Positions 1 through 64,000 of a DNA stretch of 64,000 bases are shown here, one piece after another; the first letter of the stretch is position 1; every line of letters begins with the position of its first letter. Below the pieces are notes generated by a model. That model did not search any database, was not told where the DNA came from, and was given only the letters and a program-made list of their open reading frames with translations. Source of the stretch: Bilabrum cf. latius. Taxonomy: Eukaryota. The stretch is taken from contig OZ237770.1 in NCBI GenBank assembly GCA_965178125.1, positions 372,001 through 436,000 on the forward strand. The letters are read 5' to 3'. The position numbers were made by a program, and so were the translations under genes.

Positions 1-1511
1 AGGGAGCTGGCCTCGCCCTCCGCGGTTGCAACCGCCTGAAGGGCTTGGTCTCGCTCGCGCTCCAGGGCGGAGCACCGGCCCGCGAGTACGGTGAGGTCCG
101 AGCGAACCTTCGCGAACTCCTCGCCGCGCTTGCTCATCTGCTTCTCCTTCTCCTCCGCCTCTGATTCTGCCTCGGCCGCCCGCTCCGTCGCCTGCCGCAG
201 CGCCCGCCGTAGCTCCCCCTCCTGCTGCTCCGATCGGCGCAATGCCTCACGGACCTCCTTCAACTCCCCCCGCGCCTCCTCCTCCCCCTGCCGCGCCTGA
301 CGAGTGCCCTCTACCGCCTCCGATCGAGCCCGTGAGGCATCTCCCTGCAGCTCAGACACGCGGTCCTGGAGCCGCCTGCACTCGGACGAGAGCTCGCGCA
401 GCCGGGCCCGAAGCGCCCCCGCGGCCTCCTGCGCCTGCTTGCCCTGCTCCTGCACCCTCCGACTCGCCTCCTGACGGGCCCGCTGCGCTTGTTCCCTGGC
501 ACGCTCTGCCTCCCGCCGAGCCCCCGCAAGCTCCTGCTCGAGCCCCGCCGCTCGCTCCGCCGCTGCCGCTGCCTCGTCCTGCGCCAGCCGCCCTTGTCTC
601 GTGGCCCCCTCCAGCTCTCGCACCCTCCTCTGGAGCCGATCCACCCGGGACTGGAGCGCGGCCCTCTCCCCCTCCGAGCGGCGGTAGGCCTGGGGGGAGG
701 GCTGCAGCACGCCCAGGTCACTCGTCACACCGGTGGTGGTGGAGGAAGGGGCGCCGGCAGACTGTGAAGGTTCGCTGATACCCGTCCACTCGGGGACGGT
801 CGGCGGTGTGACGAGTGATGATTGCAGCGCTGGTGCAGCTGTGATGACTGCTGCTGCGTGGCCCGTCCCACTCGTCACACCATGAGGACTGACGGGTGCC
901 ACGGTATGGCCGATGGAAGGGGTAGCTGCCGGGCCGTGCGAATGAGGGTGCGCCCCGACGCTTGTGTGACGAGTGGGCTGCGGCTACCAGGAGGCAGCAT
1001 CGTGAGCGAGCACCCCGCTCCGAGCAAGTGCTCCGTTGGGAGCAGCAGCAGTGCCATTGGCAGATGCGTCGTCACGCTGCCAGTGCTGGTCACCGTGCTG
1101 CGTCGAGCCCTGCATCTTGCGGATGGCGTGTGGCGAATGCAATGCACTGCGACGCAGCGGTGCTCCTCCGGGAGCCATGGAAGCGCCCATTCCTAAACCC
1201 GACACGCCCGATTGCGTCGCAGCGACCGATTGCTCGTCCAAGCTGGCGGCGGGATTGCCGCCAGCTGCAAACTGGTCGCCTTTCCCGAGGTCTGCTCCGC
1301 TCCATGCACTCGAATCCTGAAATGTTGATCGTGCGGGTCGCTCAGTACCGTCCTGGCTCGTGGAGCCGCCAGGCTTTGGTGTGTCTGGCGCAAGCTGCGG
1401 CAGCAGCCTTCGCAACTGCTGATGAGGGGAATTGCCTGTGGTTGCCATGCTGCGAGTGTATGAATTAATTAATGGAATTGCAGATTTTACCTGAAACATT
1501 GATCGTCCCAT
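1..1511 (-). CDS. Coiled-coil protein, 5' part (runs off the left edge); start at 1511 or 1448; one in-frame TAG at 984
   Basis: ORF 984..1511 continues in frame past the TAG at 984-986 with no TAA/TGA, into an E/Q/R/A-rich heptad region (RAALQSRVDRLQRRVRELEG...ELAGARREAERAREQ). A possible 41-nt GT-AG intron at 1450-1490 makes the start uncertain. Confidence 0.7.
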
Positions 1512-1941
1512 GGCGATGAACTGTCAATGTTTGTTGCACATCGATACGAGCACGTCGACAACACATTCAGCACGTTTCAGCCAGCGAAAGCATCAATGTA
1601 TGAGAGAAAGCGGTAGTTCATTATAATACGGTAAAATCTAGTAGAATGGCGGGTCAAACACTTACGCAGCTCACGAAATATTCAAATCGATCGGTCCGTT
1701 GGGTCATTGGCCGGCGCCGCGGTCGGTCGCGGCTCCGCAGCTGTCGCATCATCACGGTGACAATTGGTCGCTTCCAATCCCGAATCGGTCCCCCCGATTC
1801 CCCGAAAAGCATGCGTTGAGGCATGAATTGCATTGCTACGAGTCGATGGATTCCATTTCAAAATCTATCTCAGCTCAGCTCGCCTAGGTATAACAGTCAA
1901 CAAAGGCCCCTTGCACCAGGGGCCAGCCCAGCAAAGGCACC

Positions 1942-4900
1942 TCACGCCTCCCCAGCCGCCCCGCTCGCCCCTCCAACCGCCGCACCCCCATCACTCGTCA
2001 CACCACCCCGCCCCCCTCCGGCCCTCAGCCCCGCCACCTCCGCCCTCAGAAGCGCCAGCTCCCTCCTCTCCGCCTCCGCCGCAGCTGCACCACCCCCGCC
2101 CGACTTGCCCACGGCACCGAACTGAACCTTCCTGCACCGCTCGGCAAACTGCAGGGAACACATCGATTCCTCCGCGTTCCACTGCACCGGGGACACGTTC
2201 ACCATCATCAGCAGCTTGGCAGTACCTGACAACGAGTCCTGCAGCAGGAACGTGAGCTTGCTGTTGCGGAACGGGACGTGCCCCCCCGCTCCCGCCCCGG
2301 CTCCTCCCGCCGCGCTCCCGCTCTTGGCCTGCCTCTGCCCCAGTGCGGCAACCACCGCGCCAAGTGCACTCAGGCTCTTGTTGATGGCCTGCGCTTCTTT
2401 CAGCTGCTTACCCTGCGCCCTGGTCTTGGACAGCCTCTCTGACCCCGCCAGGTCGATCATGTGCAGCTTGGCACGCCACTTGCCTCCCGTGGCCCCGTCC
2501 TCCCCGCGGACCCGAACGGTTACAACCAGGTGTGACCTGCTGGAGTGCTCGTTCATGTCGTGTGCCGCCGCCGCCCGCCTCTTGCTTCCCTTCCGAAGCA
2601 CCTCCGCCACCTCTGCTGGGCTGCTCACCGCTTCCTCTGTAAGCCCCGGCACGTCCACACCACGGGCGGTGAGCCGCACCTCTAGAGTCGGGGGGCCACC
2701 TCCACCTGGTCTGCTCCCCCCCGCCCTGCGGCTGGCTTTCGATGAAGCTGCCGATGATCCCGCCCCTGCCTTGCCCGCACTCGCCACACCGGCCAGCAGG
2801 TCCCTCACCGTCTCATTGTAGATCTCCAGCATGGACACGCTGAAGCCGTACTTCATCCGGGGGGCCCTTGCACTGCCCTCCTCGAACAGCTCGCTGATGG
2901 CACGGTAGTTCACCCCCCTGTCCTCGGGCGGACCCTCCATGGTGTGCGTCTTACCCGAGCCCGTCTGGCCGTACGCAAGTATGGTGGCGTTGTACCCGTC
3001 CAGCACGCTGTGCACCAGCGGCCTCACCTCCTCGAACACCTCCCTCTGGCTCGACTCCGGGCGGAACACGCGGTCAAAATCGAACCTTCGCTTCAGCGCG
3101 CCCTCCTCGTCGGTGCTCAGCGAAAGTTCGTCCAGCGAACCCTTGGGGAAGGTCACCGCCTTCCTGCTGGCGAGCTTCCTGCCCCTCTCGTGGGACAGGA
3201 TCGGCCTGACCCTGCAGAATACCCGGATGGCGCCCCGCATGTCCACCAGAACATTGTGCAGCTTGCGCCTGCGCTTGCACTCGACGACGTGCATTGCCTT
3301 GTAGTGCTCCACCTCGCCTTTCATCTCTGCCTCTTTCTACATTACCCGCCTGTCAGCTTCCTACTTGGCTGCAGCTAGGTTTTCGGCATTCTCCAGAAGA
3401 GTAGATTCACGCATATCTTCACTCGCTTGCCTGACCGCACTTGCCTACTACTCGTCCCGCTCCTTGCCCAGAGCTGCCAGAGCCTGGGACTGCTGGTCGT
3501 CCCGCTCCTTGCCCAGAGCTGCCAGAGCCTAGGACTGCTGCTCGTCCCGCTCCTTGCCCAGAGCTGCAAGAGCCTGGGACTGCTGCTCGTCCCGCTCCTT
3601 GCCCAGAGCTGCCAGAGCCTACGACTGCTGCTCGTCCCGCTCCTTGCCCAGAGCTGCCAGAGCCTGGGACTGCTGCTCGTCCCGCTCCTTGCCCAGAGCT
3701 GCAAGAGCCTACGACTGCTGGTCGTCCCGCTCCTTGCCCAGAGCTGCCAGAGCCTGGGACTGCTGGTCGTCCCGCTCCTTGCCCAGAGCTGCCAGAGCCT
3801 ACGACTACTGCTCGTCCCGCTCCTTGCCCAGAGCTGCCAGAGCCTACGACTGCTGCTCGTCCCGCTCCTTGCCCAGAGCTGCCAGAGCCTACGACTGCTG
3901 CTCGTCCCGCTCCTTGCCCAGAGCTGCCAGAGCCTAGGACTGCTGCTCGTCCCGCTCCTTGCCCAGAGCTGCCAGAGCCTGGGACTGCTGCTCGTCCCGC
4001 TCCTTGCCCAGAGCTGCCAGAGCCTACGACTGCTGCTCGTCCCGCTCCTTGCCCAGAGCTGCCAGAGCCTGGGACTGCTGCTCGTCCCGCTCCTTGCCCA
4101 GAGCTGCCAGAGCCTACGACTGCTGCTCGTCCCGCTCCTTGCCCAGAGCTGCCAGAGCCTAGGACTGCTGCTCGTCCCGCTCCTTGCCCAGAGCTGCAAG
4201 AGCCTACGACTGCTGCTCGTCCCGCTCCTTGCCCAGAGCTGCCAGAGCCTACGACTGCTGCTCGTCCCGCTCCTTGCCCAGAGCTGCCAGAGCCTAGGAC
4301 TGCTGCTCGTCCCGCTCCTTGCCCAGAGCTGCCAGAGCCTAGGACTGCTGCTCGTCCCGCTCCTTGCCCAGAGCTGCCAGAGCCTAGGACTGCTGCTCGT
4401 CCCGCTCCTTGCCCAGAGCTGCCAGAGCCTGGGACTGCTGCTCGTCCCGCTCCTTGCCCAGAGCTGCCAGAGCCTACGACTACTGCTCGTCCCGCTCCTT
4501 GCCCAGAGCTGCAAGAGCCTACGACTGCTGCTCGTCCCGCTCCTTGCCCAGAGCTGCAAGAGCCTACGACTGCTGCTCGTCCCGCTCCTTGCCCAGAGCT
4601 GCCAGAGCCTACGACTGCTGCTCGTCCCGCTCCTTGCCCAGAGCTGCCAGAGCCTACGACTGCTGCTCGTCCCGCTCCTTGCCCAGAGCTGCCAGAGCCT
4701 GGGACTGCTGCTCGTCCCGCTCCTTGCCCAGAGCTGCCAGAGCCTACGACTGCTGCTCGTCCCGCTCCTTGCCCAGAGCTGCAAGAGCCTGGGACTGCTG
4801 CTCGTCCCGCTCCTTGCCCAGAGCTGCCAGAGCCTGGGACTGCTGCTCGTCCCGCTCCTTGCCCAGAGCTGCCAGAGCCTGGGACTGCTGCTCGTCCCGC

Positions 4901-7900
4901 TCCTTGCCCAGAGCTGCCAGAGCCTAGGACTACTGCTCGTCCCGCTCCTTGCCCAGAGCTGCCAGAGCCTAGGACTGCTGCTCGTCTTGTGTCTTGTGTA
5001 GCTCTGTTAACGCTTGCTGATGAGTCTCAGTAATCTGAGCAATGCGCTTGTGTAGCTCTGATGCATCCTCCTGTGCTGCTTCCAATGCTGCGCCCGATTT
5101 ACCAGCATCAGATGATAGCTGTTTTTCCAACTACTCTACTTTAGCATTGGTGGCTTGCATCTAGTGGTCCAATGCGACCTTAATGGACTACGCATCGGCA
5201 AGCGAGTCCTGTAGCTGCTGGTTCTGCTGCTCCTTGGCCTGCAAGTCGGTCTGTAGCTGCTGGTTCTGCTGCTCCTTGGCCTGCAAGTCGGTCTGTAGCT
5301 GCTGGTTCTGCTGCTCCTTGGCCTGCAAGTCGGTCTGTAGCTGCTGGTTCTGCTGCTCCTTGGCCTGCAAGTCGGTCTGTAGCTGCTGGTTCTGCTGCTC
5401 CTTGGCCTGCAAGTCGGTCTGTAGCTGCTGGTTCTGCTGCTCCTTGGCCTGCAAGTCGGTCTGTAGCTGCTGGTTCTGCTGCTGCAGCACAGCTTCATTG
5501 CTACGTTGCGCCTCGGCTTCCGCTGCCATCTTGGACCTGGATTTCTCAAGCTACCGATCCGCCTACTGTTTGCTTTCCTCAGCTGCGGTAAGCTATGCTT
5601 GCATCCGATCCATCTGGTTCTGCAGATCCACGATCTTCTTCCTGCTGACATCTAGGTCCTTCGCCAAGCGGTCCCTCTCCGTCTGCAGCTCCAAGACAAC
5701 GTCAGTGCCCTGCTGCTGGCCGCCGCGGCTGTCTGTGGAAGTGTCTGTGGGGGTCGCAGGTGCCGGCCGAAGTTGCTACGTCTCTGCCAGCTCGGCCGTC
5801 AGCTTGTGCGCCATCGCCCGACTGGCAGCCAGCTCCTTCTCGCGATCGTCCAACCGAGCCTCCAGCTCATCAATCATCTCCCTGTCCGAGTCCCGTTCCC
5901 GCTGCAATCGATCCAGCGCTTTTCGCCTGCTCTCTTCTGCTTTAGCGTCCCTGGCCCCTGCCTCCCGCAAGTCCTCCACTTCGGCCATCACGTCATCCAG
6001 ATTGCGCTGGGTATCGGATAGTTCCTTGCGGGCCTTCGTCAGCTGCATGCTCCTCTCCTGCAGCTGACTCGCCTGCCCCTGCAGCTCCTGCACCTCTCGC
6101 TCGAGAGCGCCGCATCGTGCCTGCTAGTCGACTAATCTGGCCTCGGCCTGTTCTGCGCGGTGCCTCAGCTCCTCCTCTTCTTCTTCTTCTTGCTGCTGCT
6201 GCTGCAGTGCTGCAGCTGCATCCTGATCCTGCTGGCTTGTGCCAGCGGCCGAATCACTCAAATTTCCCGCGCCCACACTGACTGCAGCGCTCGACGCACT
6301 TGCATGACCCTGCCCACTCGCTGGACCACCTGCCTGTGATGCAATCTGCGACTGCTTCTCCTTGTCCTCCTCATGTCTGCCCCTGTGAATGTATCTCTGC
6401 ACCATGATGCGAAGGGCCTGACACTCGGTGTGCAGCCGAGCACTTGTCACACGCTCTGCTTCCAGCTGCCGGCGAAGATTGGCCGCAGCAGTGGGGTCGA
6501 GCGCAGGGCTCGCAGCCACGTCAACATCGCACTGGCGCGCATCTACCTTGGCCTCGACGGCGGCCTCTCCGTCTCCACCTCCATCTCCATCTCCATCTCT
6601 CTTTCCACTCCCGAGTGTTGCGGCTGTCTCCAGCCTCGCTTCCGCCTCCCGGGCCCGGACCATCCACTGGTGGAGCTCCTTCCTGAGCGATGCACCACCC
6701 TGCAATGCATGCATGCCCGGTGGATTCGATTCCGGGTCCATATCGCGACCGTGTTCCCCCGCACCATCGCGGGGCTCGCCCCCTGCATCCTTCCCAATGC
6801 CCTCTGCTCCTGCTCCTGCTCCATCCAATCCGCCTGCGTCTGTTCGCGTGCCGTCCCCAGCGCCCGCACCAGCTCCCAGCTCCCCATCACCCACTCGCCC
6901 CTTGCCCAGCCTCACCTCAGCTAGTGCCAGCCGACTCGCCATGATGCCCAAGGCCTCCTCCTTCCTGCCCAGTTGCCACCTGGCGTCCTGAAGCGCCACC
7001 ACAGCACGACGAAGCGCAGCCTCGAGGGCCCGTGCCGGCATGGACCCGGCCACCGACAGGTCACGCGCCGCCGCGCTCGCCGCCTGGGCCGTGGGCGAGG
7101 ATGCCCGCCTCCGTGGATGATGCCTCACGGGTGTGCCGCTCGCCGATCGGAGCTGCGCCACGGTGGGAGAGGTGCGCTCGGGGCCCGCCTGTACTTCCTC
7201 GCGCACTGCGGCTGCGATGGAACGGGCCGCCGCAGATGCCGATGGTTTGGACCCGGATGATCCTGGAGAAAACAGCGCTTTCCTGCGCATCGGAGAGCTG
7301 TCCTCGTCATCCTCTGGCCCCCCATTCGATTCCGGATCCCCGTCCGCAGGTCTTGCCCTGCCACCGGTAGCGATACCCCGCCCCGTTGCCCTCGGTAGCG
7401 CCGGGGTAGCCTGCACGCTTGGGGGGAGGCTCGGGGGCTGCGGCTCCGACGACGAACCCCCGGTGGATTCCGGCTCCGGGTCGTTTCCATAGCCCGCAGG
7501 TGTTCTGGTCTGGCGGACAGCAGAGGCGGGAACAGGGGTGCGGTCTGCGGAACCGGCGCCGCGCGAACGCCCCACGGCCCCGCCTTCCGACGGAGATTGG
7601 ATCATGGGAGAAGGGGTGGGGGTCGGGGTCGGGTCCTCCCCCTCGACCTCTGTGTTCACCTATGCTTCCAACTGCTCCTGCTCCTGCTCCTGCTCCTGCT
7701 TCTGCACCCGGTCCTCATCCTCGTCCTCATCCTCGCCCACCAGTGATGTGATCAGCGAGCCGACGCCCTGCTCCAGTGACCCGCCCAGGCTGTACAAGAA
7801 CGAGCCGAAGCCTTCTTCCTCCTGCCCGTCCACCTCGTCCTTCCTACCCACCCCCTTGCTTGTAGTGGGCGAAGGGCCCAGCTCCCCAACCAGCGCACCA

Positions 7901-9138
7901 CCACAGTGCGATGCATCCAGTCGTTCCTTCTCCCACGATGATACCTATTTCAGCTCCGATTCCTCCACCCCCTGCAGCCACCTCGCCGCATCCCTCCCCC
8001 CCTGCAAAGCCGCGAGCAGCCGGAACCTCCACCTCGATTTGTTCTCCTCCTCGCTCAGCCTTGCCCCAAGCTGGGTCAGGGAACCCCGGAGCGCCGCGCA
8101 CTCTGCTTCGTGTTGCGCAGCGGCCACCCCCGCTTGTTCCCTGGCCTTGCGCGCCTGTGCCTCGGCCCCCCTCTGCCTCTCCTTCGCCTCTGACAGCCGG
8201 TCCGCGAACTGCTCCAGCTTACCCTACAGCACGGCGTAGTCGCTCTGGGACTGCTCCGACTGGCGACTTGCCTCCGCTGCTGCGGACTCGGCCGCGGTGG
8301 CGCGGGCTCGGGCGCGGGCCAGCTGCACCCGGGCGTCCCTCAGCTGGACGAGCAGGTGCTCCGTGCGGGTCTGCTCGGCGGCAACGGTGTGACGAGCGAG
8401 GGCGCTGGAGGCAGCTGCCGAGCCCGTAGTGGGGGCGGTTAGTTGAGATTGGGAGCCGCATGCCGAAGATGCCGCTAAGTCCCCACTGGCAGCGCTAGCC
8501 TCGGTCTGGTCCCGACACGATGCTTCCTCCCGGGACTGCAGCACCACCTGCCAGCATTCCGGGCCGAGGGTACCTTCCAAAGCGCTAGGACTGCTCGAGC
8601 CAGACTGACCTGTACTTTCAGATGCAGGCTTTGCATCCTACAAACAGGCCTCCAGCTTGTCAGCCATCATAAGCAAGGCTCCCTGCGAAGGTAGTATTGC
8701 AACTTCTCTACTGCCAAGAGGTTTGTTGGTATCGGCAAATCGACGCGACATCCACACTCGAACTGTAAACGTACCTATTGCTTGCGAATAAGCTGTGCTG
8801 AGCTTTGCTGCTACTCGTACATTAGTCGCTGCACATCGAGAAGTGCTTGCTTCGTTGCCTGCAATGTTGAATCAAGAACACCTAATCACGTGAGTACATG
8901 ACCCCATTGGACGCGAATCATGGAAATTCATCTAGATACGACTAACCTCCAGGGAATCATTGAGTTCTCTTTCCCGTAAAGCAGCTGTCTTTGAAACGGG
9001 TCTTTCCAGGCCGTTCGTACCTGCCAGTGCAGCTGTGGTCCGCTCCTTGTCAGTCGCTTCTTTTAGCAGCTCCTCGTCAGTCAAGCCTACAGGCTAATCA
9101 TCAACTTCATCTCCTAGAAGCCAGCCTGCGAATTCCAT
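1942..9138 (-). CDS. Kinesin-14 family (C-terminal motor) protein, ~2338 aa, with a long coiled-coil/repeat stalk. Predicted exons 9138-8947, 8858-8775, 8682-1942; TAG read as Gln
   Basis: Motor motifs RRKLHN..RGAIRVFCRVRP, AYGQTGSGKT, NEHSSRSH, DLAGSER and HVPFRNSKLT lie at the C-terminus. ORFs 1942, 5188, 5776, 6124, 7660, 7945 and 8224 share one frame separated only by TAG. Introns GTTAGT..TTGCAG (8946-8859) and GTACGT..TCGCAG (8774-8683) keep the frame. Terminal TGA at 1942-1944. Confidence 0.88.
3451..4986 (-). repeat. Coding tandem repeat, 34 x 45 bp, encoding QQSQALAALGKERDE
   Basis: The unit ctcgtcccgctccttgcccagagctgccagagcctgggactgctg repeats head-to-tail without spacers, in frame with the kinesin-14 motor. 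Confidence 0.97.
5209..5484 (-). repeat. Coding tandem repeat, ~6.5 x 42 bp, encoding QNQQLQTDLQAKEQ (two heptads)
   Basis: Identical units ctgtagctgctggttctgctgctccttggcctgcaagtcggt; translated in ORF 5188..5529. Confidence 0.95.
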
Positions 9139-9264
9139 GATTGTGACGCGGATGCGGTCGTGCGTAGCCCCAACCAATGTTAGAATTCATCTTCGAAAAA
9201 TTCCCCGGTTCAACAAGTTGGCAGCCAACAAATTGTACTCCCTTGTATCTCCTCAAAGTAAGGC
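9139..9264. promoter_or_regulatory. Putative bidirectional promoter (126 bp between divergent ATGs)
   Basis: AT-richer gap between the predicted kinesin-14 ATG (9138, -) and the membrane-protein ATG (9265, +). Inferred from gene layout only. Confidence 0.45.
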
Positions 9265-11935
9265 ATGGATGTCTAGCAATGCTGCAAGTGTCTGCTCGAG
9301 CAATTCAAGTGCCTCAAAGACCTTAGGGAGAGGTCAAGGCGGATTCTTGTATCGATAATGATTGGTGCATCGGTATATTCGTTAGGTATCGGTTTATATA
9401 CTGCTTACATGCTTGTAAGTCAATATTTGCAATACATGTTGCTATGCGGCCGGGTTCTTCAGCCAGTGTAATGCATCTCTTTCCAGGGTAATGCGTTGGC
9501 GTACTATAGTCGCCGCAGATTGGAACGGGAAAGATTGACATCCCAAACTTCAAAAATATCCTCACCACTCGACCGATAACAAACATCTCAATAGTCAATT
9601 CGCATGGAAGCTGTCCTAAAGATTTCGAGATGCTCTTGGATCCAAACGATATGATCTGGCCAGGAACAGCGTCAGGGGCTTGTGCTTGCCCGATGCCTGG
9701 CAAAATAGCCAACTCCCCTTCAAGCAGCGAGCTGTCCTGCAGTCACGAGCAAATCATTGCGGGATGTGCTACCGGTAAGATACAAGCAATGCGATTGCCA
9801 TATTTTTCGCAGCAACCCGCTCGGTCGTCATTCTTATCGTTAATGGACATTTCTGTTCATAGGCGTGCTTCACGTACTAATGTTTAAACTATTTGTACTA
9901 CTTCGCAGATCCGGCGATCGGCCCGATCGCTTCTGTTTGGCATGGCATTCGCGGACTATGTGTCCAGCGACATGCCACTGCTCGTCTATTCGCAAACGGG
10001 ACTGACAATCACGGGAAGACCCGATTATAGCCACGGCCAATGGTTTCCATGGCAGCATGCCCCACTGGCTGGAGAGCGTGCATTCCGAACGGCACGAGGG
10101 CAACCACTCCCTTGGATGGCTCTGCTTGCGTGCGGGACGACGCAGAGGTCCAAGAGCCCTGCCCCCTCACTGGGATTGCCCTTCTCACGAGGGACCAGCT
10201 AGATGCCTCAAATGGTACCTACCAAGGCAGTATCGCGCTGCCTAACGACGAATCGCTAGTACTGGCATACACGGTCGCGCATCCCGGTGGTGTACGGCCC
10301 GACGCCCAATGGGGAAAGCCTCTTGCGCCTCTGCAGCACTTCGAGCTTACTCTTGGCCAGTACCCGTGCTTACGAAGCGATGGTAACCCTGATGGCGTTC
10401 GCAGTTGGTACGCAGTGCAAGGGAGCAGTACAGCCGGTGATGGAAGCAAGTGGGACGATTGCTCGTTGCATCACACATAGAACACACTCTTTTCTGACTT
10501 TGCAACAGTCGGAGTGCAGCCAAGGCTTGGGTAGGGTGGCCACTTGCACGATACATTTGCGTAGTCAGAGCGTTGCACAGTGGATCCAGCTCGCCCAGAG
10601 GTACCAGCAATGCGGTGCAGTCCGAATGATACAATTTGTGAACGCGTTTCACACACAGGCCGTTGTGAGAAACTCCAACGCTTCGCTGCGATGTAGACTA
10701 AAGATCCAACAGTGAATGTATCTCTGGTAGCCAGAAAGGAGATGTGGGTCTCCCCATATTGCCCAGACATTGCTCAGTTGTTGGCGGGGCACATGAGCAC
10801 AAGCGCTGACGATCTTCAATACGCGGCGTACGTTGCAATCGCATTAAATTTGTTCGTTTCGTTGGTGCAAGCATCTCAACGATGCACGTTGCTCTGTGTT
10901 GGGTTTGCGTATGGCGGTTTGGAGCCTGATTCCGACGAAGATTCTGCCTCCAAGAGCGAATGGCTCAAGCATGTTGGCTGCATTGAATTCGACAATACGG
11001 GCGACTGGTACTAGGTACTAACCGAGTCGACCCCTTGTCAGCAGTGGGGCGGGGTTTTGCTTCTTGCTCTCTCGGTGTTCAACCTTGCTGCTCAACAGTT
11101 TGCTTTCTACTACGGCCGGAAACTGCTCCCTGTCGTTTTCGGGTACGACACTGGCGCAAGCTGCATGGAAGTGCCGGTGTATTGGGAATTTAATCGCGCC
11201 AGGCTATGGTACATGGGTATTAACAACAAGTTTGCTCAGACCTATTTTGCATCCTTCTTGCTCCTGTGCGGGGTACTGCTCATCTCAGTTGGGAGCTGCT
11301 GGCTTGCTTGCTTTCGGAAATGCTGTGGGCATCAACCCGACGAGCTAGAAGGGTCCATTGCTGAACGCGACTACCTTGAACTCGCTGACTGCTTGCGTGA
11401 GTAGGACACAGTCTTTGATGGGACAGACTAGCCAGGTCGCTCAATTGAAGCATTCGGACAAGTAGGTCCCGGAGCAGCCGGCTTCGCACATGTACCACTC
11501 GGGCTGTACTCCCCGGCAGACATCCGTACAAGTACACCGTGTGGAATACATGAGGATTAGTCTGACGAGGAAGCTGCCAGTGGGGAAGTTGAGGGGGACA
11601 TTTCGGAGCCTGAATACTAGTCCGTGTCAGTCCAACATGCAGAGACGGTGGCCTGCGATCGAATGCTCAGCACTAGTCGGCCCTACAAATACAGTAGCCG
11701 CAGGGGCAGCAACCGGGATCGGACAAGTCGACAAGCCGAGGAGTCCAGAACACCGCAAAGTGTTTCGTTGCCTGGCTAGGGCTCGGAAGCACTCATTGTA
11801 GATCCTGTTTCGCAGGAATAGTTCTATGAGTGCAACTCCAGGCAATTGGATCCCGATCTGGATTTGGACAACATGACGGAGCCAGCAGCAATGAGCGGAA
11901 CGAAAGCAGGTTCTCGGACCGAGAGTCTTGATTAA
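9265..11935 (+). CDS. Cys-rich multi-pass membrane protein of unknown function, ~810 aa. Predicted exons 9265-9414, 9519-9774, 9909-11935; ~13 in-frame TAG
   Basis: N-terminal hydrophobic segment (ILVSIMIGASVYSLGIGLYTAYML), Cys-rich ectodomain (PITNISIV..SCPKDFE..WPGTASGACAC), then three hydrophobic helices (ORFs 10712, 11057). Introns GTAAGT..CGCAG and GTAAGA..CGCAG restore the frame. Ends at TAA 11933-11935. Confidence 0.7.
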
Positions 11936-12216
11936 TTTGACTCCATGACTTGGTGTAGCCATTCCATCGGATGGATATTTGCCTATAGGGGAATCTTGCC
12001 CTGGTCACCATCCATGGCTATGGATGCTCCACGATTAAATCTATAGCCTATAATTATCCATGGGGGACGGCTAGCACTTATGCCAAAACCTATTCATCGC
12101 GTAGGCCTAGCGCAGAACGACGCACCATCATATCCATCCATCCACTGTACACCATCAGTTGCGTCCGGCATCCAAAGATCCGGGATTACGATTCCGAATC
12201 TGATCCAGATCCAGTC

Positions 12217-14216
12217 TCAGAACTGCGAGATGTCTCTCCCGAAGAAAAATGTACGCGCCCAGTCCGCCGGCACCTAGGCCCGGTTCCTCCAAGCCCCCAG
12301 CTTGGTCAAATACGCGCTCCTCCACACGATCCAGGCAGCCATCCCCACGATGCTCTTCGTATCGCCCCCCGTCACTGCTTTCGCCGCCTCGTTGGCTGCC
12401 TGCACGGGCGCTACTTTCGGGTCGATGGCCCCGCGCAAGTCTGCCAGAGCTCCCCAGCTGCCAAGGTAGGCGAGCGATCCAGCGTGCTTGTAGGAAAAAG
12501 GCGCCTGCCCCTCAAATGGCGCGACCTAATCCGAGACACCATCGTCTTGAGGGTCCTGATCCGACTGGCTTCCATCGCTCAGCACCACCGACTGGCCCCC
12601 CATCTCCAGTGTCGTGAGAGGGTCAACCGCGCCGCCGTGCACTGCACCCATCCCGTCCTCCTCCTCCGTGGCCCCCACGGCCACACTCATCCCCTCCCCC
12701 TAGCTTCCCTTCTTGCTCCCCTCCATCATCGCCCCCCTCCTGCTAGCTGCCTAGTTTAATAAGTCGGCCACGTAGGTGCCCTGCTGCTCAGCCACCTGGG
12801 CCGTGGCTGCCAGCCGCCGCCCCGCCACCGCGCAGCAGTCCCCGATAGCAAACACCCCTGGCAGTGTGACGAATGCGTCGTCGTCCTCTGCCCCCGGGTT
12901 CAAAGCCCGCATGAACTCGTCGGTCATCACGTGGCCCCACCCGTCCTTGGCCCAGGTCCGCCGGTCCAGGCTCCCAACGAGCTTCCTGGGGGCGATCCCC
13001 GTGGCCCAGACAACAAGCCCGTGCTCCACCTCCTCCCCCGTGCTGAGCACGACGTGCCTGTCGGTTACCTTGGTCACAAAGGCGCCCGTCTTGACCCGGA
13101 TCCTCTGCCTGGCGAACCTTCGCTTCGCGTAGTCCCTCAACTCGGAGTCGAAAGCCCCAAGGATGTCCTGCCCCTCGATCAGGGTTATGCTCAGCTCGCC
13201 CACGGCCTCGGGATACATCCTCCAGAGGTCCTCGTACACCAGGTCGTGCAGCTCAGCCGCCATCTCCACGCACGTGGGCCCGCCCCCGCACAGCACGAAG
13301 GAGAGCAGCCTGCGCCGCTCCTCGGGGGGTGTCCCAGGGAAGGAGGCAGCCTCCACGTTCCTGAGGATGGTCTGCCGGATGGCCCGCGCGTCAGCCAGTT
13401 CCTTGAGGAAGTGCACGCCGTTCTTCCGGTTTACGCCCTCGATCCCGAAGTCGTTGGACCGAGCGCCCACGCCCACCACCAAGAAATCGTACGAGACGTC
13501 GGTGGTGCGGAACTGCGGCCCGCTGTCGTCTCGGTCGCGGGCGTCCGCAGGGACCTCGGAGTGCGCGGCGCCGGTTGCGGAACCTTCCGGTGCGTCCTGC
13601 GCCGCCGCCTCGGCGAGGGCAAGCACGGGCCGGGTAGCGTCTTCGATTTCTACTCGGATCTATTTCTGCTCCGGATCGATGTGGACGGCTCTGCCGCGCT
13701 GGTACGCGCAATGCGGCAAGGAGGAGCGCACGGGCTCGGCCACGGACCGGAATTCTAACGTGCCGGTGGCCGAGGATGCAAGCAGCGGAGTGAAGAGCAT
13801 GTGGTTCCTAGGACTGCGAGAATACAAATCGACACAGCTAAATCTATAATCAAACGCACGGTAGCCAGGTAGGGCTCGACTGCATGAGCTCATTTGATCG
13901 AATAGGCTGAGTTGCACCTTGGAGATGCTAACGCGTTCCGGACATTCAAACACCAGAATCATGCGCATGAAGCGCCCACGGGTTAGGCAAAGATACGGTA
14001 ATACACAATCATTTAAGAATCTGCATACCTGATGATCGTAACATCGAAGTGCTCTGGGTGCAGCTGCCGAGCAAGTGCGAAGCTGCCCCAACCGGATCCG
14101 AGGACAGCGACTCGTTTCTTCCTTCTTCGCGCGAGCGCAGACGCCGATCGAACAAACAATCTACGCAAAATGCGCCCCGCGAGACTAACTGCACACCGAT
14201 CGGTGATCGCTTGCAT
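12217..14216 (-). CDS. Type II (alternative, rotenone-insensitive) NAD(P)H:quinone oxidoreductase, ~594 aa; intron 14028-13814; 5 in-frame TAG
   Basis: Motifs VAVLGSGWGS, SPRNHMLFTPLLAS, YDFLVVGVGA, CGGGPTCVEMAAEL, FAIGDC and ATAQVAEQQG. Past the TAG at 12751 the conserved C-terminus follows (PFSYKHAGSLAYLG...WRSAYLTKLGAWRNRA[TAG]VPADWARTFFFGRDISQF), ending in TGA at 12217. An upstream in-frame ATG at 14270 is possible. Confidence 0.92.
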
Positions 14217-14380
14217 TCTCAGGAATGTCCCGAACACTGGCTACGAATCGCGGTGAAACCACCGCTTCATGAACCTTCGTTTTCGCGAAAAACGCGGCGA
14301 AACAGCCAGCAAACGTCAAACCTAAGACTTTGAATTTCAGAAAATTGCTCTTCGTTTCTTCTTGCCCGATAACACCACCG

Positions 14381-17300
14381 TCACGCCAGGCTGAACACGG
14401 CCTGCTTGATCCTCTCCTGCAGCTGCCTCTGGGCCGCCTGCAGGTCAGCCATCACGTGCACGCGGCCGAGCCCATCCCCCAGCAGAAGCAGCCGCCCGTG
14501 CGCCCCCCACGCCAGCTGGGTCACCGCGGGCCGCAGGGACTGCAGCCCCGGGGGCATCTCCCGCCGCATGACCCCGACATTCCCAGGGGGTGCAACCTCT
14601 AGGGTGTCCCCGGGGGTGCTCCCCGCCGGACCTGGGGGACCATCATTTTCAGTCCCTCCCCCACCCATGCCCAGCATCCGGAAGAGCGACCAGCCCTAGG
14701 AGGACGAGGAGGATGACCCGGCCTGGTGGCCCCTCGCACTCGTCACACCGCCAGAGCGCGTGGGTATTGCTGTGCCCCCCGACGCCGCGAATGCCCTCTG
14801 CTGACCTGCCTGCCGCTGGGCCCTGCCACCCAGGGACATCGACATCTCGTCCGAACGACCGCGGGCGTCACTCGTCACACCGGCTTCCGCCCTGCTGCCA
14901 GGTCCTTCGGCCGTGTCTCGAGTGCTCCCATGACTGCCGGCCCGCATCGTCTCCCTCGCCGCCTCGGCCTCTGCCACTCTGACCACGTCATACACTGCTT
15001 TGGCCACCCCTAACGGAGCACTCGGAGACCTGGTCAAACCCGTTTCTGCAAGATCCAGGCAGCGAAACACTGGCATGTCCCCACCGGCGGTGCCAGCCGC
15101 CAGCACCTGCCCATCCGCGGACACGGCCAGCTGCGATGTGACGAGTCCCTGGGGAACAGTGCGGGCCGCGAGGGGCTCACCGTTGCGAGCGTAGGTCGCC
15201 AGCAGGGAACACACCACAGGGTGCAGCTCCAGCCTAGGCGACTCGCCAGACACTGACCCAGGCCCAGACCCAGGCACTCGGCCGCTGGCCCCCGCCCCCC
15301 CTCCGGATCCCCGGTGCCACAGCGCGCACCCCGCGGCGAGAGCAGAGCCCTTCTCGTCTCTCGGCTAAGTGCACGCTACTAATGCTCCACCAGCCGCAAA
15401 TGCGATGGACCGCACAGCTCCCGAGCCGGGAAGCAGAGCTGCAGCACTACTGCCATCACCACCACCGTCAGCAGCATCGATTCCCGCGGTAGCAGCAGCA
15501 GCAGCAGCAGCAGCTACTGCTCCCCGAATCAGCGCCGCCTCCCGGAACGCCTTGGACTGCCGCGCAGCGGCGTGCCGGCGCCATTCCGACTCCGGGTCCC
15601 TTCGCACCCCGGGGGCCCCTGCCGCGCCGACCCATCGCCTCGTCCCCAACAGCGCCGGTCCGATCTCGGGGTCCATGCACGCGGGGGGCTGGCTCCAGGC
15701 CTTGCTCCCGTTGGACAGCCCCTGCACGTGCACCCACCCATCGGTAGTGCCCACGGCGAGAAGGTCCTGCGAGACTTCCATGGCGACGGCGGTGATGCCG
15801 CAGTGCGATGCATCCCAGGTGCGCACCAGCACGAGAGCCACGTCAGATGCAGGCCCAGGGAACACGTCACCCGCCCGCACAGCGGAAGGGGGCGCCCCTC
15901 CGCCGCCAGCGTTGCCGCTGCTTCCATCAAGCAGTGCAGAGGCCGGACCAGAACCCTCCTCCCCGTGAGGGGGGGTACAGCCCCCCGCTCCATCCCCCCC
16001 GCCGGCGGTATTTTCGGCTCCGGATCCTCCTGCTCTCCCGTCGACCGGTTCCTCTTGCTCCTGGCTGGAGGAATAGCCGTCCTGCCCGTGGCCACCGGCC
16101 CCTGACGCACCCGAAGATGCACCACCGAGCAGTGCACCTTGGATGTGCCCCCTCCTGCCCCGCTGGTAAGCTCTCAGCTCAACGGCTAGTCCCGCTTGCT
16201 GGGGAGACCGGCGCATGGGCAGAGGGCTCGGGGCCACCTCGGATGCACCGCCGTGCGATGCACCCGCCTACAGGTGTCCCCTCGGTGCACCCCGAGCGGG
16301 CCTCATTCGGCTCCGGATCCCCGCCTCCTCGTCCCGACCGCTCGTCCTCCCATGCATACCAGACCCCACCGCCGCGGCCTGCGGTGTCACCACGCGGAAC
16401 ACCCTCACGCTCCCGTCCGAATAGCCCGCGCATAGTGTCAAGCCGTCCTCACCGGTTGCAACCACAGTGGCATGGGGACTCCCGGGGAGGCTTTCCGCCG
16501 CAAGTGCATCGCATTGCAGCGTCCGAGGACCGGCCACCCGGCGCCACCGGAGGGCCCCATCGGCGTACCCGGCCTGAAACTGCACGCAACTTATCCCCTG
16601 CGCCACATCGGCCCTTGGCCCCTGCCTCGCCAGCCGAGCGGAGAAGCAACCGCTGGGGGCACCCCCCCACACAGCGGGGTCACCCCCCGTGCCAGTCCCC
16701 CCCCATCCAGCCCTCCCCCTGGCCTGCGACAGCCCGCACCCCTGCCCCAGCAGCAGCGGACCGGCATCGGGTGCGCTGAACAGGGGAGTACCCCCGGAGG
16801 AGGGGGACCCCTCCCCTCGCCTCCCCCCCCGCTCCGATCGATGCCTCAGCAGAGCCTCCTGCAGCTGGGCGGCACCCGCGGCCACGTCCGCCGGGCATAG
16901 GTTCCGCAACCATGGCGCGGCGCCCGGGTGCCCCACGCCCCCGCCGAAGGCCACCCCCTTAGAACCGGCCAGACGGGCTCCCAGGGAACAAGCGGCGCCG
17001 CCGAGGGAGGTTCCGCTGCCACTTGCCCGCAGCGAGGCAGAGGACCGCACTGGTGCCAGCACCGCCAGCTGGCCTATGTGACGAGTGCAGCTCGCGCCCC
17101 AGGTGCCCTGGGAGGGGTGCAGCGGGGCAGCGGAACTAGCCCCTGATCCGATCCCTCGTGCCTCATCGATCGATCGGAGCATGGAGCACAGCCTTCTCCA
17201 CGCAGCGTGCCGCGCACGCTCCCGGCCTGTCATGCTGGTGTTGCCACTCGTCACACCGATGCTGCCGCTGGCCTGGCCTAGCAGAACGGCAGCAGCATCG

Positions 17301-20300
17301 TCGGCGTCCCGCAGCACACCCGCCGCCCACAGCAGCACAGCAGAAGGCAATGCAGCATCCACTGTTGTGGCGGCTGTCGGACAGCCGGCCTCCAGCCGGC
17401 CCAGGTGCCCGCTCGGGGTCGGTGCGTAGGGCCGCGGTGTCACTTGCAGCGGTTCGCCCGTGTCGGACGGCTCGTCGATCCACCGGTGGATCGCCCCCTC
17501 CTCCACGCAGCCCGCCTGCTGCCGCACCACCGAGACGTTGGTGTGCCCCCAGCACGCCAAGAAGCTCACGCTGGGCCCGGCCAGCCCAGGGAACATCCCC
17601 GCCCTGCCCCAGGCCAAGCCATGGGCCATGGCCCGCATGGCCCCGGCCACGTCACCCGTACGTAGGGGAGGGTGCATCCCACTGTGGCGCGGCATGGAAA
17701 GAGACACAGCCAGGCGAGCCAGTGCGGGGCGGGTCATGACTGGCTTCATTTCCTGCCCTTGGGTACGGGACACGGTCCGGGGCGCCTGTGGTGGTGGCGC
17801 ATCATTGGTTGAAGCTGCATCACCGGCGGCACCATCACCTGCAGTTTCTGCAGACCTGGAATCGGCCAGTTTGCTCGCGTCACTTGCGTTGACGTTACCC
17901 CCGTCATCTGCTTGTCCTACCTCTGTCCCTTTCTGCCCCCCACCCCCACTGACATTGAACTGAAGGAAATCCCCGAGAGAAAACCGAGACGGCTACCTGC
18001 TGCGGCGCCTGGCCTCGTCTGCACCTGCATGCGCTGCACCCGACGACCCCAGTCCATCGTCCACCTCGCTACCGCTGCTGGTGCTGTCGTTGTCTTTGCC
18101 GCCTTGCCCTCCACCGGCACCAGCACCGGCACCGGCACCGGCACCGCCTTCCAGCAGCGCCACCAGCCAGTCGCCCGGCAGCTTGGACCGAGCACGAAGC
18201 CAGTTGCGACCGCGCGCCTCCAGTGCCGTCTTGCTCGCCTCATTTGACGCCCTGTCCCCGCCCACACCGTGCCGCTGGCGCCCCTCCATCGCGCCCGTCC
18301 ACTCCTCCTCCTCGTCCTCGTACCCGCACGACCACATGCGCAGGGCGTGCGGCCCCGCATGCACCGCGCCCTCCCCGGCGGTTGCAACCGTCTAACCGCC
18401 AGCATCAGTCAGCAACGCTCGCGCCGCAGTGCCCTGCACCTGGGATCCGTTCGCTGGAGCCAGCGGACGGCCCACCAGACGGGCCACAGCGGTCCGCTGG
18501 GGCCACAGCGCAGCCATGTCGCTGCCCGTGGGCGGCTCCATGCACTCGTCACACGGTGGCAGAGGGGCTGCAGACATGCCCCTCTCCTCGAGAGACCGCA
18601 GCTTGGCGGTGAGCGCGCGGCGCGCGGGCCCGGCCTCCCTCTCCGACTCGGAGCTGAAAACCGCCTCGCGGGAGGGGGCAGAGCTCCCACCCCCGGCTGC
18701 CCCGTCCCATCGCCCGCCGATCATCGCACCCCCTCTTGCGCCTATGTGTTCTCTTTCCCCACTGTCCCCGCACACCTCCTCCACCACCTCCCGCGCCTCC
18801 TCTGGATCCCCCACCCACCCCAGCGTGGGGCTGAGCACGGCCCGCCCCGACAGCAGAGAACCCCCCTGGATGCCATCCACCTGGCCCCTGCCCCTCCTCG
18901 CCGGGTGATCCTCGAGGAACACCAGCTGCGGGGTCTGCCCGTAGAAGGCGATCTGGGCTTCGGTGGCCGAACGTTCGTCGGGATCCAGCTGGGCAAGATC
19001 CACTGCCCCCGCGTACGTGAGGTGGTGAAACACGTTCTTCGCCCTGACAGCGGCCTCCCCTTGCTGCTTGTGGCCAAACACGAGGTCCATCCAACTGGCC
19101 AGGCCCCTGCTCACTGCAGCGCCCTCAATGGCGCGAGACGAGGCCCAGGCGAACCGGTGAGGGCTGTCCCTCGCCCACCGAGGCAGCGTGACGTCACCCA
19201 CGCGGGTTTGGCCATCTGCAAGCGTCCCCAGCGGCAGCGCGTTGTGATTCGCCAGAGCCAGCGGCCCCGTTGATATGTCCGGCACCAGTTCCTTCACGTC
19301 CACCATGGAGGTGAGCGAGCTCTCGAGAGCGTGCGCTGTGCCCTGAAACACGCGGTCCGGACAGTCGAACCGCCCCGACTGCAGCTCAACGGCTAGTGTG
19401 GCGAACGGCTCCTGTCTGAGCAGGTAGAACACCACGATCCCGCTTGTGCTGTAGTGAGAACCGTACAGAAAGGGCGGGTATCCCTGTCCCGTCGGGTCCT
19501 CGTAGTTGTCGAAGCGGTCCTAGAAGAGGAGCAGCCTTCGGGGATTCAGTGCCCCCATGGGGACTCGCAGGTTGCGGTACACCTGCACGGACACTGCAGC
19601 CAGCGCGGCGCGTGGATCCAGCTTACCACTTTGGCCACGTCCGATTTGGCCAGCTTCAGACGGCCCGCCTTCCTCTTCCTGCCCCGCCAGCATAGTGGCG
19701 GCAAGCTGCCTTGCCTCGGCCTCGCTTGGGTCCCAACCGATCCGGAGCGCGCGGCGCCTGCGGAACCCGTGCATTCCGGCTCCGAGTCGCAGACCCGCGA
19801 GGGACCCCACTGAAGACCCCGCCCTGGGCCGCAGGATGGACCGGGGACTCATGGGTCCAGAGGCGGAGGCGGAGTGCGCGGGTGAAGCAGCCGAGGACAC
19901 GGAGGTGCTGGACGGGTGGGCCTCCTGCTGCCCCGCCTAGGACCAGGGGGATGCTGCGGATGCCGCGTCTGAAGCCTGCGAGGCCAACGAGGGAGACGCA
20001 CCGTGCATAGGTGTCCCGTCACTCGTCACACCAGCGGCGGTGCCACCCCTGCCGCGGGGAGGCACAGCCGCCGCCGACATGGTCCGTCTTTCCCTCACCA
20101 TCGCGCCCACCGATCCGGGGGAATCGGTCAACATGCCACTCTGACCAGCCTTTACCTTTCCACTCTGACCACCCCTGGCATTCGATTCGCCGCTTTGACC
20201 ACCCCTCAGGTCCAGCGCCTCCGCCTCGGTCCTCAGGGCCACGAGGGACCAAGGGAACACGGGGAACTGAGCGAGATCCACGCGGGTCCGGCCCGCGAGG

Positions 20301-23300
20301 TCGTTCACTGCAGACAGGTAGGCCGCCGAACTCAGAGCGAACCTTCTCCAGAGCTGGGTCAACGCCCCCAATGAGGGGGTCCTCCCCAGACGGGGGGGCC
20401 TCAGCGACCAGAGTGCCCGCATGAATCGCCTCGCCGCCGCCTCCCCCCCTCCGTGCCTTGTCCTCGCTCCCGGTCTGGAGGACTCTCGATTGCTCGCTCT
20501 GGCGCCCCCGCTGCTCCCCGCCCCGTAATCGTGGGGGAACGCCAGAAACACGCTCTCGCCCTCTCCTTCGAAGCCGCCCGCGCACTCGCCACACCCCCCT
20601 CTCCCGAACCTCAACTCAACGGCAGTCTGGCTCAGCATGAACCGCCTGCGGTTCACCCGCCTAAGGGCAGACAGGGGCCAGCGCCGGGGCATGGCCAGCC
20701 ACTCGGGCCGGGTCAGGGCAGGCTGCTGCGGAGGGAAAAAGAGCGAGTCCTCCTCCTTAGGCAACTTGCGGGCCCTGTGCGCACTCATCACACGCCTGTC
20801 TGGAGGTGCGGGTGCCCCCGTGAGGCTGCTCGCCGTTGTTTGAAGGCTCTAGTTGAAGATGGCACGTGCTGATGGCGCTGCATGCCTGTCCTGCCCATGC
20901 AGCTGAGCGACTGCAGCATCATTCCCAGCAGAGGGAAACGATGGCGGCCCAGCGGAGCCTTGCGCGTCTGCGCTGTCGTGCGCTGCACCCTCCGCTGGCA
21001 CCACCCGGAAGCTGTCCGAGTGCCCCGCCCCCATGGACCGCAAGCCCCCTGTCCTGGGCCCGAGCGTGAAGCTGTCGCCGTGGAAGGCCGTCCTGCGTGG
21101 GGAACAAGGAGCGTCCCCCGCTGCCACCACCATCACGCCTCCACCTCCACCTCCACCGTTCCCGCGCCCATCCCCAGTGTTCCCCGTGCCCTACGATGAC
21201 AGGCCCGAGTCGTGTCTGGCGATGCCTGGTGCAACCTGCTGTGAGCCAGAAGCGGAACCACTGGCTGGTCGCCTCCCGTCGTCCAGGGTTGAATACCCGC
21301 TGATGGCCGTGTGTCCGCCCGCTGCCCTCAGATGTCTCCTCTGCCCCGAAGGCTAGAGCAAGGGGTTCTCCGCGCCGGTTTGGCCACCCAAGCCTTCGGG
21401 TTGACCAGTCCGGCTCGCGGTCATCAGCCCGCTGGCACATCTCCCCTGCTCCACAGTGCCGTGCACCCCTCCCGCACCATCTCTACAATCGTCCCACCGG
21501 CCAGCGAGCGCCCGGCCAGTGGCAGTGGCAGCTGCATTGGCCCAGCCCCCTCGAGCCCTGGCCGCTGCCTTCCAGAACTCGTCGGGGACTAAGTACACGT
21601 AACTGTCAGACAAATACACGTATCCTGGGACCACGCCCCTCTGGCACACAAGCTTGGCGCGGAACCTCGCGTGCGCGGCGCCGATCCTCTGAGAGCACCA
21701 GGGGCGGTGGGTGGCCGGACCAGAGTGCGACACGTCCGCGGCAGCGGCCCGCAGCGGGGTGCCAAGGGGGGAAGTGCGTGAGGACGCCTCCATGACCCTG
21801 GCCCCCGACGTGTTCCCTGCAGCGCCGACATCTCCCGCCATGTAGACCACTGTGGCGGGGCCCAGCGACAGGCGCTCTGACCTATCACGAAGACCGGAGG
21901 CGACTCTGGCTGCAAGGTGCGCGGGTAGCAGGTGCAGTCCAGCCACGGGGTCTGCCGTCCTCGCCGCACCCACAGAGCCGTGCCAGGCCGCGTCCAAGAG
22001 GCCAATGTCGGTTGACAGTGTGACGAGTGCGCCGGGTCCCACCCCTGTGACGAGTGCACTCCTGGCTCGGCGCGCGTTTGCCAAGACCTGCAGCACCGTG
22101 GGTCCCATCGATCCCATGTCCGCTGCCAGTGCATCGGCACTTCGCCCTTCCTCCGATCCATGCGCTTTGTTCCCTTCCTCAACTGGTTCCTCCTCTTCCT
22201 CGTTGATCTCGCCCCCGACACCACCCATGGATGGGTGCCTGCTGACGAGCCTACCCCCCTGATTGCCGGACAGCCCCCGAAGCACGTCCATCGTGGACAC
22301 TGCTGCCCCGCCGGCCACAAGCCCGCCGGCAGTGGGCTGGCCCCGAGCATGCCCGCCCCCAGGCTGGGGAACAACGGACCTTATGATGGCCCCAGCGGGT
22401 GTGGGGGGCTCCAGCTGCACCGCAGTTGGCTGCACCCGGGGAACAATGGCAGAGTCGGAGGGGCTGCTGGTTGGTGTCGAGCCCGTGACGAGGGCAAGTC
22501 GCGGCAGGCGGGCCGGTCGGTGTGACGAGTGCAGCGCCGACTCCTCCAACGGCCCCGTGCTGGATGGCCTCGGGGATCCGGCCCCTTCAAGCTGCCCTGA
22601 GCTCCCTCGACCGGGGCCATGCGGAGGATGGCGCTGATCGGAATCGTCCTGACCTGGAACACGGCCTTGTTCCCTGGCCCTCTCCCTCCCGGACTGCCCA
22701 CCGCTGTGCCTGGAGGGGGCGCGAGATCGGATCACCAGCGAGGACTCGGAGCCGGCCGTGCCCTCCCTGGGCCTCCCCCTGCTCCGGTCATCCAGGCTGT
22801 CTGCACCCGATGGACCTACACTCCCAGAGGGACCTACACTCTCCGGCCTACCCCTGGACCCACTTGGCACTGATGCAGGCGGGGTGACCCTACCGTGCCC
22901 ATGCCCGTGCCCATGCCCGTGCCCATGACCACGTCCCTGTCCGTGGCTGACATCGCCGAAGGATGTCGAAGACGAGGGTGCGCTGTCACTGGTCGCAACT
23001 CGGCCGGTATCGTGACCCGCGATGACGTGGCGATCCATCCGTGGAGTGACTCCGCTCCCTGAGGAGGACACGTGCACTACCCCAGATCGGCTCCCTGCCC
23101 CACCATGCCATGCAGTCACGGCGTGCATAGGAGACAGCACGCTGGAATCGTCCACCTCCACCTCCCATCCCAGGCTACCCCCGCGGCTGCCCCTCCCCCG
23201 CTCCTCCCCATGACCCCCACTGGGGGGCATCATCCCCAGGGGAGACCCCCCCCCGCTCCCGTGCGAGCCCCGTGTCCCTGTCCTCGCCCTGCCACTGCCA

Positions 23301-26300
23301 CCCACACCCACTGCTCCTCTCGCCTCCACTGACCCTGACCCCGCAGCCGAGCCCGCACCGCTGGCGGCGGATCGCACGCCCCCCGCCCGCCTGTACTTTC
23401 TAGCCCTGGCTGCCTGCGCAACTGCCTCTGCCCCCGCAGGCACCGCTTTGATGGACAAAGCGTGTGGCAGTCGCAGTGCAAGCGCGCTGAGATCACTTTC
23501 TTCTCCTCCTGCACTGGCTTGGACACCCCCATCGGCTGTGCCTCCGTCCACGCTCGTCACAGCTGAGGCGCCGCCCGTCCCGGCGCGCCGGGCCGCACTC
23601 GTCACACGAAGGAGGGACTCATCGCTGTCCTCGTCACTGCCGATGTCCTCCTCCTCCTCGTCGGAATCAGATCCACCGCCCGTGCTGCTGCTGCCTGTGC
23701 CGCCCCTTTGGCCACCTAGCGCTGCTTCCATGTCGCCTGAAGGCATTGGCCCCCCTGATTCCCCGCCTGCATCTGCGTCTGCATCGCCGTGTGCAATCGC
23801 TGCAGCGGTTGCTCGGCGCACCGGCGTGCCGGGCTCTCGGGGGCTTCCTGATTCCGGGGCATCAGCTTTACCACGGCCAGCATTTGCATCGAGATGCTAT
23901 GCTGCGGCTGGTCGGCGGGGCGGTTCCTCAGGAGGTGCCTGGTTCATCTCGAGCTGTTTGCGATCCGGTGAAGATCCAGCCGGTTTGACCACGTGTCTCG
24001 CTTTGCCCATCTTCCTGCTCTTGGCCCGCCTAGAGGCCGCCATGCTCACGTCTGCATACCCCCTGTGCCGGTGGTCCGTTGCCCATCGCGACACCTCCAG
24101 TCCCAGATGCCTGCCATCCCCGTCCCCTTGCTCGCTAATCTCCAGCAGCGGGCGCATAGGCAGTCGGGACCTAGGGTCGGCTTTGAAGCTGGACCCACTC
24201 GATGGGGTATGCTCGTCAGCCTCGTGACCCGCTGAGTCAGCGTCACTTGTCATACCTCCGTCATCGACCCGCACTAGCCCCACGCCCGCAGGTCCAGACA
24301 GAACTGTCTCGATCGATGGGTGCATCGCACTGCCGTTCGATGCATCAGTCCCCGGTGGCAGCACGGCGCTGGCCCTCTGGCTCATGCTGTCGGTGAGAAC
24401 CAGGGCGGCTCGCACGGGGCAGTGCAATGCACCCTTGGTACTGTCGGGTGACTCTTCGCTGCCGGTGGCAGGCGCGGCATCTGCTTTGCTCGTGTTGCCA
24501 CCAGCTCCAGCTCCAGCTGCAGCTGCAGCTCCTGCTCCTGCTCCTGTGGCATCGGGCTGCATGGCCTCCCAGGCAGCCGCGCAGGCCTCCAGCCAGACAG
24601 ACCTCATCAGCTCCACCACCCTCGCCCACGCAGCGTCCCCCCGTCCTTCTACATCCTCCGGACCCCATCGCCGAGGCACAGTGATCTGAAGCACAGGACC
24701 GATGCCATCACTGCCATCATTGCCATCATTGCCATCATTGCCATCATTGCTACCATCTGCAAGCCCTCCTATAGCACGCCCATTGCCACCACTGCCTTCA
24801 CGCGAGTGACCCACACACACGACGGTGTCCCATCCCAGCGCCTAGCCGATCCCGCTCCCCAGCAACCCAAGCACACGCACCCTCCACTCGTCACACGCCA
24901 GCTCACCTCCAACCGCATCGTCCGGCCAGTGATCAATCGTCACACCGGCGCGCCACACCCGAGCGAGCCTCCACCAGGGCAGCTGGCCCCCAACGTGAGG
25001 CACGGACCGAGTCAGCGCACCAGTGCCCAATGCACCGTATCCCGCCCAATGCGACCGCGGGTATGCCCTGCCTAATGGCTTGCGCTTTGAGCCAAGTGTA
25101 CCACCATCACGCCTACCTCGCTGCACCACCGTGTCCTGCACCCCGACGAGGCCCCTGCACCGGGCCTCCCACTTGCCCCAGATCGCGCTGCGGATCGCGC
25201 TGGAACGCTGCTCCCGAGCCACTGCACTCGTCACACCAGCCGCACCCAGCCCCACTCCGATCATGCACGCGGACACGGCCCCGGCGAGCGAGTGTGACGA
25301 GCGGGGCAGGGTCAGCGACAGCACCTGCCGCCCCGTCCCCATCACTGCCCCCGCCGCCGCTGCAGCCGCGCTCAGCATGCTGGCCCCTCCCCCCGTGGCC
25401 ACCCGCCTAAGCAGGCTCGCACCGGCGCTGAGCGCGGCGACCACGGACCCGCTGCGCCCGTGCCGGGCCCTCCCGCCGGGCTGTGCCGGTGTCTGCATCA
25501 CGGGTGTGAGATGGTGTGACGAGTGCGACGAGGAGGAATCGCCGGTCGTGTCCGTGACGGGGCTGTCCATTGCACCCGCATTGGCGCCATCTGCTGAACT
25601 GGGGTTGGGACCGGGATGCCGGCTCGTGGCTGCACCGTGATCTGCCTCGCTAGCAGCACCAGGCGAGAGCATGCGGTGCTCCGGGAGCGAAATTAAACGG
25701 TCGTTCCGAAGCTGCCGGTCATCTCGCGGCGGATACTGCGCTGCATCATCTTGCTGCTGCTGCTGCTGCTACAAGAGCCCACGAGCCAGCGAAACCGTCA
25801 CTAGACCGGCCGGAATGGATTGAACCACGTCAGAGCTGAGGCCGAGCAGCAGAGTGCATCGCATTGCAGCGTGCCGAATGGCTGTGTGCGCACCGGCCGG
25901 GCTGTGCGCCGCGATCGCCACCCTATCAGCTGAAACCAGCCTGTGCCTGTGCCGGGATCGCGCGGCCCCTGCAGCAGCAGTGGATCGGGGATCAGCGACT
26001 TCTAGTATCGGCAGGCTTAGGATGCGTCCATCATGATGGTGCACAGAGCCCGATCTAGATCCAGATGCAGGCGCGGCTTCCCGCTGCAATTGGCTGTGCT
26101 GAACTGGGAGGCAATCGCGGGCAAACAGCCCTGCCGACCAGCGCATGCTGCTCCGGCCGCGCACTCCTTGAGCCTCGGTGGATGTGACGAGTGCATCTGC
26201 CACGGCCTGCAGCAAGGCACGCCGGCCTGCATCAAATGCAGCCATCGCTCTACTCGAGGGTACTGGTAGCATGGCAGTGGTACTGGGTCCGCCGATGAAT

Positions 26301-29300
26301 TGGACAGCACCGGATCCAGTTGATTCCTGCTGCATTCGCTGCTGTTCTTGTTCCCGCGTGTGTCCTTCCTCTTTTTGTTCTGTCGATGGGGCGCTGCTGC
26401 CACCACTAGACTCCTCGGTCCCCCCAAACACCGCTTGCAGCAAATCGACCGCGTCCCGCTTGCCGCCCGTGCATCGCACTGCAGCAGCGGGATCGTCCCG
26501 AAGCACTGCTCGGAGCATGTCCAAGCAAGCCAAAGTGGGGTCATCTGCAGGAGCCTCAGAAGGACCAGGCTCGCCATTGCGCTGCAGTGCACTGCGGACT
26601 GCAACGAACGCCCACGCCACCACATCGTCTAAATGTTTCGATTGCAGCTGAGAGTCCACATTCGGCCCGTCAGCAAGCGCGGCATGAAGCTCCAGCGGGG
26701 CAAGCCCCACGATACCGCTGACCGACTCACTGCCCTGCATGTCAGGGGGACCTTCACTCTCCGAGAGCGCCCCTGCCAGCACAAGAACGCCCCTGCCCTC
26801 GCCCGCATCCCCGCTGGTATCGTCCTGAGTAAGTCGCCTCCCCAGCGAACCCAGCGCGCGGCTGCTGCCGGGAATGCCGCCTGGGTTACCGCTAGTTGCC
26901 CCCATGGCGCTCTGGGGGGTGCCGGGGCCAGCGGGGAGGACTGACCCCGATCCACCGATGGATCGGCTTGAACTGTGCCTGCGAAGTGACCCCGTCGTCC
27001 CGTGACTCGTCTACCCGCGCGTAATGGCACCACCGTGCGATGCACCGTAGCCTTCCCCCGCCCCCTGCCGCATCAGCCCAGGCACTGCCGCTCTCAGCAC
27101 AGCCGCTCTATCTCCTGCTAGATCGCCCAACAACAGCGCAGCGCCGGCACCACCACTCCCTGTATGTTGCTGCTGTTGCTGCTCTCTCAAGGCCTCCCAT
27201 GCCCCCGCCTGCCTCTGCACCAGTGCCCTCCACTGAAGCAGAGACTGGTCCAAGGCGAGGTCCGGCACCAGCGGAACATGCGGAGGAAGAGCCCCGGCGC
27301 CGCGCACCCAAGCCTCCTTGGACGGATCCCGACCCCTCCAGCGGAGCTTCATGGAAGAGGGTCCACCGGTGGATCGCGACCCAGACCCAGACCCAGACCC
27401 AGACCCAGACCCGCTGCTGGTGCCGGATGCTGGCGTGACTCGACCACCAACCGCCCCGCTGCCGCCATCATTCGAAGCATCCCCAGTTCCTTCGCGAAGC
27501 GATTGCTTCAAATCCTCTGCCTCCACTTGCGATTGCTTCCCCTCATCCTCGTCCTCCTCATCATCTGACTCGATGAGCACGAGACCCCCAAGTGCAGGGG
27601 AAGGGCTCCTGCCCCCCTCCTGCCCTCGTCCTCCCTGCTGCCCCATCGTGTCGATTGAGCTGCGGGGCCTCCCACCCCCCGTTGAAATGGCAATCCCGCC
27701 GCTGGGTGTCGAGCCGATGCCCTCCATACGCTTGCTGCCAGGCGCTCCGCCACCACCCGCCACATCGGCTGCTTCCGCGGCAGCCACCAGTGCAGCGGAG
27801 CTGTAGGCCAGCTGAAGCCGCTGCAGTGGGATCAGCACACCAAGCCTGCGCCAGCATCGAGCCACAGCTGCGACCTCACCGTGGCTTCGACCAGTCCCAG
27901 CCTGGCCGCTCCAATACCCCCCTGCTGCTTCGATGCAAGCCTGTGACAGCCTCACGGCCATCCGAAGTACGCTCCCATCCTCAGGTCCCCCGCCGCCGGG
28001 CAATCTCGACCCAAGCACGAGCATTAGCACCCTTTCTTTCGGTGAGTAGCCCTCTAGTCGATTGGAAGCATCAGATCCACTGCGATCAGTCGGTGGCCAA
28101 CCGGACTCGAACCCGGGATCCAGCACCACATCGTCCCACACCGCCATCATCGTCGAGCTGACGTGCCAGCCCAGGGATCGCAGCGATGATTGACCAAGCA
28201 GCTGACTACCGGTGGACGTGTCATTGCCGTGCAATGCGGCCGATGAGACCCCTCCACCGGTGGACACGTTGGCGTGGAACCCTTCCACTGGGTCAGTTGA
28301 TGCCCTGGCTCTGGTACCGGGATGGGTCTGGGCCGAGGGATCGTTTTCCTCAGGCGAATGCGCACCATCCTGTTCCTGTTCCTGCGCATCATCTTGTCCA
28401 TCGGGATTGCTGCTGGTTTGCTTCATGCTGCTGCCTTCGTTGCTGCCATTGCCAGGCTCTGAGTCTCGCTGGCCAGCTGCATGAAGCAAACCAGCTGCCT
28501 GGTCCAGCCCTCGCCCATCCAGCCCGGCGGGGATGGACTGAGACCCTCGGAGCCCTCCCCGGGCTTCTTGTGTGACGAGTTCATGCGGTGTGACGAGTGC
28601 GCCAGTAGGCACGGGAGCAGTTGCGTCTGTGACCGAGTCGCCCTGCAGTGCGATGCACTTGCCCTCCCTCACGCCCTTCGCATCGAGTCCTAGGAGAGGG
28701 CACGAGAGCGCATCCTCGTGTACACCACCCCTCGCTCCACCGCTCAATGGCAACGAAGCCGTGCCATGCGCCATTGCAACCATCCCAGCCTCGTACGCCA
28801 TCTGGATGCACCTCCTCGCGTAGTCAAGCCGCACCCACGCCAGTGCCCTCTCCTCCCCCTCCCCCTCCTACTGCCCCCACAGGTCCCCCGTGCCGCTCCC
28901 CGCCCCAAGGTGGAACAGCCCGCCAGCCAGCGAGAGGCCGGAGCCCGCCGGTTTGCCCACCCCGGCCGTGCCTCCCGCCATGGCTGACTCGACGGCTTTG
29001 CTCAGGAGACCCAGGGAGGCGCGAGCGGCGCCGCGCACCGCGTGAATATGTTCCGCAATTACCTCCAGCACGGCGCGAACCACGTGCACCACCGGCGGCG
29101 GCGAGTTCTGTTCGTCTGCAGCGCACTGCACTGCATATACGGGTATCCTCTGCGCCGCGATCCACCGCATGATGGCGTGCAGTCCCCTCCAACCGCCCTG
29201 CCTGTCCTGCGAGCCCTCGAGCAGCGAGGTCAGCGCTGCAACTAGGTCTCGCTCGGGGTCACTTTCCGATCCACCGGTGGATTGGTTCGAGGGTCCGGGG

Positions 29301-32300
29301 CCCGGTCCGAGAGCAATCACCGCCGCGTCCAGAATGCTGTCTATCCACACAGGCTCGTCACACCCTCCGCTTGCCCCACCCCGCAGAGCTCCCATTAGAT
29401 CTAGCCCGGACCCGGACCCGTGTCTAGATCCAGACGCGGCGCCTCCCTGCTCCCGCAGCATCGTCCTTAGCTTGCGCAAGCCATCGCATGCTTCCCGCTT
29501 GCTTGACGAGCAGCCAATAGTTGCAAGCCACAGCCGGAATGCAGAGGCAGAGGGCAACGGGAGTCTGAGAGCTGGGGCTCTGGCTCGGGGGGAGTGCGGG
29601 CCGGGAGATTGTGGAGCTGGCCCGGAGCTGGGGGGAGGGAGGGAGGCCTAGGCCGGCGGGGATGGCGTGGTGCAAGCACCACCGTGCGATGCATCTTCAG
29701 CCCGCACCCCAACCCTAGCGTATGGACCGCAAAGTCGTGCGATGCGGGTCACCACAGGGCCGGTTGCAACCACCCTGTCTCGCAGCCTCTGCGCCGCCTA
29801 CGATGTCGTGGCTTCTTCATCACCAGTTCGACTCGGAGGTGCATCTGTGCCTGCACTCGTCATACTTGATGACGTGCGATGTGCAGCCATTGCACGCAGC
29901 AGCAGAACGTGGGCCGCACTCGTCACAAGGTCCCTCGTGCCCGCACATGCCGCCAGGACGTCCATCTCCGGGTCCTCGGTCTTGCTCAGATCCAGCAGCG
30001 TGTTCCCTACCACACTCGTCACACATCCGCACGCCGCAAGGCACTGCATGACCGCCCTTGCATGCAGCCAGCACCCGCCTATTGCCATCAACCGGGACCA
30101 GCTCGCCGATCCGCCCCACCACGAGCCCGCCGCCACGCCCCCAACGGTGTAGCCCAGGGCCACGGCTCGCTGCGATACGGGCCCGTCGCCGCCGTCCTCA
30201 CTCGTCACACCAGAGAGAACAGCCATTAGGGGCGAAGTGCCCTCCTGAGAGCACATCCCAGCAGCCAGCCAACCGCCATGCAGTGCACCCATTTGGTGCC
30301 TCCTACCGCGCGCTGAAACCAGCCACGGCGCCGAATCAAGCACGCGCCAAGCAGCCGCGGTTGCAACCGGGCCTTCTCCACGTGAGTCAGACTCCCCAAC
30401 CCTGCTGGAGTGAGCACCCGGGCCCTGCCCCCATCGAGACCTGCCCCCCCCGACCCCACTCGGGGGTCCAGGGGAGCGCGGGGGGGTGGTGTATCCCGCG
30501 AAGGAAGCAGACCTCAGCCGGCTGTGTTCTCTCCACACGGGCCCTCCATCGCTGCCTCTTTGGCCACCACGCATCAACGGCGGCTGAGGACTCACGGGAC
30601 TCTGCAAGCTGACCCCTCCTGTTCCCATTCCCGCCCCCGCCCCCGCGCCTGCACCTGGACCTGCACCTGCACCTGCCGATGCCGTGGCGCGAACCGCAGC
30701 GGCTGATCCCAGCAGAGGTCCAATGATGGCTCTGCTGAGACTGTTCGGCTGCACACGGCCCGAGCCCGGTTTTGACTCCGGATCCCCCTCGCTTTGATGT
30801 GCTACCAACTCTGCGGCCCCATCCGTCTTGAATCGCCCCCGAGGTTGCAACCGCGCCACGGCCTCCTCGTCGGTCATCGAAGCGACGGCCGCCCTGGAGG
30901 CCTGAGCCAGAGCCTGCAGCGCACTCGTCACACCGCTCTCCGTGGCTTCCCTCAGTCCTCGGGCCGCTGCGGCTGCCAGCGGGCTTTTCACCTCCAGCAC
31001 TTCTGGCTCCGATCGATGCCCCCTAGATGCCTCACCCCCAGCACGAGGCCTGGTCCCACTGCCCCCCATCGGCACCCTCAAGGCCCCCTCTTTCACCATG
31101 CGGGACAGCTCCCACCTGCAGCCAGCGAGCAGCATAGGGGTGCTCCACCGCTGCAGCCAGCCCACGAACGCGCCGTGCGAGTCACCCACGAGGCGGGAGG
31201 AATGCGCGGCGCCCCCATAGGTTCCACTTCCCGCGGAAGACCCGCTCTCGGCCCGCTCCCTGGCGCTGGACGCTGCGACCACCCGTGAGGCATCTCCCGC
31301 CGGCTCATCCGATCGGAGCCCAGCCTCACCCATGGCGGCACTGGCAGCGGGGAACAGCGCAGCAGCAGCAGCCGGGGCGGCCACCGGGTGCGACGGCGCT
31401 GCAGCCGCTGCCACGTCCAGGGCCCGGAGGAGGGTCCCTCGCCAGGGCTGGACCAGGCGGCTGGCGGGGCCTGCACTCGTCACACCTTCATCAGGCGCGT
31501 GCAGTGAGGAGTCAGATAGACGGCTCCGGATCCATGCAGTCGATGCCGCCCCGGCCGAGGCGCCGCGCGCAAGTTCCGCAGCCTCCATCGCCCCCGGCAC
31601 GCCGCTCGACACTCGGGGGCGGTTCTCCCCACTAGGGGACGTGCTCACCCCGCCACCGGACGGAAGTTCCGCAACGGCGCGCGGCGCCAGCCCCGGCAAC
31701 TTGCATGCGCCTCCCTCCGCCTGGTACCCCAGAAGCAGCGCCATCATGCGATGCACCTGCGACCGCACCAGGGCAGCAGCTGTCGACTCCAGAGGAACCG
31801 GGAGCAGGCGCGTCCAGTGGCCCGTTTCCGAGGACGTCTCCGGGAAATGTCCCCTGCTGGGGGCAGGTGTCGTGCCGTCGGATCGCGCGGCTGGATCTCT
31901 GCCCCCGACTGCAGGTGCATCGCACGACGGTGCTGGCGCTTCGGCCACTCTCAGAATGACAGCAAGAGACGTGCACAGATGCGCCATGGACGCGCGTGCA
32001 TCGCACTGCGCCGCTGCAGACCCCTCCTGGCTCCATGACCCGGAGCCGGATATGCCTCCTGGCGATGCTGCTGCCTCCATACCCAGCCCCAGCACGCAGT
32101 CCGCGGTTGCAACCTCGGGCCAAACCTGCCGGATCGGATCCGGCCGCGGGTCGATGCACAGGGCCGGGCCGGTGACGGCACCACCAGCGCCCTGCGTCGC
32201 ATCCGCGCCTTGATCCGCTGAGGGTTGACCCATGGGCCCGAAAGCGCCCGCCCACGCTCTCCCGGACTCGCCTCCTCCCCGCCCCTGCCCCTGCCCCTGG

Positions 32301-33808
32301 CCTTCAGTGCCCTGCATCAAAGCGGGCATTGAGGCTCCCATCCACCCTGGCGCGCACCCGAGAGCAACGCTCCCCTGGGAGGAAGGCAACGGTCCCTATG
32401 ACGAGGACTGCCTCGCCGTGACCGCACTCGTCACACTGGAATGCAACCGCGACGAAGCAACCGCCGCACCGCTTCCAGAAGGACCTACACTCCCCATCGG
32501 GCCCAGCCCCAGCATGCCCCGATCGGCTGTTTCCCTCCCCCTCCGGCGGTTGACCTGGTCACCTGCACCCGAAGGGTCCGAGGACAGGGGCAGCCGTGCT
32601 CCGATAGGATCGATGCCCCAGTCGATCGGGCCGAGACTGGCGGCTTCGTCAGGTGCATCGCCTTGCAGCGCATCCGCGATGCACCGCGCGACCGAGCCGC
32701 TGACCGACCTGCCTCCCGCACCGCCGCCCCCCTGCTGCTCCTGCTCCTCGATCGATTGAAGCATGGCAACCGAAGGTGACCTGAATCCAATGAGGGCGCA
32801 CGCACCTGCAAGCACCAGCCACAGAGTCTCTTCCAAGCGTGCCCTCGCGCGCACAATGGACGCGTGCACCGCAGTGCCGTGCCCCCCGCCCTCGCCCCCT
32901 CCCCGAATGGCACCCCACACGTCAGCCTTCCACTGCCTCCAGACTGCGCCCATCCCTGCATCCAGCCAACCTTCCAGCCCGCCCACGGCCCGCGACCACA
33001 GCCAGGGAACACGAGCCACGCTACCCACTAGCTGCACCATCCACTCCCGATGGGGTCCCGCGCTGGGGATGAAGCCCGCTGACCTGAGCGGCTCAAGCCC
33101 GACCCATCGAAGCATCGGGGCCCAGCCGATCCCGGCTCCGAATCCGCCGCCCCCTACTCGAAGCAGCGAAGTGGGGGCCCCAGGCAGCACCACCCAGGAA
33201 TCGTCCGCCCCGTGTGCTCGCAAAGCCCCGGCATCCCCCGCACCTCTATCTCCGCTGCTACTCAACACAGGGCTGGACACGCCACCCGAGTGCGAGTGCC
33301 AACCAGAGCCTTGTCGCCGAATTGCACCGTCCCAGGGGAAATCTGCCGGCGGGCGCATCGCCTGTAGTGCACTGCAGATGGCCTCCCCCGCTGCTTTGCC
33401 CACCCCCTCCCGGATCCTCCTCCTTATGCCCAAGCCTACGATCTCCCACGCGTGTGCACGTGCAACTTCCCTGGCGCCTTCCGCGCTTCCACTGGAGGCC
33501 TGGGCCAGCAGATCCAGAGCCAGCGCGACCAGGCCCGGCTTTCCATTGCCGGGGAGCGGGCCCAATCCCTGGTGCAGCGCACTGCCGTTCCCCGCATCGT
33601 CCTCGCTGCTCCCCTTCCCCTCCTCAAATTCGACCGCAGCAAGCACGACAGGGACGAGACAGCCGCCCACACCCCCCGCAGCCTTCACCGCCCCCATCGC
33701 GTCCCCGCAAGGGAGGCCCCCCGCACCCTGCGCGCACCCGGTTGCAACCGATGCGTGACCCCTCGGCACGAACGGCCCCATGCCCATGCCCATGCCCATC
33801 CCCATCCC

Positions 33809-33841
<33 letters not shown>

Positions 33842-36800
33842 CCCCATGCCCATGCCCATCCCCATGCCTACCTGCTTCTGACCCGCCTCGCGACTGTTCT
33901 CCAAGCCGGCACGCAGCACACCTGCCGCGGTAGACACCCAGGAGGGGTCCCGAACACTCGTCACACCCTACTCATCGGACTGCTCCGGGTCAGCGGGTGC
34001 CCCAACCCGCCGTGCCGTGCTGAGAGCCAGCACCGTCCCACAGGCAAACACGTCAGCGGCAGCCGGGTACCCCCCGCAGCTGCCCAGTCCCTCCGTTGTC
34101 GTGGCCTTGCCCCCCCCATTGCCCATGAGAGCGAGCGTGGAAGCAGCGTGGGCGCGGGCTGCGGTGCTGGGCCTGGACCCGTCGATGAATGCCTCAACCG
34201 ATCGGAGCGCGTGGCCCCGGGACAGGACCACCGTCGAGCACTCGTCACTCATCGATCCACCGGTGGATGGTCCCCCGCCCGATAGGGGGGGCGTGTCCAC
34301 CCCCCCGCCACCCTCCCCTCGGCCTGCCTCTACCCCCCCCGACTATGTCTTCTTCTCCTCCTCTTCCCGCTGCAGCCCTTGCGCCACATCGCCCTCCCCC
34401 ACGGAGGCCCAGACAGCGCTCATGCCAGACGATGGCCCCCCTGGCATGCCGGTGCCCTTGCCCTACCGCCAGCACGCACGGAGCGACTGCAGCGCACTGC
34501 GGCCCGAGGCCGACACCGCTGCTGCATCACTTGGATTACCAGCACCACGCCCACCAGCGCGCTCGCCACACCACTCCGCCGGGACACAGCGCAGCACGCC
34601 TCCCGTGCCGCTGCCGCTGGAGCCCCCGGCAGCCTGAGGCGCAGCCGCGCTGGATGCACGCAGGGCCAATCCACCGGTGGATCCAGACCCCGCCCCCAGG
34701 TCCCTAAGAGTCTGCAGCTCGTCTGCATCAAAGTGACTCCCGCGGATCTCGAGGGCGCCAATTGACCCCCGCAGCCCCGGCCCCACGAGCGCCGCAGTTG
34801 CGACCAAGTCCGCCGGGAGGGCGAGGGCGGCCGCGGCTGCGGCTGGGCTGTCGCTGCGGGTGCACTGCACTGCCCATTCCCGCGCGCGATACATTCCATC
34901 CGTACTAGCAGTAGTTGTACCAGTGCTTGACGCAGTGCTGGTGTCACCAGTTGCGCGCCCGACCGGAAGCGTGGGAGGCTGCACCCCCCCCTTATCGCTA
35001 TTGGGAGCCTGGACCTGCTTTCCCTCTCCCGTGCCCTAGCGCGCATCACTAGCCACGAAATCAAAGTCCATGGGATGCGCAAGCACCTGGCCGCTCGGCA
35101 GCTGCACCTGTGCCAGGGAACAAGCCACACGAGGATCCACTGGTCCCTCTGGCTCAAGCGCATCGGCAGGGGACTGCACACCCCCGGCCTCCACACCGTC
35201 CACCAGCACACGCAATCCGGAGCCGAATACCGTCGGGGCCCATTCCATCTGCAGAAAGCACCAGCGGCCCGCAACCAGACCCGGAGCCAAAAAAGCGGCG
35301 TGGGTCTCTCCGGGACACCCGCAGTGGCCGGGCCCACGCACGGCGCAGGCGTAGTCCTGCAGGGAACAAGGGTCGAATCCACCGGTGGATGCAGCACCCA
35401 TCCCGCTCATATCCCCTCCCATGGCACCCCGCGGCGTTCGTAGTGCAGCGCACTGCTGCGCAGTAAGCTCGCAGCCGCATCCAGTTGCCCCTGACCCCGC
35501 CCCTGCCCGACTCCCACCGTCCTCGGGCAGCTCGTCAGCCGCGAGAGCCGCCCGAGCAGCTGCTCCCGCCACGTCAGGAGGCAGGTCACTCGGGGGGGTC
35601 AGACCGACCAACACTCTCCGCTGCCTGACCCACACCGACACCATGTGACCGGTCGCCGATCGGAGCTGGATGAGGCATCGCCGCCGCTGGGGCCTCAGCG
35701 CCGGCGACTCCCCCTGCACCCCCGCCGCTGCTGCACTCGTCACACTAACTCCCACGGGCCCATCGAGCCGCACCCACGCCGCCAGGTGCAGCCCCTTGCG
35801 GAAATCCAGGCGGGGCCCCGCGCCCACCCGCCGGAATGCGTCCTCGTTCTCGTTCTCGTCCTCTTCCGTGGCTCCGCTCGCCGCGCTGGATCCTCCGGTG
35901 GATCGGGTCGACCCCTGCCTAGACACAACTCCCCCTCCCCCCCCTCCACCCACGGTGCTCAGGCTCCTCACCACGGCTGCATCTCCTGCCCCGGCGCTGC
36001 TGGCGATCGCGTCTCGGTTCCGCAGGGCTGCGCGCGGCGCCTCCCCCAGCAACCAGCGTGTGGCCGCCAATGCTTCCGTTCTCGACCCAGCAGCGATGGG
36101 TCCCGCGCTGTCCGCACCCCCATGCAGTGCACCCCACGAGCGTGCGGCAAACGGCGACAGCCCGTGCCTCCACCCGAACCGGGGGTCGGTGCTCGCACTC
36201 GTCACACCTGCCGGTGGCCTCGCTAGGTGTCCAGCCCACTGCACGCAGTCCCAGGGGCCAGGCAGTGCCAGGACGGAGGCCGGGCCGGGCGGGCCTGGGG
36301 CTGCCCCGTGATGGTGGCCCTGAGTGTGGCTCCCCTCCCACCAGTTGCATTGGTGTGTCACCATGGCGGTGTGCGACGATGGCGATGAGTTGGCGAATCT
36401 ACTGTGCGAGTCACCACGTGATGACGTTTCCCAAGCAGTGGCGCCCCCGAGACCGATTCTCGCCGCTTCCAGCACGGAAGCGAGCAGCAGGGGCTCCGCG
36501 AGCGGATGGGCAGCGGCTCGCTTCAGGCGGCTGATCAGGACACGCCTCGGCCGAGCACGGCCCATTCCTAAGTCGGCTGGCTACGATGTATCACTATCTA
36601 TTCTATGGATCTGCGAGCAAATCTCTCTACGCATGACGGCGCCCGAGAGGGATGGTCCAATCGAATTCGAAGCGCCCAGAAGCCCCTCAAGCCACCCATT
36701 TCTGCAGGCTCCACACCTTGCGGCGATGCCAATAGTAAGTATGATATGACTACAGTACTTGACTACATTGCTGGTCTTGTCACTATCTAGATGCAGATTC

Positions 36801-37246
36801 TGTAGCCCAGATGGATCGCCGGCGGCACTTGGCGATGTGTCTTCAAAGGCCAACTGCTCCTGCCCAATGCTTCGAAGACACCTCACGCCTCCACGCAACT
36901 CTATCCAAAGTACATCCAAGATGGTCGTGGCTGCTACAGCCTCAGCATGTCCAGCCCGGAGGGCCGCTGTCGGTTCTGCAGTACTACGGACGGGTGACTG
37001 CAACCGTGCAGCGATGGACCCAGTATCAGCTGAGATAGTGCCCTTGCTATGCGGTCCATCGTGATCAGTAGTGATATTATGGCTGTCTTCGGTCGAAATG
37101 AGGTGCTTCTGCTTCGCGTTCGGCGGACGAATCGGTAGCCGAAACACTCGCTGCGCCACGGATCCGGCCAGCGTGCTCGACCTGTACTGCAGGCCGCGAA
37201 TCTGCTCAATCCTTTCATGAAGATCAGTCATATTGAATTCACTCAT
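14381..37246 (-). CDS. Giant BEACH-domain protein (ConA-like, PH-BEACH, BEACH, WD40; neurobeachin/LRBA/LYST superfamily), ~7621 aa in one frame with at least 23 in-frame TAG
   Basis: All major minus ORFs from 14381 to 36581 share one frame, and all end at TAG except 14381 (TGA). BEACH motifs: LAGRTRVDLAQFPVFPW, YRNLRVPMGALN, PPFLYGSHYS, FYLLRQEPF, GRFDCPDRVF, DVKELVP, WMDLVFGHKQQG, NVFHHLTY, YGQTPQLVF. PH-like segment RRWPLSALRRVNRRRFMLSQTAVEL. WD40-like C-terminus. ATG in GCCATG context at 37246. Confidence 0.88.
33777..33868 (-). repeat. Hexanucleotide microsatellite encoding a (GM)n run in the BEACH protein
   Basis: (CCCATG/CCCATC)n tract; GMGMGM... in ORF 32396..33964. Confidence 0.9.
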
Positions 37247-37427
37247 GGCGCAGCTTGCTAGCCGCGCAGACTGAGAAACGCCCGCGTCCGTCGGAGAAAC
37301 CAGATTTTGCGGAGCGAGGCCAGGTTCCGCTGCAGTGGTTCCCGCTGAGGTTCCATGACCACAAGCATGCCAAGGATGATCGAACGTGCGTTTTGATCCG
37401 GGAAACGATAAATCATCGTGCTTAACT

Positions 37428-39354
37428 TCACACCACGGTCAGCACCTTGAGCAGGTTGGTGCTTCCCGGCTTGTTTTCGAGCTGCCCGTGCACCGCCACC
37501 ACAGTGTCCTCAGTGTCCACCCATCCCCAGTCCTTCATCTAGTGCACCGCGCGAGTGAGCAGAGTCTCCGTCCCCAGCATGCTGCCCGTGTTGATCGCCC
37601 GCACGCCCCTCAGCAAGCCCTGGCACATCCTCGCCACGTCATCCGAAGCGGTCAGCACCAGCACCGGCTGCTCGGGCCTGTACTTGGCGATCAGCCTCGC
37701 GGTGCCTCCCGTCTCGGAGCACACGATGATCCCCTGCGCCTTCATGTCGTAGGCGGTCTTCACGGCAGAAGAGGCGATCGCCTCCGCCACGCCCAGACCC
37801 CCAGCGGCCTTGGAAGCCCCACCCGCACCCGCACCAGAGGAAGCGCCCCCTGCCGCGGCCTCTCCCGCACCAGCGGATGCATCTGGCCCCAGGCCGTTGG
37901 CCTTGAGCACAGTGGCCCTCATGCTCAGGTAGAGCGAGTTGTAGTCGATGATCGCCTCGCCTTCCCTGCAGATGCGGGCCATGATGTCCACCGCGTTCAA
38001 AGGATACTTGCCGCCGGCCGTCTCACCGGACAGCATCACGCAGTCAGAGCCGTCGAGCACAGCATTCGCGACATCGGATGCCTCCGCCCGAGTGGGCCTC
38101 GGGTTGGACACCATGCTCTCCAGCATCTGGGTGGCGGTGATGACGGGCTTACCCGCCACGTTGCACTTCCTGATCATCATCTTCTGGGCGAGGAAGACCT
38201 TCTGGGGGGGGATCTCCATGCCCAGGTCCCCCCTGGCCACCATGATACCATCCGCCTTGGCCAGGATCTCGTCGAAATTGTGGAGCCCCTCCTGGTTCTC
38301 GATCTTGGCGATGATGCGGATGCGGCGCCCCGCGGGGCCCAGCACGCGCCTGATGACGTCGATGTCCGTCCCCTTGCGCACGAAGGAGGCCGCGATCATG
38401 TCCACCCGATGGGGCACGCCGAAGTTGATGAGGTCATCCTCGTCCTTCTCCGTGATCGTCGGCAGGTCAACGACCACACCGGGGAGGTTCATGTTCTTCC
38501 GCTCGCCCAGCTTGTACCCGTTCATTGCCTTCGCCTTCACCCCGTCCTCCAGGCACTCTGTCACCTGCACCACCAGGTTGCCGTCGGCGATGAGGATCGT
38601 CTGCCCCGGCTTAACGCTCGTTGGGAGAGCCTTGTACGAGCACGCGAACTTGGCCGCGCTGCCCTTGAAGGAGTAATCCGTGGTGATTTCCAGGTCCTGG
38701 CCAGCCACGATCTCCACGGGGCCACCCCCCTCGAGGAAACCCGTGCGGATCTCGGGCCCTTTGGTGTCCAGCATGATGGCCACGTTGCTGCCGGGGCGCG
38801 CTGCCTCTGCCTTGCGGATGGCCTCGAGTGTCTTTCCGTGCCTATCGTGATCTCCATGAGAGAAGTTCAGTCGGGCAACGTTCATGCCGCGGTCGATCAT
38901 GGCCACGAGCGTCTCCACCTCCCACGACGAAGGACCGATCGTGCACACGATCTTGCTCTTCCGCTCCTTTGCCTTCGCCGGCTCCAGGATATCATCCAAA
39001 CTGCATAGTATGACGCAGAAAGGTTAGTGTGATCGGAGAGAGTGGAGAAAGCGAGGTGCTAGAGCCGGCCGAACGCCACCCAGGAACAATTGCTTGAGTG
39101 CTTGGGCAGTTCCGGCACCGACAGGTATTCCAGCGCAGTTTTCCAGGGAATCTGATGGCGAAATAATATCAAATGGGTGCGAATTGTATTGCTCGGTACT
39201 GTCGGAGCGATAGAGAAGCTCAGTACCCCGAGCGCTGGGGTTGCTGTGGCGCGTCACTTTCGCACAGGACGGCCCAGTCTTCGCATTTTCGGCGCGATAA
39301 CACATGCAATTCACCTCCATCTCACCCAATATGTCTATACGTGGTAACCGCCAT
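37428..39354 (-). CDS. PYK: Pyruvate kinase, ~533 aa; exons 39354-39326 and 39000-37428; one in-frame TAG at 37539
   Basis: Motifs KIVCTIGP, RLNFSHG, DTKGPEIRTG, IIAKIENQEG, MVARGDLGMEIP, ATQMLESM, PTRAEASDVANAVLDG and MLSGETA. After the TAG the conserved tail MKDWGWVDTEDTVVAVHGQLENKPGSTNLLKVLTVV ends in TGA. Intron GTGAGA..ATGCAG has a CTAAC branch point near 39023-39027 and gives MAVTTYRHIGLDDILEP. Confidence 0.95.
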
Positions 39355-39473
39355 GGTGTAGTACTGGCAGTAGTCGTTTCAGGGCTGAGATGCAGCCGGA
39401 GACATGGATCCAAATCAATTGGTGTAAATGCACGCAACATACAAAAAATAAGAATTTCACAGCCTCCCCTGTT

Positions 39474-40733
39474 TCAATCAGAGACCTGGGGCAGAAGGGC
39501 CGCCAGCACCGCATCAGTGTCGGCCTTTGCATCGAAACTCCTTCCTCCAGCTTCGCCCAGCTGCATCGCCACAGCTTGCCCGCCCCTCCCTGCCAGTGCC
39601 ACCCCTGCCCCCGCCCCCGCACCAGCCCCTGCAAACCACCACCGCAGCGCGCCTGCTGCAGCGCCCGAGTGGGAGCCTCCCGAGCTCTCTACACCAGCAA
39701 CCGACGACGATACTCCTTCAGCTGCTGCTGACGATGGTGATGGTGGTGGTGGTGCTGCCTCCCCTTCAGTCGCAAGACAGCAGCACAGTGCGAGACCGCA
39801 GCCCACGCCGAGCGCTCCATCGGCACTCGTCACACTCCGCCTGGCCAGCTCCACGGCCGGGTCCTTCACCCGAAGCACGGGCGAGAGCCTGCTCCCGGGG
39901 TGCATTGCATTGCCCTGCACCAGGCACGGCACGGCCAGCTCCGCGCCCAGGAGACCCAACGTGACCGAACCGAGCACATGCCCGTGTGACAAGCGCGCCC
40001 ACACGCCGGCAGACTCGCCTAGAGCTAGGTTTGTCGACCCGATAGCTGCTTCGGAACTAATGACGGTGCCATCGCTGGATGCGGGCGCAGACGCCGCGAG
40101 CAGAGCCGATGCCCAAGTGTTCCCGCCTGCGCCACCGTGCGATGCACCCGAGCTCTGGCCTTGCCCTCGACAGAATGCAAGCAGCGCTGCAGTGCGATGC
40201 ACCTTTAACAGCCCTGCACCATCGGAATCGGCCCCTCTCACGCTACTGGCAGCTTGCGCCTCTGCCTCTGCCTCTGGCTCCAGCCATGCTTCTTTCATTG
40301 CCACTGGCTCTAGCTCGGGCTGCTCGCCGCACCCATGGCCCACCTCTCCATCCCTGGCACCAAGCTCAACGGACAACTGATGGGCCACCCCGGCACACCT
40401 GCCCAGTCCAACAACGAGAGACCCGCCCCCATCTGCGCCAGCCTTACCGGATCCACCTGCCTCCCCATCATTGCTGTCGGTGAGGCAACATGCCAAGCAC
40501 TCGAATGCGGCGTGCACACACCCCAGGGCGAGCTAAGTGCACGCTACTCCCGCCTTGGCCGCCCCTAAGCCCTCGCCCACCGCATCCACAGTCGCCTTCT
40601 CAGCGTCCTGCCCGGCCTGCGCCATCGATCGGAGCTGCCCGCATGCCTCACGCAGATCCGCACCTGCCCTCGCCAGGAACCGGCATGCATCGGCCCTGCC
40701 CCCTTTCCCACCTGCCCCTATTCCTACCCTTGC

Positions 40734-40767
<34 letters not shown>

Positions 40768-43700
40768 TTTCCTGCCCTAGTCTGCAGACCAGATATCAAT
40801 GCCTCGAACGCAACAATGCAATCGCGCAGACGATCATGAGCCCCACTGGCACCTGCCGACCGGACGACATCGAGCGCGAGCACCGCAATGCCATGCACCC
40901 CAGAAGCGCGTCCATCATCGTGGGCCTGCATGACCCTTGCCGCCACCCCATTCAGCGATGCAACCCCCTCCTACTCGCCTGCTCTGCCTCCTTCGTCCTC
41001 ATGCGCTCCCGCACCAGCCCTTGCCATCAGCGATCGGGCAGCCTTAAGCTTCAACTCGGCTTCCTGCACGTGCTGTCCTGCTTTGGCGACCCGAGCCACG
41101 GCACGACCCTCCTCCCCTCCGCTACCGTCCTTGCTCACTACCACCTCTAGGCAGGCAAGACACTCGTCACACTGCTGCAGGACCCCTCGCGCCGCGTGCT
41201 CCGCCCCGCAGACCGACGCCGCGGATGCTGCCAGCAGGACGGCGCATCCGCTCTCCTCGCTGCAGTGCAATGCAGCCATCAGGCGACAGGCGGCGGCTCC
41301 CGCCCTCAGCCCCGCCTGCTGCCACACTGGACCACCACCATCCTCCCCTTCCCCTTCACCTTCCCCTTCCCCTTCCCCTTCCCCTTCACCTCTCTTCGTC
41401 GACTCATCTCCCATCCGAGCCGCTATAGTTCCCAGGCATTCGGCCAGTCGGTGCACCCCCTCCGCCCTCGATACCAAGCGGATGCATGCCTCAGGGAGGT
41501 GTGACGAGAGTAAGAGGGCGTGCCGCCTGCACGCGGCAAGCGCGCTGAGGGCCTCGCCCAGTACCTCTTTGGCCCGCCCTTTCATCTCGATCGATCGCCT
41601 TGCGTCATCCTGCTTCTGCTGCTTTGCCCTTGCTATTCCAAGGACACTTGATACCACCTACCAACGTGCGATGAGTGAGCCAGCATCTGCGTCCATGGCG
41701 ACAGGACCACCATCTGTATACGATGGATCCATGGCTGCCTCTAAATCGCGGAGGAGGACCCTCAGTATACGAGACCTGGCCATCGATCCACAGCTTGGCG
41801 CACTTGCTTGCTCCCATGTCTGCCCATCCCCGGAAGATGCCCCCTTCTGCCTGTCCTCGTCCTCGTCCTCGTCCTACCTGGATTCAATGGATTCGATGGA
41901 TTCCAGTGCCTCCCTCGCTGCGGCAAGCACGTGCTCTGGGCTCACAGGGGCTCTGCCTCGAGCATCGCCTGCATCTCCACCACTTGCCGGTTTTGCCGCA
42001 GCTTGTCCTCCCCCCCTACCCCTCCCCTGCACTTGCTACTGGCCCTAGCCCAGCAGCATATGAGCCAGCACTTCGCCTGGCAGCTGGCGTGGCACCACGC
42101 TCACTGCCTGTTTGACGGCACCGCGCAAGTTTTCCAAATCCGTTGCATCACCATGCTCAGAACCAGGACAGATACCCTGTGAAAGCTCCCTGAGCAACTC
42201 GGCAGGTCCAGCGATGACCGTCGAATGCTGGGCATGGGAGTGCGTGCGACCACTGGTAGCAGTCGAGGGCATCCCTCCGTCAGTGTGACGATGAGGTGCC
42301 TCGCACAGCAACACCGAGCACACCGCACTCGTCACACTTGATTGCTGCCGCACGGTATCACTGCTTCCTAGTCCATGGCTTGGCCGTCCTTTGCCCTTCT
42401 TGCCCTTGCGCTTCCCCTTGCCGCTGCCTTTCCCTTTGCCTGCACTAGGCCCGCCAGCAACAGTCTCCCCGCATGCACCTGCACCTGCACCTGCACCTGC
42501 ACCTGCACCTGCATCGCAATCGATGCTCGGACCCACCTGACGCATCGACTCCCATCCCAGTGCACCTGCCACCGCCTTCCACACCGCTCCCCTCGCTGCA
42601 CCAGCATGCGATACACCCAGCATTGCGGTTGCAACCTCGTGCTCACTTCCAGGCAGCAAAGCCCGCGCGGCTGCCTCCAGCATCCGCGCTGCCGCATCAC
42701 CATGCACTGCACCCAATAAGTCACACCCTGCGAGCCAACCCTCTTGCACCAACGCACCCGCGCTCGCCACACTCCATGCGGGGACAGAGCCGGGCGCATC
42801 GTCGCTGCTGGGATACCGCTAGGCTGCTGCAGACCATCCTTTCTGAACAGCAGTGCGCAGTTCTAGGAACACATCGCGACTCCCCGCAGTGTCCTTGAAG
42901 GCAGAGTCCTCCGCCCTACTAGCTGGAGCTGGAGCTGAATGCGAGAATGGTCCTTCGATTTCGTCCAGCTGCTGCTGCTGTGGCTTGGTGAGGTCGAGCA
43001 GGTCACGAGCACTCTGTAACTCGCTCGCTTCTTGTGATGCTGACCACTTCTCTGAGTGATGGCATGGTGGTGCCTGGATGGTGCTCTGCATGACCTGTCC
43101 AGGGTCTGCCCCTCCTTCACCGTCAGCTGTGCTCGCCCACCGGAGCATCTGCTCGGCGGCTGCGTCGCATGACGAGCAGGCTCGCAGCGTGGAGGTGGAG
43201 GTGGCACCAGAGGATGCATTGGTTAGCATTCCAGCCTCTTTGAGGACCAAGACTGCCAGGGATACTGGTACCCCGGCCCGGTCGGCTACTGCTTCAACCG
43301 TGGGCATGGGCCTACTACTAGTAGATCTGGCTGTGCATGTGCTGGACGATCGCTCGCTACTCACTGCACTTGGGATGGCTGTCACATTGTCGAGCGAGCC
43401 GGCTATCAATCCCCAGGCAGCAGATATAACAGTGGTAGAAAGCCACCTGAGGCTGCAAACAACTGTGCCTGGTGTTGCAAGAAAGACCCGCAAGGCAGCG
43501 TGCGCGTCTTGGCCGCGCACAGTGCCAGCGTCTGGCCCACTAACGGAAGGCATTGATGCAGCAGCGGCACCTAGCGCCTTACTATACATGAATGCTGGCA
43601 CGTTGGGTGAGAAATTTTGGCTCATGGGCCCGAACGGATCCACACAGCGCCATGCTTCCGGCTGGCAGCCTGGGGCAAGTACAAGTGACGAGGCCTCCGT

Positions 43701-43952
43701 CCGAACGACCGTCGTAGAGTCTCCACCACTGTGACGTCCTAGGAGCAAGGCGATGCATGAATCGTGACTGGTCCGTGATAGCTGCTGCATATCCTGAGCA
43801 AGCATGGCACCGCCGACCGCTTCAAGCGAGTAGCATATGCCAGTGAAGATGGATGTTGCTGTCTCTACTGTACGCCCCCCTACCACATGCGACTCTTCGC
43901 AGCAGTGCTGCTTGATACTTAAACAAACGGTTTCACGCTGACTAGATACCAT
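39474..43952 (-). CDS. Hypothetical Ala-rich protein, ~1492 aa (weak, unverified resemblance to UFM1 E3 ligase UFL1 architecture); 7 in-frame TAG
   Basis: ORFs 39474, 40533, 40971, 42045 and 42819 share one frame joined only by TAG (40533, 40971, 41658, 41874, 42036, 42045, 42819). Terminal TGA at 39474. Central KGKGSGKGKRKGKKGKG tract. Confidence 0.65.
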
Positions 43953-44115
43953 AAACTCTGCCTACTATGAGCGGTAGCTTGCGTTGTCCATTCACTGAAA
44001 TTTCAACACGCTACAAAGGACCACCGTTACGATAAATCAGATCCAAAACTACTGATTCCTGAACGGCACATTTCTGCTTTAGGTCTTGCATAAAGGAACG
44101 TTGTAATCCTTTGTC
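43953..44115. promoter_or_regulatory. Putative bidirectional promoter (163 bp)
   Basis: AT-rich gap between divergent predicted ATGs at 43952 (-) and 44116 (+). Confidence 0.45.
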
Positions 44116-47100
44116 ATGAATGGAATCGTTCTCGAGCAGAATGCGAGCTCTGGAGGCACCTACCGCGCAACTGTGTGCCAAACTGCGTTAGTATTGACGA
44201 TCGTGATTCTCGGGATCTACCTTTCTGTGCAGCGCAATGCCGTCGGAGACCTTGAACTCTACGGTAAGAATAGTCAAGGGTAAATCATTACGCTAAAGGG
44301 CTGCCTGTACTCCCAACGAAACTCAATTCGCCAAACATGAACAAGATCGCATCACCAACTGCGATTTGACCACGCACCGTATCCGTCCCACTTGCAGGTT
44401 TTAACAGCACGCTGCCAATCCATGGAGGAGATTCTGACAATTTCATTGGTGGAAACGCACAAGCTGGCGTTGTTTAGTCCTGGAACGCAACAATCTCTCG
44501 ATCTCTCCTCGACGTCACTGTTGCCGACGACGACCAAAACCAGCACGAGGCACAGCTGCATCGCCAGGTCTGCAGCCAGCAGGCCGCAAGCTTTTTCTTT
44601 GTACTAGTCTTTCCGCTCGTTGCGCTTGCTTGCTGCCCAGGGACTCCTATGGTGGCCGTCGTGAGCACGTGCTGTAAATGGGCCAACTACAGGGCTTTCA
44701 GGGAGCGCGGCGTTGGCTTCTCCGCGCAGTACTGGGTAGCCATTTTACTCACGATTCTGTCGGGTGCAGCTGCAGCCAGCGGCGACGCCTTGTTCCTCTT
44801 CGACACGAACATTCGCAATGGGAGCTTCGTCTCAAACACGGTGGCAGCTTCAGGCCTGCTTCTAGAGCCCGTGCGTCTTCTATTCACAGAGTTGGTGCGC
44901 TGCTAGATCAGGACTGCAAGATCTGAACAAAGTAAAGAACAAACAGTTGCGATTTAGTCCATTGTACTGTGGTGCTTGGGAGCACTATCGTTCTGCCTGT
45001 CCGTCGCCGCTGTCACGCTGATTGTCCTGCAGCTAGACGATGAGGTGCCAGTCCTCAACTGGAGAGTGCTGCTCATCATTCCACTGTCTGCAGACGTGCC
45101 CTCTATGTTTCTCATGCCGGGTGTAAATGATGGGCACCATGTCACGGTAGTGTCTTGCTTGAGTCGACATTCGTCACACAGAAGCTCCGAGCGACACGGG
45201 GGAACCAACGCACGCGCTTCAAGGAACGAATCAAGCAATTCGACTCACGTGGCGCGCACAACAGCAGCAATTGAAGGTGCGGCCCCATCTGCGCATTTCT
45301 CCACGCCGGCATCCGGATCGGACCCAGCCAGCCGACCATCCGGATCGGACCCAGCCAGCCGACCATCCGGATCAGACCCAGCCAGCCCACCTCCCGTACT
45401 GGTGGCACCAGCCAAGGGCTCTGAGTTCATCGAGAGGGGCATGTATTCGATCCAACGGCTTGAACACGAAGTCATGGAGCTGCCCAATGCGGTTGCAAAC
45501 GGAGTGCGCATGACCGTGTACCTCGTGACAGCCGTCATCTACTTTTTGGCTTGGTGGCACGACGGCATCTACATCGCGCGGGGTCGGCCTACTGGCTGCA
45601 AAGTTGGCACAACTCTGCAGTTCGCATTCAGCGACGCCTTCTGGAACAAGAACCCTCTCGAGGTTCCTTTCGTTGGGGTGCTCGTTGGCATTGCGGCGTC
45701 CATCATGTTTGTCGGCTGCAGCCGCCAGCTCCTACCCTTTGGCACCCAGTGCAAGCACGACCCGCTCGGTAGCAGCGACTCCCGGCTCTGCCCCTCATGT
45801 GGAGGATGGTACCTGCAGGGTGCGCTTCCCTTGGCACTTGTCGCCTCGGCTGTGCTCGAGCTGGCCTGGCTGGACCAAGAAGGAGGTTTCGATGGGCAAT
45901 CTGAGCAAGCCAACAAGGTTCGTGCCATTCTGCTGGTGCCGTCCAGGGACACGACACTTGACCCATTCTACCCATTTGCAGGCAAACGATTCCGATCTGG
46001 TGGCACTCTATTGGGCCAGATCGCATGCCTCCTAATATTAGCTAACGAGGCGGTGCTCATCATGACCCTGCTGGTGCGACCGGGCCTCGACCTCGGCGCG
46101 ACACCCAAGACGCAGCTGCGGGCGCGGGTGCCGTGGTACAACTTTGTGATGGCGCGGCAGTTCCTCATCGGATCCATGTACGATCCGACGGAAGTCGACG
46201 TGCATGGAGGCTAGAGCTCGATTCGGAGCCGTGGCGAGCCAACGGAAGGTGGAAGCAGATTTGCTAGCGGCGGCAGCAGGAAGCGCTTTGCTGCTGTTGG
46301 AATTGACCACGGAGGTCGAGATCGAAGCGCCGAATCATCATCGACCACACCTTTACTTGCTGAGAACCGTCAGTCTGCGTCATCGCATGGCTCACTCAAT
46401 GGCGATATCACGGTCGCTGACGAGAAGGCTAGCTCTGCTGCGCCAGGTGGTGCAAGCTCTGCCTCTCAACGCGTTGAAAGGGTATCCAACTCTTCTGGGG
46501 ACCAGCGCGGTATTGCACGCATACGCGCTTCCCCGTCCGCTCTCTCAGGATCACGCCCTCCTGCCCCCTTTTCCAACCAGTCCTGCTCGAGACTGTACCT
46601 GTACATCTGCTGCATCGCGAACGAAAGCAGGCCAGAGGTGGAACAGCAAGTCCTTTCCATCCTGCGCATGGCCAAGGCATACCGGAGGGCAGCGGTGCAC
46701 GACAAATTTCGTGGAGACTTGCGGGCCAAGAACGACGCTGCAGGAGACTGCCGGTGGCTGCGCAACACGTGTCACGAGGTGCACATTGTCATCGACAACG
46801 GGTTGCGGTGGGTCACGCGCGATGCACCCCCGACGTCGATTGGCGGTGGAGTGGGAGCGGAACCAGGTCTCGAACGCCAGCATCGAGTGTATTGCGAGCA
46901 GTACAACATGTTGGTTGAACTCATGAGACAGCACGTCAAAGATTCTGAAGTCTGGGAGGAAGGCGTCAACCATGGCTTTGAGCTCAGCCTCGAGCCGCTG
47001 CTCGAGACGCTGACCCCATACGGCTAGCTGAACTCGTTCAGTCTCATGCAGCCAGGCAAAGGTGGCTGGCACCGCTTCAACCTGCATGTCCACCTGAAGG

Positions 47101-49706
47101 ACATCCAAGGGCTGTGCCAGCGTGGCAAGCGCCACAACCACATCATCGTCCTCAGCCATATCCTGTCGCTGCAGGCCCGGCCGGATTTGCCTCGGGGTTG
47201 CACTGCCTTCGACAACCTACAGCATCCTGATGTTGACGACAACTAGACGTTCCTGCTCTCTCTAGACGCAGACACCCGTTGGGACTCTGTCGGCGTGCGG
47301 AGGCTCAGCTTCGATTTGGAGCAGAAAGCCGAACTCTCTGGAGTGTGTGGGCGGGTGATACCGCAGATCACCGGATCTGGCACGAGCGTAGTACATCGGC
47401 TGCAGTCGTTCGAGTACTTGAGCGCCCATACTCTCTCAAAGAGCTTAGAAGAGGTGGTCCTCGGCAACGTGACTTGCCTACCAGGGTGCTACACCCTGTG
47501 GCGCCTCAGCCACATCCGGCGCGTATTTGCTAGGTACTGCAAGGCTGTCGAGAACGTCAAGGACCACTTCAGCCTCGGCATGGGTGAGGACCGATTTCTG
47601 TGCACGCTGATTCTCGCTGCGGGAGGGCGACTGGCGTACAACCCCAACTCGATCAGCATCACCATTTGCCCAGAGAAGCTGCAGGAGCTCATCGCGCAGC
47701 GCCAGCGGTGGGACATGTCAACTGAGGTCAACTTCGATTTTACGTACACAAACACTGTATTCCTGAGGCGCATATCGCTACCGATCCAGCAGTACTCCTG
47801 CTATAACGTCGTTGCGGCGAAGACCTCGCCGCACACTACGGTTGTTCTGCTGGTGATAATGATGGACGCCGCTATCCAGAGCGTGTTTCATGCGCGCCAG
47901 GGCTGGGGCGCGGGCGTCCAGGTGGCAATGCTTCTGTTTTACCTGCTGATGATCCTCCATCACGATATGCAGCGCACCGATTTGCGAGCTAACCCAACAG
48001 AAACGCCCAAAGGAGTAATCGAAAGGATTCAGGACAACCTGTCGTGGGTAGGGAGGTCTTGGAACACGTTCATCGGCTGCTGCTGCAGAGGCTGCTTGCC
48101 TTCATCTGCAGGGTATGACGCATCTGACTCGGTGCATACACGTCAGCGTGAGACGCTTGCAAGCGGTGGCGCAGCGGGGGCAAGCGTGGCTGGAGGAGAT
48201 CCTGCTGACGACCGGGGCAAATCTGGCCAACCGTCGCGGCCGGCCGGTGAGCTGGATGCCCCATCAGCTGCAAAGGGCCTCATCAAGAAGATCAAGTACA
48301 TCGAGAAGCAGAACGACATGGACCAGAAGCTCAAGGCCTTGTACAAGGAATAGAATCAGCTGGAGTACCAGTACATTGCAATCGCTGGCATGATCAACGC
48401 CACAGTTCTGCTCCTGACTCTCTTCGTGATCGTGGCCGACTTTTTGCGTGTGCGAGACCTGCAGTCTGACATCCAGCTGGCGTTCCTGGGTCTCATTGCC
48501 CTAACCACGCAGGCCATGCTTCTATTGACGGGCGAGCTGTACAGCCAGTTCGTTAGCAGCATATGTTTCCTAGGCAGCATCTCCATATTCTTCTTGTACA
48601 TGAAGCTGCATGCCATCAGCGCCCAGGACACAGCTTCATGGGGCACACGCATCGTGGAAACTCTCGCGCAGCGCGCTGCGGGTGGCCCCACCCCTATCGA
48701 TGACGACGAGGCCAGGAAGATACTGTTCTTTGTGCGCTGGGTGCGGCAGCCTCGGAAGCGACCAGAGATCGAAGACGGCGCTCCAAGTTCAAATCCGCAA
48801 GAAGGCCAGGGGGCATCAGCTACAGCAGCCGGACAAAGCTCAAGTCCGCAAGAAGGCCAGGGGGCATCAGCTACAGCAGCCGGACAAAGCTCAAGTCCGC
48901 AAGAAGGCCAGGGGGCATCAGCTACAGCAGCCGGACAAAGCTCAAGTCCGCAAGAAGGCCAGGGGGCATCAGCTACAGCAGCCGGACAAAGCTCAAGTCC
49001 GCAAGAAGGCCAGGGGGCATCAGCTACAGCAGCCGGACAAAGCCGAGGCACAAGTCAAAGCGCCGCTCCTTCACCGACAAATGAGCCCCGTGATAGAAGT
49101 GCTGTTGTTGATGCTTCTTGTACAGGACAGATTCAGGTGCATGACCGCGACGCATTGTACAACTGGCTCTCGAAGAGCAAAAACCCGTACTTCGCACCGC
49201 AATTGCCTGGAGACCATGGGCGGGCATTTATCCATGAAGTGGCTCTCTCGGTCCTGATGCCGATTGCAGCGCGGCCCACGCTTCCTCCTGTCAGAGCGCT
49301 GAAAGTGGACGGCACTGGGCTTGGTGAGGTTCAGGATCCGCCGGCTACTGAGTGGCGGCACGGCCTTGTGGGAGAGGGCCTTTTCAAGGCAAGCGCACAG
49401 CACGACTTCGAGGAGAGGTGCTTCACGTTACTCGAGGACCTCAAGGCAGACAAGCCCTCGCAGATCGGGTGGTCCCTCTTCATAAGCCTCGCCTTCATTT
49501 TCGGGAATGCCGTGGCTTAGGTCATGTTGGAGCCATACACAGGCGGTGTCAATGTGGTTGCCGCTGTTCTAGTGGGCTCCATCACGGTGGTGGTGGTGCT
49601 ATCTTTCGCCGCCTTTCTGTTCCGGGAAGTGCAAGCCCACATAGAGCTGAGCATTGAGGAGCGCTCCAGGGTCGGCTTCGTTGAGGGGCCTCCAAAAAAA
49701 AAGTAA
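44116..49706 (+). CDS. CHS: Chitin synthase (GT2), ~1818 aa; exons 44116-44263 and 44398-49706; 8 in-frame TAG
   Basis: N-terminal multi-TM region, then catalytic motifs CIANES..EQQVLSILR, HIVIDNG, TPYG, VHLKD..GKRH, LLSLDADT, GVCGRV, QSFEY..H..K..E..G.VTCLPGCYTLWR, GEDRFLCTL and QRQRW, followed by TM helices and SWGTR. Intron GTAAGA..TTGCAG (44264-44397) is phase-compatible. Ends at TAA 49704-49706. Confidence 0.88.
45311..45387 (+). repeat. Coding tandem repeat, ~3 x 27 bp (SGSDPASRP)
   Basis: atccggatcggacccagccagccgacc repeated inside the chitin synthase N-terminal region. Confidence 0.85.
48789..49043 (+). repeat. Coding tandem repeat, 5 x 51 bp (SSPQEGQGASATAAGQS)
   Basis: Near-identical units tccgcaagaaggccagggggcatcagctacagcagccggacaaagctcaag in the chitin synthase C-terminal loop. 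Confidence 0.93.
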
Positions 49707-49957
49707 GGCACAATCCGATCAGGGTCTCAGAAGTAATCCGGATCCATGATGATAAGCAGGGAAGGCAGATCAAACGCTTGATTCTAGATTGCAGACTTTG
49801 TTTTGATTCATCCGGATTGATTTTAGGGTAAAATTTAACTTTGAACTGGCTTTAGAAGCGGAATCACTTCTCAAATTGATACAGGATCCAACACACAACA
49901 CACAATGGAACACAGACACGCAATTAAAACACCCGAATCGCTCCTACACAATGAGCA

Positions 49958-52900
49958 TTACGTTCCTCGGGGCTTACCAGGCGGTGGTCGGGCAGTGGGG
50001 GGCTTCGGCAGTCCGGCTGCCGCAGTTGCCTTGCCCCGCTTCGCCTTTGCTCGCGTCCCTACCTTCTGCTTCTTGGCCCTGCTGGCGGTGCCTTTAGTTG
50101 TAGAAGGAGACCGCTTCGCAGTCTTGGAGCCAGAGCTCCCTGAATCCTTGATCCTCTTAGATCTGGGGGATGGCGGTGAGGGCAATGGGGGCGGGGAGGC
50201 GGGGGACCGACCGCGCGGGCTTCGAGGAGGAGAAGCCTTGACCCTTACTGGGGGGCGAGCAACAGCACCTGACTTCGTTCTAGGGGGGGCTGGGCTTGTG
50301 GCAGGGCTTGACCTGCCTGTGCCTGTGCCTGTGCCTGCCTTGCCCCGCTTGGGTCTGTGGCTGGATTCCACAGCCTTGGTAGACCTGCTGGCACCTGTGC
50401 TGCCGGTCTGCGCACCTTGGATGGATGGGGGCTTTGGTCGCGGCGCTGACGCACTCATCACACCATCCTAGACCGGAAACGCAGGCACGCGCCCACCTGG
50501 GGGCGTTGGCACACCACTGGCACCTGTCACGCCGCCATATCCCGCCCTTGCCCTTGCTCTTGCTCTCGCTCTCGCTCTCGCTCTCGGACTGATGAGCCCC
50601 CTGCCCGGATCATCCACCCCTCCAGCTGTTCCCTGGGGACCACCACTCTACCCCATCGCCCCCGGACTCGTGGGATCGTCCAGAATAGCCCGAACGCGCG
50701 CCCCCACCTCCCTTGTCCTCTTCAGGATCTCCTCCAGGCTGGGCAAAGTGGCCACGGGAGCAGGACGGGTGGAGGGAGACTCGATCGAAGCAGCGGCTGC
50801 ACTCGTCACACCGTCGCGCTCCTTCCTCCGGTCCTGCACCAGGGGTGGTGTCTCGGCGAAGCGCACCCGGCTCCCGCCCAGCCTGCCGCGATCCGATCCT
50901 TGATCCGATCCTGACCCCTAGAATCGGGCACCGGGCTGCCCCGCGACACCACCTGCCCGCCCACCACCTCGGCCCTGTCGCAGCGATGACTTCAGCGCGC
51001 TGTCGCTGGGCGCGGCGCCCCCGCTCCCGTTGCGGAACATGCTCCCAGACAGGAGACCCCTCGTGTCCGTTTCATCACCACTCGCATCGTCTTGCTGCTT
51101 CCTCCCCTGAGTGTCTAGACCTAGGCTGCTTTGGCCACTAGCTCCGCCTGTTGACTAGTCCGTGGGCTCCGATCGACCGCCGCTGCGTGAGGCATCCCAG
51201 TGCGCTCCCATCGATCCCACGACACGGCTCCCCCTTTGTCCACCCTATCCGCCAGCTTGCCTCGCCCCCCCAGGAGAGGCGAAGGCCAGCGGGGATGTCC
51301 CGGCGAGGGCAGACAGGTCCAGGCCTTGAGTCCCACTGCGGGTGCTGCTGCCTGCGTTGTTCTCTGGGCCTGGGTCTGGGCCCGGGTCTGCAGGCGCACC
51401 TTGTCCGTTGGTTGATGAAGAGGTGCCGGCTTGGGGGGGAGTAGAGGGAGACGAAGAGGAATAAGGTGATGACGATGACGATGGAGAGGGTGATACAGCT
51501 GGGACCCGCCCCGGTCCCACTGCGGGAGGACCCGTCCCCCTGACCACTCCATGGCCGTGGGAATGCATCGGGATCTGTGGATTAGCCCAGCTCGATTCCC
51601 ACACTGAGACATGCGGCGCACTGGCCATGCCCAAGCCCTCCACGATGGGACCTGCACCTCCTCCTGGCCTACCTGCCCCAGTGCCGGGCAGCACCCCTCG
51701 CGACTAGGCGGGACTCTAGCCTGTCCACGGATGCATCGCATTGCCGTGGACGCCCCGATCAGCCTCCCTGTTGCCCCCAAGCGCCTGGTGGTGCTGGGGC
51801 TAAACGTGCACTGGCCGTGGAGCGGCAGGCGCGGGGGACGGCACCCACGTGGGCATGGGGCCCACCCCTCCCGTCCTCGTCACCCACGGGTTCCCGTGTG
51901 ACGAGTGAGTCTGGTGTGACGACTGATACGGGGTGGTGGAGCTGGTTCCCGGCGTCAGCGGAGGGGGTGCATAGTGCGGTGGTGGTGGGGAAGAAGAGGC
52001 AGAAGAGGAGGAGGCACCCTATCCTTGGTGCTTCGGCGGAGCGGGCGCACCACCGTGCGATGCACCCGATAGACTCCCCACAGTACCGCCCCTGCTGCTG
52101 CCCCCCTTCTCCCCCCCCGCCTCGACCTCTGCCGCCAGCCGCCGAGCCGCCCTCGCTGCCTCTGCCCGCAGGCTGGCCATAAGCTCGCCGGAGACTGCTA
52201 GCGAAGGAGCGCTGGGGCTGGGACCGTCGGGTGTGACGAGTGATTCGATGGGGCGGGGGGACTCCCGCGCGCGGGTTGCACCCTGGTGACTGGACCCCAA
52301 GGGGATGCCCCCCTGGGGGATTGACCCCATGTCGGGGACAGAGGCAGGGGACACCTGAAAATCCAGCGAGAGTGGTGTCCCCGGCTCGCTGCCATCGTGT
52401 CCGTTCGGCTCCACCAAATCGTGCGGCTGCCTGGCTCCATAGTATACCTCCCTCAGCTCTTCTTTCTATTCTTTCTACTCTTTCTCGTCCTCCTGGCCCT
52501 GGCGCCGGGTCCGGCCCAGTCCCTGTCTATCCGTTTGCCCGGTCTGTTGCTGCCGCTCACCCGCATCCCCCCGCATCTCATGGGCCTTGCTGCCATCCAA
52601 GCCATGGTGCTGCAACCCTGTCTCCGCCGGCATATCACTCGTCAAACCGCCATGGCTTGGATGGGACTGCCAGTGCTCATCCCTCCCCCCATCCGCCCAT
52701 GCAGCAGCGCCATCGTGAGCATCCTGAGCCCCGTCCTGGCCCGTTGCCTGCTGTGAATCGCCCTGCGCCTTCAACCCGCCCTTATTGACACCAGTGGCCT
52801 TTGGCGACGCATCGGTGCCTGCTGGTTCCGCTGCATCGGTCTTTTGCCCGACGGGCAGCGGGGAGCCATCCGCTCGTGGTGACCCGGCTGTCGCATCGAT

Positions 52901-55900
52901 GGCACCCCGGGGTGGTGACCCGGTCCCCCTGCCGACGTGTTCCCTGGGTGGTGACCCGGTTCCCCTTCCCACATGTTCCCTTAGCTCGTCGAAATCATCG
53001 CCATCTACTTCAATTGCATCTCCAGTCGACTCATGTGCATGTGCATGTGCATGTGCATGTGCATGTGCATGTGCATGTGCAGGGGCATGTGCATGTGCAT
53101 GTGCATGTGCAGGGGCATGTGCATGTGCAGGGGCAGGTGAAGGTGCTTGCTGCTTGCCTTTCCTCCGACGAGCCAGCAGCAGGGCAGCTGCAGAGGGCTT
53201 GCTCACCTGCCTGGGAGGGGGGGCCGGCGCCAGCGGACGAGCCTCCTCCATCTATTGTGCGGCTGCTGTCTAGCTCGTTTCACCGTGGCTGCCTTCACCC
53301 TTGCCCTCGCCCGTGCCTTTGCCATCGTGGGATGCATCGCCGCCGTGCTTGTCTTGTCTGGACCCAGCCAATGAGGCCGTGACGCTGGGAGACATGGCAC
53401 CGGCAATGGCGTCCCCATCGACCCCGGGGGTACGCGGGGTCATTGCTCCCCTGGTGGGGGGCGGACTCGCGAACGATGCCACGCTGATGTGGTCCTCATC
53501 ACCATCACCATCACCATCACCACCGTCCCCATCACTATACTCATTCGCACCGCCATCTCTATTCCCGCCAAAATCACCTGCCCCGGGCTCTCTGCCACCC
53601 TCTCTCTCACCCGGCCCTGGGTCATCCTCGATCTCCTAACCGAGGGACCCATAGCTAGGCACGTCCGCTCCTCTACCCCCCCACCCCTGCACCTGCTCCT
53701 GCTCCTTCTCCTCCTCCTCGCCGTTGCCATTGCCATCGCCGTCGATGGAGTCAGCCTCCGGGACATCCACTTCTCCCAGTCCTCCCGCCTTGGACCAAGA
53801 CTGACTCAAATCAACTCGCTGCATCGATCGACCTCCCTGCGACGACTGGCCCACGTCCCCGCTTCCCCTTGTTGGCGTCGTGCGTTTGTCCTGAGAGACT
53901 GCATTCGAGTGGGCTGCTGAGTCCCCGCTGCCATGCAATGCACCCCCGCTGGCCCCCAACCCCTCCCCCAACTGAGTCACGCTAGCGGCCAGCTGCTCCA
54001 GCGCCACCTCGATCCGATCCATTTGGCCACCCCCCGCAGAACCGGGGCTTGCGCCGGGGCTGCGCAGCGGCCGCACATCGGTGTGACGAGTATCTTCCAG
54101 GGCTAGCTCCACTCCTTTTCCGCCTGCTGGTCCTGCCAGCTCGCCGTGACCCTCAGCCTGTGAGTCGGTTGGCTCACCCGTGGGGCCCTGGTTCTGGCTC
54201 TGCATCGGCACTGACCCGACATGCTCATGTGCGCGCACCTGCACCTGCCCGCGCACCTGCTCATGTTCCCTGTCGATCCCTGCTCGACTAAGATCTCCGC
54301 TCGTCACACCAACATCAGTACCACTCGTCACACCGAGTGGTTCCCCAGGCCCAGCCAGCGCGGACAGTGTCAGCGTGCCACCCTCGGCTTCATCTCCATC
54401 TCCATCTCCATCCCGATCTTCTTCTCCTTGGTTTTCTTCCTCCTCGGCTTGCTGTCCCCGCCCATGCTGCTTCTGCTTGGCTCTCCCGCTATTTCGATTG
54501 CCTTCTGCACGCCCCACCCCTTCCTCAGGCCCTCCCCTCCCAGGGGGCTCCCCCCCGATGCTCCATCGCCTTACACCCTCCTTCTCTTCGATGCCGAGTC
54601 CCTGCTCCGATCCTACACCCCCACCCCCATCCCCACCCTCCGCCAGCACCATCAGCGACCGGGCCAGCTCCCGCATCGCACCCCGGTCCAAGCCGGCGAT
54701 CGTCTCTAGAGAGGGGCCGCGAGCACCACCGTGCGATGCACCCGCATCCACGGAGCCCCCGTCGGCCTTTTCATCATGTTCAGTGTGACGAGTGACCTAC
54801 CCCCCCCGGGCCCGCCTGCTCTGCAGCTGCTTGCCCAGCGCCTCGGCCAGCGATGCCGCCAGCTTCACAGCCACCCGCTCCACGACAGCGGCGCTGCTGT
54901 CGCTGTCGGCGTCTTGGGTGTGACGAGTGCGGTCCGTCGGTGGCTCCTGTGTACCCACCATTCCTGGTCTGACCCTAAAGCCTGTACTGGTGCCACTCGT
55001 CACACTGGTACCCCCGCCAGCGCCACCGGCTCCCTTTCGCAGCGGCCCGCTGGTCCGGTGATCGGTTGCAACCGCCGCTGCGGGGGTCGCGGTGGGGGTG
55101 GGAGGGGCGGGCATACCCGGAGGGGGCGCCGGCTGCGGTGCACCAAATGCACTCGTCACACCGCTCGCGCCGCTGGCTAGCTGCCAGCCGCCTGCAGTGC
55201 CCTCCCCGCTGCCACTGCCCCTCCCCCTCTTCCCCCCCTTCTCCCTCTCCCTCTACCTCTCCAGCTGCCCCCGCATCCTCTGCACCTTCTCCTCTGCCTC
55301 TGCCTCCACAATGGCCAGCCGATTCGCGATCGCCTCCACTGCCTCCTCCGCCTCCCTCCTCCCCTCTTCAGCCTCCAGCACCCTGCCCCTCAGAGCATCC
55401 AGCTCGGCCCGCTCCCGCCCCGCAGCGTCCTCTCCGTCCAGCGCCCTGGTCTCCAGCTCTTGTTCCCTGGACCTGGCCGCCTGCAGCTCCCTCACCAGCC
55501 CCTCTTTCTCCTGACCCCACGCCTCCTCCCTCTCCACCAGCAGACCCTCCGCCTGCCTCCGCCTGTCCCTCTCCTCATCCACGCGCCGCTGCAGCCGGGA
55601 CACAAGGGCGCGCGCCTCCTGCTCCCCCCCCAGCCCCAGCCGAGCCATCGCCTCCGCGCTCAGCCCAAGCTCCCGCCCCAAGCTCACCAGGGTCTGCGCC
55701 CCCGGGCGGCGCCCCACCCCCCTTGCCCTTGCAGCGAAGAGCAGTGAGCTCTGAGTCTCGGACACGTGGTCGTCCGATGGACTCAGGCACACCACCAGCG
55801 TCAGGGAACAGCCGCGCTCGGCGATCACTGAGGCGGGGGTGTGACGAGTGCTTGAAGATCCCCCTTGCCCCCCCTCGTGTTCCTCCTCCCTCTCCTTCTC

Positions 55901-58072
55901 CTCCGCATTCCCATTCCCCCCCCCACTCCCACTCCCTCTGCCACTGGCTTGGTGCTCCCCGAGCCGAATGCCCAGACCCTCCCCCGCCGTGGCCAAACAT
56001 GGCTGCAGCAGCCGAGTGAGCCTCGAGTCACGCCAGGGAACAAACGGGCCCTTGCCCCTCCTGCGGGCGTGCCTTGCCGCCGCCTCGCTGCCCCGCCCCG
56101 CCACCACCACCGTGGAGCCGGCCTCATCGGCAGCCGCAGCCAGGCCAGACACCACGGTCCCAAGCGCAGTCAGCGACGAGTTGATGTCCCGTGCCTCAGC
56201 CAGGGACTGGGGGTCTATCCCCGCCCCCGCACCGGGGTCCAGCCGCTGACCCCTCCCACCTCTACCCCCCTTCCCCTGGGGAGACCCCTTGGCCCCCGAC
56301 CATGGCCCCGCCCCCGCCGCTGCCCTATGCAGCCTCTCCGACCCCGCCAGATCCACGAAGGTCAGTCGACTCTCCTGCCAGGGCCCCACCTCGCGGACCC
56401 AGCCCCGCCCCGCCCCGCCCCCCTCCTCCTCACCACTCGTCACACCGTCATCCAGCCCGTCGAACCGTGACTGCAACCCACCCGAGGACTCCGCTGTCCC
56501 CCTCCCCCCTTCGGCTCCGTACCGACCACCACTCTCCACACCTGCCTCCCTGACCCTCCTCACCTGCCGCCTCCTCACTCGAACCAAAAAGAAGGAATGC
56601 CCGCGGGACGAGGCGTGGTTCCAAGCCGTCGATGCCACCGTCCGCTGCCTGGCGCCTTCGGACAACAAGCCGAGCACGCCCCTGACGTCACTGCATGCGT
56701 GTTCTCCAAGCCCACGGACCCAGGACCCCCCAGGCCCGTCCCGCACTTCCAAATCCCGCAGCACGCGGGACCCCTGCGTGTGACGAGTGCTGCCCACGGC
56801 GCCGCCTTGCCTGCCCCCCTCGGGCCCCCACTCGTCACCGTCCTCCTCCTCTCCTATCGCCGACCCCCCACTCGTCACACCGCCACCGCCTCGGCCGTCG
56901 TGGTGCTCCAAGAGGTCCTGTGCCCTCCCGAGATACAGCTGAAGGAAGGAAACGCTAAACCGGAACTCACTCCAGGACTCCACCTCGCACTCCACCCGGC
57001 CGTCTGCCCCTGCGTCCGCCCCTGCGTGCACCCCCCCCAGAATGGATGAGGCAGACGAGGACAGCGGGGACAGGGCGGGGCTCCCCACCCGCACGCCGGA
57101 CACATGCTCACGATCATGCTCGATGTCATGCTCATGCTCGCTGTCATGCTCATGCTCGGCTCTCCACTTGGCACCCCGACCAGCCGCCGCCCACGCAGCC
57201 GAGGGCGAGTCGGGCGCGAAGACTCCCTCCACCGCCCCCCTGCCCCTGCCTCTGTTTCCCCCCCCGCCCAAGCCAAGTGCCGAGGAAGCAGAGGCGCTGG
57301 AGGACGCGCGGGATCGGATCGCATCTCCCGCCCCATTGTTCCCCGGCCCACCGCCCCTCCCGCCCTGCATCCTCACATTCACCCTCCTCCTCATCCTCTA
57401 TAGATTCATCCTCCTCCTCTCTCTCCTTGGCCGCCCCAGCCGCGCCGCCGCCTCGAACAGCTCGTGCATGGCTCTCGGGATGAGACCCAGCCTAGAGGCG
57501 TCGTGCGCCGTGGCCCTGCGGCCGTCCAGCGAGGGCCCGAAGAGAGTGTAGGTCTTCCCCGAGCCAGTCTGACCATAGGCAAGCACCGTGGAGGACACGC
57601 CCCGCAGAGCGTCAAGCACCGCAGCGGCACCGGCGTCCCTGTACACGTCCGCCTGCGCCGCGTGGGGGTCGAAGGCGTGGTCGAAGACGAACCTTCGCTC
57701 GCGTTCGCTCCCCCGGGCCCCTGAGCCCCCGCTGGTGCCGGAGCTGCTCCGGGCACCGCTCTCGCTATCGTAAGGCCCCTCCCCCCGCCCCCCCCTCTGC
57801 TTGGATGGGGCCCTCGCCGCGCCCCGTCTGGGAGGCGAGGGCGATGCGGCTGATCGATTCCGTGCACCGCGCTGCCTGGAGCCAGACCTGGCCTTTGAGG
57901 AGCGCGTCTGCTGTGATTGCACGTGCTGGTGAGGGGCTGCTCGCAGCGTGATGCTCTGCTCTGACGGGTGGGCCTGGATGCGTTGGCACATGCCGTCGTG
58001 AGACGCGGGCGGGCGCAGGCGGGCGCAGATCGTGACGCGCTGGCAATCGACGACGCCCGATGACCGAGCCAT
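49958..58072 (-). CDS. Kinesin-like protein with N-terminal motor, coiled coil and long disordered tail, ~2704 aa; many in-frame TAG
   Basis: Motifs VTICARLRP, FVFDHAF, LAYGQTGSGKTYTL, GLIPR, SVSFLQLY, NHASSRGH, LTFVDLAGSER, INSSLTALG, FVPWRDSRLTRLLQ and SETQSSLLFAARA. ORFs 57398, 55253, 54797, 53636, 53270, 52475, 52019, 51245, 50648 and 49958 share one frame joined by TAG only. Ends at TAA 49958-49960, where GC content drops. Confidence 0.85.
53032..53130 (-). repeat. (CATGTG)n microsatellite encoding an (HA)n run
   Basis: catgtgcatgtg... tract; AHAHAPAHAHAH in ORF 52475..53251. Confidence 0.9.
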
Positions 58073-58456
58073 GATTGAAGATAAAGGGCTCTAGGGCTGA
58101 CCCGTCACAGGTGACACAGGCGCATCGTCATCCGCCCGACTCTGTGCACGAACCCTGCGCATGGCAAGCTTTGGAGGCCGGTACCGAGACTGCCCGGTTT
58201 GATCTCCCTATCGCTGCATGAAACCGATCGAGTATGTATTGACAGCTAATACCACCCGACCAAATATACAAATATGAGTAAACTTAGCGTGTGATTGCGG
58301 TGCAATCGCAAACGGCAAGCAACATTCGTCGTCACACCACTTTCCAAATCCAAGCAAATATTCCCTCCGCTACAGGGCGCTTTGCGCTCGAGAAGTAAGA
58401 GCGCCATCCGGTTTAGTAGACTAGTGCGCTACTGGCGCAGGCCTCTGGTTGATTAC

Positions 58457-61400
58457 ATGCTGCCTAACCCCTACAAACGGTTGCGAACAGAGGCCGGTCA
58501 GACAACCAGTACAGATCGATCGGCGTCTGGTAGTGTTATGAGCGAACGAGGAATTACACATGAACCCAGTAGGATACGCGATCCTATTGTCAGGCCTACA
58601 CCGCTGCATCCGGACTATGACGTGGACCGTGCGGCACAGCACCTGTCAGCGAACCGCCCCTCCGCGTCGGATTTCTTCTACATGCCCGCTGGCAAGGCCT
58701 GGTGGTTGCACTCGGAAGCCTGCAGGGAGGCCTAGGCCTCTGGAATAGCCTCAGAATGCGGCTGCCACTCTGTGCCCCAGCCATCACTCCCTGCCGAAGA
58801 CGGAGTAGTGTCTAGCACGTCCTCCCTACTGCCAGCGGTGCCCTCCTCCTCCCAGTGGGAGGGCCCTTGGCTCAGGTTCGCGAAACCGTACGCCTTCCGG
58901 TACAGGGCCTCTGCCAAGCGGCGCTGGCTGGGCCGCACTCTCCTGGACGTGGTGGAATCTGAGTTCGGAGGCTCCGAGCCCGGATGGTGGAGGGAGGGCA
59001 TCCGGTCGGGGCGGGTGCGGGTGCGGGGAAGGAGGGTGGACCCGGGGCACGTGCTGCGGGACGGTGACACGGTTGCGTCACACGTCATACGGTACGAGCC
59101 TCCTGCACTGGCAGTGTCGGGCGAGTGGGCCAGCGAGCCAGAGGCAGCCAAGACAGCCGTGCGGTCGCTGGTGCGCCATCTGCTCCCCGGGATGGCGGTG
59201 GTGGACAAGCCCCCGTCCGTGCCCGTGCACCCCTCAGGCCCCCACGGGCGGTAGAGCCTCACCATGCTGCTAGAGGGACTCGCGGGGATCGGGGGGTTGC
59301 ACCCGGTGCACCGGCTGGATCGGCCCACCGGTGGGTTGGTGCTCATGGGGAGGTGCAAGGCTGCCGCCAGGGAACTAACCCAGCTGTTGGCCACGGTGGA
59401 GGCGGGACTCAACAAGGAACAGCCTCAGGAGGAACTGGAGCACGGACATGAACCAGAGGGGGCGAAGGCCAGTGGGCAGGTGTCCGCTGCCAAGCCTTCC
59501 ACAGGACCGAGCGGTGACAAAGCACCGCGCGAGCCCCAGCCCCAGCCCCAGTCCCAGCCAATGTCAAAGCGGAAGGCCCGCAGGCTCGTAGCCATGCAGG
59601 AGGCGAAAGACCGGAAGAAGAGGGCCAGGGAACAAGCCAAGGGGGGCCTCATGGCTCGGCTGGAGGCAGCCATGGGGGGCAGGGAACAAGCCAGGGAACA
59701 AGGCTGGATGGCCGTCCGGAAGACGTACGTGGCCAGGGCCACGGCTGGGGGCTGGGCGGCGGTGGGGAGCGCACTCGTCACACCTCCTAGGGCGGGCGCG
59801 GGGCCCGAGGAGCTTGCAGAGGCGCAGGGGCGGCTCGCTCGGGCCTTCCCCCGCCCCTCCTGGCTGGGACCATTGGGCGGTGTGACGAGTGCGCCCGACT
59901 GGAGGGTGAGCTGGGAGTGGTGCGGGCCCATGGGGCCGGGCAAGAGCCTGTACGGGGGAGAGGTGAAGCAGGCTGTGACGAGTGATGAAGCGACGACGGG
60001 TGCGTCGCTCGACATAGGGGCAATCGATAGAGCCGCAGCATCTTCATCTTCATTCCCAACCGCAGCGCCGCCATCATCCGCAGCATCATCTCCTTCGCCG
60101 TCTCCTGCCCGGCCTCCCCACCCGCTGGGCTGGTTGTGGGGGGCGGGTCCGTTGCCCGCCGCAGCGACCGCAGGTCCCAAGCTGGGCAAGCGGCAGAGGG
60201 GGGAAATGCGAAGGACGGGTGCGGGTGCATTGCACGGTGGTGCTGCTCCAGTGGGTGTGACATCCGCTGGAGCCAGGGGTCATGCAACGGCGGGGGGTGC
60301 CCCTGCCTCTGGACCTGGCGCCGCCCCGCACTCGTCACACCGCGACTGGCCGGATCCCATCGCCGCGTCCTGCCCCTCGCCCGCCTCGCCGCTGGCCCCC
60401 GTGGACAGGCCCGGATATTGGCTCCGAGTCGAGTGCCCCCTGGGCTCCTTGATGCAGATGGCGCAGCACCTGAGGGGGCAGCGCGACAAGGCCAAGAATG
60501 AGGACGATGAAAAGGCCATGAAAGCGGACGAAGGCAAAGAAGTGGCGGGTGCTGATGGAGGGACGGGACCCCCTGATTTGGGCTCCGAGTCCCCGATCCC
60601 TCCCCGGCTGTGCACAGTTCAGAGCGCCCTGCCTGTGTGTGCGGGTGGCCGGCGGGCAGTGACCTACTTCAGGCCCATCGGGGGGTCTTGGTCATGGGGG
60701 GGTGATGGAGGGAGTGGGAGAGCTGCATCATCATCATCATCACCATCATCGTCGTCCTCGTCGTCATCATCATCATCATCATCATCTGGCCCAGTGTTTG
60801 CGTGTCGCCTGGCAAGCGGACGGACCCACCAGATCCGGGTGCACCTGCAGATGCTGGGCCTTCCCATCGAAAATGACCCCAAGTACGCCATGGAGACTGA
60901 CACCGGGTCACCATAGCATCTACATGCAGCAAGTTCAAGCTCAAGCTCAGGCGCAGGTGCAGGTGCATCGCACTGTAGCGCGCTGGACCAGCTCCGGGGC
61001 CTGCCGTCCCTCCAGCTGGCCATGCGCGAGTCAGGCGTGCAGTTGCCTGTGGGCCATGGCCAGAGCGTTGGAGAGAAGGAAAAAGAAGAGGTGGTGACGA
61101 GTGCAGTAGGAGCGGGTGATTTGGGGGCAGGAAGTGCAATGGGGGTGAGCAAGACGATCGAGGCTGCATCGGCTCCCGATGGGTCTCACTCGTCACACCC
61201 AGGAGAGTCCCTGTACCTGCGCGGAATCGCTGACCCCTTCCGTCCCGGGATCGTGGTGAGAGCCATGCAACGTGTGACGAGTGCATCGGGCCAGGCGGGC
61301 CCAGGGGCATCAGCGCCGCTCCTGGGAAGCAGTGCGCTGGCCCGCGCCGCTTCGATGGCAGAGCAGGCAGGGGTGCCCCGTGAGCCGGGAGATGATGAGG

Positions 61401-61711
61401 TGGTTGCAACCTGGGCGGAGCCGGGTGGTGGTAGTGGGGGCGGGGGCAGCGAATCCAAAGCAAAGGAGAAGGAGAAGCAATTCAAAGGTGCGGGGCATGG
61501 TGACGACGGGGGAGAGGCCCCCTTGCGGTGGGGCTAGATCCGTGGGGCCAGCGCATTTGAGACAAGAGGGGCCGAGAAGGAGTTCACGGCTGCTCAGCTG
61601 AAGCACATGGGCCTGTGGCTGCACTCGGTGAGGTACCAGGGGCCGGGGTTCTGCTTCGAGGTGCCTCTTCCCGGTTGGGCAGCTCCTCCTGGTAGAACCG
61701 GTTCGGCTTGA
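58457..61711 (+). CDS. RluA-family RNA pseudouridine synthase (RPUSD2/RIB2-like), ~1084 aa; 4 in-frame TAG
   Basis: Motifs PYAFRYRASAKRRWLGRTLLDV, an S4-like segment, VVDKPPSVPVHPSG, catalytic HRLDRPTGG, RKTYVAR and SGRTHQIRVHLQMLGLPIENDPKY. After TAGs at 60914 and 61535 comes the conserved end GLWLHSVRYQGPGFCFEVPLPGWA, then TGA at 61709. The other TAGs are at 58733 and 59252. Confidence 0.9.
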
Positions 61712-61995
61712 AGGCATCAGGGATGCTATGGTGTGGTATGGTGTGGTATGCTGGGACGACGGTGCACTCGGTGGTAGGCCCATGCGGGCCACCCTGGTGC
61801 TTGACAGTGGTACTGGCACGGCAGTGGCAGTGGCAGTGGCAGTGGTACAGGCAGTGGTTGCCGCGCCCCAGAGCGCACATGTGTTTGTCGCTTGTTCCGG
61901 GTTAGAGATCGAGCCGAGAATACAAACGATAATCAAGATTCTCTTGCTCTGCCTTGCTTGTATTCAGATTTTGTCTGGTCGTAAATATAATACGG

Positions 61996-63509
61996 ATGTC
62001 AATGGTAAGCAAAAATGAGTTTTTGAAGAGGCTTGAAGAGACAGTGAGTGGAAAACGCCCCTCCGAGCTCGAAGCTGACCTGGTAGCAGTGCTGGATACG
62101 CTGCCCTCGGACTGCCACGACTGGGTAGACTGTTCAATTAGGGGTACGTCAAATGCGCTTGGAGTAGTGTCTGGTACTAGGAACGATAAAGCCGCAAAAG
62201 TATTGCTCGATCATGGGGCAGACCCAAATGGACGGCTTGGCCAAGTGAGACAAGTGCTCCATCTGTACGGCCAGTCGAACGATTTTTGCTGAGATTGCTT
62301 CCTTTCAATTGAATGCTAGATAATGCAGTGGGACCCACCGCTAGTGCACGGAGTAGTTGGTAGGAATACATCAGCATGCACAGACTTGCTCGTTGCGGGT
62401 GCTTCGATCCGCCAGGCGATTCAACATTATCCAGCCTTGGTAAGAACAACAATATCGCAAGAAGCCCCCCTACTCGTGATGCCAACTGACACAATTGATT
62501 TGATCGGGATCCTACTCTCCGCCATCACACCCACTTCCAGGTCTCGGACCCTGGCAATCAGCACGTCCTGCAGGTGAGCCTGGCTCAGATGATAGAAGGG
62601 AATATGAAGCAATGCCCAGGCCTACTAGCGAGTAAAGATGAATCGGGGCGCGCATCACGCTTCATAGACGTGCTGGGACTCCACGTGAGCGATGCGCCCG
62701 TCGATGTGCTCGCATACCTGCTCGTCCGGTCGTTGAGCGACCTCCCGGTTGTAACCGTGCTGCTGGACCTGGCCCAGTCGACACACCCTGGCGTGCTGGC
62801 CTGGAGGAAAGCCACAGAGACCAGCCACAGCTTGCTCCACGATATGCTGCTCGTCAGTCCCAAGACCCGGGCCACGTCCACTGCCTGGACAGACAAGGAC
62901 CGACATGGACATGCGCTGTGGTACTCGTAGCGACTTGTCAGGACCGTGGATGCGGGCAAATTGGCCTCGGTGTGGACACTGCTCAGGGCGCTTAGAATCA
63001 GCTGCGGGTCCGTGGTGCACTGCATTGCAGCGCTCCCGGAGCACCCCATGGATGAGGTGCGGCGGCACGTGCCTCCGCTGGGAGCGGGGGCCGTGGGGCG
63101 GGCCGTGCGGAGGGCGCAGAGAATCAGGAGATTGCACGATTTAAGGCATTGCGCGGATGCCAAGAGGGATGCTGGCCTGGTGTTTCAGGCGGCCAAAGAG
63201 GGCAGGCCCATGGAGCTGGCCAAGCGTCTGAGGCTGGGCGTGCTGGCGGGCGGGCTGGAGATGAAGGGCGAGGTGGAGGACGGGGCGGGCGGGACCAGGG
63301 TGATGGGTCCGCTGGAGGCGGCTCGGTTGGGAGGACATAACGAGTGCGTGAAGGTGCTGGAGGAATCGGAGAAAACCTCGTCAGTCAGGCGGGCGGATGC
63401 TCGGGCAAGGGTGCTAAAGATTAGGGGTGTGGAAGAGAAGGCAGCTGAGGAGGTGAGATAGCACAGCGAGCATGCCCGGGATCGTCTGGATCAGCCAATG
63501 CCTCGGTGA
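61996..63509 (+). CDS. Ankyrin-repeat-containing protein, ~430-440 aa. Predicted introns 62245-62328 and 62440-62573 (alternative acceptor at 62540); in-frame TAG at 62928 and 63459
   Basis: Ankyrin-like segments KAAKVLLDHGADPN, DPPLVHGVV..ACTDLLVAGA and GPLEAARLGGHNECVKVL. GT-AG junctions are phase-compatible. Terminal TGA at 63507. Confidence 0.65.
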
Positions 63510-63795
63510 ATGCACAGCGAGCATGGCTCACGAGCAGGGAGATCGAAAACCGGCAGCACGGTGGACTATGATGGCCATGCGGTGGGGACGAGCAGCGAAA
63601 GAACTTGTATCTGGTGATTGCAGTTCAATGCTTCAATGTACCGGTAAAGGGAGGACGAAACAAATTGGCAGATGCACTGCTCGCCTGTTCGCGCGTTGGC
63701 AATGTAACGTGCGGTATTCTAGTGATGAAGAGCTCCCTTCCTTGGCTTCCCCCGTCCTTACTAGAAACGAAATAGTGTGGTAGCTAGCAGTTTTT

Positions 63796-64000
63796 TCAAG
63801 CAGTTTGGTAGGTGATTATTTCAAGCATGTCATAGGGAAGCGGCGGAGGCCACCATGGGCAAGGCAAGAAGCTCTCCAGCAGCTTTAGCACCGGCAGGTC
63901 ACACCCAATCGGAAGGGGTGGCGGAAGTGCAAGATTTGGAACCAATATATCCGGGCGGCTGCCATACTGGCGGGACAAATAGGATTCTTTGCCAACCGAA
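63796..64000 (-). CDS. Possible 3' end of a gene entering from the right edge
   Basis: Open minus frame (…PPPLPIGCDLPVLKLLESFLPCPWW…) ending in TGA at 63796; no recognisable domain. Confidence 0.3.
   Translation of the reverse strand, partial: SVGKESYLSRQYGSRPDILVPNLALPPPLPIGCDLPVLKLLESFLPCPWWPPPLPYDMLEIITYQTA

What the first reader, a model, noticed from the sequence alone, without database searches (positions are those of the whole stretch)
719..61283. A hyper-abundant 12-mer, CACTCGTCACAC, is written into coding exons regardless of strand or frame
Seen: about 45 perfect copies (31 on +, 14 on -) plus many one-mismatch copies (e.g. 6442, 20782, 28570, 29917, 41499, 54299). A uniform-base estimate is ~0.01 copies per 64 kb. 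It is read in all five stop-free frames (GVTS, CDE, HSSH, LVT, TRH), so the signal is at the DNA/RNA level and not a peptide motif. It clusters in Gly/Ala/Ser-rich insertions. I saw no perfect copy in pyruvate kinase, the NDH-2, membrane-protein or chitin synthase genes, or the kinesin-14 motor core. Inference: it behaves like bacterial DNA-uptake, HIP1 or Chi words but in a eukaryote. It could be a binding site for an abundant chromatin or recombination protein, a methyltransferase target, a product of biased gene conversion, or an ultra-short self-propagating insert. I know of no described eukaryotic equivalent.
Basis: partly seen in the sequence, partly recalled or inferred. Interest (0 to 1): 0.87.

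Follow-up and report, generated by a model that had tools for sequence, protein, structure and literature searches.

The report
Hyper-abundant DNA words inside protist genes
A GC-rich protist that reads TAG as an amino acid carries dozens of exact copies of one 12-letter DNA word, and several rarer words, inside the loosely constrained translated parts of its genes, much like bacterial uptake or HIP1 words but with no known mechanism in eukaryotes.

Summary
CACTCGTCACAC occurs 45 times (31+, 14-) against 0.02 expected, and a synonymous-codon shuffle gives 0.4. All 45 copies lie in long ORFs that are open only if TAG is read as sense. A probable relative's ELP3 has TAG at 3 of 3 aligned Q positions. 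Copies share nothing beyond the 12 letters plus weak CG flanks. They occur in five frames and never in the TGA frame, but 27 of 45 read xVTS (18 GVTS). They sit in lineage-specific loops and G/A/S-rich stretches, not in conserved cores. Contigs of four runs from three studies, one possibly the source sample, match wherever long pieces were laid. New here: this is the commonest of at least five or six sharply bounded 10-14-letter words, two of them palindromes. A lower-GC, TAG-recoded metagenome contig shares two of the words. One relative keeps two copies and a more distant one lacks both. My best reading (0.45) is DNA words kept by sequence-specific readers through selection or drive. The main rival (0.25) is a frame-neutral 12-bp micro-insert. 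The mechanism is unproven.

The parts
719..730 (+). W1 copy, antisense to ORF 3-1523(-), phase 1, read GVTS
806..817 (-). W1 copy, sense, phase 1, read LVT
869..880 (+). W1 copy, antisense, phase 1, GVTS
964..975 (-). W1 copy, sense, phase 2, TRH
1992..2003 (+). W1 copy in C-terminal tail of kinesin-14, antisense, GVTS
14737..14748 (+). W1 copy, BEACH ORF, antisense, GVTS
14869..14880 (+). W1 copy, BEACH ORF, antisense, GVTS
17245..17256 (+). W1 copy, BEACH ORF, antisense, GVTS
18543..18554 (+). W1 copy, BEACH ORF downstream of BEACH domain, antisense phase 2, CDE
20020..20031 (+). W1 copy, BEACH ORF, antisense, GVTS
22018..22029 (-). W1 copy, BEACH ORF, sense phase 1, LVT (one-off copy 27 bp away)
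22520..22531 (-). W1 copy, BEACH ORF, sense phase 0, HSSH
23596..23607 (+). W1 copy, BEACH ORF, antisense, RVTS
24885..24896 (+). W1 copy, BEACH ORF, antisense phase 2, CDE
25225..25236 (+). W1 copy, BEACH ORF, antisense, GVTS
25514..25525 (-). W1 copy, BEACH ORF, sense phase 0, HSSH
28588..28599 (-). W1 copy, BEACH ORF, sense phase 1, LVT (one-off copy 18 bp away)
30013..30024 (+). W1 copy, BEACH ORF, antisense, CVTS
30199..30210 (+). W1 copy, BEACH ORF, antisense, GVTS
30922..30933 (+). W1 copy, BEACH ORF, antisense, GVTS
31474..31485 (+). W1 copy, BEACH ORF, antisense, GVTS
32425..32436 (+). W1 copy, BEACH ORF, antisense, SVTS
33955..33966 (+). W1 copy, BEACH ORF, antisense, GVTS
35734..35745 (+). 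W1 copy, BEACH ORF, antisense, SVTS
36196..36207 (+). W1 copy, BEACH ORF, antisense, GVTS
39824..39835 (+). W1 copy, ORF 39474-43991(-), antisense, SVTS
41161..41172 (+). W1 copy, ORF 39474-43991(-), antisense phase 2, CDE
42326..42337 (+). W1 copy, ORF 39474-43991(-), antisense, SVTS
50800..50811 (+). W1 copy, 2895-aa kinesin ORF, antisense, GVTS
51896..51907 (-). W1 copy, kinesin ORF, sense phase 0, HSSH (one-off copy 18 bp away)
52231..52242 (-). W1 copy, kinesin ORF, sense phase 1, LVT
54322..54333 (+). W1 copy, kinesin ORF, antisense, GVTS (one-off copy 24 bp away)
54783..54794 (-). W1 copy, kinesin ORF, sense phase 2, TRH
54918..54929 (-). W1 copy, kinesin ORF, sense phase 2, TRH
54994..55005 (+). 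W1 copy, kinesin ORF, antisense, SVTS
55150..55161 (+). W1 copy, kinesin ORF, antisense, GVTS
55839..55850 (-). W1 copy in a lineage-specific loop of the kinesin motor, sense, TRH
56434..56445 (+). W1 copy in a lineage-specific loop of the kinesin motor, antisense, GVTS
56778..56789 (-). W1 copy in a kinesin motor loop, sense, TRH; kept in relative P0002, absent in P0004
56869..56880 (+). W1 copy in the same kinesin motor loop, antisense, GVTS; kept in P0002, absent in P0004
59772..59783 (+). W1 copy, pseudouridine synthase ORF(+), sense phase 1, LVT
59880..59891 (-). W1 copy, pseudouridine synthase ORF, antisense, GVTS
60329..60340 (+). W1 copy, pseudouridine synthase ORF, sense phase 0, HSSH
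61187..61198 (+). W1 copy, pseudouridine synthase ORF, sense phase 0, HSSH
61272..61283 (-). W1 copy, pseudouridine synthase ORF, antisense, RVTS
24..61411 (.). W2, palindrome GGTTGCAACC (often C..G flanked): 11 dispersed copies, 10 read VAT
17480..59334 (.). W3, palindrome CCACCGGTGG (6 of 8 with AT..AT flanks): 8 dispersed copies, 7 read (S/P)TGG (STGG 6, PTGG 1)
16253..60973 (.). W4, GTGCATCGCAC: 12 dispersed copies in six frame/orientation classes, 6 read GASH
490..59700 (.). W5, CCAGGGAACA(AG): 14 dispersed copies in five frame/orientation classes, 7 read xRE (REQ 6, AREQ 5, REH 1); its 9-letter core recurs 3 times in L002
14381..37438 (-). 7685-codon ORF (BEACH domain protein) open only with 23 in-frame TAG read as sense; carries 20 W1 copies
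49958..58645 (-). 2895-codon ORF (kinesin with expanded loops), 21 in-frame TAG, 12 W1 copies
58295..61711 (+). 1138-codon ORF (RluA-type pseudouridine synthase with long insert), 5 W1 copies
39474..43991 (-). 1505-codon ORF with no Pfam family, 3 W1 copies
3..1523 (-). ORF running off the window, coiled-coil-like, 4 W1 copies
1942..8871 (-). Kinesin-14 ORF: 1 W1 copy in the tail, none in the motor core or the 5.5 kb coiled-coil part
37428..39023 (-). Pyruvate kinase, word-free
44370..49706 (+). Chitin synthase ORF, no perfect W1 copy
12217..14451 (-). NDH-2 with one canonical GT-AG intron, word-free

Best explanation
CACTCGTCACAC is a double-stranded-DNA signal, not a peptide or RNA motif. 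It is the commonest member of a small lineage-specific vocabulary of sharply bounded 10-14 bp words, several of them perfect palindromes. I infer that each word is recognised by a sequence-specific reader; palindromic words suggest dimeric DNA-binding proteins. New copies arise independently at unrelated sites in fast-evolving, weakly constrained coding DNA, most likely by substitution or very short conversion tracts rather than as part of a longer element. Exact copies are then held or multiplied by selection for the bound state or by a transmission bias (drive). Because the window is about 94% coding, the words have to sit inside ORFs. Protein-level selection only filters them: none in the TGA frame, few in the Cys-containing frame, most in the harmless xVTS frame, and none in conserved cores. 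Shown here: reality, DNA-level nature, sharp boundaries, filtering, multiple words, sharing with a probable relative, and site turnover.
For: Enrichment. 45 copies against 0.02 and against 0.41 under the synonymous shuffle. VTS uses one codon triplet in 30 of 36 cases, with rare codons.

Boundaries. Information drops to background at -3 and +14. Among 990 copy pairs, flank identity matches the chance expectation and no pair extends 6 letters or more. Each copy is therefore an independent instance of a defined site.

Mismatch spectrum. Counts for 0/1/2/3/4 mismatches are 45/23/19/40/333 against a null of 0/0.5/5.8/53/354: perfect copies outnumber one-off copies. By my own model, not a tool result, constant birth with neutral decay would give at least as many one-off as perfect copies. 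18 of the 23 single mismatches fall on the six outer letters and 5 on the six inner ones (tally), as for a recognition site with a core.

Orientation. The 30:15 ratio equals that of 4-5-mismatch background matches, about 0.67-0.70 antisense. That is what origin from near-cognate sequence predicts.

Vocabulary. W2-W5 have 8-14 copies each against 0.13-0.52 under the shuffle. Two are perfect palindromes whose favoured flanks extend them to 12-14 bp.

A probable relative. L002 has 55.6% GC against about 65%, has in-frame TAGs, holds a W1 pair inside an ORF read as HSSH and GVTS, and has the W5 core 9-mer 3 times.

Turnover. Relative P0002 keeps both kinesin-loop copies while their surroundings have indels. 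P0004, with near-identical anchors, has a loop of similar length (54 vs 51 aa) and neither copy.
Against: No reader, binding, modification or drive was observed; all of that is inference.

A functional genome-wide site would not obviously tolerate word-free stretches of 12.7 kb and 8.5 kb.

Frame use is more skewed (27:3 between the two open antisense frames, where the background is about 1:1) than origin from near-cognates alone predicts, so strong peptide filtering must be added.

The word is exactly 12 = 4 codons, and W3, W4 and W5 have natural 12-letter forms. That fits a frame-neutral insert at least as well.

The substitution-versus-insertion question was not settled. The only informative ortholog comparison (P0004) is at protein level in a loop that also changes length by indels.

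Only 64 kb plus one 6.4 kb contig were examined, so 'genome-wide' is an extrapolation.
Confidence: 0.45

Rival explanations
1. Frame-neutral micro-insertion. Each copy is a 12-bp (four-codon) unit inserted as such. The source could be an ultra-short selfish insert, a stereotyped repair or excision scar, or one round of templated synthesis at a break (for example a telomerase-like enzyme copying a 12-nt template). Inserts survive only where four extra residues are tolerated.
For: The unit is exactly 12 bp with razor-sharp ends and unrelated flanks. Copies sit in lineage-specific loops of conserved domains and in G/A/S-rich expansions. The three sense frames are used evenly, 5/5/5. There is weak flank preference, CG on either side in 13 and 15 of 45 copies against 8% background, as for a target preference. 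Copies cluster locally, including four same-orientation pairs 18-27 bp apart. The spectrum looks like copies born perfect that then decay. The reverse complement is a 12-nt substring of a tandem 9-mer array seen in unrelated loci, which is the 1.3-unit length typical of telomerase templates (recalled).
Against: There is no target-site duplication: flank matches for k=1/2/3 are 11/5/0 of 45. Random orientation with one lethal frame predicts antisense:sense of 2:3; the observed ratio is 30:15, equal to the compositional background. The window's loops are no longer than the P0004 loop that lacks both copies, 51 vs 54 aa. Companion words W2 and W3 are 10- and 14-bp palindromes, awkward as frame-neutral inserts. 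Single mismatches concentrate at the word's ends rather than being uniform or highest at the CpG. The flanks of the copies do not continue the 9-mer period. I know of no enzyme that inserts a fixed 12-mer.
Confidence: 0.25
2. Degraded longer mobile element or copy-paste among low-complexity regions. The words would be the best-kept cores of MITE/RPE-like in-frame insertions, or patches spread by ectopic conversion between similar G/A/S-rich stretches.
For: Words co-occur in the same inserted, low-constraint segments. 8 of the 11 intervals of 60-110 bp between W1 copies (at most 1 mismatch) are in opposite orientation. L002 has an inverted pair 97 bp apart.
Against: Inverted partners are equally common upstream (6) and downstream (8), and direct partners are as common (5 and 5). 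Most copies have no partner with 3 or fewer mismatches within 160 bp. There is no fixed spacing or order between any two words. There is no pair-specific flank identity in 990 pairs. Lengths of the inverted pairs (97-120 bp) are not consistently multiples of three.
Confidence: 0.07
3. Protein-level motif. xVTS and the other readings would be selected short linear peptides, and the DNA identity would be secondary.
For: 27 of 45 copies read xVTS, often followed by Ala. W2 and W3 are read in one frame in 10 of 11 and 7 of 8 cases.
Against: 18 of 45 copies are in four other frame and orientation classes that give unrelated peptides. Synonymous codons are not used: 30 of 36 VTS and 10 of 14 VAT use one triplet each, and 6 of 11 STGG one 12-base codon string, all built from non-preferred codons. 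The amino-acid-preserving shuffle gives 0.4 copies.
Confidence: 0.03
4. Artefact or chance. The word would come from an adapter or linker, a mis-assembly, or base and codon composition.
For: None found. The stretch is a metagenome-type assembly, and the best DNA holder may be the source sample.
Against: Logan contigs of four runs from three studies match the window with 0 other letters in the long pieces laid. One X3 contig spans 53536-60716, which contains 13 copies. Copies keep giant ORFs open and avoid the TGA frame. Shuffles and Markov nulls give less than 1 copy. The word recurs in an independent contig, L002.
Confidence: 0.01

Closest known systems
DNA uptake sequences of competent bacteria (DUS of Neisseriaceae, USS of Pasteurellaceae); Frye et al. 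2013, PMC3630211 (abstract read)
   Same: An exact 9-12-letter word in very many copies (about 1 per kb recalled for bacteria; 0.7 per kb here). It lies on both strands and inside genes in any open frame, is conserved as a clade-specific 'dialect' while individual sites turn over, has more perfect than one-off copies, and has a core more constrained than its edges.
   Different: This is a eukaryotic nuclear contig (kinesins, a BEACH protein, a spliceosomal intron) with no known natural competence. There are several unrelated words instead of one. The words are strongly excluded from conserved protein segments. No uptake machinery is known that would explain a drive.
HIP1 (GCGATCGC) of cyanobacteria; PMC5861425 and PMC4390886 (search listing and start of abstracts only)
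   Same: A hyper-abundant short word written into coding DNA, kept by selection, with a function unknown for decades. It is palindromic like W2 and W3 here. It is linked to sequence-specific readers (orphan methyltransferases).
   Different: HIP1 is an 8-mer in a bacterial phylum with known cognate methyltransferases. The main word here is 12 letters and not palindromic, and no modification data exist for it.
Rickettsia palindromic elements, selfish DNA inserted in frame into protein-coding genes (recalled: Ogata et al. 2000; PMC1779305 seen only in a search listing)
   Same: DNA-level repeats that live inside ORFs, are translated, and survive where the protein fold tolerates extra residues (surface loops).
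   Different: RPEs are about 100-150 bp elements with internal palindromic structure and family consensus. Here the shared unit is 12 bp, with no shared flanks, no inverted-repeat partner and no target duplication.
Hyper-abundant clade-specific words reported by other agents of this scan in giant viruses and soil bacteria (AI notes, unchecked)
   Same: Short exact words in any frame and on either strand, clade-specific, with an unidentified reader proposed.
   Different: Those are other genomes (viral or bacterial) with 8-10-mers. None is eukaryotic or shares this word. I tested none of them.
Low-complexity or 'cryptically simple' coding expansions of GC-rich protists (recalled)
   Same: The words live in G/A/S-rich, fast-evolving, indel-prone insertions within otherwise conserved proteins.
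   Different: Simple-sequence slippage makes local tandem or scrambled repeats. It does not make the same sharply bounded 12-mer at 45 unrelated sites in six genes and in another organism.

Membership tests
DUS/USS (bacterial DNA uptake sequences) | Exact short word, hundreds- to thousands-fold over-represented, on both strands, inside genes | tested here: met
   45 copies against 0.02 expected, 31+/14-, all in ORFs
DUS/USS (bacterial DNA uptake sequences) | Host is a naturally competent bacterium whose uptake machinery binds the word | tested here: not met
   The contig is eukaryotic: kinesin, BEACH, chitin synthase, a GT-AG intron. Uptake itself is not testable here.
HIP1 / highly iterated palindromes | The word is a palindrome | tested here: not met
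   W1 is not self-complementary. W2 and W3 are palindromes, but their sequences differ from HIP1.
HIP1 / highly iterated palindromes | Cognate DNA methyltransferases modify the word | not testable with these tools
   No modification data and no whole genome are held.
MITE / RPE-like in-frame mobile element | Terminal inverted repeats or palindromic body with shared internal sequence | tested here: not met
   No side-specific inverted partner. No flank identity beyond chance in 990 pairs.
MITE / RPE-like in-frame mobile element | Target-site duplication | tested here: not met
   Flank matches for k=1/2/3 are 11/5/0 of 45.
Tandem repeat / minisatellite | Head-to-tail copies | tested here: not met
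   The closest perfect copies are 63 bp apart. TRF arrays do not contain the word.
Short linear peptide motif | The peptide is conserved while synonymous codons vary | tested here: not met
   30 of 36 VTS use one codon triplet. 18 of 45 copies give other peptides.
Spliceosomal (mini-)intron signal | Fixed orientation relative to the gene, GT..AG ends, removed from the ORF | tested here: not met
   Both orientations occur within one gene. Copies keep a 7685-codon frame open. The one real intron found is 211 nt, GT-AG, and carries no copy of the word.
Transcription-factor / architectural-protein binding site | Sharply bounded 10-14 bp site, palindromic for dimers, core more constrained than edges | tested here: met
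   18 of 23 single mismatches are at outer positions.
Transcription-factor / architectural-protein binding site | Demonstrated binding by a protein | not testable with these tools
   Needs DAP-seq, ChIP or pull-down.

The most novel reading that the evidence does not exclude
A eukaryotic lineage maintains a heritable vocabulary of exact 10-14 bp DNA words, written into the tolerant parts of its own genes at about one word per 300-500 bp of low-constraint DNA. The words would be propagated by a sequence-specific drive, such as conversion bias or a break-repair template, or read by dedicated genome-wide factors. That would be the first nuclear counterpart of bacterial uptake/HIP1-type words. The boldest sub-reading is that the 12-mer is a four-codon, frame-neutral selfish insert, the smallest mobile unit known.
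Probability: 0.35. Interest if true: 0.9.

Novelty: categorically new. Interest (0 to 1): 0.8.

Why it matters
Over-represented exact words have been a bacterial theme (DUS, USS, HIP1, Chi, REP). Each one exposed a dedicated machine that reads the genome as text. Finding the same statistical signature inside translated genes of a eukaryote implies an unknown nuclear process that recognises or writes 12-letter words. Here the signature comprises several words, sharp boundaries, sharing with a probable relative and turnover of sites. It would also show how DNA-level signals and protein coding share the same letters in a genome with almost no non-coding space. It offers a concrete handle, a defined oligonucleotide, for pull-down or DAP-seq. 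The host is interesting in its own right: it reads TAG as sense, and TAG aligns with glutamine in a probable relative. Its pyruvate kinase is closest to stramenopile sequences, and my two literature searches found no variant nuclear code reported for that group.

Tried and rejected
Whole genome: none is held, so genome-wide counts, telomere ends and reader genes could not be examined.

RNA evidence: no RNA holder is listed. All four runs laid were contigs, so nothing can be said about expression or about the word's presence in mRNA.

Metagenome pair scan: 7 of the 8 loci (L001, L003-L008) are AT-richer contigs where the pair arises from tandem or inverted arrays of a 9-mer. I judged them unrelated to the dispersed word. 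Only L002 is informative.

The pair scans of prokaryote genomes and viral contigs found 0 loci.

Protein searches: the first kinesin search was swamped by low-complexity words and gave 1 hit. A 397-aa BEACH piece with three copies found nothing. Cluster look-up added no new variants of the loop.

TAG identity within the window: the chitin synthase PDB alignment did not cover any TAG. The pyruvate kinase TAG falls in a variable column. One kinesin TAG aligns with R in P0002. TAG=Q therefore rests on L002's ELP3 (3 of 3), and P0004 ending exactly where the window has Q is only a hint.

No tRNA or Rfam family was found in the window.

Rejected: terminal-inverted-repeat partners, fixed spacing between words, pair-specific flank sharing and target-site duplication.

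The opposite-orientation rule for close pairs is 7 of 7 among perfect copies but weakens to 8 of 11 with one-off copies. I do not rely on it.

Nucleosome-scale periodicity was not tested, because 45 sites are too few.

Literature: the word itself appears only inside unrelated primers. Searches for UAG reassignment in GC-rich nuclear genomes or stramenopiles and for over-represented dodecamers in protists found nothing relevant.

Earlier notes of this scan hold nothing on this genome or on look-alike stretches.

Full report
OBSERVATION. The word CACTCGTCACAC occurs 45 times in the 64 kb window, 31 on + and 14 on -, at the stated coordinates. Dinucleotide-preserving shuffles expect 0.02. With one mismatch allowed there are 68 sites against 0.35 expected. 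Aligning the 45 copies with 40-base flanks shows unrelated flanks. Position-by-position counts show information only at the 12 letters. There are weak preferences next to them: G at -1 in 24 of 45, C at +12 in 29 of 45, G at +13 in 22 of 45. CG flanks the left side in 13 copies and the right side in 15, against an 8% background.

THE CODING CONTEXT. Stop-to-stop ORFs on one strand abut each other in the same frame. The separating codon was TAG in 20 of the 24 ORF ends I checked. The four exceptions were TGA: the kinesin-14 end and three ORFs in other frames. Reading TAG as sense fuses the ORFs into giant frames. These are 7685 codons (BEACH-domain protein, 23 TAGs), 2895 codons (a kinesin), 2309 (kinesin-14), 1778 (chitin synthase), 1505 and 1138 (pseudouridine synthase), with pyruvate kinase (531 codons) and NDH-2 smaller. 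The ten main ORFs end in TGA (7) or TAA (3), so only TAG appears recoded.

The window's own TAGs fall in unalignable or variable columns, and one aligns with R in P0002. A probable relative's contig, L002, gives the clearest evidence: its ELP3 has TAG at 3 of 3 aligned Q positions of solved ELP3 structures. ORFs cover about 94% of the window. NDH-2 has one canonical 211-nt GT-AG intron, so introns exist but are rare. The best named matches of the pyruvate kinase are stramenopiles (Cafeteria 63%, Mucochytrium 61%, oomycetes and brown algae 58-60%). That is a single-gene hint, not a phylogeny.

WHERE THE WORD SITS. All 45 copies are inside these ORFs. Thirty are antisense to the gene: 27 in the phase that reads xVTS (GVTS 18, SVTS 6, RVTS 2, CVTS 1), 3 in the phase that reads CDE, and 0 in the phase that would create TGA. 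Fifteen are sense, 5 in each phase (HSSH, LVT, TRH). The empty TGA phase is itself evidence that these stretches are translated.

The signal is not a peptide. Amino-acid-preserving synonymous shuffles give 0.41 copies (maximum 3 in 300). VTS is encoded by the word's triplets in 30 of 36 occurrences, where codon usage predicts about 0.8, and this uses non-preferred codons such as GGT and AGT.

Density follows constraint. It is 0.87-2.6 per kb in the BEACH, big-kinesin, pseudouridine-synthase and 3-1523 ORFs, whose codon-position GC is nearly flat and which are 36-41% G+A+S. It is zero in pyruvate kinase, NDH-2, chitin synthase, ORF 9881-11935 and the 5.5 kb coiled-coil part of kinesin-14. The Spearman correlation with GC is 0.59. 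In the big kinesin's motor domain, all four copies lie in lineage-specific loops between conserved blocks. This rests on the translation, the anchors confirmed, and a kinesin consensus that I recalled.

IT IS NOT AN ARTEFACT. Logan contigs of four public runs from three studies match the window with no differences in the long pieces laid. One contig covers 53536-60716, which contains 13 copies, and no indel was reported at any copy. The best holder may be the source sample, but a second study (X5) agrees.

SHAPE OF THE FAMILY. Counts for 0, 1, 2, 3 and 4 mismatches are 45, 23, 19, 40 and 333. A Markov-2 null gives 0, 0.5, 5.8, 53 and 354. The excess is greatest for perfect copies and is gone by three mismatches. 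By my own reasoning, not a tool result, constant birth with neutral decay would give at least as many one-off as perfect copies. So copies are young, or removed by indels, or actively kept.

Of the 23 single mismatches, 18 fall on the six outer letters and 5 on the six inner ones (my tally). The orientation ratio (0.67 antisense) equals that of 4-5-mismatch background matches (0.67-0.70). The 27:3 split between the two open antisense phases does not match the background, which is about 1:1. Among 990 copy pairs, exact flank extension follows the chance expectation and no pair extends six or more letters. That excludes a longer element and variable copy-paste patches. Inverted partners are no commoner on one side than on the other, and there is no target-site duplication.

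A VOCABULARY, NOT ONE WORD. After masking tandem repeats, other words stand out.
- GGTTGCAACC is a perfect palindrome with 11 copies. A C precedes it in 9 of the 11.
- CCACCGGTGG has 8 copies, 6 of them as the 14-letter palindrome with AT on each side.
- GTGCATCGCAC has 12 copies.
- CCAGGGAACA(AG) has 14 copies.
- CGATCGGAGC has 10 copies.

Each has unrelated flanks. Synonymous shuffles of the first four (the fifth was not shuffled) give only 0.13-0.52 copies. Each of these four has one dominant reading: VAT in 10 of 11, (S/P)TGG in 7 of 8, GASH in 6 of 12, xRE in 7 of 14. The last two also occur in other frames and orientations. All share the distribution of the 12-mer and are absent from 8.4-14.7 kb and 42.7-50.6 kb. 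No two words keep a fixed spacing.

RELATIVES. A scan of JGI metagenome contigs for an inverted pair of the word returned 8 loci. Seven are AT-richer contigs in which the pair arises from arrays of a 9-mer, and I judged them unrelated. The eighth, L002 (6.4 kb, 55.6% GC), has unique flanks. All of its in-frame stops that join ORFs are TAG. It encodes ELP3 with a 90-residue insertion. It carries the pair inside an ORF, read as HSSH and GVTS, and has the 9-letter core of the CCAGGGAACA word three times, once inside the ELP3 insertion. A probable relative with a much lower GC content therefore shares at least two words.

Protein fragments of closer relatives show turnover. P0002 is 80% identical overall, with identical conserved blocks. 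It keeps both copies of one kinesin loop while the surrounding loop has indels. P0004 is 56-64% identical, with near-identical anchors. Its loop is of similar length (54 vs 51 residues) and has neither copy.

INTERPRETATION. The data require a DNA-level process that produces or preserves exact, sharply bounded words at unrelated sites, with protein selection filtering the outcome. I favour (0.45) sequence-specific readers whose sites arise in weakly constrained coding DNA and are maintained by selection or a transmission bias. Five things point that way: the palindromic companions, the core-versus-edge pattern of mismatches, the background-like orientation ratio, the sharing of words with a probable relative, and the lack of any insertion signature.

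The main rival (0.25) is a frame-neutral four-codon insertion. It explains the exact length of 12, the loop location and the even use of sense frames. It lacks a target duplication and a known enzyme. The rivals of a longer mobile element, a peptide motif and an artefact are largely refuted (37; 19).

No binding, modification, drive or expression was observed. Only 64 kb plus 6.4 kb were available.

COMPARISON WITH KNOWN SYSTEMS. The statistical behaviour matches bacterial DUS/USS (PMC3630211, abstract read) and HIP1 (PMC5861425 and PMC4390886, listing and start of abstracts). Living inside ORFs recalls Rickettsia palindromic elements (recalled). Membership fails for each: the host is eukaryotic, the main word is not a palindrome, and there is no element structure. 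My searches found no described eukaryotic counterpart. Other agents of this scan report similar words in giant viruses and bacteria (unchecked AI notes), so the scan has found this kind of signal before on other DNA, but not in a eukaryote.

Noticed in passing
window 1-64000 (for example the in-frame TAGs of ORF 14381-37438); L002 787-2835: TAG is a sense codon. It separated same-frame ORFs in 20 of 24 ORF ends checked. Reading it through gives ORFs of up to 7685 codons. The ten main ORFs end in TGA (7) or TAA (3). In L002's ELP3, TAG aligns with Q at 3 of 3 positions of solved structures. The best named pyruvate kinase matches are stramenopiles, and two literature searches found no variant nuclear code reported for that group.
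   Followed up: partly
window 3451-4986 and 5209-5483: A 45-bp unit repeated 34 times (96% matches) and a 42-bp unit repeated 6.5 times lie inside the kinesin-14 coiled-coil region. Each 45-bp unit contains a TAG, which accounts for most of that ORF's 42 in-frame TAGs.
   Followed up: no
window 14381-37438 (-): A single uninterrupted 7685-codon ORF encodes a BEACH-domain protein. About 41% of its residues are G, A or S, and it has many short simple repeats (GM, GS, GA, HG runs).
   Followed up: no
window 13817-14027 (-): A canonical GT-AG intron of about 211 nt, visibly AT-richer than the exons, splits the NDH-2 gene after the N-terminal dinucleotide-binding motif. It is the only intron I identified in the window.
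   Followed up: partly
window 37428-39023 (-); L002 2215-2485: Conserved enzymes carry lineage-specific G/A/S-rich insertions. Pyruvate kinase has about 32 residues between its barrel and C-terminal domains. The relative's ELP3 has about 90 residues where solved ELP3 structures have 3.
   Followed up: no
L001, L003, L004, L005, L006, L007, L008: Unrelated AT-richer metagenome contigs carry direct and inverted arrays of a 9-mer (ACTCGTCAC) that contain the 12-mer as a substring. In L003 and L005 two such arms flank about 85 AT-rich bases. By locus coordinates several of these arrays lie near an end of the stretch held. Their nature is unknown. L005 also has two ORFs joined by a single TAG.
   Followed up: no
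window 53340-54006 and 42001-42667: Summed contig depth jumps to 278-3387 (bin 53340-54006), against about 18 for the organism's own contigs in X3, in all four runs laid. Some stretch there is therefore shared with many other contigs of these samples (a simple repeat or a repeated family).
   Followed up: no
window 14381-14451: The read-through ORFs of the BEACH gene (C-terminal end) and of NDH-2 (upstream extension) overlap by about 70 bases on the same strand. The true NDH-2 start is probably further downstream.
   Followed up: no
P0004 versus window 56650-56990 (-): The relative's predicted protein ends exactly where the window's kinesin has Q. This suggests a TAG there in the relative, and so the same recoding.
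   Followed up: no

What the first reader, a model, noticed from the sequence alone, without database searches (positions are those of the whole stretch)
1942..63509. Non-standard nuclear genetic code: UAG is a sense codon, most likely Gln
Seen: every long gene is a chain of ORFs in one frame broken only at TAG. The BEACH gene has at least 23 TAGs, and I found no TAA/TGA over its 22.9 kb. TAGs also sit in or beside Gln codons: TAG-CAG-CAG-CAG-CAG-CAG-CAA at 25771-25751, CAG-TAG-CAA at 42041-42033, TAG-CAG at 6126-6121, and GAG-TAG-TAG at 3453-3445 where the adjacent repeat has GAG-CAG-CAG. Inference: UAG=Gln, equivalent to NCBI translation table 15. Established: nuclear UAG reassignment is rare and mostly known from AT-rich lineages such as ciliates and some metamonads, so a case in a very GC-rich genome would be notable. 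Standard-code annotation would fragment or pseudogenise most genes here.
Basis: partly seen in the sequence, partly recalled or inferred. Interest (0 to 1): 0.96.

Follow-up and report, generated by a model that had tools for sequence, protein, structure and literature searches.

The report
Nuclear genes reading UAG as glutamine
This GC-rich stretch of a protist nuclear genome, probably from a stramenopile, uses the stop codon UAG as an ordinary glutamine codon, a rare change of the genetic code that seems unreported for this group.

Summary
Under the standard code the longest frame is 865 aa. With TAG read through, ten long frames appear. They include a 7,685-codon BEACH gene with 23 in-frame TAGs, two kinesins, NDH-2, pyruvate kinase, a chitin synthase and a pseudouridine synthase. 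Eight of these frames hold 124 TAG, 0 TAA and 0 TGA in 18,516 codons. All ten end in TGA (7) or TAA (3).

Spliced GT..AG contigs from three public runs carry the TAGs unchanged, so editing, splicing-out and assembly error are excluded.

Glutamine is the best reading:
- In close relatives, 7 of 12 well-flanked TAG comparisons are Gln, about 20 ln units better than the next residue.
- Four orthologous sites show TAG against CAG, in both directions.
- One conserved NDH-2 column is Gln in 37 of 44 close hits.
- A 34-unit repeat alternates CAG and TAG at three Gln positions.

The code matches NCBI table 15. A 62-70%-identical metagenome relative also has TAG-rich frames. The organism is probably a stramenopile. 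I found no paper reporting this. The tRNA and eRF1 could not be examined.

The parts
14381..37438 (-). BEACH-domain giant gene: 7,685 codons, 23 in-frame TAG, no TAA/TGA, ends in TGA
   Evidence: Frames. Pfam Beach 6.4e-73. LRBA/neurobeachin 4e-62, aligned across the TAG at 19520-19522. TAG coordinates. X5 contigs cover 14 of the 15 TAGs in the laid part with 0 other letters.
1942..8871 (-). Kinesin-14-type gene (C-terminal motor): 2,309 codons, 42 in-frame TAG, ends in TGA
   Evidence: Pfam Kinesin 3.4e-99 and Microtub_bd. Frames. Orthologue in L001 with TAG against CAG in both directions.
3439..4968 (-). Tandem array of 34 units of 45 nt inside the kinesin-14 gene. Three Gln positions alternate between CAG and TAG (TAG in 1, 4 and 22 of 34 units)
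   Evidence: The other variation is CTG/CTT and TCC/TCG (synonymous), GAG/GAC in 3 units, and one deviant unit (GCA, AGT).
9227..12040 (+). Transcribed gene of unknown family (membrane protein, here 'tm12'). Exons 9227-9414, 9519-9773 and 9908-12040. Spliced frame of 811 codons with 13 TAG, ATG at codon 2, TAA stop at 11933-11935, about 105 nt of 3' UTR
   Evidence: Spliced contig X5 record 1 (2,576 nt, two GT..AG joints, 0 other letters). Reconstruction. 12 of 12 exon-3 TAGs covered. No Pfam hit.
12217..14209 (-). Type II NADH dehydrogenase (NDH-2). Intron 13814-14028 (215 nt, GT..AG on the minus strand). 5 TAG in exon 2, including the conserved-column TAG at 12274-12276. TGA stop directly after the conserved C-terminus. 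The 5' limit is only where a spliced contig ends
   Evidence: Pfam Pyr_redox_2 and NDH2_C. Yeast Ndi1 2.5e-37. Joint seen in X5, X7 and X8. The splice restores the N-terminal GxGxxG region. Alignments.
37428..39023 (-). Pyruvate kinase: 531 codons, one TAG (37539-37541), ends in TGA after the conserved C-terminus
   Evidence: Pfam PK 5.4e-141 and PK_C. PDB 3eoe 7.9e-170. Stop.
39474..43991 (-). Long frame of unknown family: 1,505 codons, 9 TAG, ends in TGA. Gene limits not established
44370..49706 (+). Chitin synthase-like gene: 1,778 codons, 8 TAG, ends in TAA
   Evidence: Pfam Chitin_synth_2 3.7e-25. PDB chitin synthases 4.4e-07. Frames.
49958..58645 (-). Second kinesin gene with a long low-complexity tail: 2,895 codons, 21 TAG, ends in TAA
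   Evidence: Pfam Kinesin 7.4e-50. Frames.
58295..61711 (+). RluA-type pseudouridine synthase with large inserts: 1,138 codons, 4 TAG, ends in TGA
   Evidence: Pfam PseudoU_synth_2 1.7e-15. Weak RPUSD4 match.
62499..63509 (+). Frame of 336 codons with 2 TAG and no family (the finding's last coordinate). Not shown to be a gene

Best explanation
The window is nuclear DNA of a GC-rich, intron-poor protist, probably a stramenopile. Its cytosolic ribosomes read UAG as glutamine and keep UAA and UGA as stops, which is the code of NCBI table 15.

Shown here:
- TAG lies in frame about 125 times in real, transcribed, spliced genes and is neither edited nor spliced out.
- The residue at those sites in relatives is mostly Gln, and the relatives' codon is CAG.
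- TAA and TGA never occur in frame and close every gene.

Inferred from how other UAG=Gln lineages work, not seen here:
- a tRNA-Gln whose anticodon changed from CUG to CUA
- an eRF1 that no longer recognises UAG well.

The trait is shared by a metagenome relative at 62-70% NDH-2 identity. Open-reading-frame limits suggest it is also shared by database relatives at 94% and 72% identity. It therefore looks like a property of a lineage rather than one strain.
For: 1. Frames. Eight long frames hold 124 TAG, 0 TAA and 0 TGA in 18,516 codons, and pyruvate kinase adds 1 TAG in 531 codons. In the other two frames of the BEACH gene strand TGA occurs 117 and 134 times.

2. Homology crosses TAGs inside the BEACH, NDH-2 and pyruvate kinase domains.

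3. Transcripts. Runs X5, X7 and X8 (two studies) hold contigs with GT..AG joints at 9414>9519, 9773>9908 and 13813>14029. The spliced X5 contig carries all 12 TAGs of tm12 exon 3. X5 pieces carry 14 of the 15 BEACH TAGs in the laid stretch, with 0 other letters. The only difference listed anywhere is 13222 C>T in X7. The spliced tm12 message has ATG, 13 TAG, then TAA and about 105 nt of 3' UTR.

4. Amino acid.
- The closest relative, P0001 (94% identical), has Q, K, Q, Q at four window TAGs.
- Taking window TAGs and relatives' TAGs together, sites with at least 9 of 16 identical flanking residues give Q 7, E 2, K 1, V 1, R 1 (12 in all). The empirical ln-likelihood is -20.5 for Q, -40.3 for E, -41.1 for K and -56.6 for L. 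True Gln codons in the same alignments are conserved in 65% of pairs.
- Four orthologous sites are TAG against CAG, two in each direction.
- The NDH-2 column WRNRA[TAG]VPADW is Q in 37 of 44 hits with well-matched flanks.
- In the 34-unit repeat, CAG/TAG alternation behaves like the two synonymous changes also seen there.

5. Stops. The 10 frames end in TGA (7) or TAA (3). NDH-2 and pyruvate kinase stop at TGA right after their conserved C-termini. The relative's NDH-2 stops at TAA at the same place.

6. Lineage. L001 and L002 have 11 TAG in 1,229 codons and 7 TAG in 363 codons of orthologous kinesin and BEACH frames. The window, P0001, P0002 and P0003 form one clade with 100% support.
Against: - No tRNA gene lies in the window, no Rfam match at all and no genome is held. 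The decoding machinery is therefore entirely inferred.
- There are no peptide data.
- Most TAG columns are uninformative or not Gln. The pyruvate kinase column has Q in 1 of 98 hits. The BEACH column has Q 9, K 7, L 3, R 3, V 2, W 2 of 26, and all nine Q are land-plant sequences. The PDB partners show A (LRBA and neurobeachin), K (yeast Ndi1) and L (RPUSD4).
- Over all 118 NDH-2 hits the conserved column is L 70, Q 38, S 7. Gln wins only among the closer hits.
- The 72% relative P0002 has V and E at two window TAGs.
- The 12 comparisons are not independent, because some window TAGs are counted against two relatives.
- TAG is not enriched beside Gln codons outside the repeat.
- The tool labels X5 'RNA? 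(probably DNA)'. Its cDNA nature rests on the spliced joints alone.
Confidence: 0.88

Rival explanations
1. UAG is a sense codon but stands for another amino acid. Candidates are Leu (as in the rhizarian exLh), Glu (as in peritrichs and Blastocrithidia) or Lys.
For: Over all 118 NDH-2 hits the conserved column is L in 70. Among the 12 well-flanked comparisons, E appears twice and K, V and R once each. The BEACH column has K in 7 and L in 3 of 26.
Against: - ln-likelihood is -20.5 for Q against -40.3 (E), -41.1 (K) and -56.6 (L).
- L never appears among the 12 close comparisons.
- The 94% relative has Q at 3 of 4 sites.
- TAG pairs with CAG at 4 orthologous sites.
- Among NDH-2 hits with matched flanks, Q is 37 and L is 5 of 44.
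- The CAG/TAG alternation in the repeat sits beside otherwise almost purely synonymous variation.
Confidence: 0.05
2. UAG is ambiguous. It is read as Gln inside genes but also ends some genes, depending on position, as in Condylostoma or karyorelictid ciliates.
For: This cannot be excluded from 10 gene ends. With TAG read through, a TAG terminator would be invisible in a frame analysis.
Against: - All 10 frames end in TGA or TAA.
- NDH-2 and pyruvate kinase end in TGA directly after their conserved C-termini.
- The tm12 transcript contig ends about 105 nt after its TAA.
- No conserved C-terminus coincides with a TAG.
Confidence: 0.07
3. The TAGs are not translated. They would reflect pseudogenes, assembly or sequencing errors, U-to-C editing of the mRNA, or tiny introns that remove them.
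For: None found. Standard-code annotation would give this impression.
Against: - The same letters stand in runs of four studies. Pieces of X6 cover 12 of 12 tm12 TAGs and 5 of 5 NDH-2 exon-2 TAGs unchanged.
- Spliced contigs keep every covered TAG. No joint removes one, and the only base difference is 13222 C>T.
- Frames of up to 23 kb with no TAA or TGA are incompatible with decay.
- A diverged relative keeps long TAG-containing frames in the same genes.
Confidence: 0.01
4. UAG is still formally a stop, but near-cognate tRNA-Gln(CUG) reads it through efficiently without a dedicated CUA tRNA.
For: Near-cognate Gln readthrough of UAG exists in standard-code organisms (the abstract of PMC13192750, seen only in the listing). 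No tRNA could be examined here.
Against: A gene with 23 TAGs (BEACH) or 42 TAGs (kinesin-14) needs near-complete decoding at each site to give any full-length product. TAG makes up 124 of 962 putative Gln codons, which is ordinary codon usage and not a rare event.
Confidence: 0.03

Closest known systems
Iotanema spirale (Fornicata): nuclear code with UAG=Gln and UAA/UGA as stops (Panek et al. 2017, PMC5304391; abstract and passages read)
   Same: UAG alone is reassigned, to glutamine, while UAA is kept as a stop. In both cases the code was inferred from transcripts and alignments.
   Different: A different supergroup (metamonad against probable stramenopile). Iotanema is an anaerobic endobiont. 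Its eRF1 has a T32G change in the GTS motif, whereas eRF1 could not be seen here. The genome here is 64% G+C.
Phyllopharyngean ciliates Hartmannula sinica and Trochilia petrani, and Protocruzia tuzeti: UAG=Gln, table 15 (McGowan et al. 2024, PMC11687900; passages read)
   Same: The same code table. Internal UAGs fall at positions where Gln is conserved in 58-70% of cases, similar to the 7 of 12 found here.
   Different: These are ciliates, a group with many code changes. That paper lists no stramenopile case ('stramenopile' occurs 0 times in its text).
Rhizarian sp. exLh: UAG=Leu (PMC5304391) and Scotinosphaera: UAG=Ser (cited in PMC11687900)
   Same: UAG is uncoupled from UAA in a non-ciliate nuclear genome. 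The rhizarian was discovered inside data filed under another organism. The present DNA likewise turns up under four organism labels.
   Different: A different amino acid. Leu has ln-likelihood -56.6 against -20.5 for Gln here, and Ser has -47.9.
Table 6 codes (UAA and UAG both Gln: many ciliates, hexamitid diplomonads, some ulvophyte algae)
   Same: UAG is read as Gln.
   Different: UAA is not a sense codon here. There are 0 in-frame TAA in 18,516 codons, and 3 of 10 genes end in TAA.
Cafeteria (Bicosoecida), the nearest named relative for NDH-2 (about 50% identity)
   Same: The NDH-2 of the window's clade and that of Cafeteria lie in one 33-row clade with 99% support. From recall, not tested here: Cafeteria is a GC-rich, intron-poor heterotrophic stramenopile.
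   Different: No code change is reported for Cafeteria in the papers found (listing). The window's clade sits on its own long stem (0.63), and its sister group is unresolved.

Membership tests
NCBI translation table 15 (UAG=Gln; UAA and UGA stop) | UAG is translated, not a terminator | tested here: met
   124 in-frame TAG in 18,516 codons of 8 genes. Homology crosses TAGs. Spliced transcripts keep them.
NCBI translation table 15 (UAG=Gln; UAA and UGA stop) | UAG specifies glutamine | tested here: met
   Q in 7 of 12 well-flanked comparisons with close relatives, ln-likelihood -20.5 against -40.3 for the next residue. TAG against CAG at 4 orthologous sites. NDH-2 column Q in 37 of 44 close hits. 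Repeat array. No peptide evidence.
NCBI translation table 15 (UAG=Gln; UAA and UGA stop) | UAA remains a stop | tested here: met
   0 in-frame TAA. 3 of 10 frames end in TAA. The tm12 transcript contig ends about 105 nt after its TAA. The relative's NDH-2 ends in TAA at the conserved C-terminus.
NCBI translation table 15 (UAG=Gln; UAA and UGA stop) | UGA remains a stop | tested here: met
   0 in-frame TGA, against 117 and 134 in the other two frames of the BEACH gene strand. 7 of 10 frames end in TGA, including NDH-2 and pyruvate kinase at their conserved C-termini.
NCBI translation table 15 (UAG=Gln; UAA and UGA stop) | A cognate tRNA-Gln with anticodon CUA | not testable with these tools
   No tRNA in the window, no Rfam match, no genome held.
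NCBI translation table 15 (UAG=Gln; UAA and UGA stop) | eRF1 N-domain altered at residues that read the third stop-codon base (GTS, NIKS or YxCxxxF regions) | not testable with these tools
   eRF1 is not in the window, and no genome or transcriptome of the organism can be searched.
Table 6 (UAA and UAG = Gln) | UAA is also a Gln codon | tested here: not met
   0 in-frame TAA. TAA ends 3 of 10 frames.
UAG=Leu codes (rhizarian exLh type) | UAG aligns with Leu in relatives | tested here: not met
   L in 0 of 12 close comparisons, ln-likelihood -56.6. L prevails only among the more distant NDH-2 hits (70 of 118).
Ambiguous stop/sense codes (Condylostoma, karyorelictids) | The same codon also terminates genes, depending on context | tested here: inconclusive
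   None of the 10 gene ends uses TAG, but 10 genes are too few and no 3'-end data exist.
Stramenopiles (organism placement) | Genes group with stramenopile homologues in trees | tested here: inconclusive
   Kinesin-14 falls in a 24-row clade (SH-aLRT 94, below the 95 star) whose named members are all ochrophytes or oomycetes. NDH-2 lies in a 99%-supported clade whose only named member is Cafeteria. Named neighbours of pyruvate kinase are mixed: Aphanomyces, a pelagophyte, Luapelamoeba, Naegleria, Pycnococcus and a moth record. There is no rRNA in the window.

The most novel reading that the evidence does not exclude
This would be the first departure from the standard nuclear genetic code in stramenopiles. 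It would be carried by a whole, still unnamed lineage with at least three divergent members, at 94%, 72% and 62-70% NDH-2 identity to the window. It would also have arisen in a genome of about 64% G+C, where AT-pressure 'codon capture' cannot explain the loss of UAG as a stop. The same genomes scatter an exact 12-base word through their coding sequences, which may point to a further unknown genome-level process.
Probability: 0.5. Interest if true: 0.85.

Novelty: new member of a known kind. Interest (0 to 1): 0.75.

Why it matters
Nuclear code changes are few, and those that separate UAG from UAA are fewer still. The passages read in PMC11687900 and PMC5304391 list Iotanema, Protocruzia, two phyllopharyngean ciliates, one rhizarian, Scotinosphaera and one oligohymenophorean ciliate. 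A case in a probable stramenopile with a GC-rich genome would have three uses.

1. It adds an independent origin with which to test which eRF1 and tRNA changes are really needed.
2. It tests ideas that tie stop-codon loss to base composition.
3. It has a practical side. Standard-code gene calling breaks or deletes most genes of this organism. The database proteins of its relatives already look cut at TAG: P0001 starts just after a window TAG position, and P0002 ends exactly at one. The organism's DNA also sits in data sets filed under four organism labels.

Tried and rejected
- Whole genome: none is held, so there was no tRNA, eRF1 or rRNA search.
- tRNA scan of the window: 0 genes. Rfam: 0 matches.
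- Sequencing runs: no listed holder is on record as RNA. The RNA nature of X5, X7 and X8 is inferred from the spliced joints only. Runs X9 and X10 held next to none of the words.
- Earlier findings of this scan: nothing for this genome or for look-alike stretches. The word search returned only phage TAG=Gln cases and one UGA case, none relevant.
- BEACH search for shorter fragments of close relatives: only 26 distant BEACH proteins. Its one usable TAG column is variable.
- Kinesin-14 search: no close relatives. It was used only for the tree.
- Pyruvate kinase search of 1.84 billion representatives: best full-length identities about 50-65%. The TAG column is variable, with Q in 1 of 98, and the named neighbours are taxonomically mixed.
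- PDB alignments for the pseudouridine synthase and the chitin synthase: the TAG lies at a weakly aligned position or outside the aligned part.
- 'TAG next to Gln codons' test: not above background outside the repeat.
- Of the 80 metagenome loci fetched, only L001 and L002 are close relatives. The other 78 are at most 34% identical and were not used.
- Pfam gave nothing for tm12, the 1,505-codon frame, 62499-63509 or 3-1523, nor for the antisense frames tested.
- Literature: no paper reporting a nuclear code change in stramenopiles was found in searches. The 12-mer string search found only unrelated primer matches. Supplementary files were not consulted.

Full report
**What is in the window**

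The 64-kb window is 63.8% G+C (0.54-0.69 per 4-kb bin). Read with the standard code it looks like a field of broken frames: 42 stop-to-stop frames of 300 aa or more, the longest 865 aa. If TAG alone is read through, the pieces on the gene strands fuse into a few very long frames:

| Coordinates | Codons | In-frame TAG |
|---|---|---|
| 14381-37438(-) | 7,685 | 23 |
| 1942-8871(-) | 2,309 | 42 |
| 49958-58645(-) | 2,895 | 21 |
| 44370-49706(+) | 1,778 | 8 |
| 39474-43991(-) | 1,505 | 9 |
| 58295-61711(+) | 1,138 | 4 |
| 12217-14451(-) | 744 | 7 |
| 9881-11935(+) | 684 | 12 |

Pfam and PDB searches name most of them:
- a BEACH-domain protein (Beach 6.4e-73; LRBA and neurobeachin 4e-62)
- a kinesin-14-type motor protein (Kinesin 3.4e-99)
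- a second kinesin (7.4e-50)
- a type II NADH dehydrogenase (yeast Ndi1 2.5e-37)
- a chitin synthase (3.7e-25)
- an RluA-type pseudouridine synthase (1.7e-15)
- a pyruvate kinase at 37428-39023(-) with a single TAG (PK 5.4e-141; PDB 3eoe 7.9e-170).

These are ordinary eukaryotic cellular genes.

**Is the observation more than chance?**

Yes. Eight frames together hold 124 TAG, 0 TAA and 0 TGA in 18,516 codons. In the two other frames of the BEACH gene strand TGA occurs 117 and 134 times, and TAG 46 and 48 times. A 23-kb frame free of TGA cannot arise by chance at that density.

All ten long frames end in TGA (7) or TAA (3).

**Are the TAGs real and present in mRNA?**

The stretch 12217-21000 is held by public runs of four studies. 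I laid four of the runs on 9001-29000 (contigs only, no raw reads).

Three runs, X5, X7 and X8 from two studies, contain spliced forms:
- joints 9414>9519 (104 nt) and 9773>9908 (134 nt), with GT..AG ends on the plus strand
- joint 13813>14029 (215 nt), with CT..AC ends, which is GT..AG on the minus strand, inside NDH-2.

The tool only guesses these runs to be RNA and calls X5 'probably DNA'. Their cDNA content rests on these joints.

The NDH-2 joint restores the missing N-terminal GxGxxG nucleotide-binding region in frame. The 2,576-nt spliced X5 contig is a complete message for a membrane protein of no known family ('tm12'). It has ATG at codon 2 of an 811-codon frame, 13 TAG, then TAA and about 105 nt of 3' UTR.

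The listed X5 pieces cover 12 of 12 TAGs of tm12 exon 3 and 14 of the 15 BEACH TAGs in the laid stretch, all with 0 other letters. The single base difference reported for any run is 13222 C>T in X7, which is not at a TAG. No joint removes a TAG.

Assembly error, pseudogenes, U-to-C editing and splicing-out are therefore excluded as far as contigs can show.

**Which amino acid?**

Most TAGs lie in variable columns and say nothing:
- The pyruvate kinase column has Q in 1 of 98 aligned hits.
- The BEACH column has Q 9, K 7, L 3, R 3, V 2, W 2 of 26, and the nine Q are all land plants.
- The PDB partners show A, K and L.
- The chitin synthase TAGs fall outside the aligned part.

The informative evidence comes from close relatives.

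An NDH-2 search found P0001 (94% identity), P0002 (72%) and P0003 (61%). With the window they form one clade with 100% support. P0001 has Q, K, Q, Q at four window TAGs.

A metagenome scan recovered the DNA of the P0003 organism as L001 and L002 (54-58% G+C). Its orthologous kinesin-14 and BEACH frames themselves carry 11 TAG in 1,229 codons and 7 TAG in 363 codons. Its NDH-2 ends in TAA at the conserved C-terminus.

I counted every site where one partner has TAG and at least 9 of the 16 flanking residues are identical. The other partner has Q 7, E 2, K 1, V 1, R 1 (12 sites). I scored these against substitution frequencies taken from the same alignments. The ln-likelihood is -20.5 for Gln, -40.3 for Glu, -41.1 for Lys and -56.6 for Leu. 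Genuine CAG/CAA codons are conserved in 65% of pairs, which matches 7 of 12. These 12 are not fully independent, because some window TAGs are compared with two relatives.

At the DNA level four orthologous sites are TAG against CAG, two in each direction.

One TAG (12274-12276) lies in a conserved NDH-2 column, WRNRA[TAG]VPADW. Among hits with at least 8 of 16 identical flanks it is Q 37, L 5, R 1, N 1 (44). Over all 118 hits it is L 70, Q 38, S 7, so Leu prevails among the more distant, largely bacterial, sequences.

The kinesin-14 gene also contains 34 tandem 45-nt units (3439-4968). Their variation is:
- CTG/CTT and TCC/TCG, both synonymous
- GAG/GAC in 3 units
- one deviant last unit
- CAG/TAG at three Gln positions (TAG in 1, 4 and 22 of 34 units).

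The CAG/TAG change behaves like the synonymous changes there.

Outside that array TAG is not found beside Gln codons more often than any other codon is (8 of 194 against 132 of 1,549 for Gln codons).

**The code and how it probably works**

UAG=Gln with UAA and UGA kept as stops is NCBI table 15. UAA as Gln (table 6) is excluded: there are 0 in-frame TAA, and 3 of 10 genes end in TAA.

TAG makes up 124 of 962 putative Gln codons. It is rarest in pyruvate kinase (1 TAG) and most frequent in tm12 (12 TAG against 26 CAG/CAA).

The mechanism is inferred from other lineages, not seen here. The likely elements are a tRNA-Gln whose anticodon changed from CUG to CUA, and an eRF1 with weakened recognition of the third-position G. 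PMC5304391 proposes the latter for Iotanema (T32G in the GTS motif) and for the rhizarian exLh (passages read).

Neither element could be examined. The window has no tRNA gene and no Rfam match, and no genome is held.

Whether UAG also ends some genes cannot be settled from ten gene ends.

**Who is it?**

- The nearest named NDH-2 is Cafeteria, at about 50% identity. The window's clade and the Cafeteria clade lie in one 99%-supported group of 33 rows, with unresolved order and a long stem (0.63) under the window's clade.
- The kinesin-14 motor falls in a 24-row clade (SH-aLRT 94, just under the star threshold) whose named members are all ochrophytes or oomycetes.
- Named neighbours of pyruvate kinase are mixed and do not help.

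A stramenopile outside the well-sampled groups is the best guess, at roughly 0.7. It is not shown.

**Comparison with what is known**

UAG-only reassignment to Gln is described for Iotanema spirale, Protocruzia tuzeti and two phyllopharyngean ciliates. UAG=Leu is described for a rhizarian and UAG=Ser for Scotinosphaera (PMC11687900 and PMC5304391, passages read).

Six full-text searches combining genetic-code terms with stramenopile group names found no report of a nuclear code change in stramenopiles. A 2024 overview of stramenopiles mentions 'genetic code' only in a reference on mitochondrial codes. Supplementary files were not consulted, and subscription journals are not in the library.

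**Verdict**

It is a known kind of code (table 15) in what appears to be a new and unexpected lineage, a GC-rich probable stramenopile, and at least one diverged relative shares it.

My estimates are about 0.97 for UAG as a sense codon, about 0.9 for Gln, and 0.88 for the whole statement.

It ranks as a new member of a known kind. It would be of clear interest to people who study code evolution, and it matters for annotating this organism. The decoding machinery and the organism's identity remain to be established.

Noticed in passing
Whole window, e.g. 14737-14748, 22018-22029, 54783-54794; also L001:3852-3863: The exact 12-base word GTGTGACGAGTG occurs 45 times, against 0.01 expected, and its flanks are unrelated. 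All 45 copies lie inside long reading frames, 30 sense and 15 antisense. 27 of the 30 sense copies are in the frame that gives (G)VTS, and none is in the frame that would create TGA. The word is dense in the BEACH gene (20), the second kinesin (12) and the pseudouridine synthase (5). It is absent from pyruvate kinase, NDH-2, the chitin synthase and tm12. One copy is in the metagenome relative. Transcript contigs run through the copies unchanged. A literature string search found only primers. Unexplained.
   Followed up: partly
window:12217-21000 (runs X1-X8): The same DNA is held by runs filed under four coded organism labels (A-D) in four studies. The organism may therefore be a contaminant, symbiont or prey in other organisms' data sets, and any label attached to the window may not name its true owner.
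   Followed up: no
9415-9518, 9774-9907 (+) and 13814-14028 (-): Three short spliceosomal GT..AG introns (104, 134 and 215 nt) are confirmed by spliced contigs. By contrast the 23-kb BEACH frame is uninterrupted. Introns are few and lie near the 5' ends of genes.
   Followed up: partly
14029-14451: The BEACH stop codon (14381-14383) lies inside or next to the 5' exon region of the next gene on the same strand, NDH-2. The X5 BEACH contig stops at 14378, only 3 nt past that stop. Either gene spacing is extremely tight or the transcripts overlap.
   Followed up: no
L001:1146-1984 compared with window 8871-12217: In the relative, NDH-2 is followed directly by the kinesin-14 orthologue, and no tm12 gene lies between them. 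In L002 the BEACH 5' end lies upstream of NDH-2 on the opposite strand. Local gene order therefore differs between the two organisms.
   Followed up: partly
P0001 and P0002 (database proteins of relatives): P0001 starts three residues after a window TAG position. P0002 ends exactly at the conserved NDH-2 TAG column. This is what standard-code gene calling would do to TAG-containing genes, and it hints that these relatives have TAG at the same sites.
   Followed up: no
5190-5560 and 48900-49250: There are further in-frame tandem repeats: seven 14-residue Gln-rich units in the kinesin-14 gene and a run of identical serine- and Gln-rich units near the C-terminus of the chitin synthase (translation). 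Coordinates are approximate.
   Followed up: no

Follow-up and report, generated by a model that had tools for sequence, protein, structure and literature searches.

In-frame UAG codons, probably read as glutamine, in the repeat array of a kinesin-14 gene and in neighbouring genes of a GC-rich eukaryote

The window analysed here, a stretch of 64,000 nucleotides, contains a kinesin-14 gene whose stalk region carries a tandem array of 34 units of 45 bp with 26 in-frame TAG codons. We read this array, with good confidence, as part of the gene in a nuclear code where UAG encodes glutamine, UAA and UGA are the terminators, and the differences between units are synonymous. That TAG is a sense codon is virtually certain and that it encodes glutamine is very probable. 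TAG occurs in frame throughout expressed, conserved genes and matches glutamine or CAG in close relatives. The initial annotation had concluded from the array that TAG stands for glutamine; the conclusion stands, but the array is weaker evidence for it than was claimed, and the decisive support comes from outside, namely from frame statistics, ten ORFs, the Q or CAG of relatives and a spliced contig. The ten large ORFs of the window (19,151 codons) contain 123 TAG, no TAA and no TGA, alongside 716 CAG and 156 CAA, and their off-frames contain 216 TAG, 76 TAA and 634 TGA. ORFs bearing TAG include those of NDH2, pyruvate kinase, a BEACH protein, chitin synthase and two kinesins.

Organization of the kinesin-14 gene

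The features of the gene are given below.

1942..9138, minus strand: kinesin-14 gene, 2338 codons, with ATG at 9138 and stop TGA at 1944-1942
9138-8947, 8858-8775 and 8682-1942, minus strand: exons 1 to 3, with the array in exon 3
8859..8946, minus strand: intron 1, 88 nt, GT..AG, GC 0.42, skipped in one contig of sequencing run X5 and kept in X1 and X6 contigs
8683..8774, minus strand: intron 2, 92 nt, GT..AG, GC 0.48, absent from the same X5 contig
4987..8682, minus strand: N-terminal tail and coiled-coil in exon 3, 1231 codons with 12 TAG, 0 TAA and 0 TGA
5209..5483, minus strand: second array, 42 bp x 6.5 copies, encoding TDLQAKEQQNQQLQ, copies 100% identical, TAG-free
3457..4986, minus strand: 34 x 45-bp tandem array, 510 residues (TRF and per-codon tabulation)
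3445..3456, minus strand: degenerate start of a 35th unit, GAC GAG TAG TAG, TAG codons at 3450 and 3447
2125..3213, minus strand: kinesin motor domain at the C-terminal end, Pfam PF00225, E 3.4e-99

After splicing, the gene has 45 TAG in frame, TAA is absent and the sole TGA is its stop. The array had been placed upstream of, and in frame with, a kinesin motor, and the PF00225 match indeed lies in the same ORF, at residues 1887-2249 of a 2309-codon kinesin ORF whose other two sense frames contain 36 and 26 TGA. Judged by its sequence, the gene is a kinesin-14, with a C-terminal motor following a neck and stalk and closest to known members of this family, the best PDB matches of the motor being KIFC3 (2.3e-79), KCBP, Kar3, KIFC1 and Ncd. 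With these it has in common the motor at the C-terminus behind a neck and an extended helical stalk. What sets it apart is the great length and repetitiveness of that stalk (34 x 15 residues and a further 6.5 x 14), a low-complexity insert within the motor and a total length of 2338 residues. Single-sequence AlphaFold2 modelled six units plus the neck as one helix (residues 2-178, pLDDT 70-90), continuing through the units and the neck up to the motor. The 34 x 15 residues of the array would form part of a long alpha-helical stalk running from the N-terminal tail to the C-terminal motor.

Codon usage within the array

Read on the minus strand from 4986 to 3457, the array consists of 34 full units, each encoding DEQQS[Q]ALAALGKER (TRF period 45, 34.1 copies, 96% matches). 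Alignment of the 34 units and per-codon tabulation reproduced the counts of the initial annotation exactly: codon 6, the S-[Q]-A position, shows TAG 23 times and CAG 11 times, and codon 4, the second glutamine position, is CAG in 31 and TAG in three (starts at 4932, 4482 and 3807). The remaining variation, described earlier as synonymous or conservative, is confined to TCG and TCC at codon 5 (15 vs 19), CTT and CTG at codon 8 (6 vs 28) and GAC and GAG at codon 2 (3 vs 31), with no variation in the other ten codons of the unit. In the 35th unit TAG TAG replaces the CAG CAG of full units, adding two TAG. TAG alternates with CAG only, at three homologous positions, and if it is taken as Q, four of the five variable sites are synonymous, against 37 of 135 possible single changes.

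Because variation in the unit is limited to five nucleotides (positions 6, 10, 15, 16 and 24), the 23:11 ratio reflects a few mutations spread by unequal exchange rather than 34 independent trials; the array represents about five mutational events, and the amino acid cannot be named from it alone. A change from CAG to TAG is a simple transition, and several residues would be tolerated at a surface position of a helical stalk. The openness of the array, 1530 nt and thus a multiple of 3, proves nothing by itself, since all three sense frames are open. Nor can mass spectrometry of the repeat peptide, suggested earlier as a check, test the assignment, because the 11 CAG units encode an identical peptide. 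With UAG as glutamine, the CAG and TAG differences among units would be synonymous variants, probably going back to a few C-to-T changes that unequal crossing-over or gene conversion spread from unit to unit.

Identity of the encoded amino acid

The relatives compared include the sources of P0122 (94%), P0123 (71%) and L001 (61-69%), the last a related metagenome contig with the same code. Of ten TAG sites that could be aligned, seven face Q in the nearest relative, two E and one K, and the NDH2 sites face Q, K, Q and Q in P0122. TAG is paired with CAG in four of five orthologous codon pairs of the long exon and NDH2: the kinesin TAG at 8226 and 7662 correspond to CAG in L001, the latter also to Q in the 85%-identical P0244; NDH2 TAG-726 likewise corresponds to CAG in L001; and a TAG of the L001 kinesin corresponds to CAG at window position 7155 and to Q in P0242. 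Window GAG 7446 corresponds to TAG in L001, window TAG 9096 in exon 1 to E in L001, and the pyruvate kinase TAG to Q in Cafeteria. Summing BLOSUM62 scores over nine sites, the exon-1 TAG/E site being left out of the ten, gave 38 for Q, 20 for E, 13 for K and -19 for L.

Columns of distant homologs at the TAG sites mostly do not show Q. The pyruvate kinase column contains I 32, L 29, M 15, H 10 and Q 9, that of NDH2-726 L 56 and Q 53 among 118 homologs, that of NDH2-567 R 32, A 18, K 16 and Q 9, and that of NDH2-264 T 33, V 16 and K 15; the BEACH column has A in both PDB homologs. The chitin synthase site was excluded, as its PDB alignment begins after the TAG, and a homolog search with the C-terminal region of the second kinesin, where 11 TAG lie, gave nothing at E <= 1e-10. 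A naive-Bayes classifier of TAG based on neighbours at +/-4 failed calibration, with 1 of 20 known codons right, and gave no usable answer.

These comparisons bear on the possibility that TAG is a sense codon for another residue (Glu, Leu or Lys), which we consider improbable. Such a reading would accommodate the E and K found in near relatives, the frequent L at NDH2-726 and the I, L and M favoured in the pyruvate kinase column; at the array positions, E or K would be acceptable in a helical stalk, and UAG as leucine is known elsewhere, according to PMC5304391 and PMC11687900. It is opposed by the prevalence of Q at the nearest-relative sites, including three of four in the 94%-identical protein, by the TAG/CAG codon pairs, by the BLOSUM62 ranking and by the exchange of TAG with CAG alone in the array.

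Termination at UAA and UGA

All ten ORFs end in TGA or TAA, TGA being the commoner stop in the window, and the six that had not been trimmed at TAA (BEACH, kinesin-14, ORF39, NDH2, PUS and ORF0) contain 86 TAG and no TAA. The window NDH2 ends in ...ISQF followed by TGA, with a sense TAG 18 codons before this stop, and in L001 the conserved C-terminus of NDH2 reads ...VSQF and is followed by TAA; the last residue of P0122 falls at the same place. UAA is not a sense codon, and both UAA and UGA terminate at conserved C-termini. A dual, context-dependent TAG, sense within genes and terminator near mRNA ends, is very unlikely: codes of this type exist, as described in PMC4967479, and our sample is ten genes, but none of these ends in TAG, and NDH2 stops at TGA (window) or TAA (L001) directly after its conserved C-terminus, in the window with a sense TAG just upstream.

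Reading UAG as glutamine would call for a tRNA-Gln whose anticodon is CUA and for an eRF1 that has lost recognition of UAG, both of which we infer rather than observe: no tRNA genes were found in the 64-kb window or in L001 (no Rfam match), and no eRF1 gene was found in the window.

Coding status of the upstream region and support from reads

The part of exon 3 upstream of the array is periodic in composition (GC 0.71/0.50/0.70 by codon position), and its 1231 codons lack TAA and TGA, whereas every one of the five other frames has 10-25. Orthologs of the kinesin N-terminal region occur in L001, P0242 (78%), P0244 (85%) and P0246, with TAG at different places. One X5 contig has both GT-AG introns precisely removed, the frame being kept from the ATG into the long exon; X5 is marked 'RNA? 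(probably DNA)', and none of the sequencing runs with matching sequence is recorded as RNA. X5 contigs also cover 2321-3480 (the motor, then 24 nt of the array) and 4957-5238 (from 30 nt inside the array, upstream), each with 0 differences; contigs do not span the array, and no joint across it was found in any run.

That TAG is still a stop, with the sequence upstream of 3339 being non-coding, intronic or part of a dead gene and the motor expressed from a downstream start, is highly improbable. The motor domain is free of TAG, the last TAG of the gene being at 3339, and the array with its length divisible by three is open in every sense frame, as such a reading would allow; however, the reading is at odds with the long upstream frame free of TAA and TGA, with the conservation of the N-terminal region in relatives with differently placed TAG, with the contig that joins exons 1-3 in frame, with the lack of any joint across the array, and with in-frame TAG in every other gene of the window. 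The chance that errors of assembly or consensus produced the TAG variants is negligible, for although arrays are error-prone and the number and order of units come from one assembly alone, Logan contigs not spanning the array, contigs of X1, X5 and X6 (three studies) show 0 differences over flanks that hold TAG at 3339, 3363, 3447, 3450, 4971, 5133, 5163 and 5190, short unitigs with TAG units are present in X1 and X6, and in-frame TAG recurs in all window genes and in the DNA of relatives. In X5, X6 and X8 parts of the array are without cover.

Comparison with known codes and lineage of the organism

A switch of UAG alone, with UAA still a stop, was for a long time regarded as constrained and is known from only a few lineages; nor would a GC-rich background be expected to favour losing a stop codon that ends in G. 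In NCBI table 6 (ciliate, dasycladacean and Hexamita code) both UAA and UAG encode glutamine. The present code shares UAG as glutamine with table 6 but differs in that TAA is not sense, as seen in the untrimmed ORFs (0 TAA vs 86 TAG) and in the L001 kinesin, in which 1228 codons include 11 TAG, 0 TAA and 0 TGA despite similar use of CAA and CAG (30 vs 35).

The UAG-only glutamine code, which resembles table 15, is itself already known; the lineage is new. Iotanema spirale has a nuclear code with UAG as glutamine and UAA and UGA as stops, according to Panek et al. (2017, PMC5304391), and resembles the window organism in that UAG alone is reassigned, to glutamine, with UAA kept as a terminator beside UGA. 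It is an anaerobic fornicate known from its transcriptome, whereas the window organism is GC-rich (64%) with stramenopile-like best named matches, TGA is the commoner stop in the window, and the tRNA and eRF1 are inferred only. The phyllopharyngean ciliates Hartmannula sinica and Trochilia petrani likewise use UAG for glutamine with UAA still a stop, according to McGowan et al. (2024, PMC11687900); they are ciliates that prefer UAA as stop, in contrast to the long GC-rich exons and stramenopile-like matches of the window, in which no ciliate signs were found. UAG, again the sole codon reassigned, stands for leucine in the rhizarian exLh and in an uncultivated phyllopharyngean clade (PMC5304391 and PMC11687900), whereas leucine was the worst but four among 20 residues in our near-relative comparison.

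The best named protein matches of the window are from stramenopiles, suggesting that the organism, a GC-rich and intron-poor eukaryote by its sequence, is probably a stramenopile. Literature listings and abstracts yielded no stramenopile nuclear code change in print. The chances are evenly balanced that a whole GC-rich, probably stramenopile clade uses the UAG-only glutamine code; the clade counts at least four taxa, the window organism plus those from which P0122, P0123 and L001 come, all known so far only through sequencing runs and metagenomes. L002, a second metagenome locus, was left out, being an intron-rich gene from an organism that is unrelated and lower in GC. If correct, UAG as glutamine here would be a further independent UAG-only case, in a GC-rich non-ciliate and common to several relatives, and relatives with differing TAG positions would offer a comparative series for eRF1 losing UAG yet keeping UAA. 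Annotation of this genome and its relatives under the standard code shatters genes at TAG, as seen in P0245, P0123 and P0122: P0245 is the L001 ORF truncated where its TAG stands, and the end of P0123 falls exactly on the window TAG-726 column, because gene callers treat TAG as a stop.

A recurrent 'GVTS' peptide was also encountered. The palindrome GTGACGTCAC was rejected as its source, having matched once; the peptide stems from an unexplained 12-nt word, GTGTGACGAGTG, which in the literature retrieved primers only and with which the genome is peppered.

Structure of the kinesin-14 gene

If TAG is not counted as a stop, the kinesin-14 frame on the minus strand extends without interruption from 8871 down to the TGA at 1942. 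Its 2309 codons include 42 TAG and not a single TAA, and TGA occurs 36 and 26 times in the remaining two sense frames. The 1231 codons upstream of the array include 12 TAG, no TAA and no TGA, with a GC content by codon position of 0.71/0.50/0.70, and the five other frames there carry 10-25 TAA plus TGA each. Sequencing-run (Logan) contigs of four runs were aligned to positions 1600-9200. One contig of run X5 covers 8270-8681, 8774-8857 and 8946-9130, skipping two pieces whose ends were read on the gene strand after a +1 correction of the contig alignment coordinates:

8859-8946, minus strand, intron skipped in the X5 contig, GT start and AG end, GC 0.42
8683-8774, minus strand, intron skipped in the X5 contig, GT start and AG end, GC 0.48

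Both pieces are retained in contigs of runs X1 and X6. Because two GT-AG introns are missing exactly, the X5 contig is most simply taken as transcript-derived, the run itself being labelled 'RNA? (probably DNA)'. Once spliced, the gene starts with an ATG at 9138 and reads on without a break for 2338 codons, 45 of them TAG. Further X5 contigs match the window with 0 differences over 2321-3480 (from the motor to 24 nt inside the array) and 4957-5238 (from 30 nt within the array to its upstream side), and none of the six joints listed for the Logan contigs on 1600-9200 crosses the array. A kinesin motor (PF00225, E 3.4e-99) makes up the C-terminal 464 residues; among solved structures, its best matches all belong to kinesin-14 (KIFC3, KCBP, Kar3, KIFC1 and Ncd). 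The array is in frame with this motor and upstream of it, as the initial annotation had stated. In a single-sequence AlphaFold2 model of six units, neck and motor, residues 2-178 formed one helix (pLDDT 70-90) and the motor was poorly modelled. The same gene contains a second array (5209-5483, minus strand; 42 bp, 6.5 copies, 100% identical) that encodes TDLQAKEQQNQQLQ, with CAG at all its Gln codons.

Variation among the 45-bp units

The 34 head-to-tail units, whose number and order rest on the assembly since no Logan contig spans the array, run on the minus strand from 4986 to 3457 and each encode D-E-Q-Q-S-[Q]-A-L-A-A-L-G-K-E-R. A per-codon table reproduced the previously reported counts exactly: codon 6 is TAG in 23/34 units and CAG in 11/34, and at codon 4 three units have TAG, starting at 4932, 4482 and 3807. 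The accompanying claim that all other variation is synonymous or conservative also held, with TCC 19/TCG 15 at codon 5, CTG 28/CTT 6 at codon 8 and the Glu/Asp alternation GAG 31/GAC 3 at codon 2; the remaining ten codons are invariant across units. A decayed 35th unit (3456-3445) reads GAC GAG TAG TAG.

Variation is confined to five nucleotide positions of the unit. All four combinations were found for 6/10 pairs of these sites, in nine unit haplotypes, so exchange between units has reshuffled the variants. The 23:11 ratio of TAG to CAG therefore represents a few mutations that were copied, not 34 independent tests. With TAG as Gln, the five variable sites comprise four synonymous ones and one Glu/Asp alternation; of all possible single changes of the unit, only 37/135 would be synonymous under this code. 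The pattern is consistent with a stalk that is translated and under purifying selection. The array alone does not decide which amino acid TAG specifies.

Stop codon usage across the window

Long ORFs with in-frame TAG were found throughout the window:

14384-37438, minus strand, BEACH-domain protein, a single uninterrupted ORF of 7685 codons with 23 TAG
49961-58645, minus strand, second kinesin of ~2900 residues, closed by a TAA, with the next TGA 30 codons further on
Other long ORFs in the window: chitin synthase, pseudouridine synthase, NDH2, pyruvate kinase and three without a Pfam family

Ten window ORFs (19,151 codons) contained CAG 716, CAA 156, TAG 123, TAA 0 and TGA 0, the absence of TAA being partly by construction in ORF9, pyruvate kinase, chitin synthase and the second kinesin, which were trimmed at TAA; their off-frames contained TAG 216, TAA 76 and TGA 634. 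In the six untrimmed ORFs there were 86 TAG and no TAA. Where the frames of chitin synthase and the second kinesin do contain TAA, it is confined to the final 26-30 codons before the closing TGA. TAA thus looks like a stop and TAG does not.

Two TAG in a putative NDH2 intron were excluded from the counts. This part of NDH2 (13780-14451, minus strand) would comprise a first exon ending in ...AVVSPR, an intron of ~450 nt and a continuation ...NHMLFTPLL, as judged by eye from alignment with the homologs P0125 and P0127. Long Gly/Arg/Glu-rich inserts break up the motor domain of the second kinesin, so that its Pfam match falls in two stretches. Between NDH2 and kinesin-14, an ORF at 9881-11932 (plus strand; 684 codons, 12 in-frame TAG, no Pfam family) has a lower GC content (0.54) and weak codon-position periodicity.

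Amino acid assignment from close relatives

Distant homologs give little help in identifying the residue. Their columns read I 32, L 29, M 15, H 10 and Q 9 at the pyruvate kinase TAG, T/V/K, R/A/K and L 56/Q 53 at NDH2 TAGs 264, 567 and 726, and A in 2/2 PDB homologs at the BEACH TAG.

Closer NDH2 relatives were P0122 (94% identical), P0123 (71%) and P0124 (61%). P0122 begins three residues past the window's first NDH2 TAG and has Q, K, Q and Q at the four alignable sites; P0123 ends exactly at the TAG-726 column. On L001, the metagenome contig of P0124, NDH2 is closed by TAA directly after the conserved C-terminus, and a kinesin-14 ortholog follows ~840 nt beyond on the same strand, a gap that leaves the ORF at 9881-11932 without a counterpart there. 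This ortholog has 1228 codons, with 11 TAG, 0 TAA, 0 TGA, CAA 30 and CAG 35. Window TAGs 8226, 7662 and NDH2 TAG-726 are CAG in L001, two L001 TAGs correspond to window CAG 7155 and GAG 7446, the exon-1 TAG (9096) aligns with E in L001, and one further exon-2 site aligned ambiguously. Among fragments from a representatives search (P0242, P0244 and P0245), two carry Q at such sites: P0244 (85% identical) at TAG 7662, and P0242 (78%) at the L001 TAG that faces window CAG 7155. P0245 is a version of the L001 ORF truncated at TAG, so TAG was treated as a stop when the database proteins were predicted, and their Q residues are real CAG/CAA codons.

Over ten TAG sites the close relatives gave 7 Q, 2 E and 1 K. 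BLOSUM62 sums over nine of them, excluding the exon-1 site found afterwards, were Q 38, E 20, K 13 and L -19. UAG is thus most likely decoded as Gln; the initial annotation had deduced this from the array, and the assignment stands on the comparison with close relatives.

At the corresponding place the L001 ortholog likewise leads into a 45-bp array (5494-5671; 4.0 copies up to the end of the contig), but its unit, ASQKEELEAASSAAL, is unrelated. The two arrays share a 15-residue period and not a sequence; the periodic stalk therefore seems to be kept in evolution while its sequence turns over.

Relation to known codes

UAG would be read by a tRNA-Gln(CUA), and eRF1 would have lost recognition of UAG and kept that of UAA and UGA. 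No tRNA gene was found in the window or L001, and no Rfam match in the searched sequence. The kind of code is already known: two reports describe a code in which UAG alone has become Gln and UAA still terminates, for Iotanema spirale (PMC5304391) and two phyllopharyngean ciliates (PMC11687900), and UAG as Leu in a rhizarian and other ciliates (PMC5304391, PMC11687900). The present organism is most likely another lineage with the former code. Among named organisms, stramenopiles give the best matches to its pyruvate kinase (Cafeteria 63%, Mucochytrium 60%, oomycetes ~59%), a one-gene result that weakly suggests a stramenopile placement; a literature search at title/abstract level found no published nuclear code change in a stramenopile.

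A recurrent 12-mer

The 12-mer GTGTGACGAGTG occurs in 45 exact copies (68 with ≤1 mismatch) in the 64 kb, against 0.28 expected from shuffles. Exact sites span 719 to 61272 (e.g. 1992-2003, 14737-14748 and 56869-56880), one every 1.4 kb or so, with the word in either orientation and flanks that are not conserved; none lies in the lower-GC stretches (ORF9, NDH2 and chitin synthase) or in pyruvate kinase. The BEACH ORF, mainly low-complexity sequence, holds many copies. Within ORFs the word reads GVTS 26 times, CDE 4 times and antisense (e.g. TRHT) 15 times; in no copy is its own TGA in frame. L001 has one copy (3852-3863), and the matching place in the window holds unremarkable sequence of equal length. 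In the literature the word was found as primers only. It looks like a DNA-level over-represented word, with a density similar to that of bacterial uptake or Chi-type sequences.

Follow-up and report, generated by a model that had tools for sequence, protein, structure and literature searches.

UAG as a probable third glutamine codon, with UAA and UGA as stops, in nuclear DNA of a GC-rich protist possibly related to stramenopiles

Long reading frames that run through many TAG triplets raise the question of whether UAG alone has changed its meaning, and to which amino acid, or whether UAA has changed together with it. The question was addressed in a stretch of 64,000 nucleotides (the window; ∼65% GC overall) that holds ten complete frames (Table 1). 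The reading favored here, to which we assign a probability of roughly 0.85, is that the window stems from the nuclear genome, rich in GC and poor in introns, of a protist apparently related to stramenopiles, and that in this protist UAG is a third Gln codon and only UAA and UGA serve as stops, with UGA being preferred. A nuclear code in which UAG alone is reassigned to Gln corresponds to NCBI translation table 15.

Table 1. Genes, frames, and other features of the window, with their stop codons and in-frame TAG codons.
Feature	Position	Strand	Stop codon	In-frame TAG	Remarks
Kinesin-14-like gene, C-terminal motor	1942..8757	-	TGA, 1942-1944	42	Pfam Kinesin, 3.4e-99
Frame without Pfam family	9893..11935	+	TAA, 11933-11935	12	Translation, by eye only, apparently Cys-rich with hydrophobic stretches
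Type II NADH dehydrogenase (NDH2) gene	12217..14270	-	TGA, 12217-12219		Pfam match
NDH2 exon 2	12217-13813	-
NDH2 intron	13814-14028	-			GT-AG, 215 bases
NDH2 exon 1	14029-14270	-
Giant BEACH-domain gene	14381..37246	-	TGA, 14381-14383	23	Pfam Beach, 5.6e-73; open frame of 7,621 codons; 0 TAA, 0 internal TGA
Pyruvate kinase gene, last exon	37428..39000	-	TGA, 37428-37430		3′ splice site 39001/39000
Frame without Pfam family	39474..43991	-	TGA, 39474-39476	9
Chitin-synthase-like gene	44649..49706	+	TAA, 49704-49706	7	Pfam Chitin_synth_2, 3.2e-25
Convergent intergenic gap	49707..49957	.			251 bases, 42% GC, between two TAA stops
Second kinesin gene	49958..58642	-	TAA, 49958-49960	21	Pfam Kinesin, 7.2e-50
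RluA-type pseudouridine synthase gene	58295..61711	+	TGA, 61709-61711	4	Frame overlaps the start of the second kinesin frame, so the real start of this gene is uncertain
Small frame	62574..63509	+	TGA, 63507-63509	2	Translation resembles metagenome contig L211 (1-780, minus strand), by-eye comparison only

The codons were counted in 12 long frames (the ten complete ones and two that are cut by the window ends; 20,005 codons). These contain 131 in-frame TAG, a few of which are not true codons because the 5′ parts of some frames, such as the first ∼160 residues of the frame at 12217-14319, precede the true start or belong to an intron. Neither TAA nor TGA occurs within them. The first-pass annotation had claimed that internal in-frame TAA is lacking despite the use of CAA, and this holds for all 12 frames (0 TAA versus 169 CAA). 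Together with 730 CAG, Gln codons account for ∼4.5% of all codons, and the CAA share of CAR is 19%.

UAG is a sense codon and is read through in conserved proteins. In pyruvate kinase, the TAG at 37539-37541 (residue 487 of 523) precedes the stop by 36 codons; the alignment to PDB structures carries on past this TAG to the conserved C-terminus. In NDH2, only 18 codons separate the TAG at 12274-12276 from the stop, and the PDB alignment again reaches the C-terminus beyond it; in both proteins, the part after the TAG is conserved with solved structures and orthologues. Contigs from sequencing runs X7 and X8 match the window up to exactly 39000, behind a CAG, which is the acceptor of the pyruvate kinase exon. 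One of them (record 17 of X7), spliced at this acceptor, covers the TAG codon with zero other letters; UAG is thus present in the RNA. Whether UAG might in addition terminate at some gene ends, while being Gln inside genes, was considered as well. In codes of this kind, such as those of Condylostoma and Blastocrithidia, a codon with a new sense meaning still ends some genes and becomes scarce shortly ahead of the stops. TAG ends 0/10 complete frames, but these were all defined by reading through TAG, and just ten ends were looked at; at one of them (62574-63509), the last TAG is only 15 codons away from the TGA, with the tail being a predicted one. A context-dependent code is nevertheless unlikely, given the conserved C-termini that follow the TAGs of NDH2 and pyruvate kinase, and given that dedicated UAA and UGA stops exist, so dual use is not needed.

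The amino acid inserted at UAG is most likely Gln, as judged from comparison of sequences. At the six alignable TAG sites, the protein of the nearest relative has Q five times and K once. The NDH2 orthologue P0121, which is 94% identical, carries Q, K, Q, and Q at four TAG sites, and the kinesin-14 TAGs at 8224-8226 and 7660-7662 correspond to Q in the relatives' proteins P0257 and P0256, respectively. P0123 and P0124 have Q at the NDH2 TAG site within WRNRAxVPADW, and the conserved NDH2 TAG site is Q in three homologues. The kinesin-14-like gene contains a 45-base repeat in 34 copies, in which two columns are occupied by TAG or CAG only (26 TAG and 42 CAG). Placing seven different residues at the 17 TAG sites that fall within Pfam-matching regions (12 regions) gave summed bit scores of 1158.6 for E, 1155.9 for S, 1154.9 for Q, 1153.1 for K, 1148.2 for L, 1148.0 for Y, and 1143.2 for W, by which Q is not separated from E, S, or K. 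In a test of neighbor context, Q ranked first, barely above V and I, and E, K, and Y were disfavored. A sense meaning other than Gln, with UAG standing for Glu, Lys, or Ser, which are polar as well, is given little weight: it can draw on E and S scoring slightly above Q in the Pfam sums and, for Lys, on the single K in P0121, but it would have to account for Q at 5/6 alignable sites, despite the small proportion of Gln codons, for TAG swapping with CAG alone in the repeat and, in the case of Glu and Lys, for the outcome of the neighbor-context test.

With UAG as Gln, the second question is whether UAA is still a stop. The ten stop codons listed in the first-pass annotation (7 TGA, 3 TAA, and 0 TAG) were correct when all positions were rechecked. 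For UGA, termination is evident from pyruvate kinase and NDH2, the frames of which stop where their homologues stop. For UAA, which ends 3/10 genes of the window, one has to consider the ordinary ciliate-type code (table 6), in which UAA and UAG are both Gln, UGA is the sole stop, and TAA would be rare because of the high GC content. The ∼65% GC of the genome, the predominance of TGA (7/10 genes), and a run-on of 205 codons from the TAA at 11933 to the next TGA, where length says little, are compatible with it. However, TAA was not found once in the long frames against 131 TAG, although CAA and CAG stand at 169 to 730. In intergenic DNA (4.3 kb), TAA is as common as TAG (48:49), and this ratio, together with the CAA share, shows that the lack of TAA in frames is no effect of GC content. 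Nor does the in-frame count depend on how the frames were defined, as 6/10 complete frames have identical bounds when TAA is read as sense; the other four gain short run-ons or upstream stretches only.

As a control, frames bounded by TGA alone were used, in which a codon was counted only when it was more than 60 codons away from either end. In-frame TAA, which, if frequent and aligned to Gln, had been named as speaking against a split meaning of UAA and UAG, was scarce in these cores: the window has 119 TAG and 4 TAA, where the CAA share would predict ∼27 TAA (binomial P = 2.8e-7). Three of the four TAA fall in run-on and upstream parts of the frame at 9539-12547, and the remaining one sits upstream of the pyruvate kinase exon. 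The same count was made for 17 metagenome contigs from related species (∼77 kb), in which GC is lower than in the window and CAA makes up 40% of CAR; here, the frame cores contain 91 TAG and 7 TAA, versus ∼60 TAA expected (P = 2.7e-13). One of these contigs (L123) carries a pair of paralogues whose last residues coincide, ...RRNSTHA being followed by TGA in one copy and ...RRNSMHG by TAA in the other, and the DNA downstream is unrelated, which again is at odds with UAA being sense. Table 6 is therefore very improbable, even more so than a polar residue other than Gln at UAG. In one paralogue pair of L123, a TAG was found opposite Y when the translations were read by eye.

The sequence around the three TAA stops was also inspected, since GT-AG introns occur in this genome. 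Past the TAA at 49704, the frame runs on for 25 codons with another TAA inside, and past that at 49958 for 29 codons. The AT-rich convergent gap that these two stops had been said to flank is indeed there, its GC content contrasting with ∼65% in the genes. The context of the TAA at 49704 (AAA/GTAAGG) also resembles a splice donor; a joint starting there was not among the 15 of 38 joints that were listed. The context of the TAA at 49958 (ACG/TAATG) likewise contains GT. At 11933, the preceding codon is GAT, which means that this TAA cannot belong to a GT donor. Inside the convergent gap, run X5 offers a weak hint only, with contigs ending at 49854 and others starting at 49884. The claim that UAG is sense, most likely Gln, and that UAA and UGA terminate survived all tests that were run. 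That there is no real code change at all, the window being made of pseudogenes, assembly errors, or a virus with its own code, or UAG being edited to CAG in RNA, is highly improbable in view of frames of up to 7,621 codons with 131 TAG and neither TAA nor TGA, of housekeeping eukaryotic genes with spliceosomal introns, of the same DNA being present in runs of four studies, and of the TAG being kept in a spliced RNA contig.

The code appears not to be confined to one strain. Relatives of the window exist at several distances (94%, 77%, and 69% identity in NDH2), which in itself makes the case unusual, and TAG sites come and go rapidly among them. Because relatives at the species level as well as more distant ones from other samples share the code, it looks like the property of a clade. 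Among named organisms, the best matches to pyruvate kinase were all stramenopiles (Cafeteria, 63% identity), and the best named cluster for NDH2 was Cafeteria (52% identity). No ciliate was among the best named matches of these two proteins; ciliate genomes are AT-rich, unlike the window. In a tree of pyruvate kinase, the window sequence was placed among stramenopile sequences (support 89/78), with Perkinsus outside. These two proteins and one single-gene tree suggest that stramenopiles such as Cafeteria are the closest named relatives. An independent origin of the reassignment, which the earlier annotation had proposed, is plausible, because the best named relatives are stramenopiles rather than ciliates or fornicates. 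A search of the literature found no report of an altered nuclear code for stramenopiles. It is conceivable, and put forward here only tentatively, that this is the first nuclear code change in stramenopiles, common to an uncultured clade of GC-rich flagellates that occurs in several metagenomes and studies.

How UAG could be separated from UAA may be explained by two changes. A tRNA-Gln with the anticodon CUA would read UAG alone, since C34 of the anticodon does not wobble to A, and a tRNA with a UUA anticodon would be lacking. ARAGORN detected no tRNA genes of any kind in the window and 18 loci, and Rfam gave no match in the window and 17 loci (141 kb of DNA of this lineage). In addition, eRF1, as the single release factor, would have lost recognition of UAG and kept that of UAA and UGA. 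Such a loss has been proposed for Iotanema spirale, where it is attributed to a T32G change in the GTS motif of eRF1 (PMC5304391). As genomic DNA of the clade is present in public runs, its tRNA set and eRF1 should be directly readable.

A code that assigns UAG to Gln and leaves termination to UAA and UGA has precedents elsewhere. It is rare, and the lineage described here was previously without a report. The first-pass annotation had listed I. spirale, a rhizarian with UAG as Leu, and some ciliates as the cases of split meaning; the list was incomplete, as Protocruzia tuzeti, two lines of phyllopharyngean ciliates, and Scotinosphaera were missing from it (PMC11687900). I. spirale, a member of the Fornicata, is the same in that UAG alone is reassigned, to Gln, while UAA and UGA still terminate. 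It is a eukaryote of an unrelated group, however, and the data on it come from a transcriptome, whereas the window is GC-rich genomic DNA (PMC5304391). According to the cases set out in PMC11687900, UAG and not UAA is also Gln in P. tuzeti and the two phyllopharyngean lines, with several independent origins; these are, however, ciliates, unlike the best named matches of the window. In the rhizarian exLh, where UAG is Leu, 71 gene ends comprised 56 UAA, 15 UGA, and never UAG, and in Scotinosphaera UAG is Ser (PMC5304391, PMC11687900). Both share with the window the decoupling of UAG from UAA and differ in the amino acid; Leu is disfavored here by the Pfam scores and the orthologue sites. Codes of the table 6 type, reported for many ciliates, Hexamita, Ulvophyceae, Streblomastix, and Amoeboaphelidium (PMC11687900, among the lineages it names), likewise captured a stop codon for Gln, but UAA is sense in them too, which the counts contradict for the window. 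Viral genomes with TAG as Gln were also called with TAA and TGA as stops (PMC13524828); they are viral, whereas the window is cellular nuclear DNA. If the code is indeed that of a stramenopile clade, its cells would be the type of host that giant viruses with TAG as Gln would need, although a link between host and virus is speculation.

Most known captures of stop codons come from AT-rich genomes, so that a capture in a genome of ∼65% GC is unusual. Reassignments of UAG only are rare cases in which UAA and UAG changed meaning separately, and each independent origin is a clue to how recognition of one stop codon by eRF1 can disappear while that of a nearly identical one persists. In practical terms, gene callers that use the standard code split the proteins of this clade into pieces. 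In a public protein collection, the NDH2 entry P0121 starts just downstream of one TAG site of the window, and the entry P0122 ends exactly at another. Coding sequences of the clade also carry an unexplained 12-base word, GTGTGACGAGTG, at ∼0.7 copies per kb.

Under the standard code, the window (~65% GC) was split into many medium-sized frames. With TAG alone taken as a residue, they fused: ten long genes resulted, along with two frames truncated at the edges of the window, and the longest fused frame comprised 7,621 codons. The gene products are eukaryotic: two kinesins, a type II NADH dehydrogenase (NDH2), a BEACH-domain giant, pyruvate kinase, a chitin-synthase-like protein, and an RluA-type pseudouridine synthase. 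The ten stop codons listed in the first-pass annotation were all borne out (seven TGA, three TAA, no TAG), as was the lack of internal in-frame TAA despite the use of CAA: the 12 frames (20,005 codons) contained 131 TAG and neither TAA nor TGA. Gln codons (169 CAA vs 730 CAG) made up ~4.5% of the total. Introns were few and real. Removing that of NDH2 brought back a missing Rossmann motif, and the position of the pyruvate kinase 3′ splice site at 39001/39000 places the first exon of this gene further upstream. The total of 131 TAG includes a few that are not genuine codons, since some frames extend at the 5′ side into non-coding sequence (e.g., over ~160 residues at the beginning of the NDH2 frame). 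Between the pseudouridine synthase (+) and a kinesin (-), the open frames overlap by ~350 bases at their 5′ ends (58295-58642); the real starts of both genes thus lie further in, and TAG in this region may not be codons.

Coordinates of gene features in the window
Feature	Position	Strand	Remarks
Kinesin-14 tandem repeat	residues ~1259-1768, roughly 3450-4980 (estimate)	-	34 copies of 45-base (15-residue) unit
NDH2 intron, GT-AG	13814-14028 (215 bases)	-	exon-1 ATG at 14270
Pyruvate kinase 3′ splice site, CAG/	39001/39000	-	contig matches end exactly there

As far as conserved protein sequence can tell, TAG is translated within genes. In pyruvate kinase, TAG stands at residue 487 of 523, and known structures (PDB) remain alignable up to the last residues; in NDH2, the conserved tail VPADW...FGRD comes after a TAG located 18 codons ahead of the TGA. 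The ten gene ends were defined by reading through TAG, and UAG might, though improbably, now and then act as a terminator as well; a strongly position-dependent code is argued against by these two TAG so close to conserved C-termini. Editing of UAG in RNA is argued against by Logan contigs from two sequencing runs, X7 and X8 (not recorded as RNA), whose match to the window breaks off at precisely 39000, the pyruvate kinase acceptor, which marks them as derived from spliced RNA, and one of which (X7 record 17) covers the pyruvate kinase TAG codon with no differing letter.

Proteins of relatives in the public collection indicated which residue is encoded. NDH2 protein P0121 (94% identical) begins shortly after one of the window TAG sites; at the remaining four, its residues are Q, K, Q, and Q. 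The conserved site WRNRAxVPADW carries Q in P0121, P0123, and P0124, and P0122 (77% identical) ends exactly at this TAG. In kinesin-14, the TAG at residues 178 and 366 correspond to Q in P0257 and P0256, respectively. Thus, at the alignable TAG sites (four in NDH2, two in kinesin-14), five of six residues of relatives were Q. The fragmentary nature of several of these proteins (P0121, P0122, P0254, P0256) was noted as well, and suggests that gene calling in this clade used the standard code, which leaves its genes split in the databases. A second line of evidence came from the 45-base repeat of kinesin-14, two columns of which contain TAG or CAG only (26 TAG, 42 CAG); of the other variable columns, two are synonymous and one is Glu/Asp. 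These two columns account for 26 of the 42 TAG of kinesin-14. The same gene also contains six identical copies of a 42-base unit. When seven residues were each placed at 17 TAG sites in 12 Pfam-matched regions and the bit scores summed by hand, the sums (E 1158.6, S 1155.9, Q 1154.9, K 1153.1, L 1148.2, Y 1148.0, W 1143.2) pointed to a polar residue rather than Leu, Tyr, or Trp, Q not being separated from E, S, and K. In a weak test, the likelihood of the neighboring context, Q ranked first, barely above V and I. Alignments to PDB entries did not inform on the identity of the residue because the TAG positions in pyruvate kinase, NDH2, and a hydrolase are variable. In one paralogue pair of a relative, TAG was found opposite Y (translations compared by eye). 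Judged from these comparisons, UAG is a sense codon matching Gln.

TAA ends three of the ten complete window genes. Reading TAA as sense as well, as in the code where UAA and UAG both specify Gln (table 6), left the bounds of six of the ten genes unchanged and added just short run-ons or upstream stretches to the remaining four; for two of the three TAA, the next in-frame TGA follows 25 and 29 codons on. The two convergent TAA stops (49704, chitin-synthase-like gene; 49958, second kinesin) do flank an AT-rich gap, as had been described, of 251 bases and 42% GC. Their weakness is that both occur together with GT (AAA/GTAAGG and ACG/TAATG, respectively) and might be part of splice donors in a genome that does splice GT-AG introns; against this, none of the 15 listed of 38 contig joints falls at the TAA context at 49704. 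The third TAA (11933), ending a frame without Pfam family, is preceded by the codon GAT and is thus not part of a donor; its run-on of 205 codons is partly antisense to NDH2. To test the TAA at 49704, relatives of the C-terminus of the chitin-synthase-like protein were sought; a query beginning inside a low-complexity repeat yielded no match. Contig breaks in the convergent gap are a weak hint of transcript ends. One X7 contig departs from the window at two points: it has C>T at 49613, and its A-run immediately ahead of the chitin-synthase TAA (49685-49693) is one A longer. The longer run would cause a frameshift and, at a depth of 2.7, may be an error.

The independence of the in-frame TAG/TAA counts from frame definition, seen already on reading TAA as sense, was checked again with control frames bounded by TGA alone (≥400 codons; only codons >60 from either end counted). 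The cores of such frames in the window contained 119 TAG vs 4 TAA. The 9539-12547 frame accounts for three of the four TAA, all in its run-on and upstream portions, and the fourth precedes the pyruvate kinase exon. At an A/G ratio equal to that of CAA/CAG, ~27 TAA were to be expected (P = 2.8e-7). In the genome at large, TAA is not scarce, with a TAA:TAG of 48:49 across 4.3 kb of intergenic DNA.

The objection that TAA is rare only through GC was examined with related species. Metagenome contigs were scanned with a two-copy pattern of the 12-base word GTGTGACGAGTG, and the 120 loci listed, of at least that many matching, were screened for the number of motif copies, GC, and the length of their frames. 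The 17 contigs kept (~77 kb total, 53-62% GC) were marked by frames that are longer only with TAG as sense and by dispersed copies of GTGTGACGAGTG; 13 are every contig listed from one metagenome, chosen by sample membership and not by TAA content, and four come from two others. A further contig, L240, was dropped as a relative (almost no TAG, many TAA), and the remaining 102 listed loci were left out, being probably tandem repeats that match by chance or DNA of other organisms. The kept contigs encode eukaryotic domains, e.g., SMC, SET, EF-hand, WW, and FSH1. Because blastn of the window against the listed 120 loci gave no match at E < 1e-10, and one protein of the relatives resembles the window frame 62574-63509 (by eye), the contigs were taken as related, not the same, species. 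Their TGA-only frame cores contained 91 TAG vs 7 TAA, with ~60 TAA expected (P = 2.7e-13), and CAA constitutes 40% of CAA plus CAG, which removes the objection. Complete frames of the relatives ended in 23 TGA and 1 TAA (24 TGA and 1 TAA of 25 when L240 is included). The clearest evidence for TAA terminating, as far as alignment allows, is a pair of paralogues on contig L123 that align to the last codon, one reading ...RRNSTHA then TGA, the other ...RRNSMHG then TAA, with unrelated DNA downstream. Counts, read-through, and gene ends together support the decoupling of UAA from UAG proposed in the first-pass annotation, with UAA and UGA ending genes. L123:3-1295 and L194:698-2968, from different metagenomes, share identical 390-base stretches around the end of one gene, so that the same relative is present in at least two samples; on L123, a diverged paralogue adjoins that gene.

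The organism is tentatively placed among the stramenopiles, from two proteins. The best named pyruvate kinase matches were all stramenopiles (Cafeteria with 63% identity, then a labyrinthulomycete, oomycetes, and brown algae), and the best named NDH2 cluster was Cafeteria (52%). A tree of pyruvate kinases put the window sequence among stramenopiles, between the Cafeteria group and the rest (support 89/78), with Perkinsus outside. An apicomplexan origin, suggested by the best PDB pyruvate kinase matches (Toxoplasma, Cryptosporidium), was rejected on the named matches and the tree. These protein comparisons suffice to exclude both a ciliate and a fornicate.

Eukaryotes possess a single release factor, so eRF1 would have to have lost recognition of UAG while keeping that of UAA and UGA. 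On established knowledge, a tRNA that decodes UAG without UAA would have to carry C34 (anticodon CUA); duplication of tRNA-Gln(CUG) would be its simplest source. ARAGORN found no tRNA genes in the window or 18 loci, and Rfam no RNA family of any kind in 141 kb. PMC5304391 discusses both the tRNA and the release-factor requirement for Iotanema and the rhizarian exLh. According to the literature, UAG specifies Gln with UAA and UGA as stops, the same code type as in the window, in Iotanema spirale, Protocruzia tuzeti, and two phyllopharyngean ciliate lines, Leu in a rhizarian and some ciliates, and Ser in Scotinosphaera (PMC11687900, PMC5304391). The code itself is thus already known, and the window adds a further case, the weight of which lies in its lineage, its GC-rich setting, and the graded relatives at hand. 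A full-text literature search, with subscription journals and supplementary files outside it, returned no report of nuclear UAG reassignment in stramenopiles.

The window contains 45 copies of GTGTGACGAGTG (0.01 expected; e.g., 719-730, 14737-14748, 54322-54333), on both strands and always within frames. Of the sense copies, 27 of 31 are in the frame yielding the peptide GVTS and none in the TGA-creating frame; the antisense copies (n = 14) are spread over all three frames. The word is also present on the related metagenome contigs, together with tandem GVTSD runs. It appears to be a DNA-level element. A scan of viral contigs with a 14-base form matched at least 120 loci; the 80 listed had one match each, consistent with chance level, and none were used. 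Further over-represented, dispersed words beyond the tandem repeats were ATCCACCGGTGG (11 copies, containing the palindrome CCACCGGTGG), GGTGCATCGCAC (nine copies), GCGGTTGCAACC (eight copies, containing the palindrome GGTTGCAACC), and CCAGGGAACAAG (eight copies).
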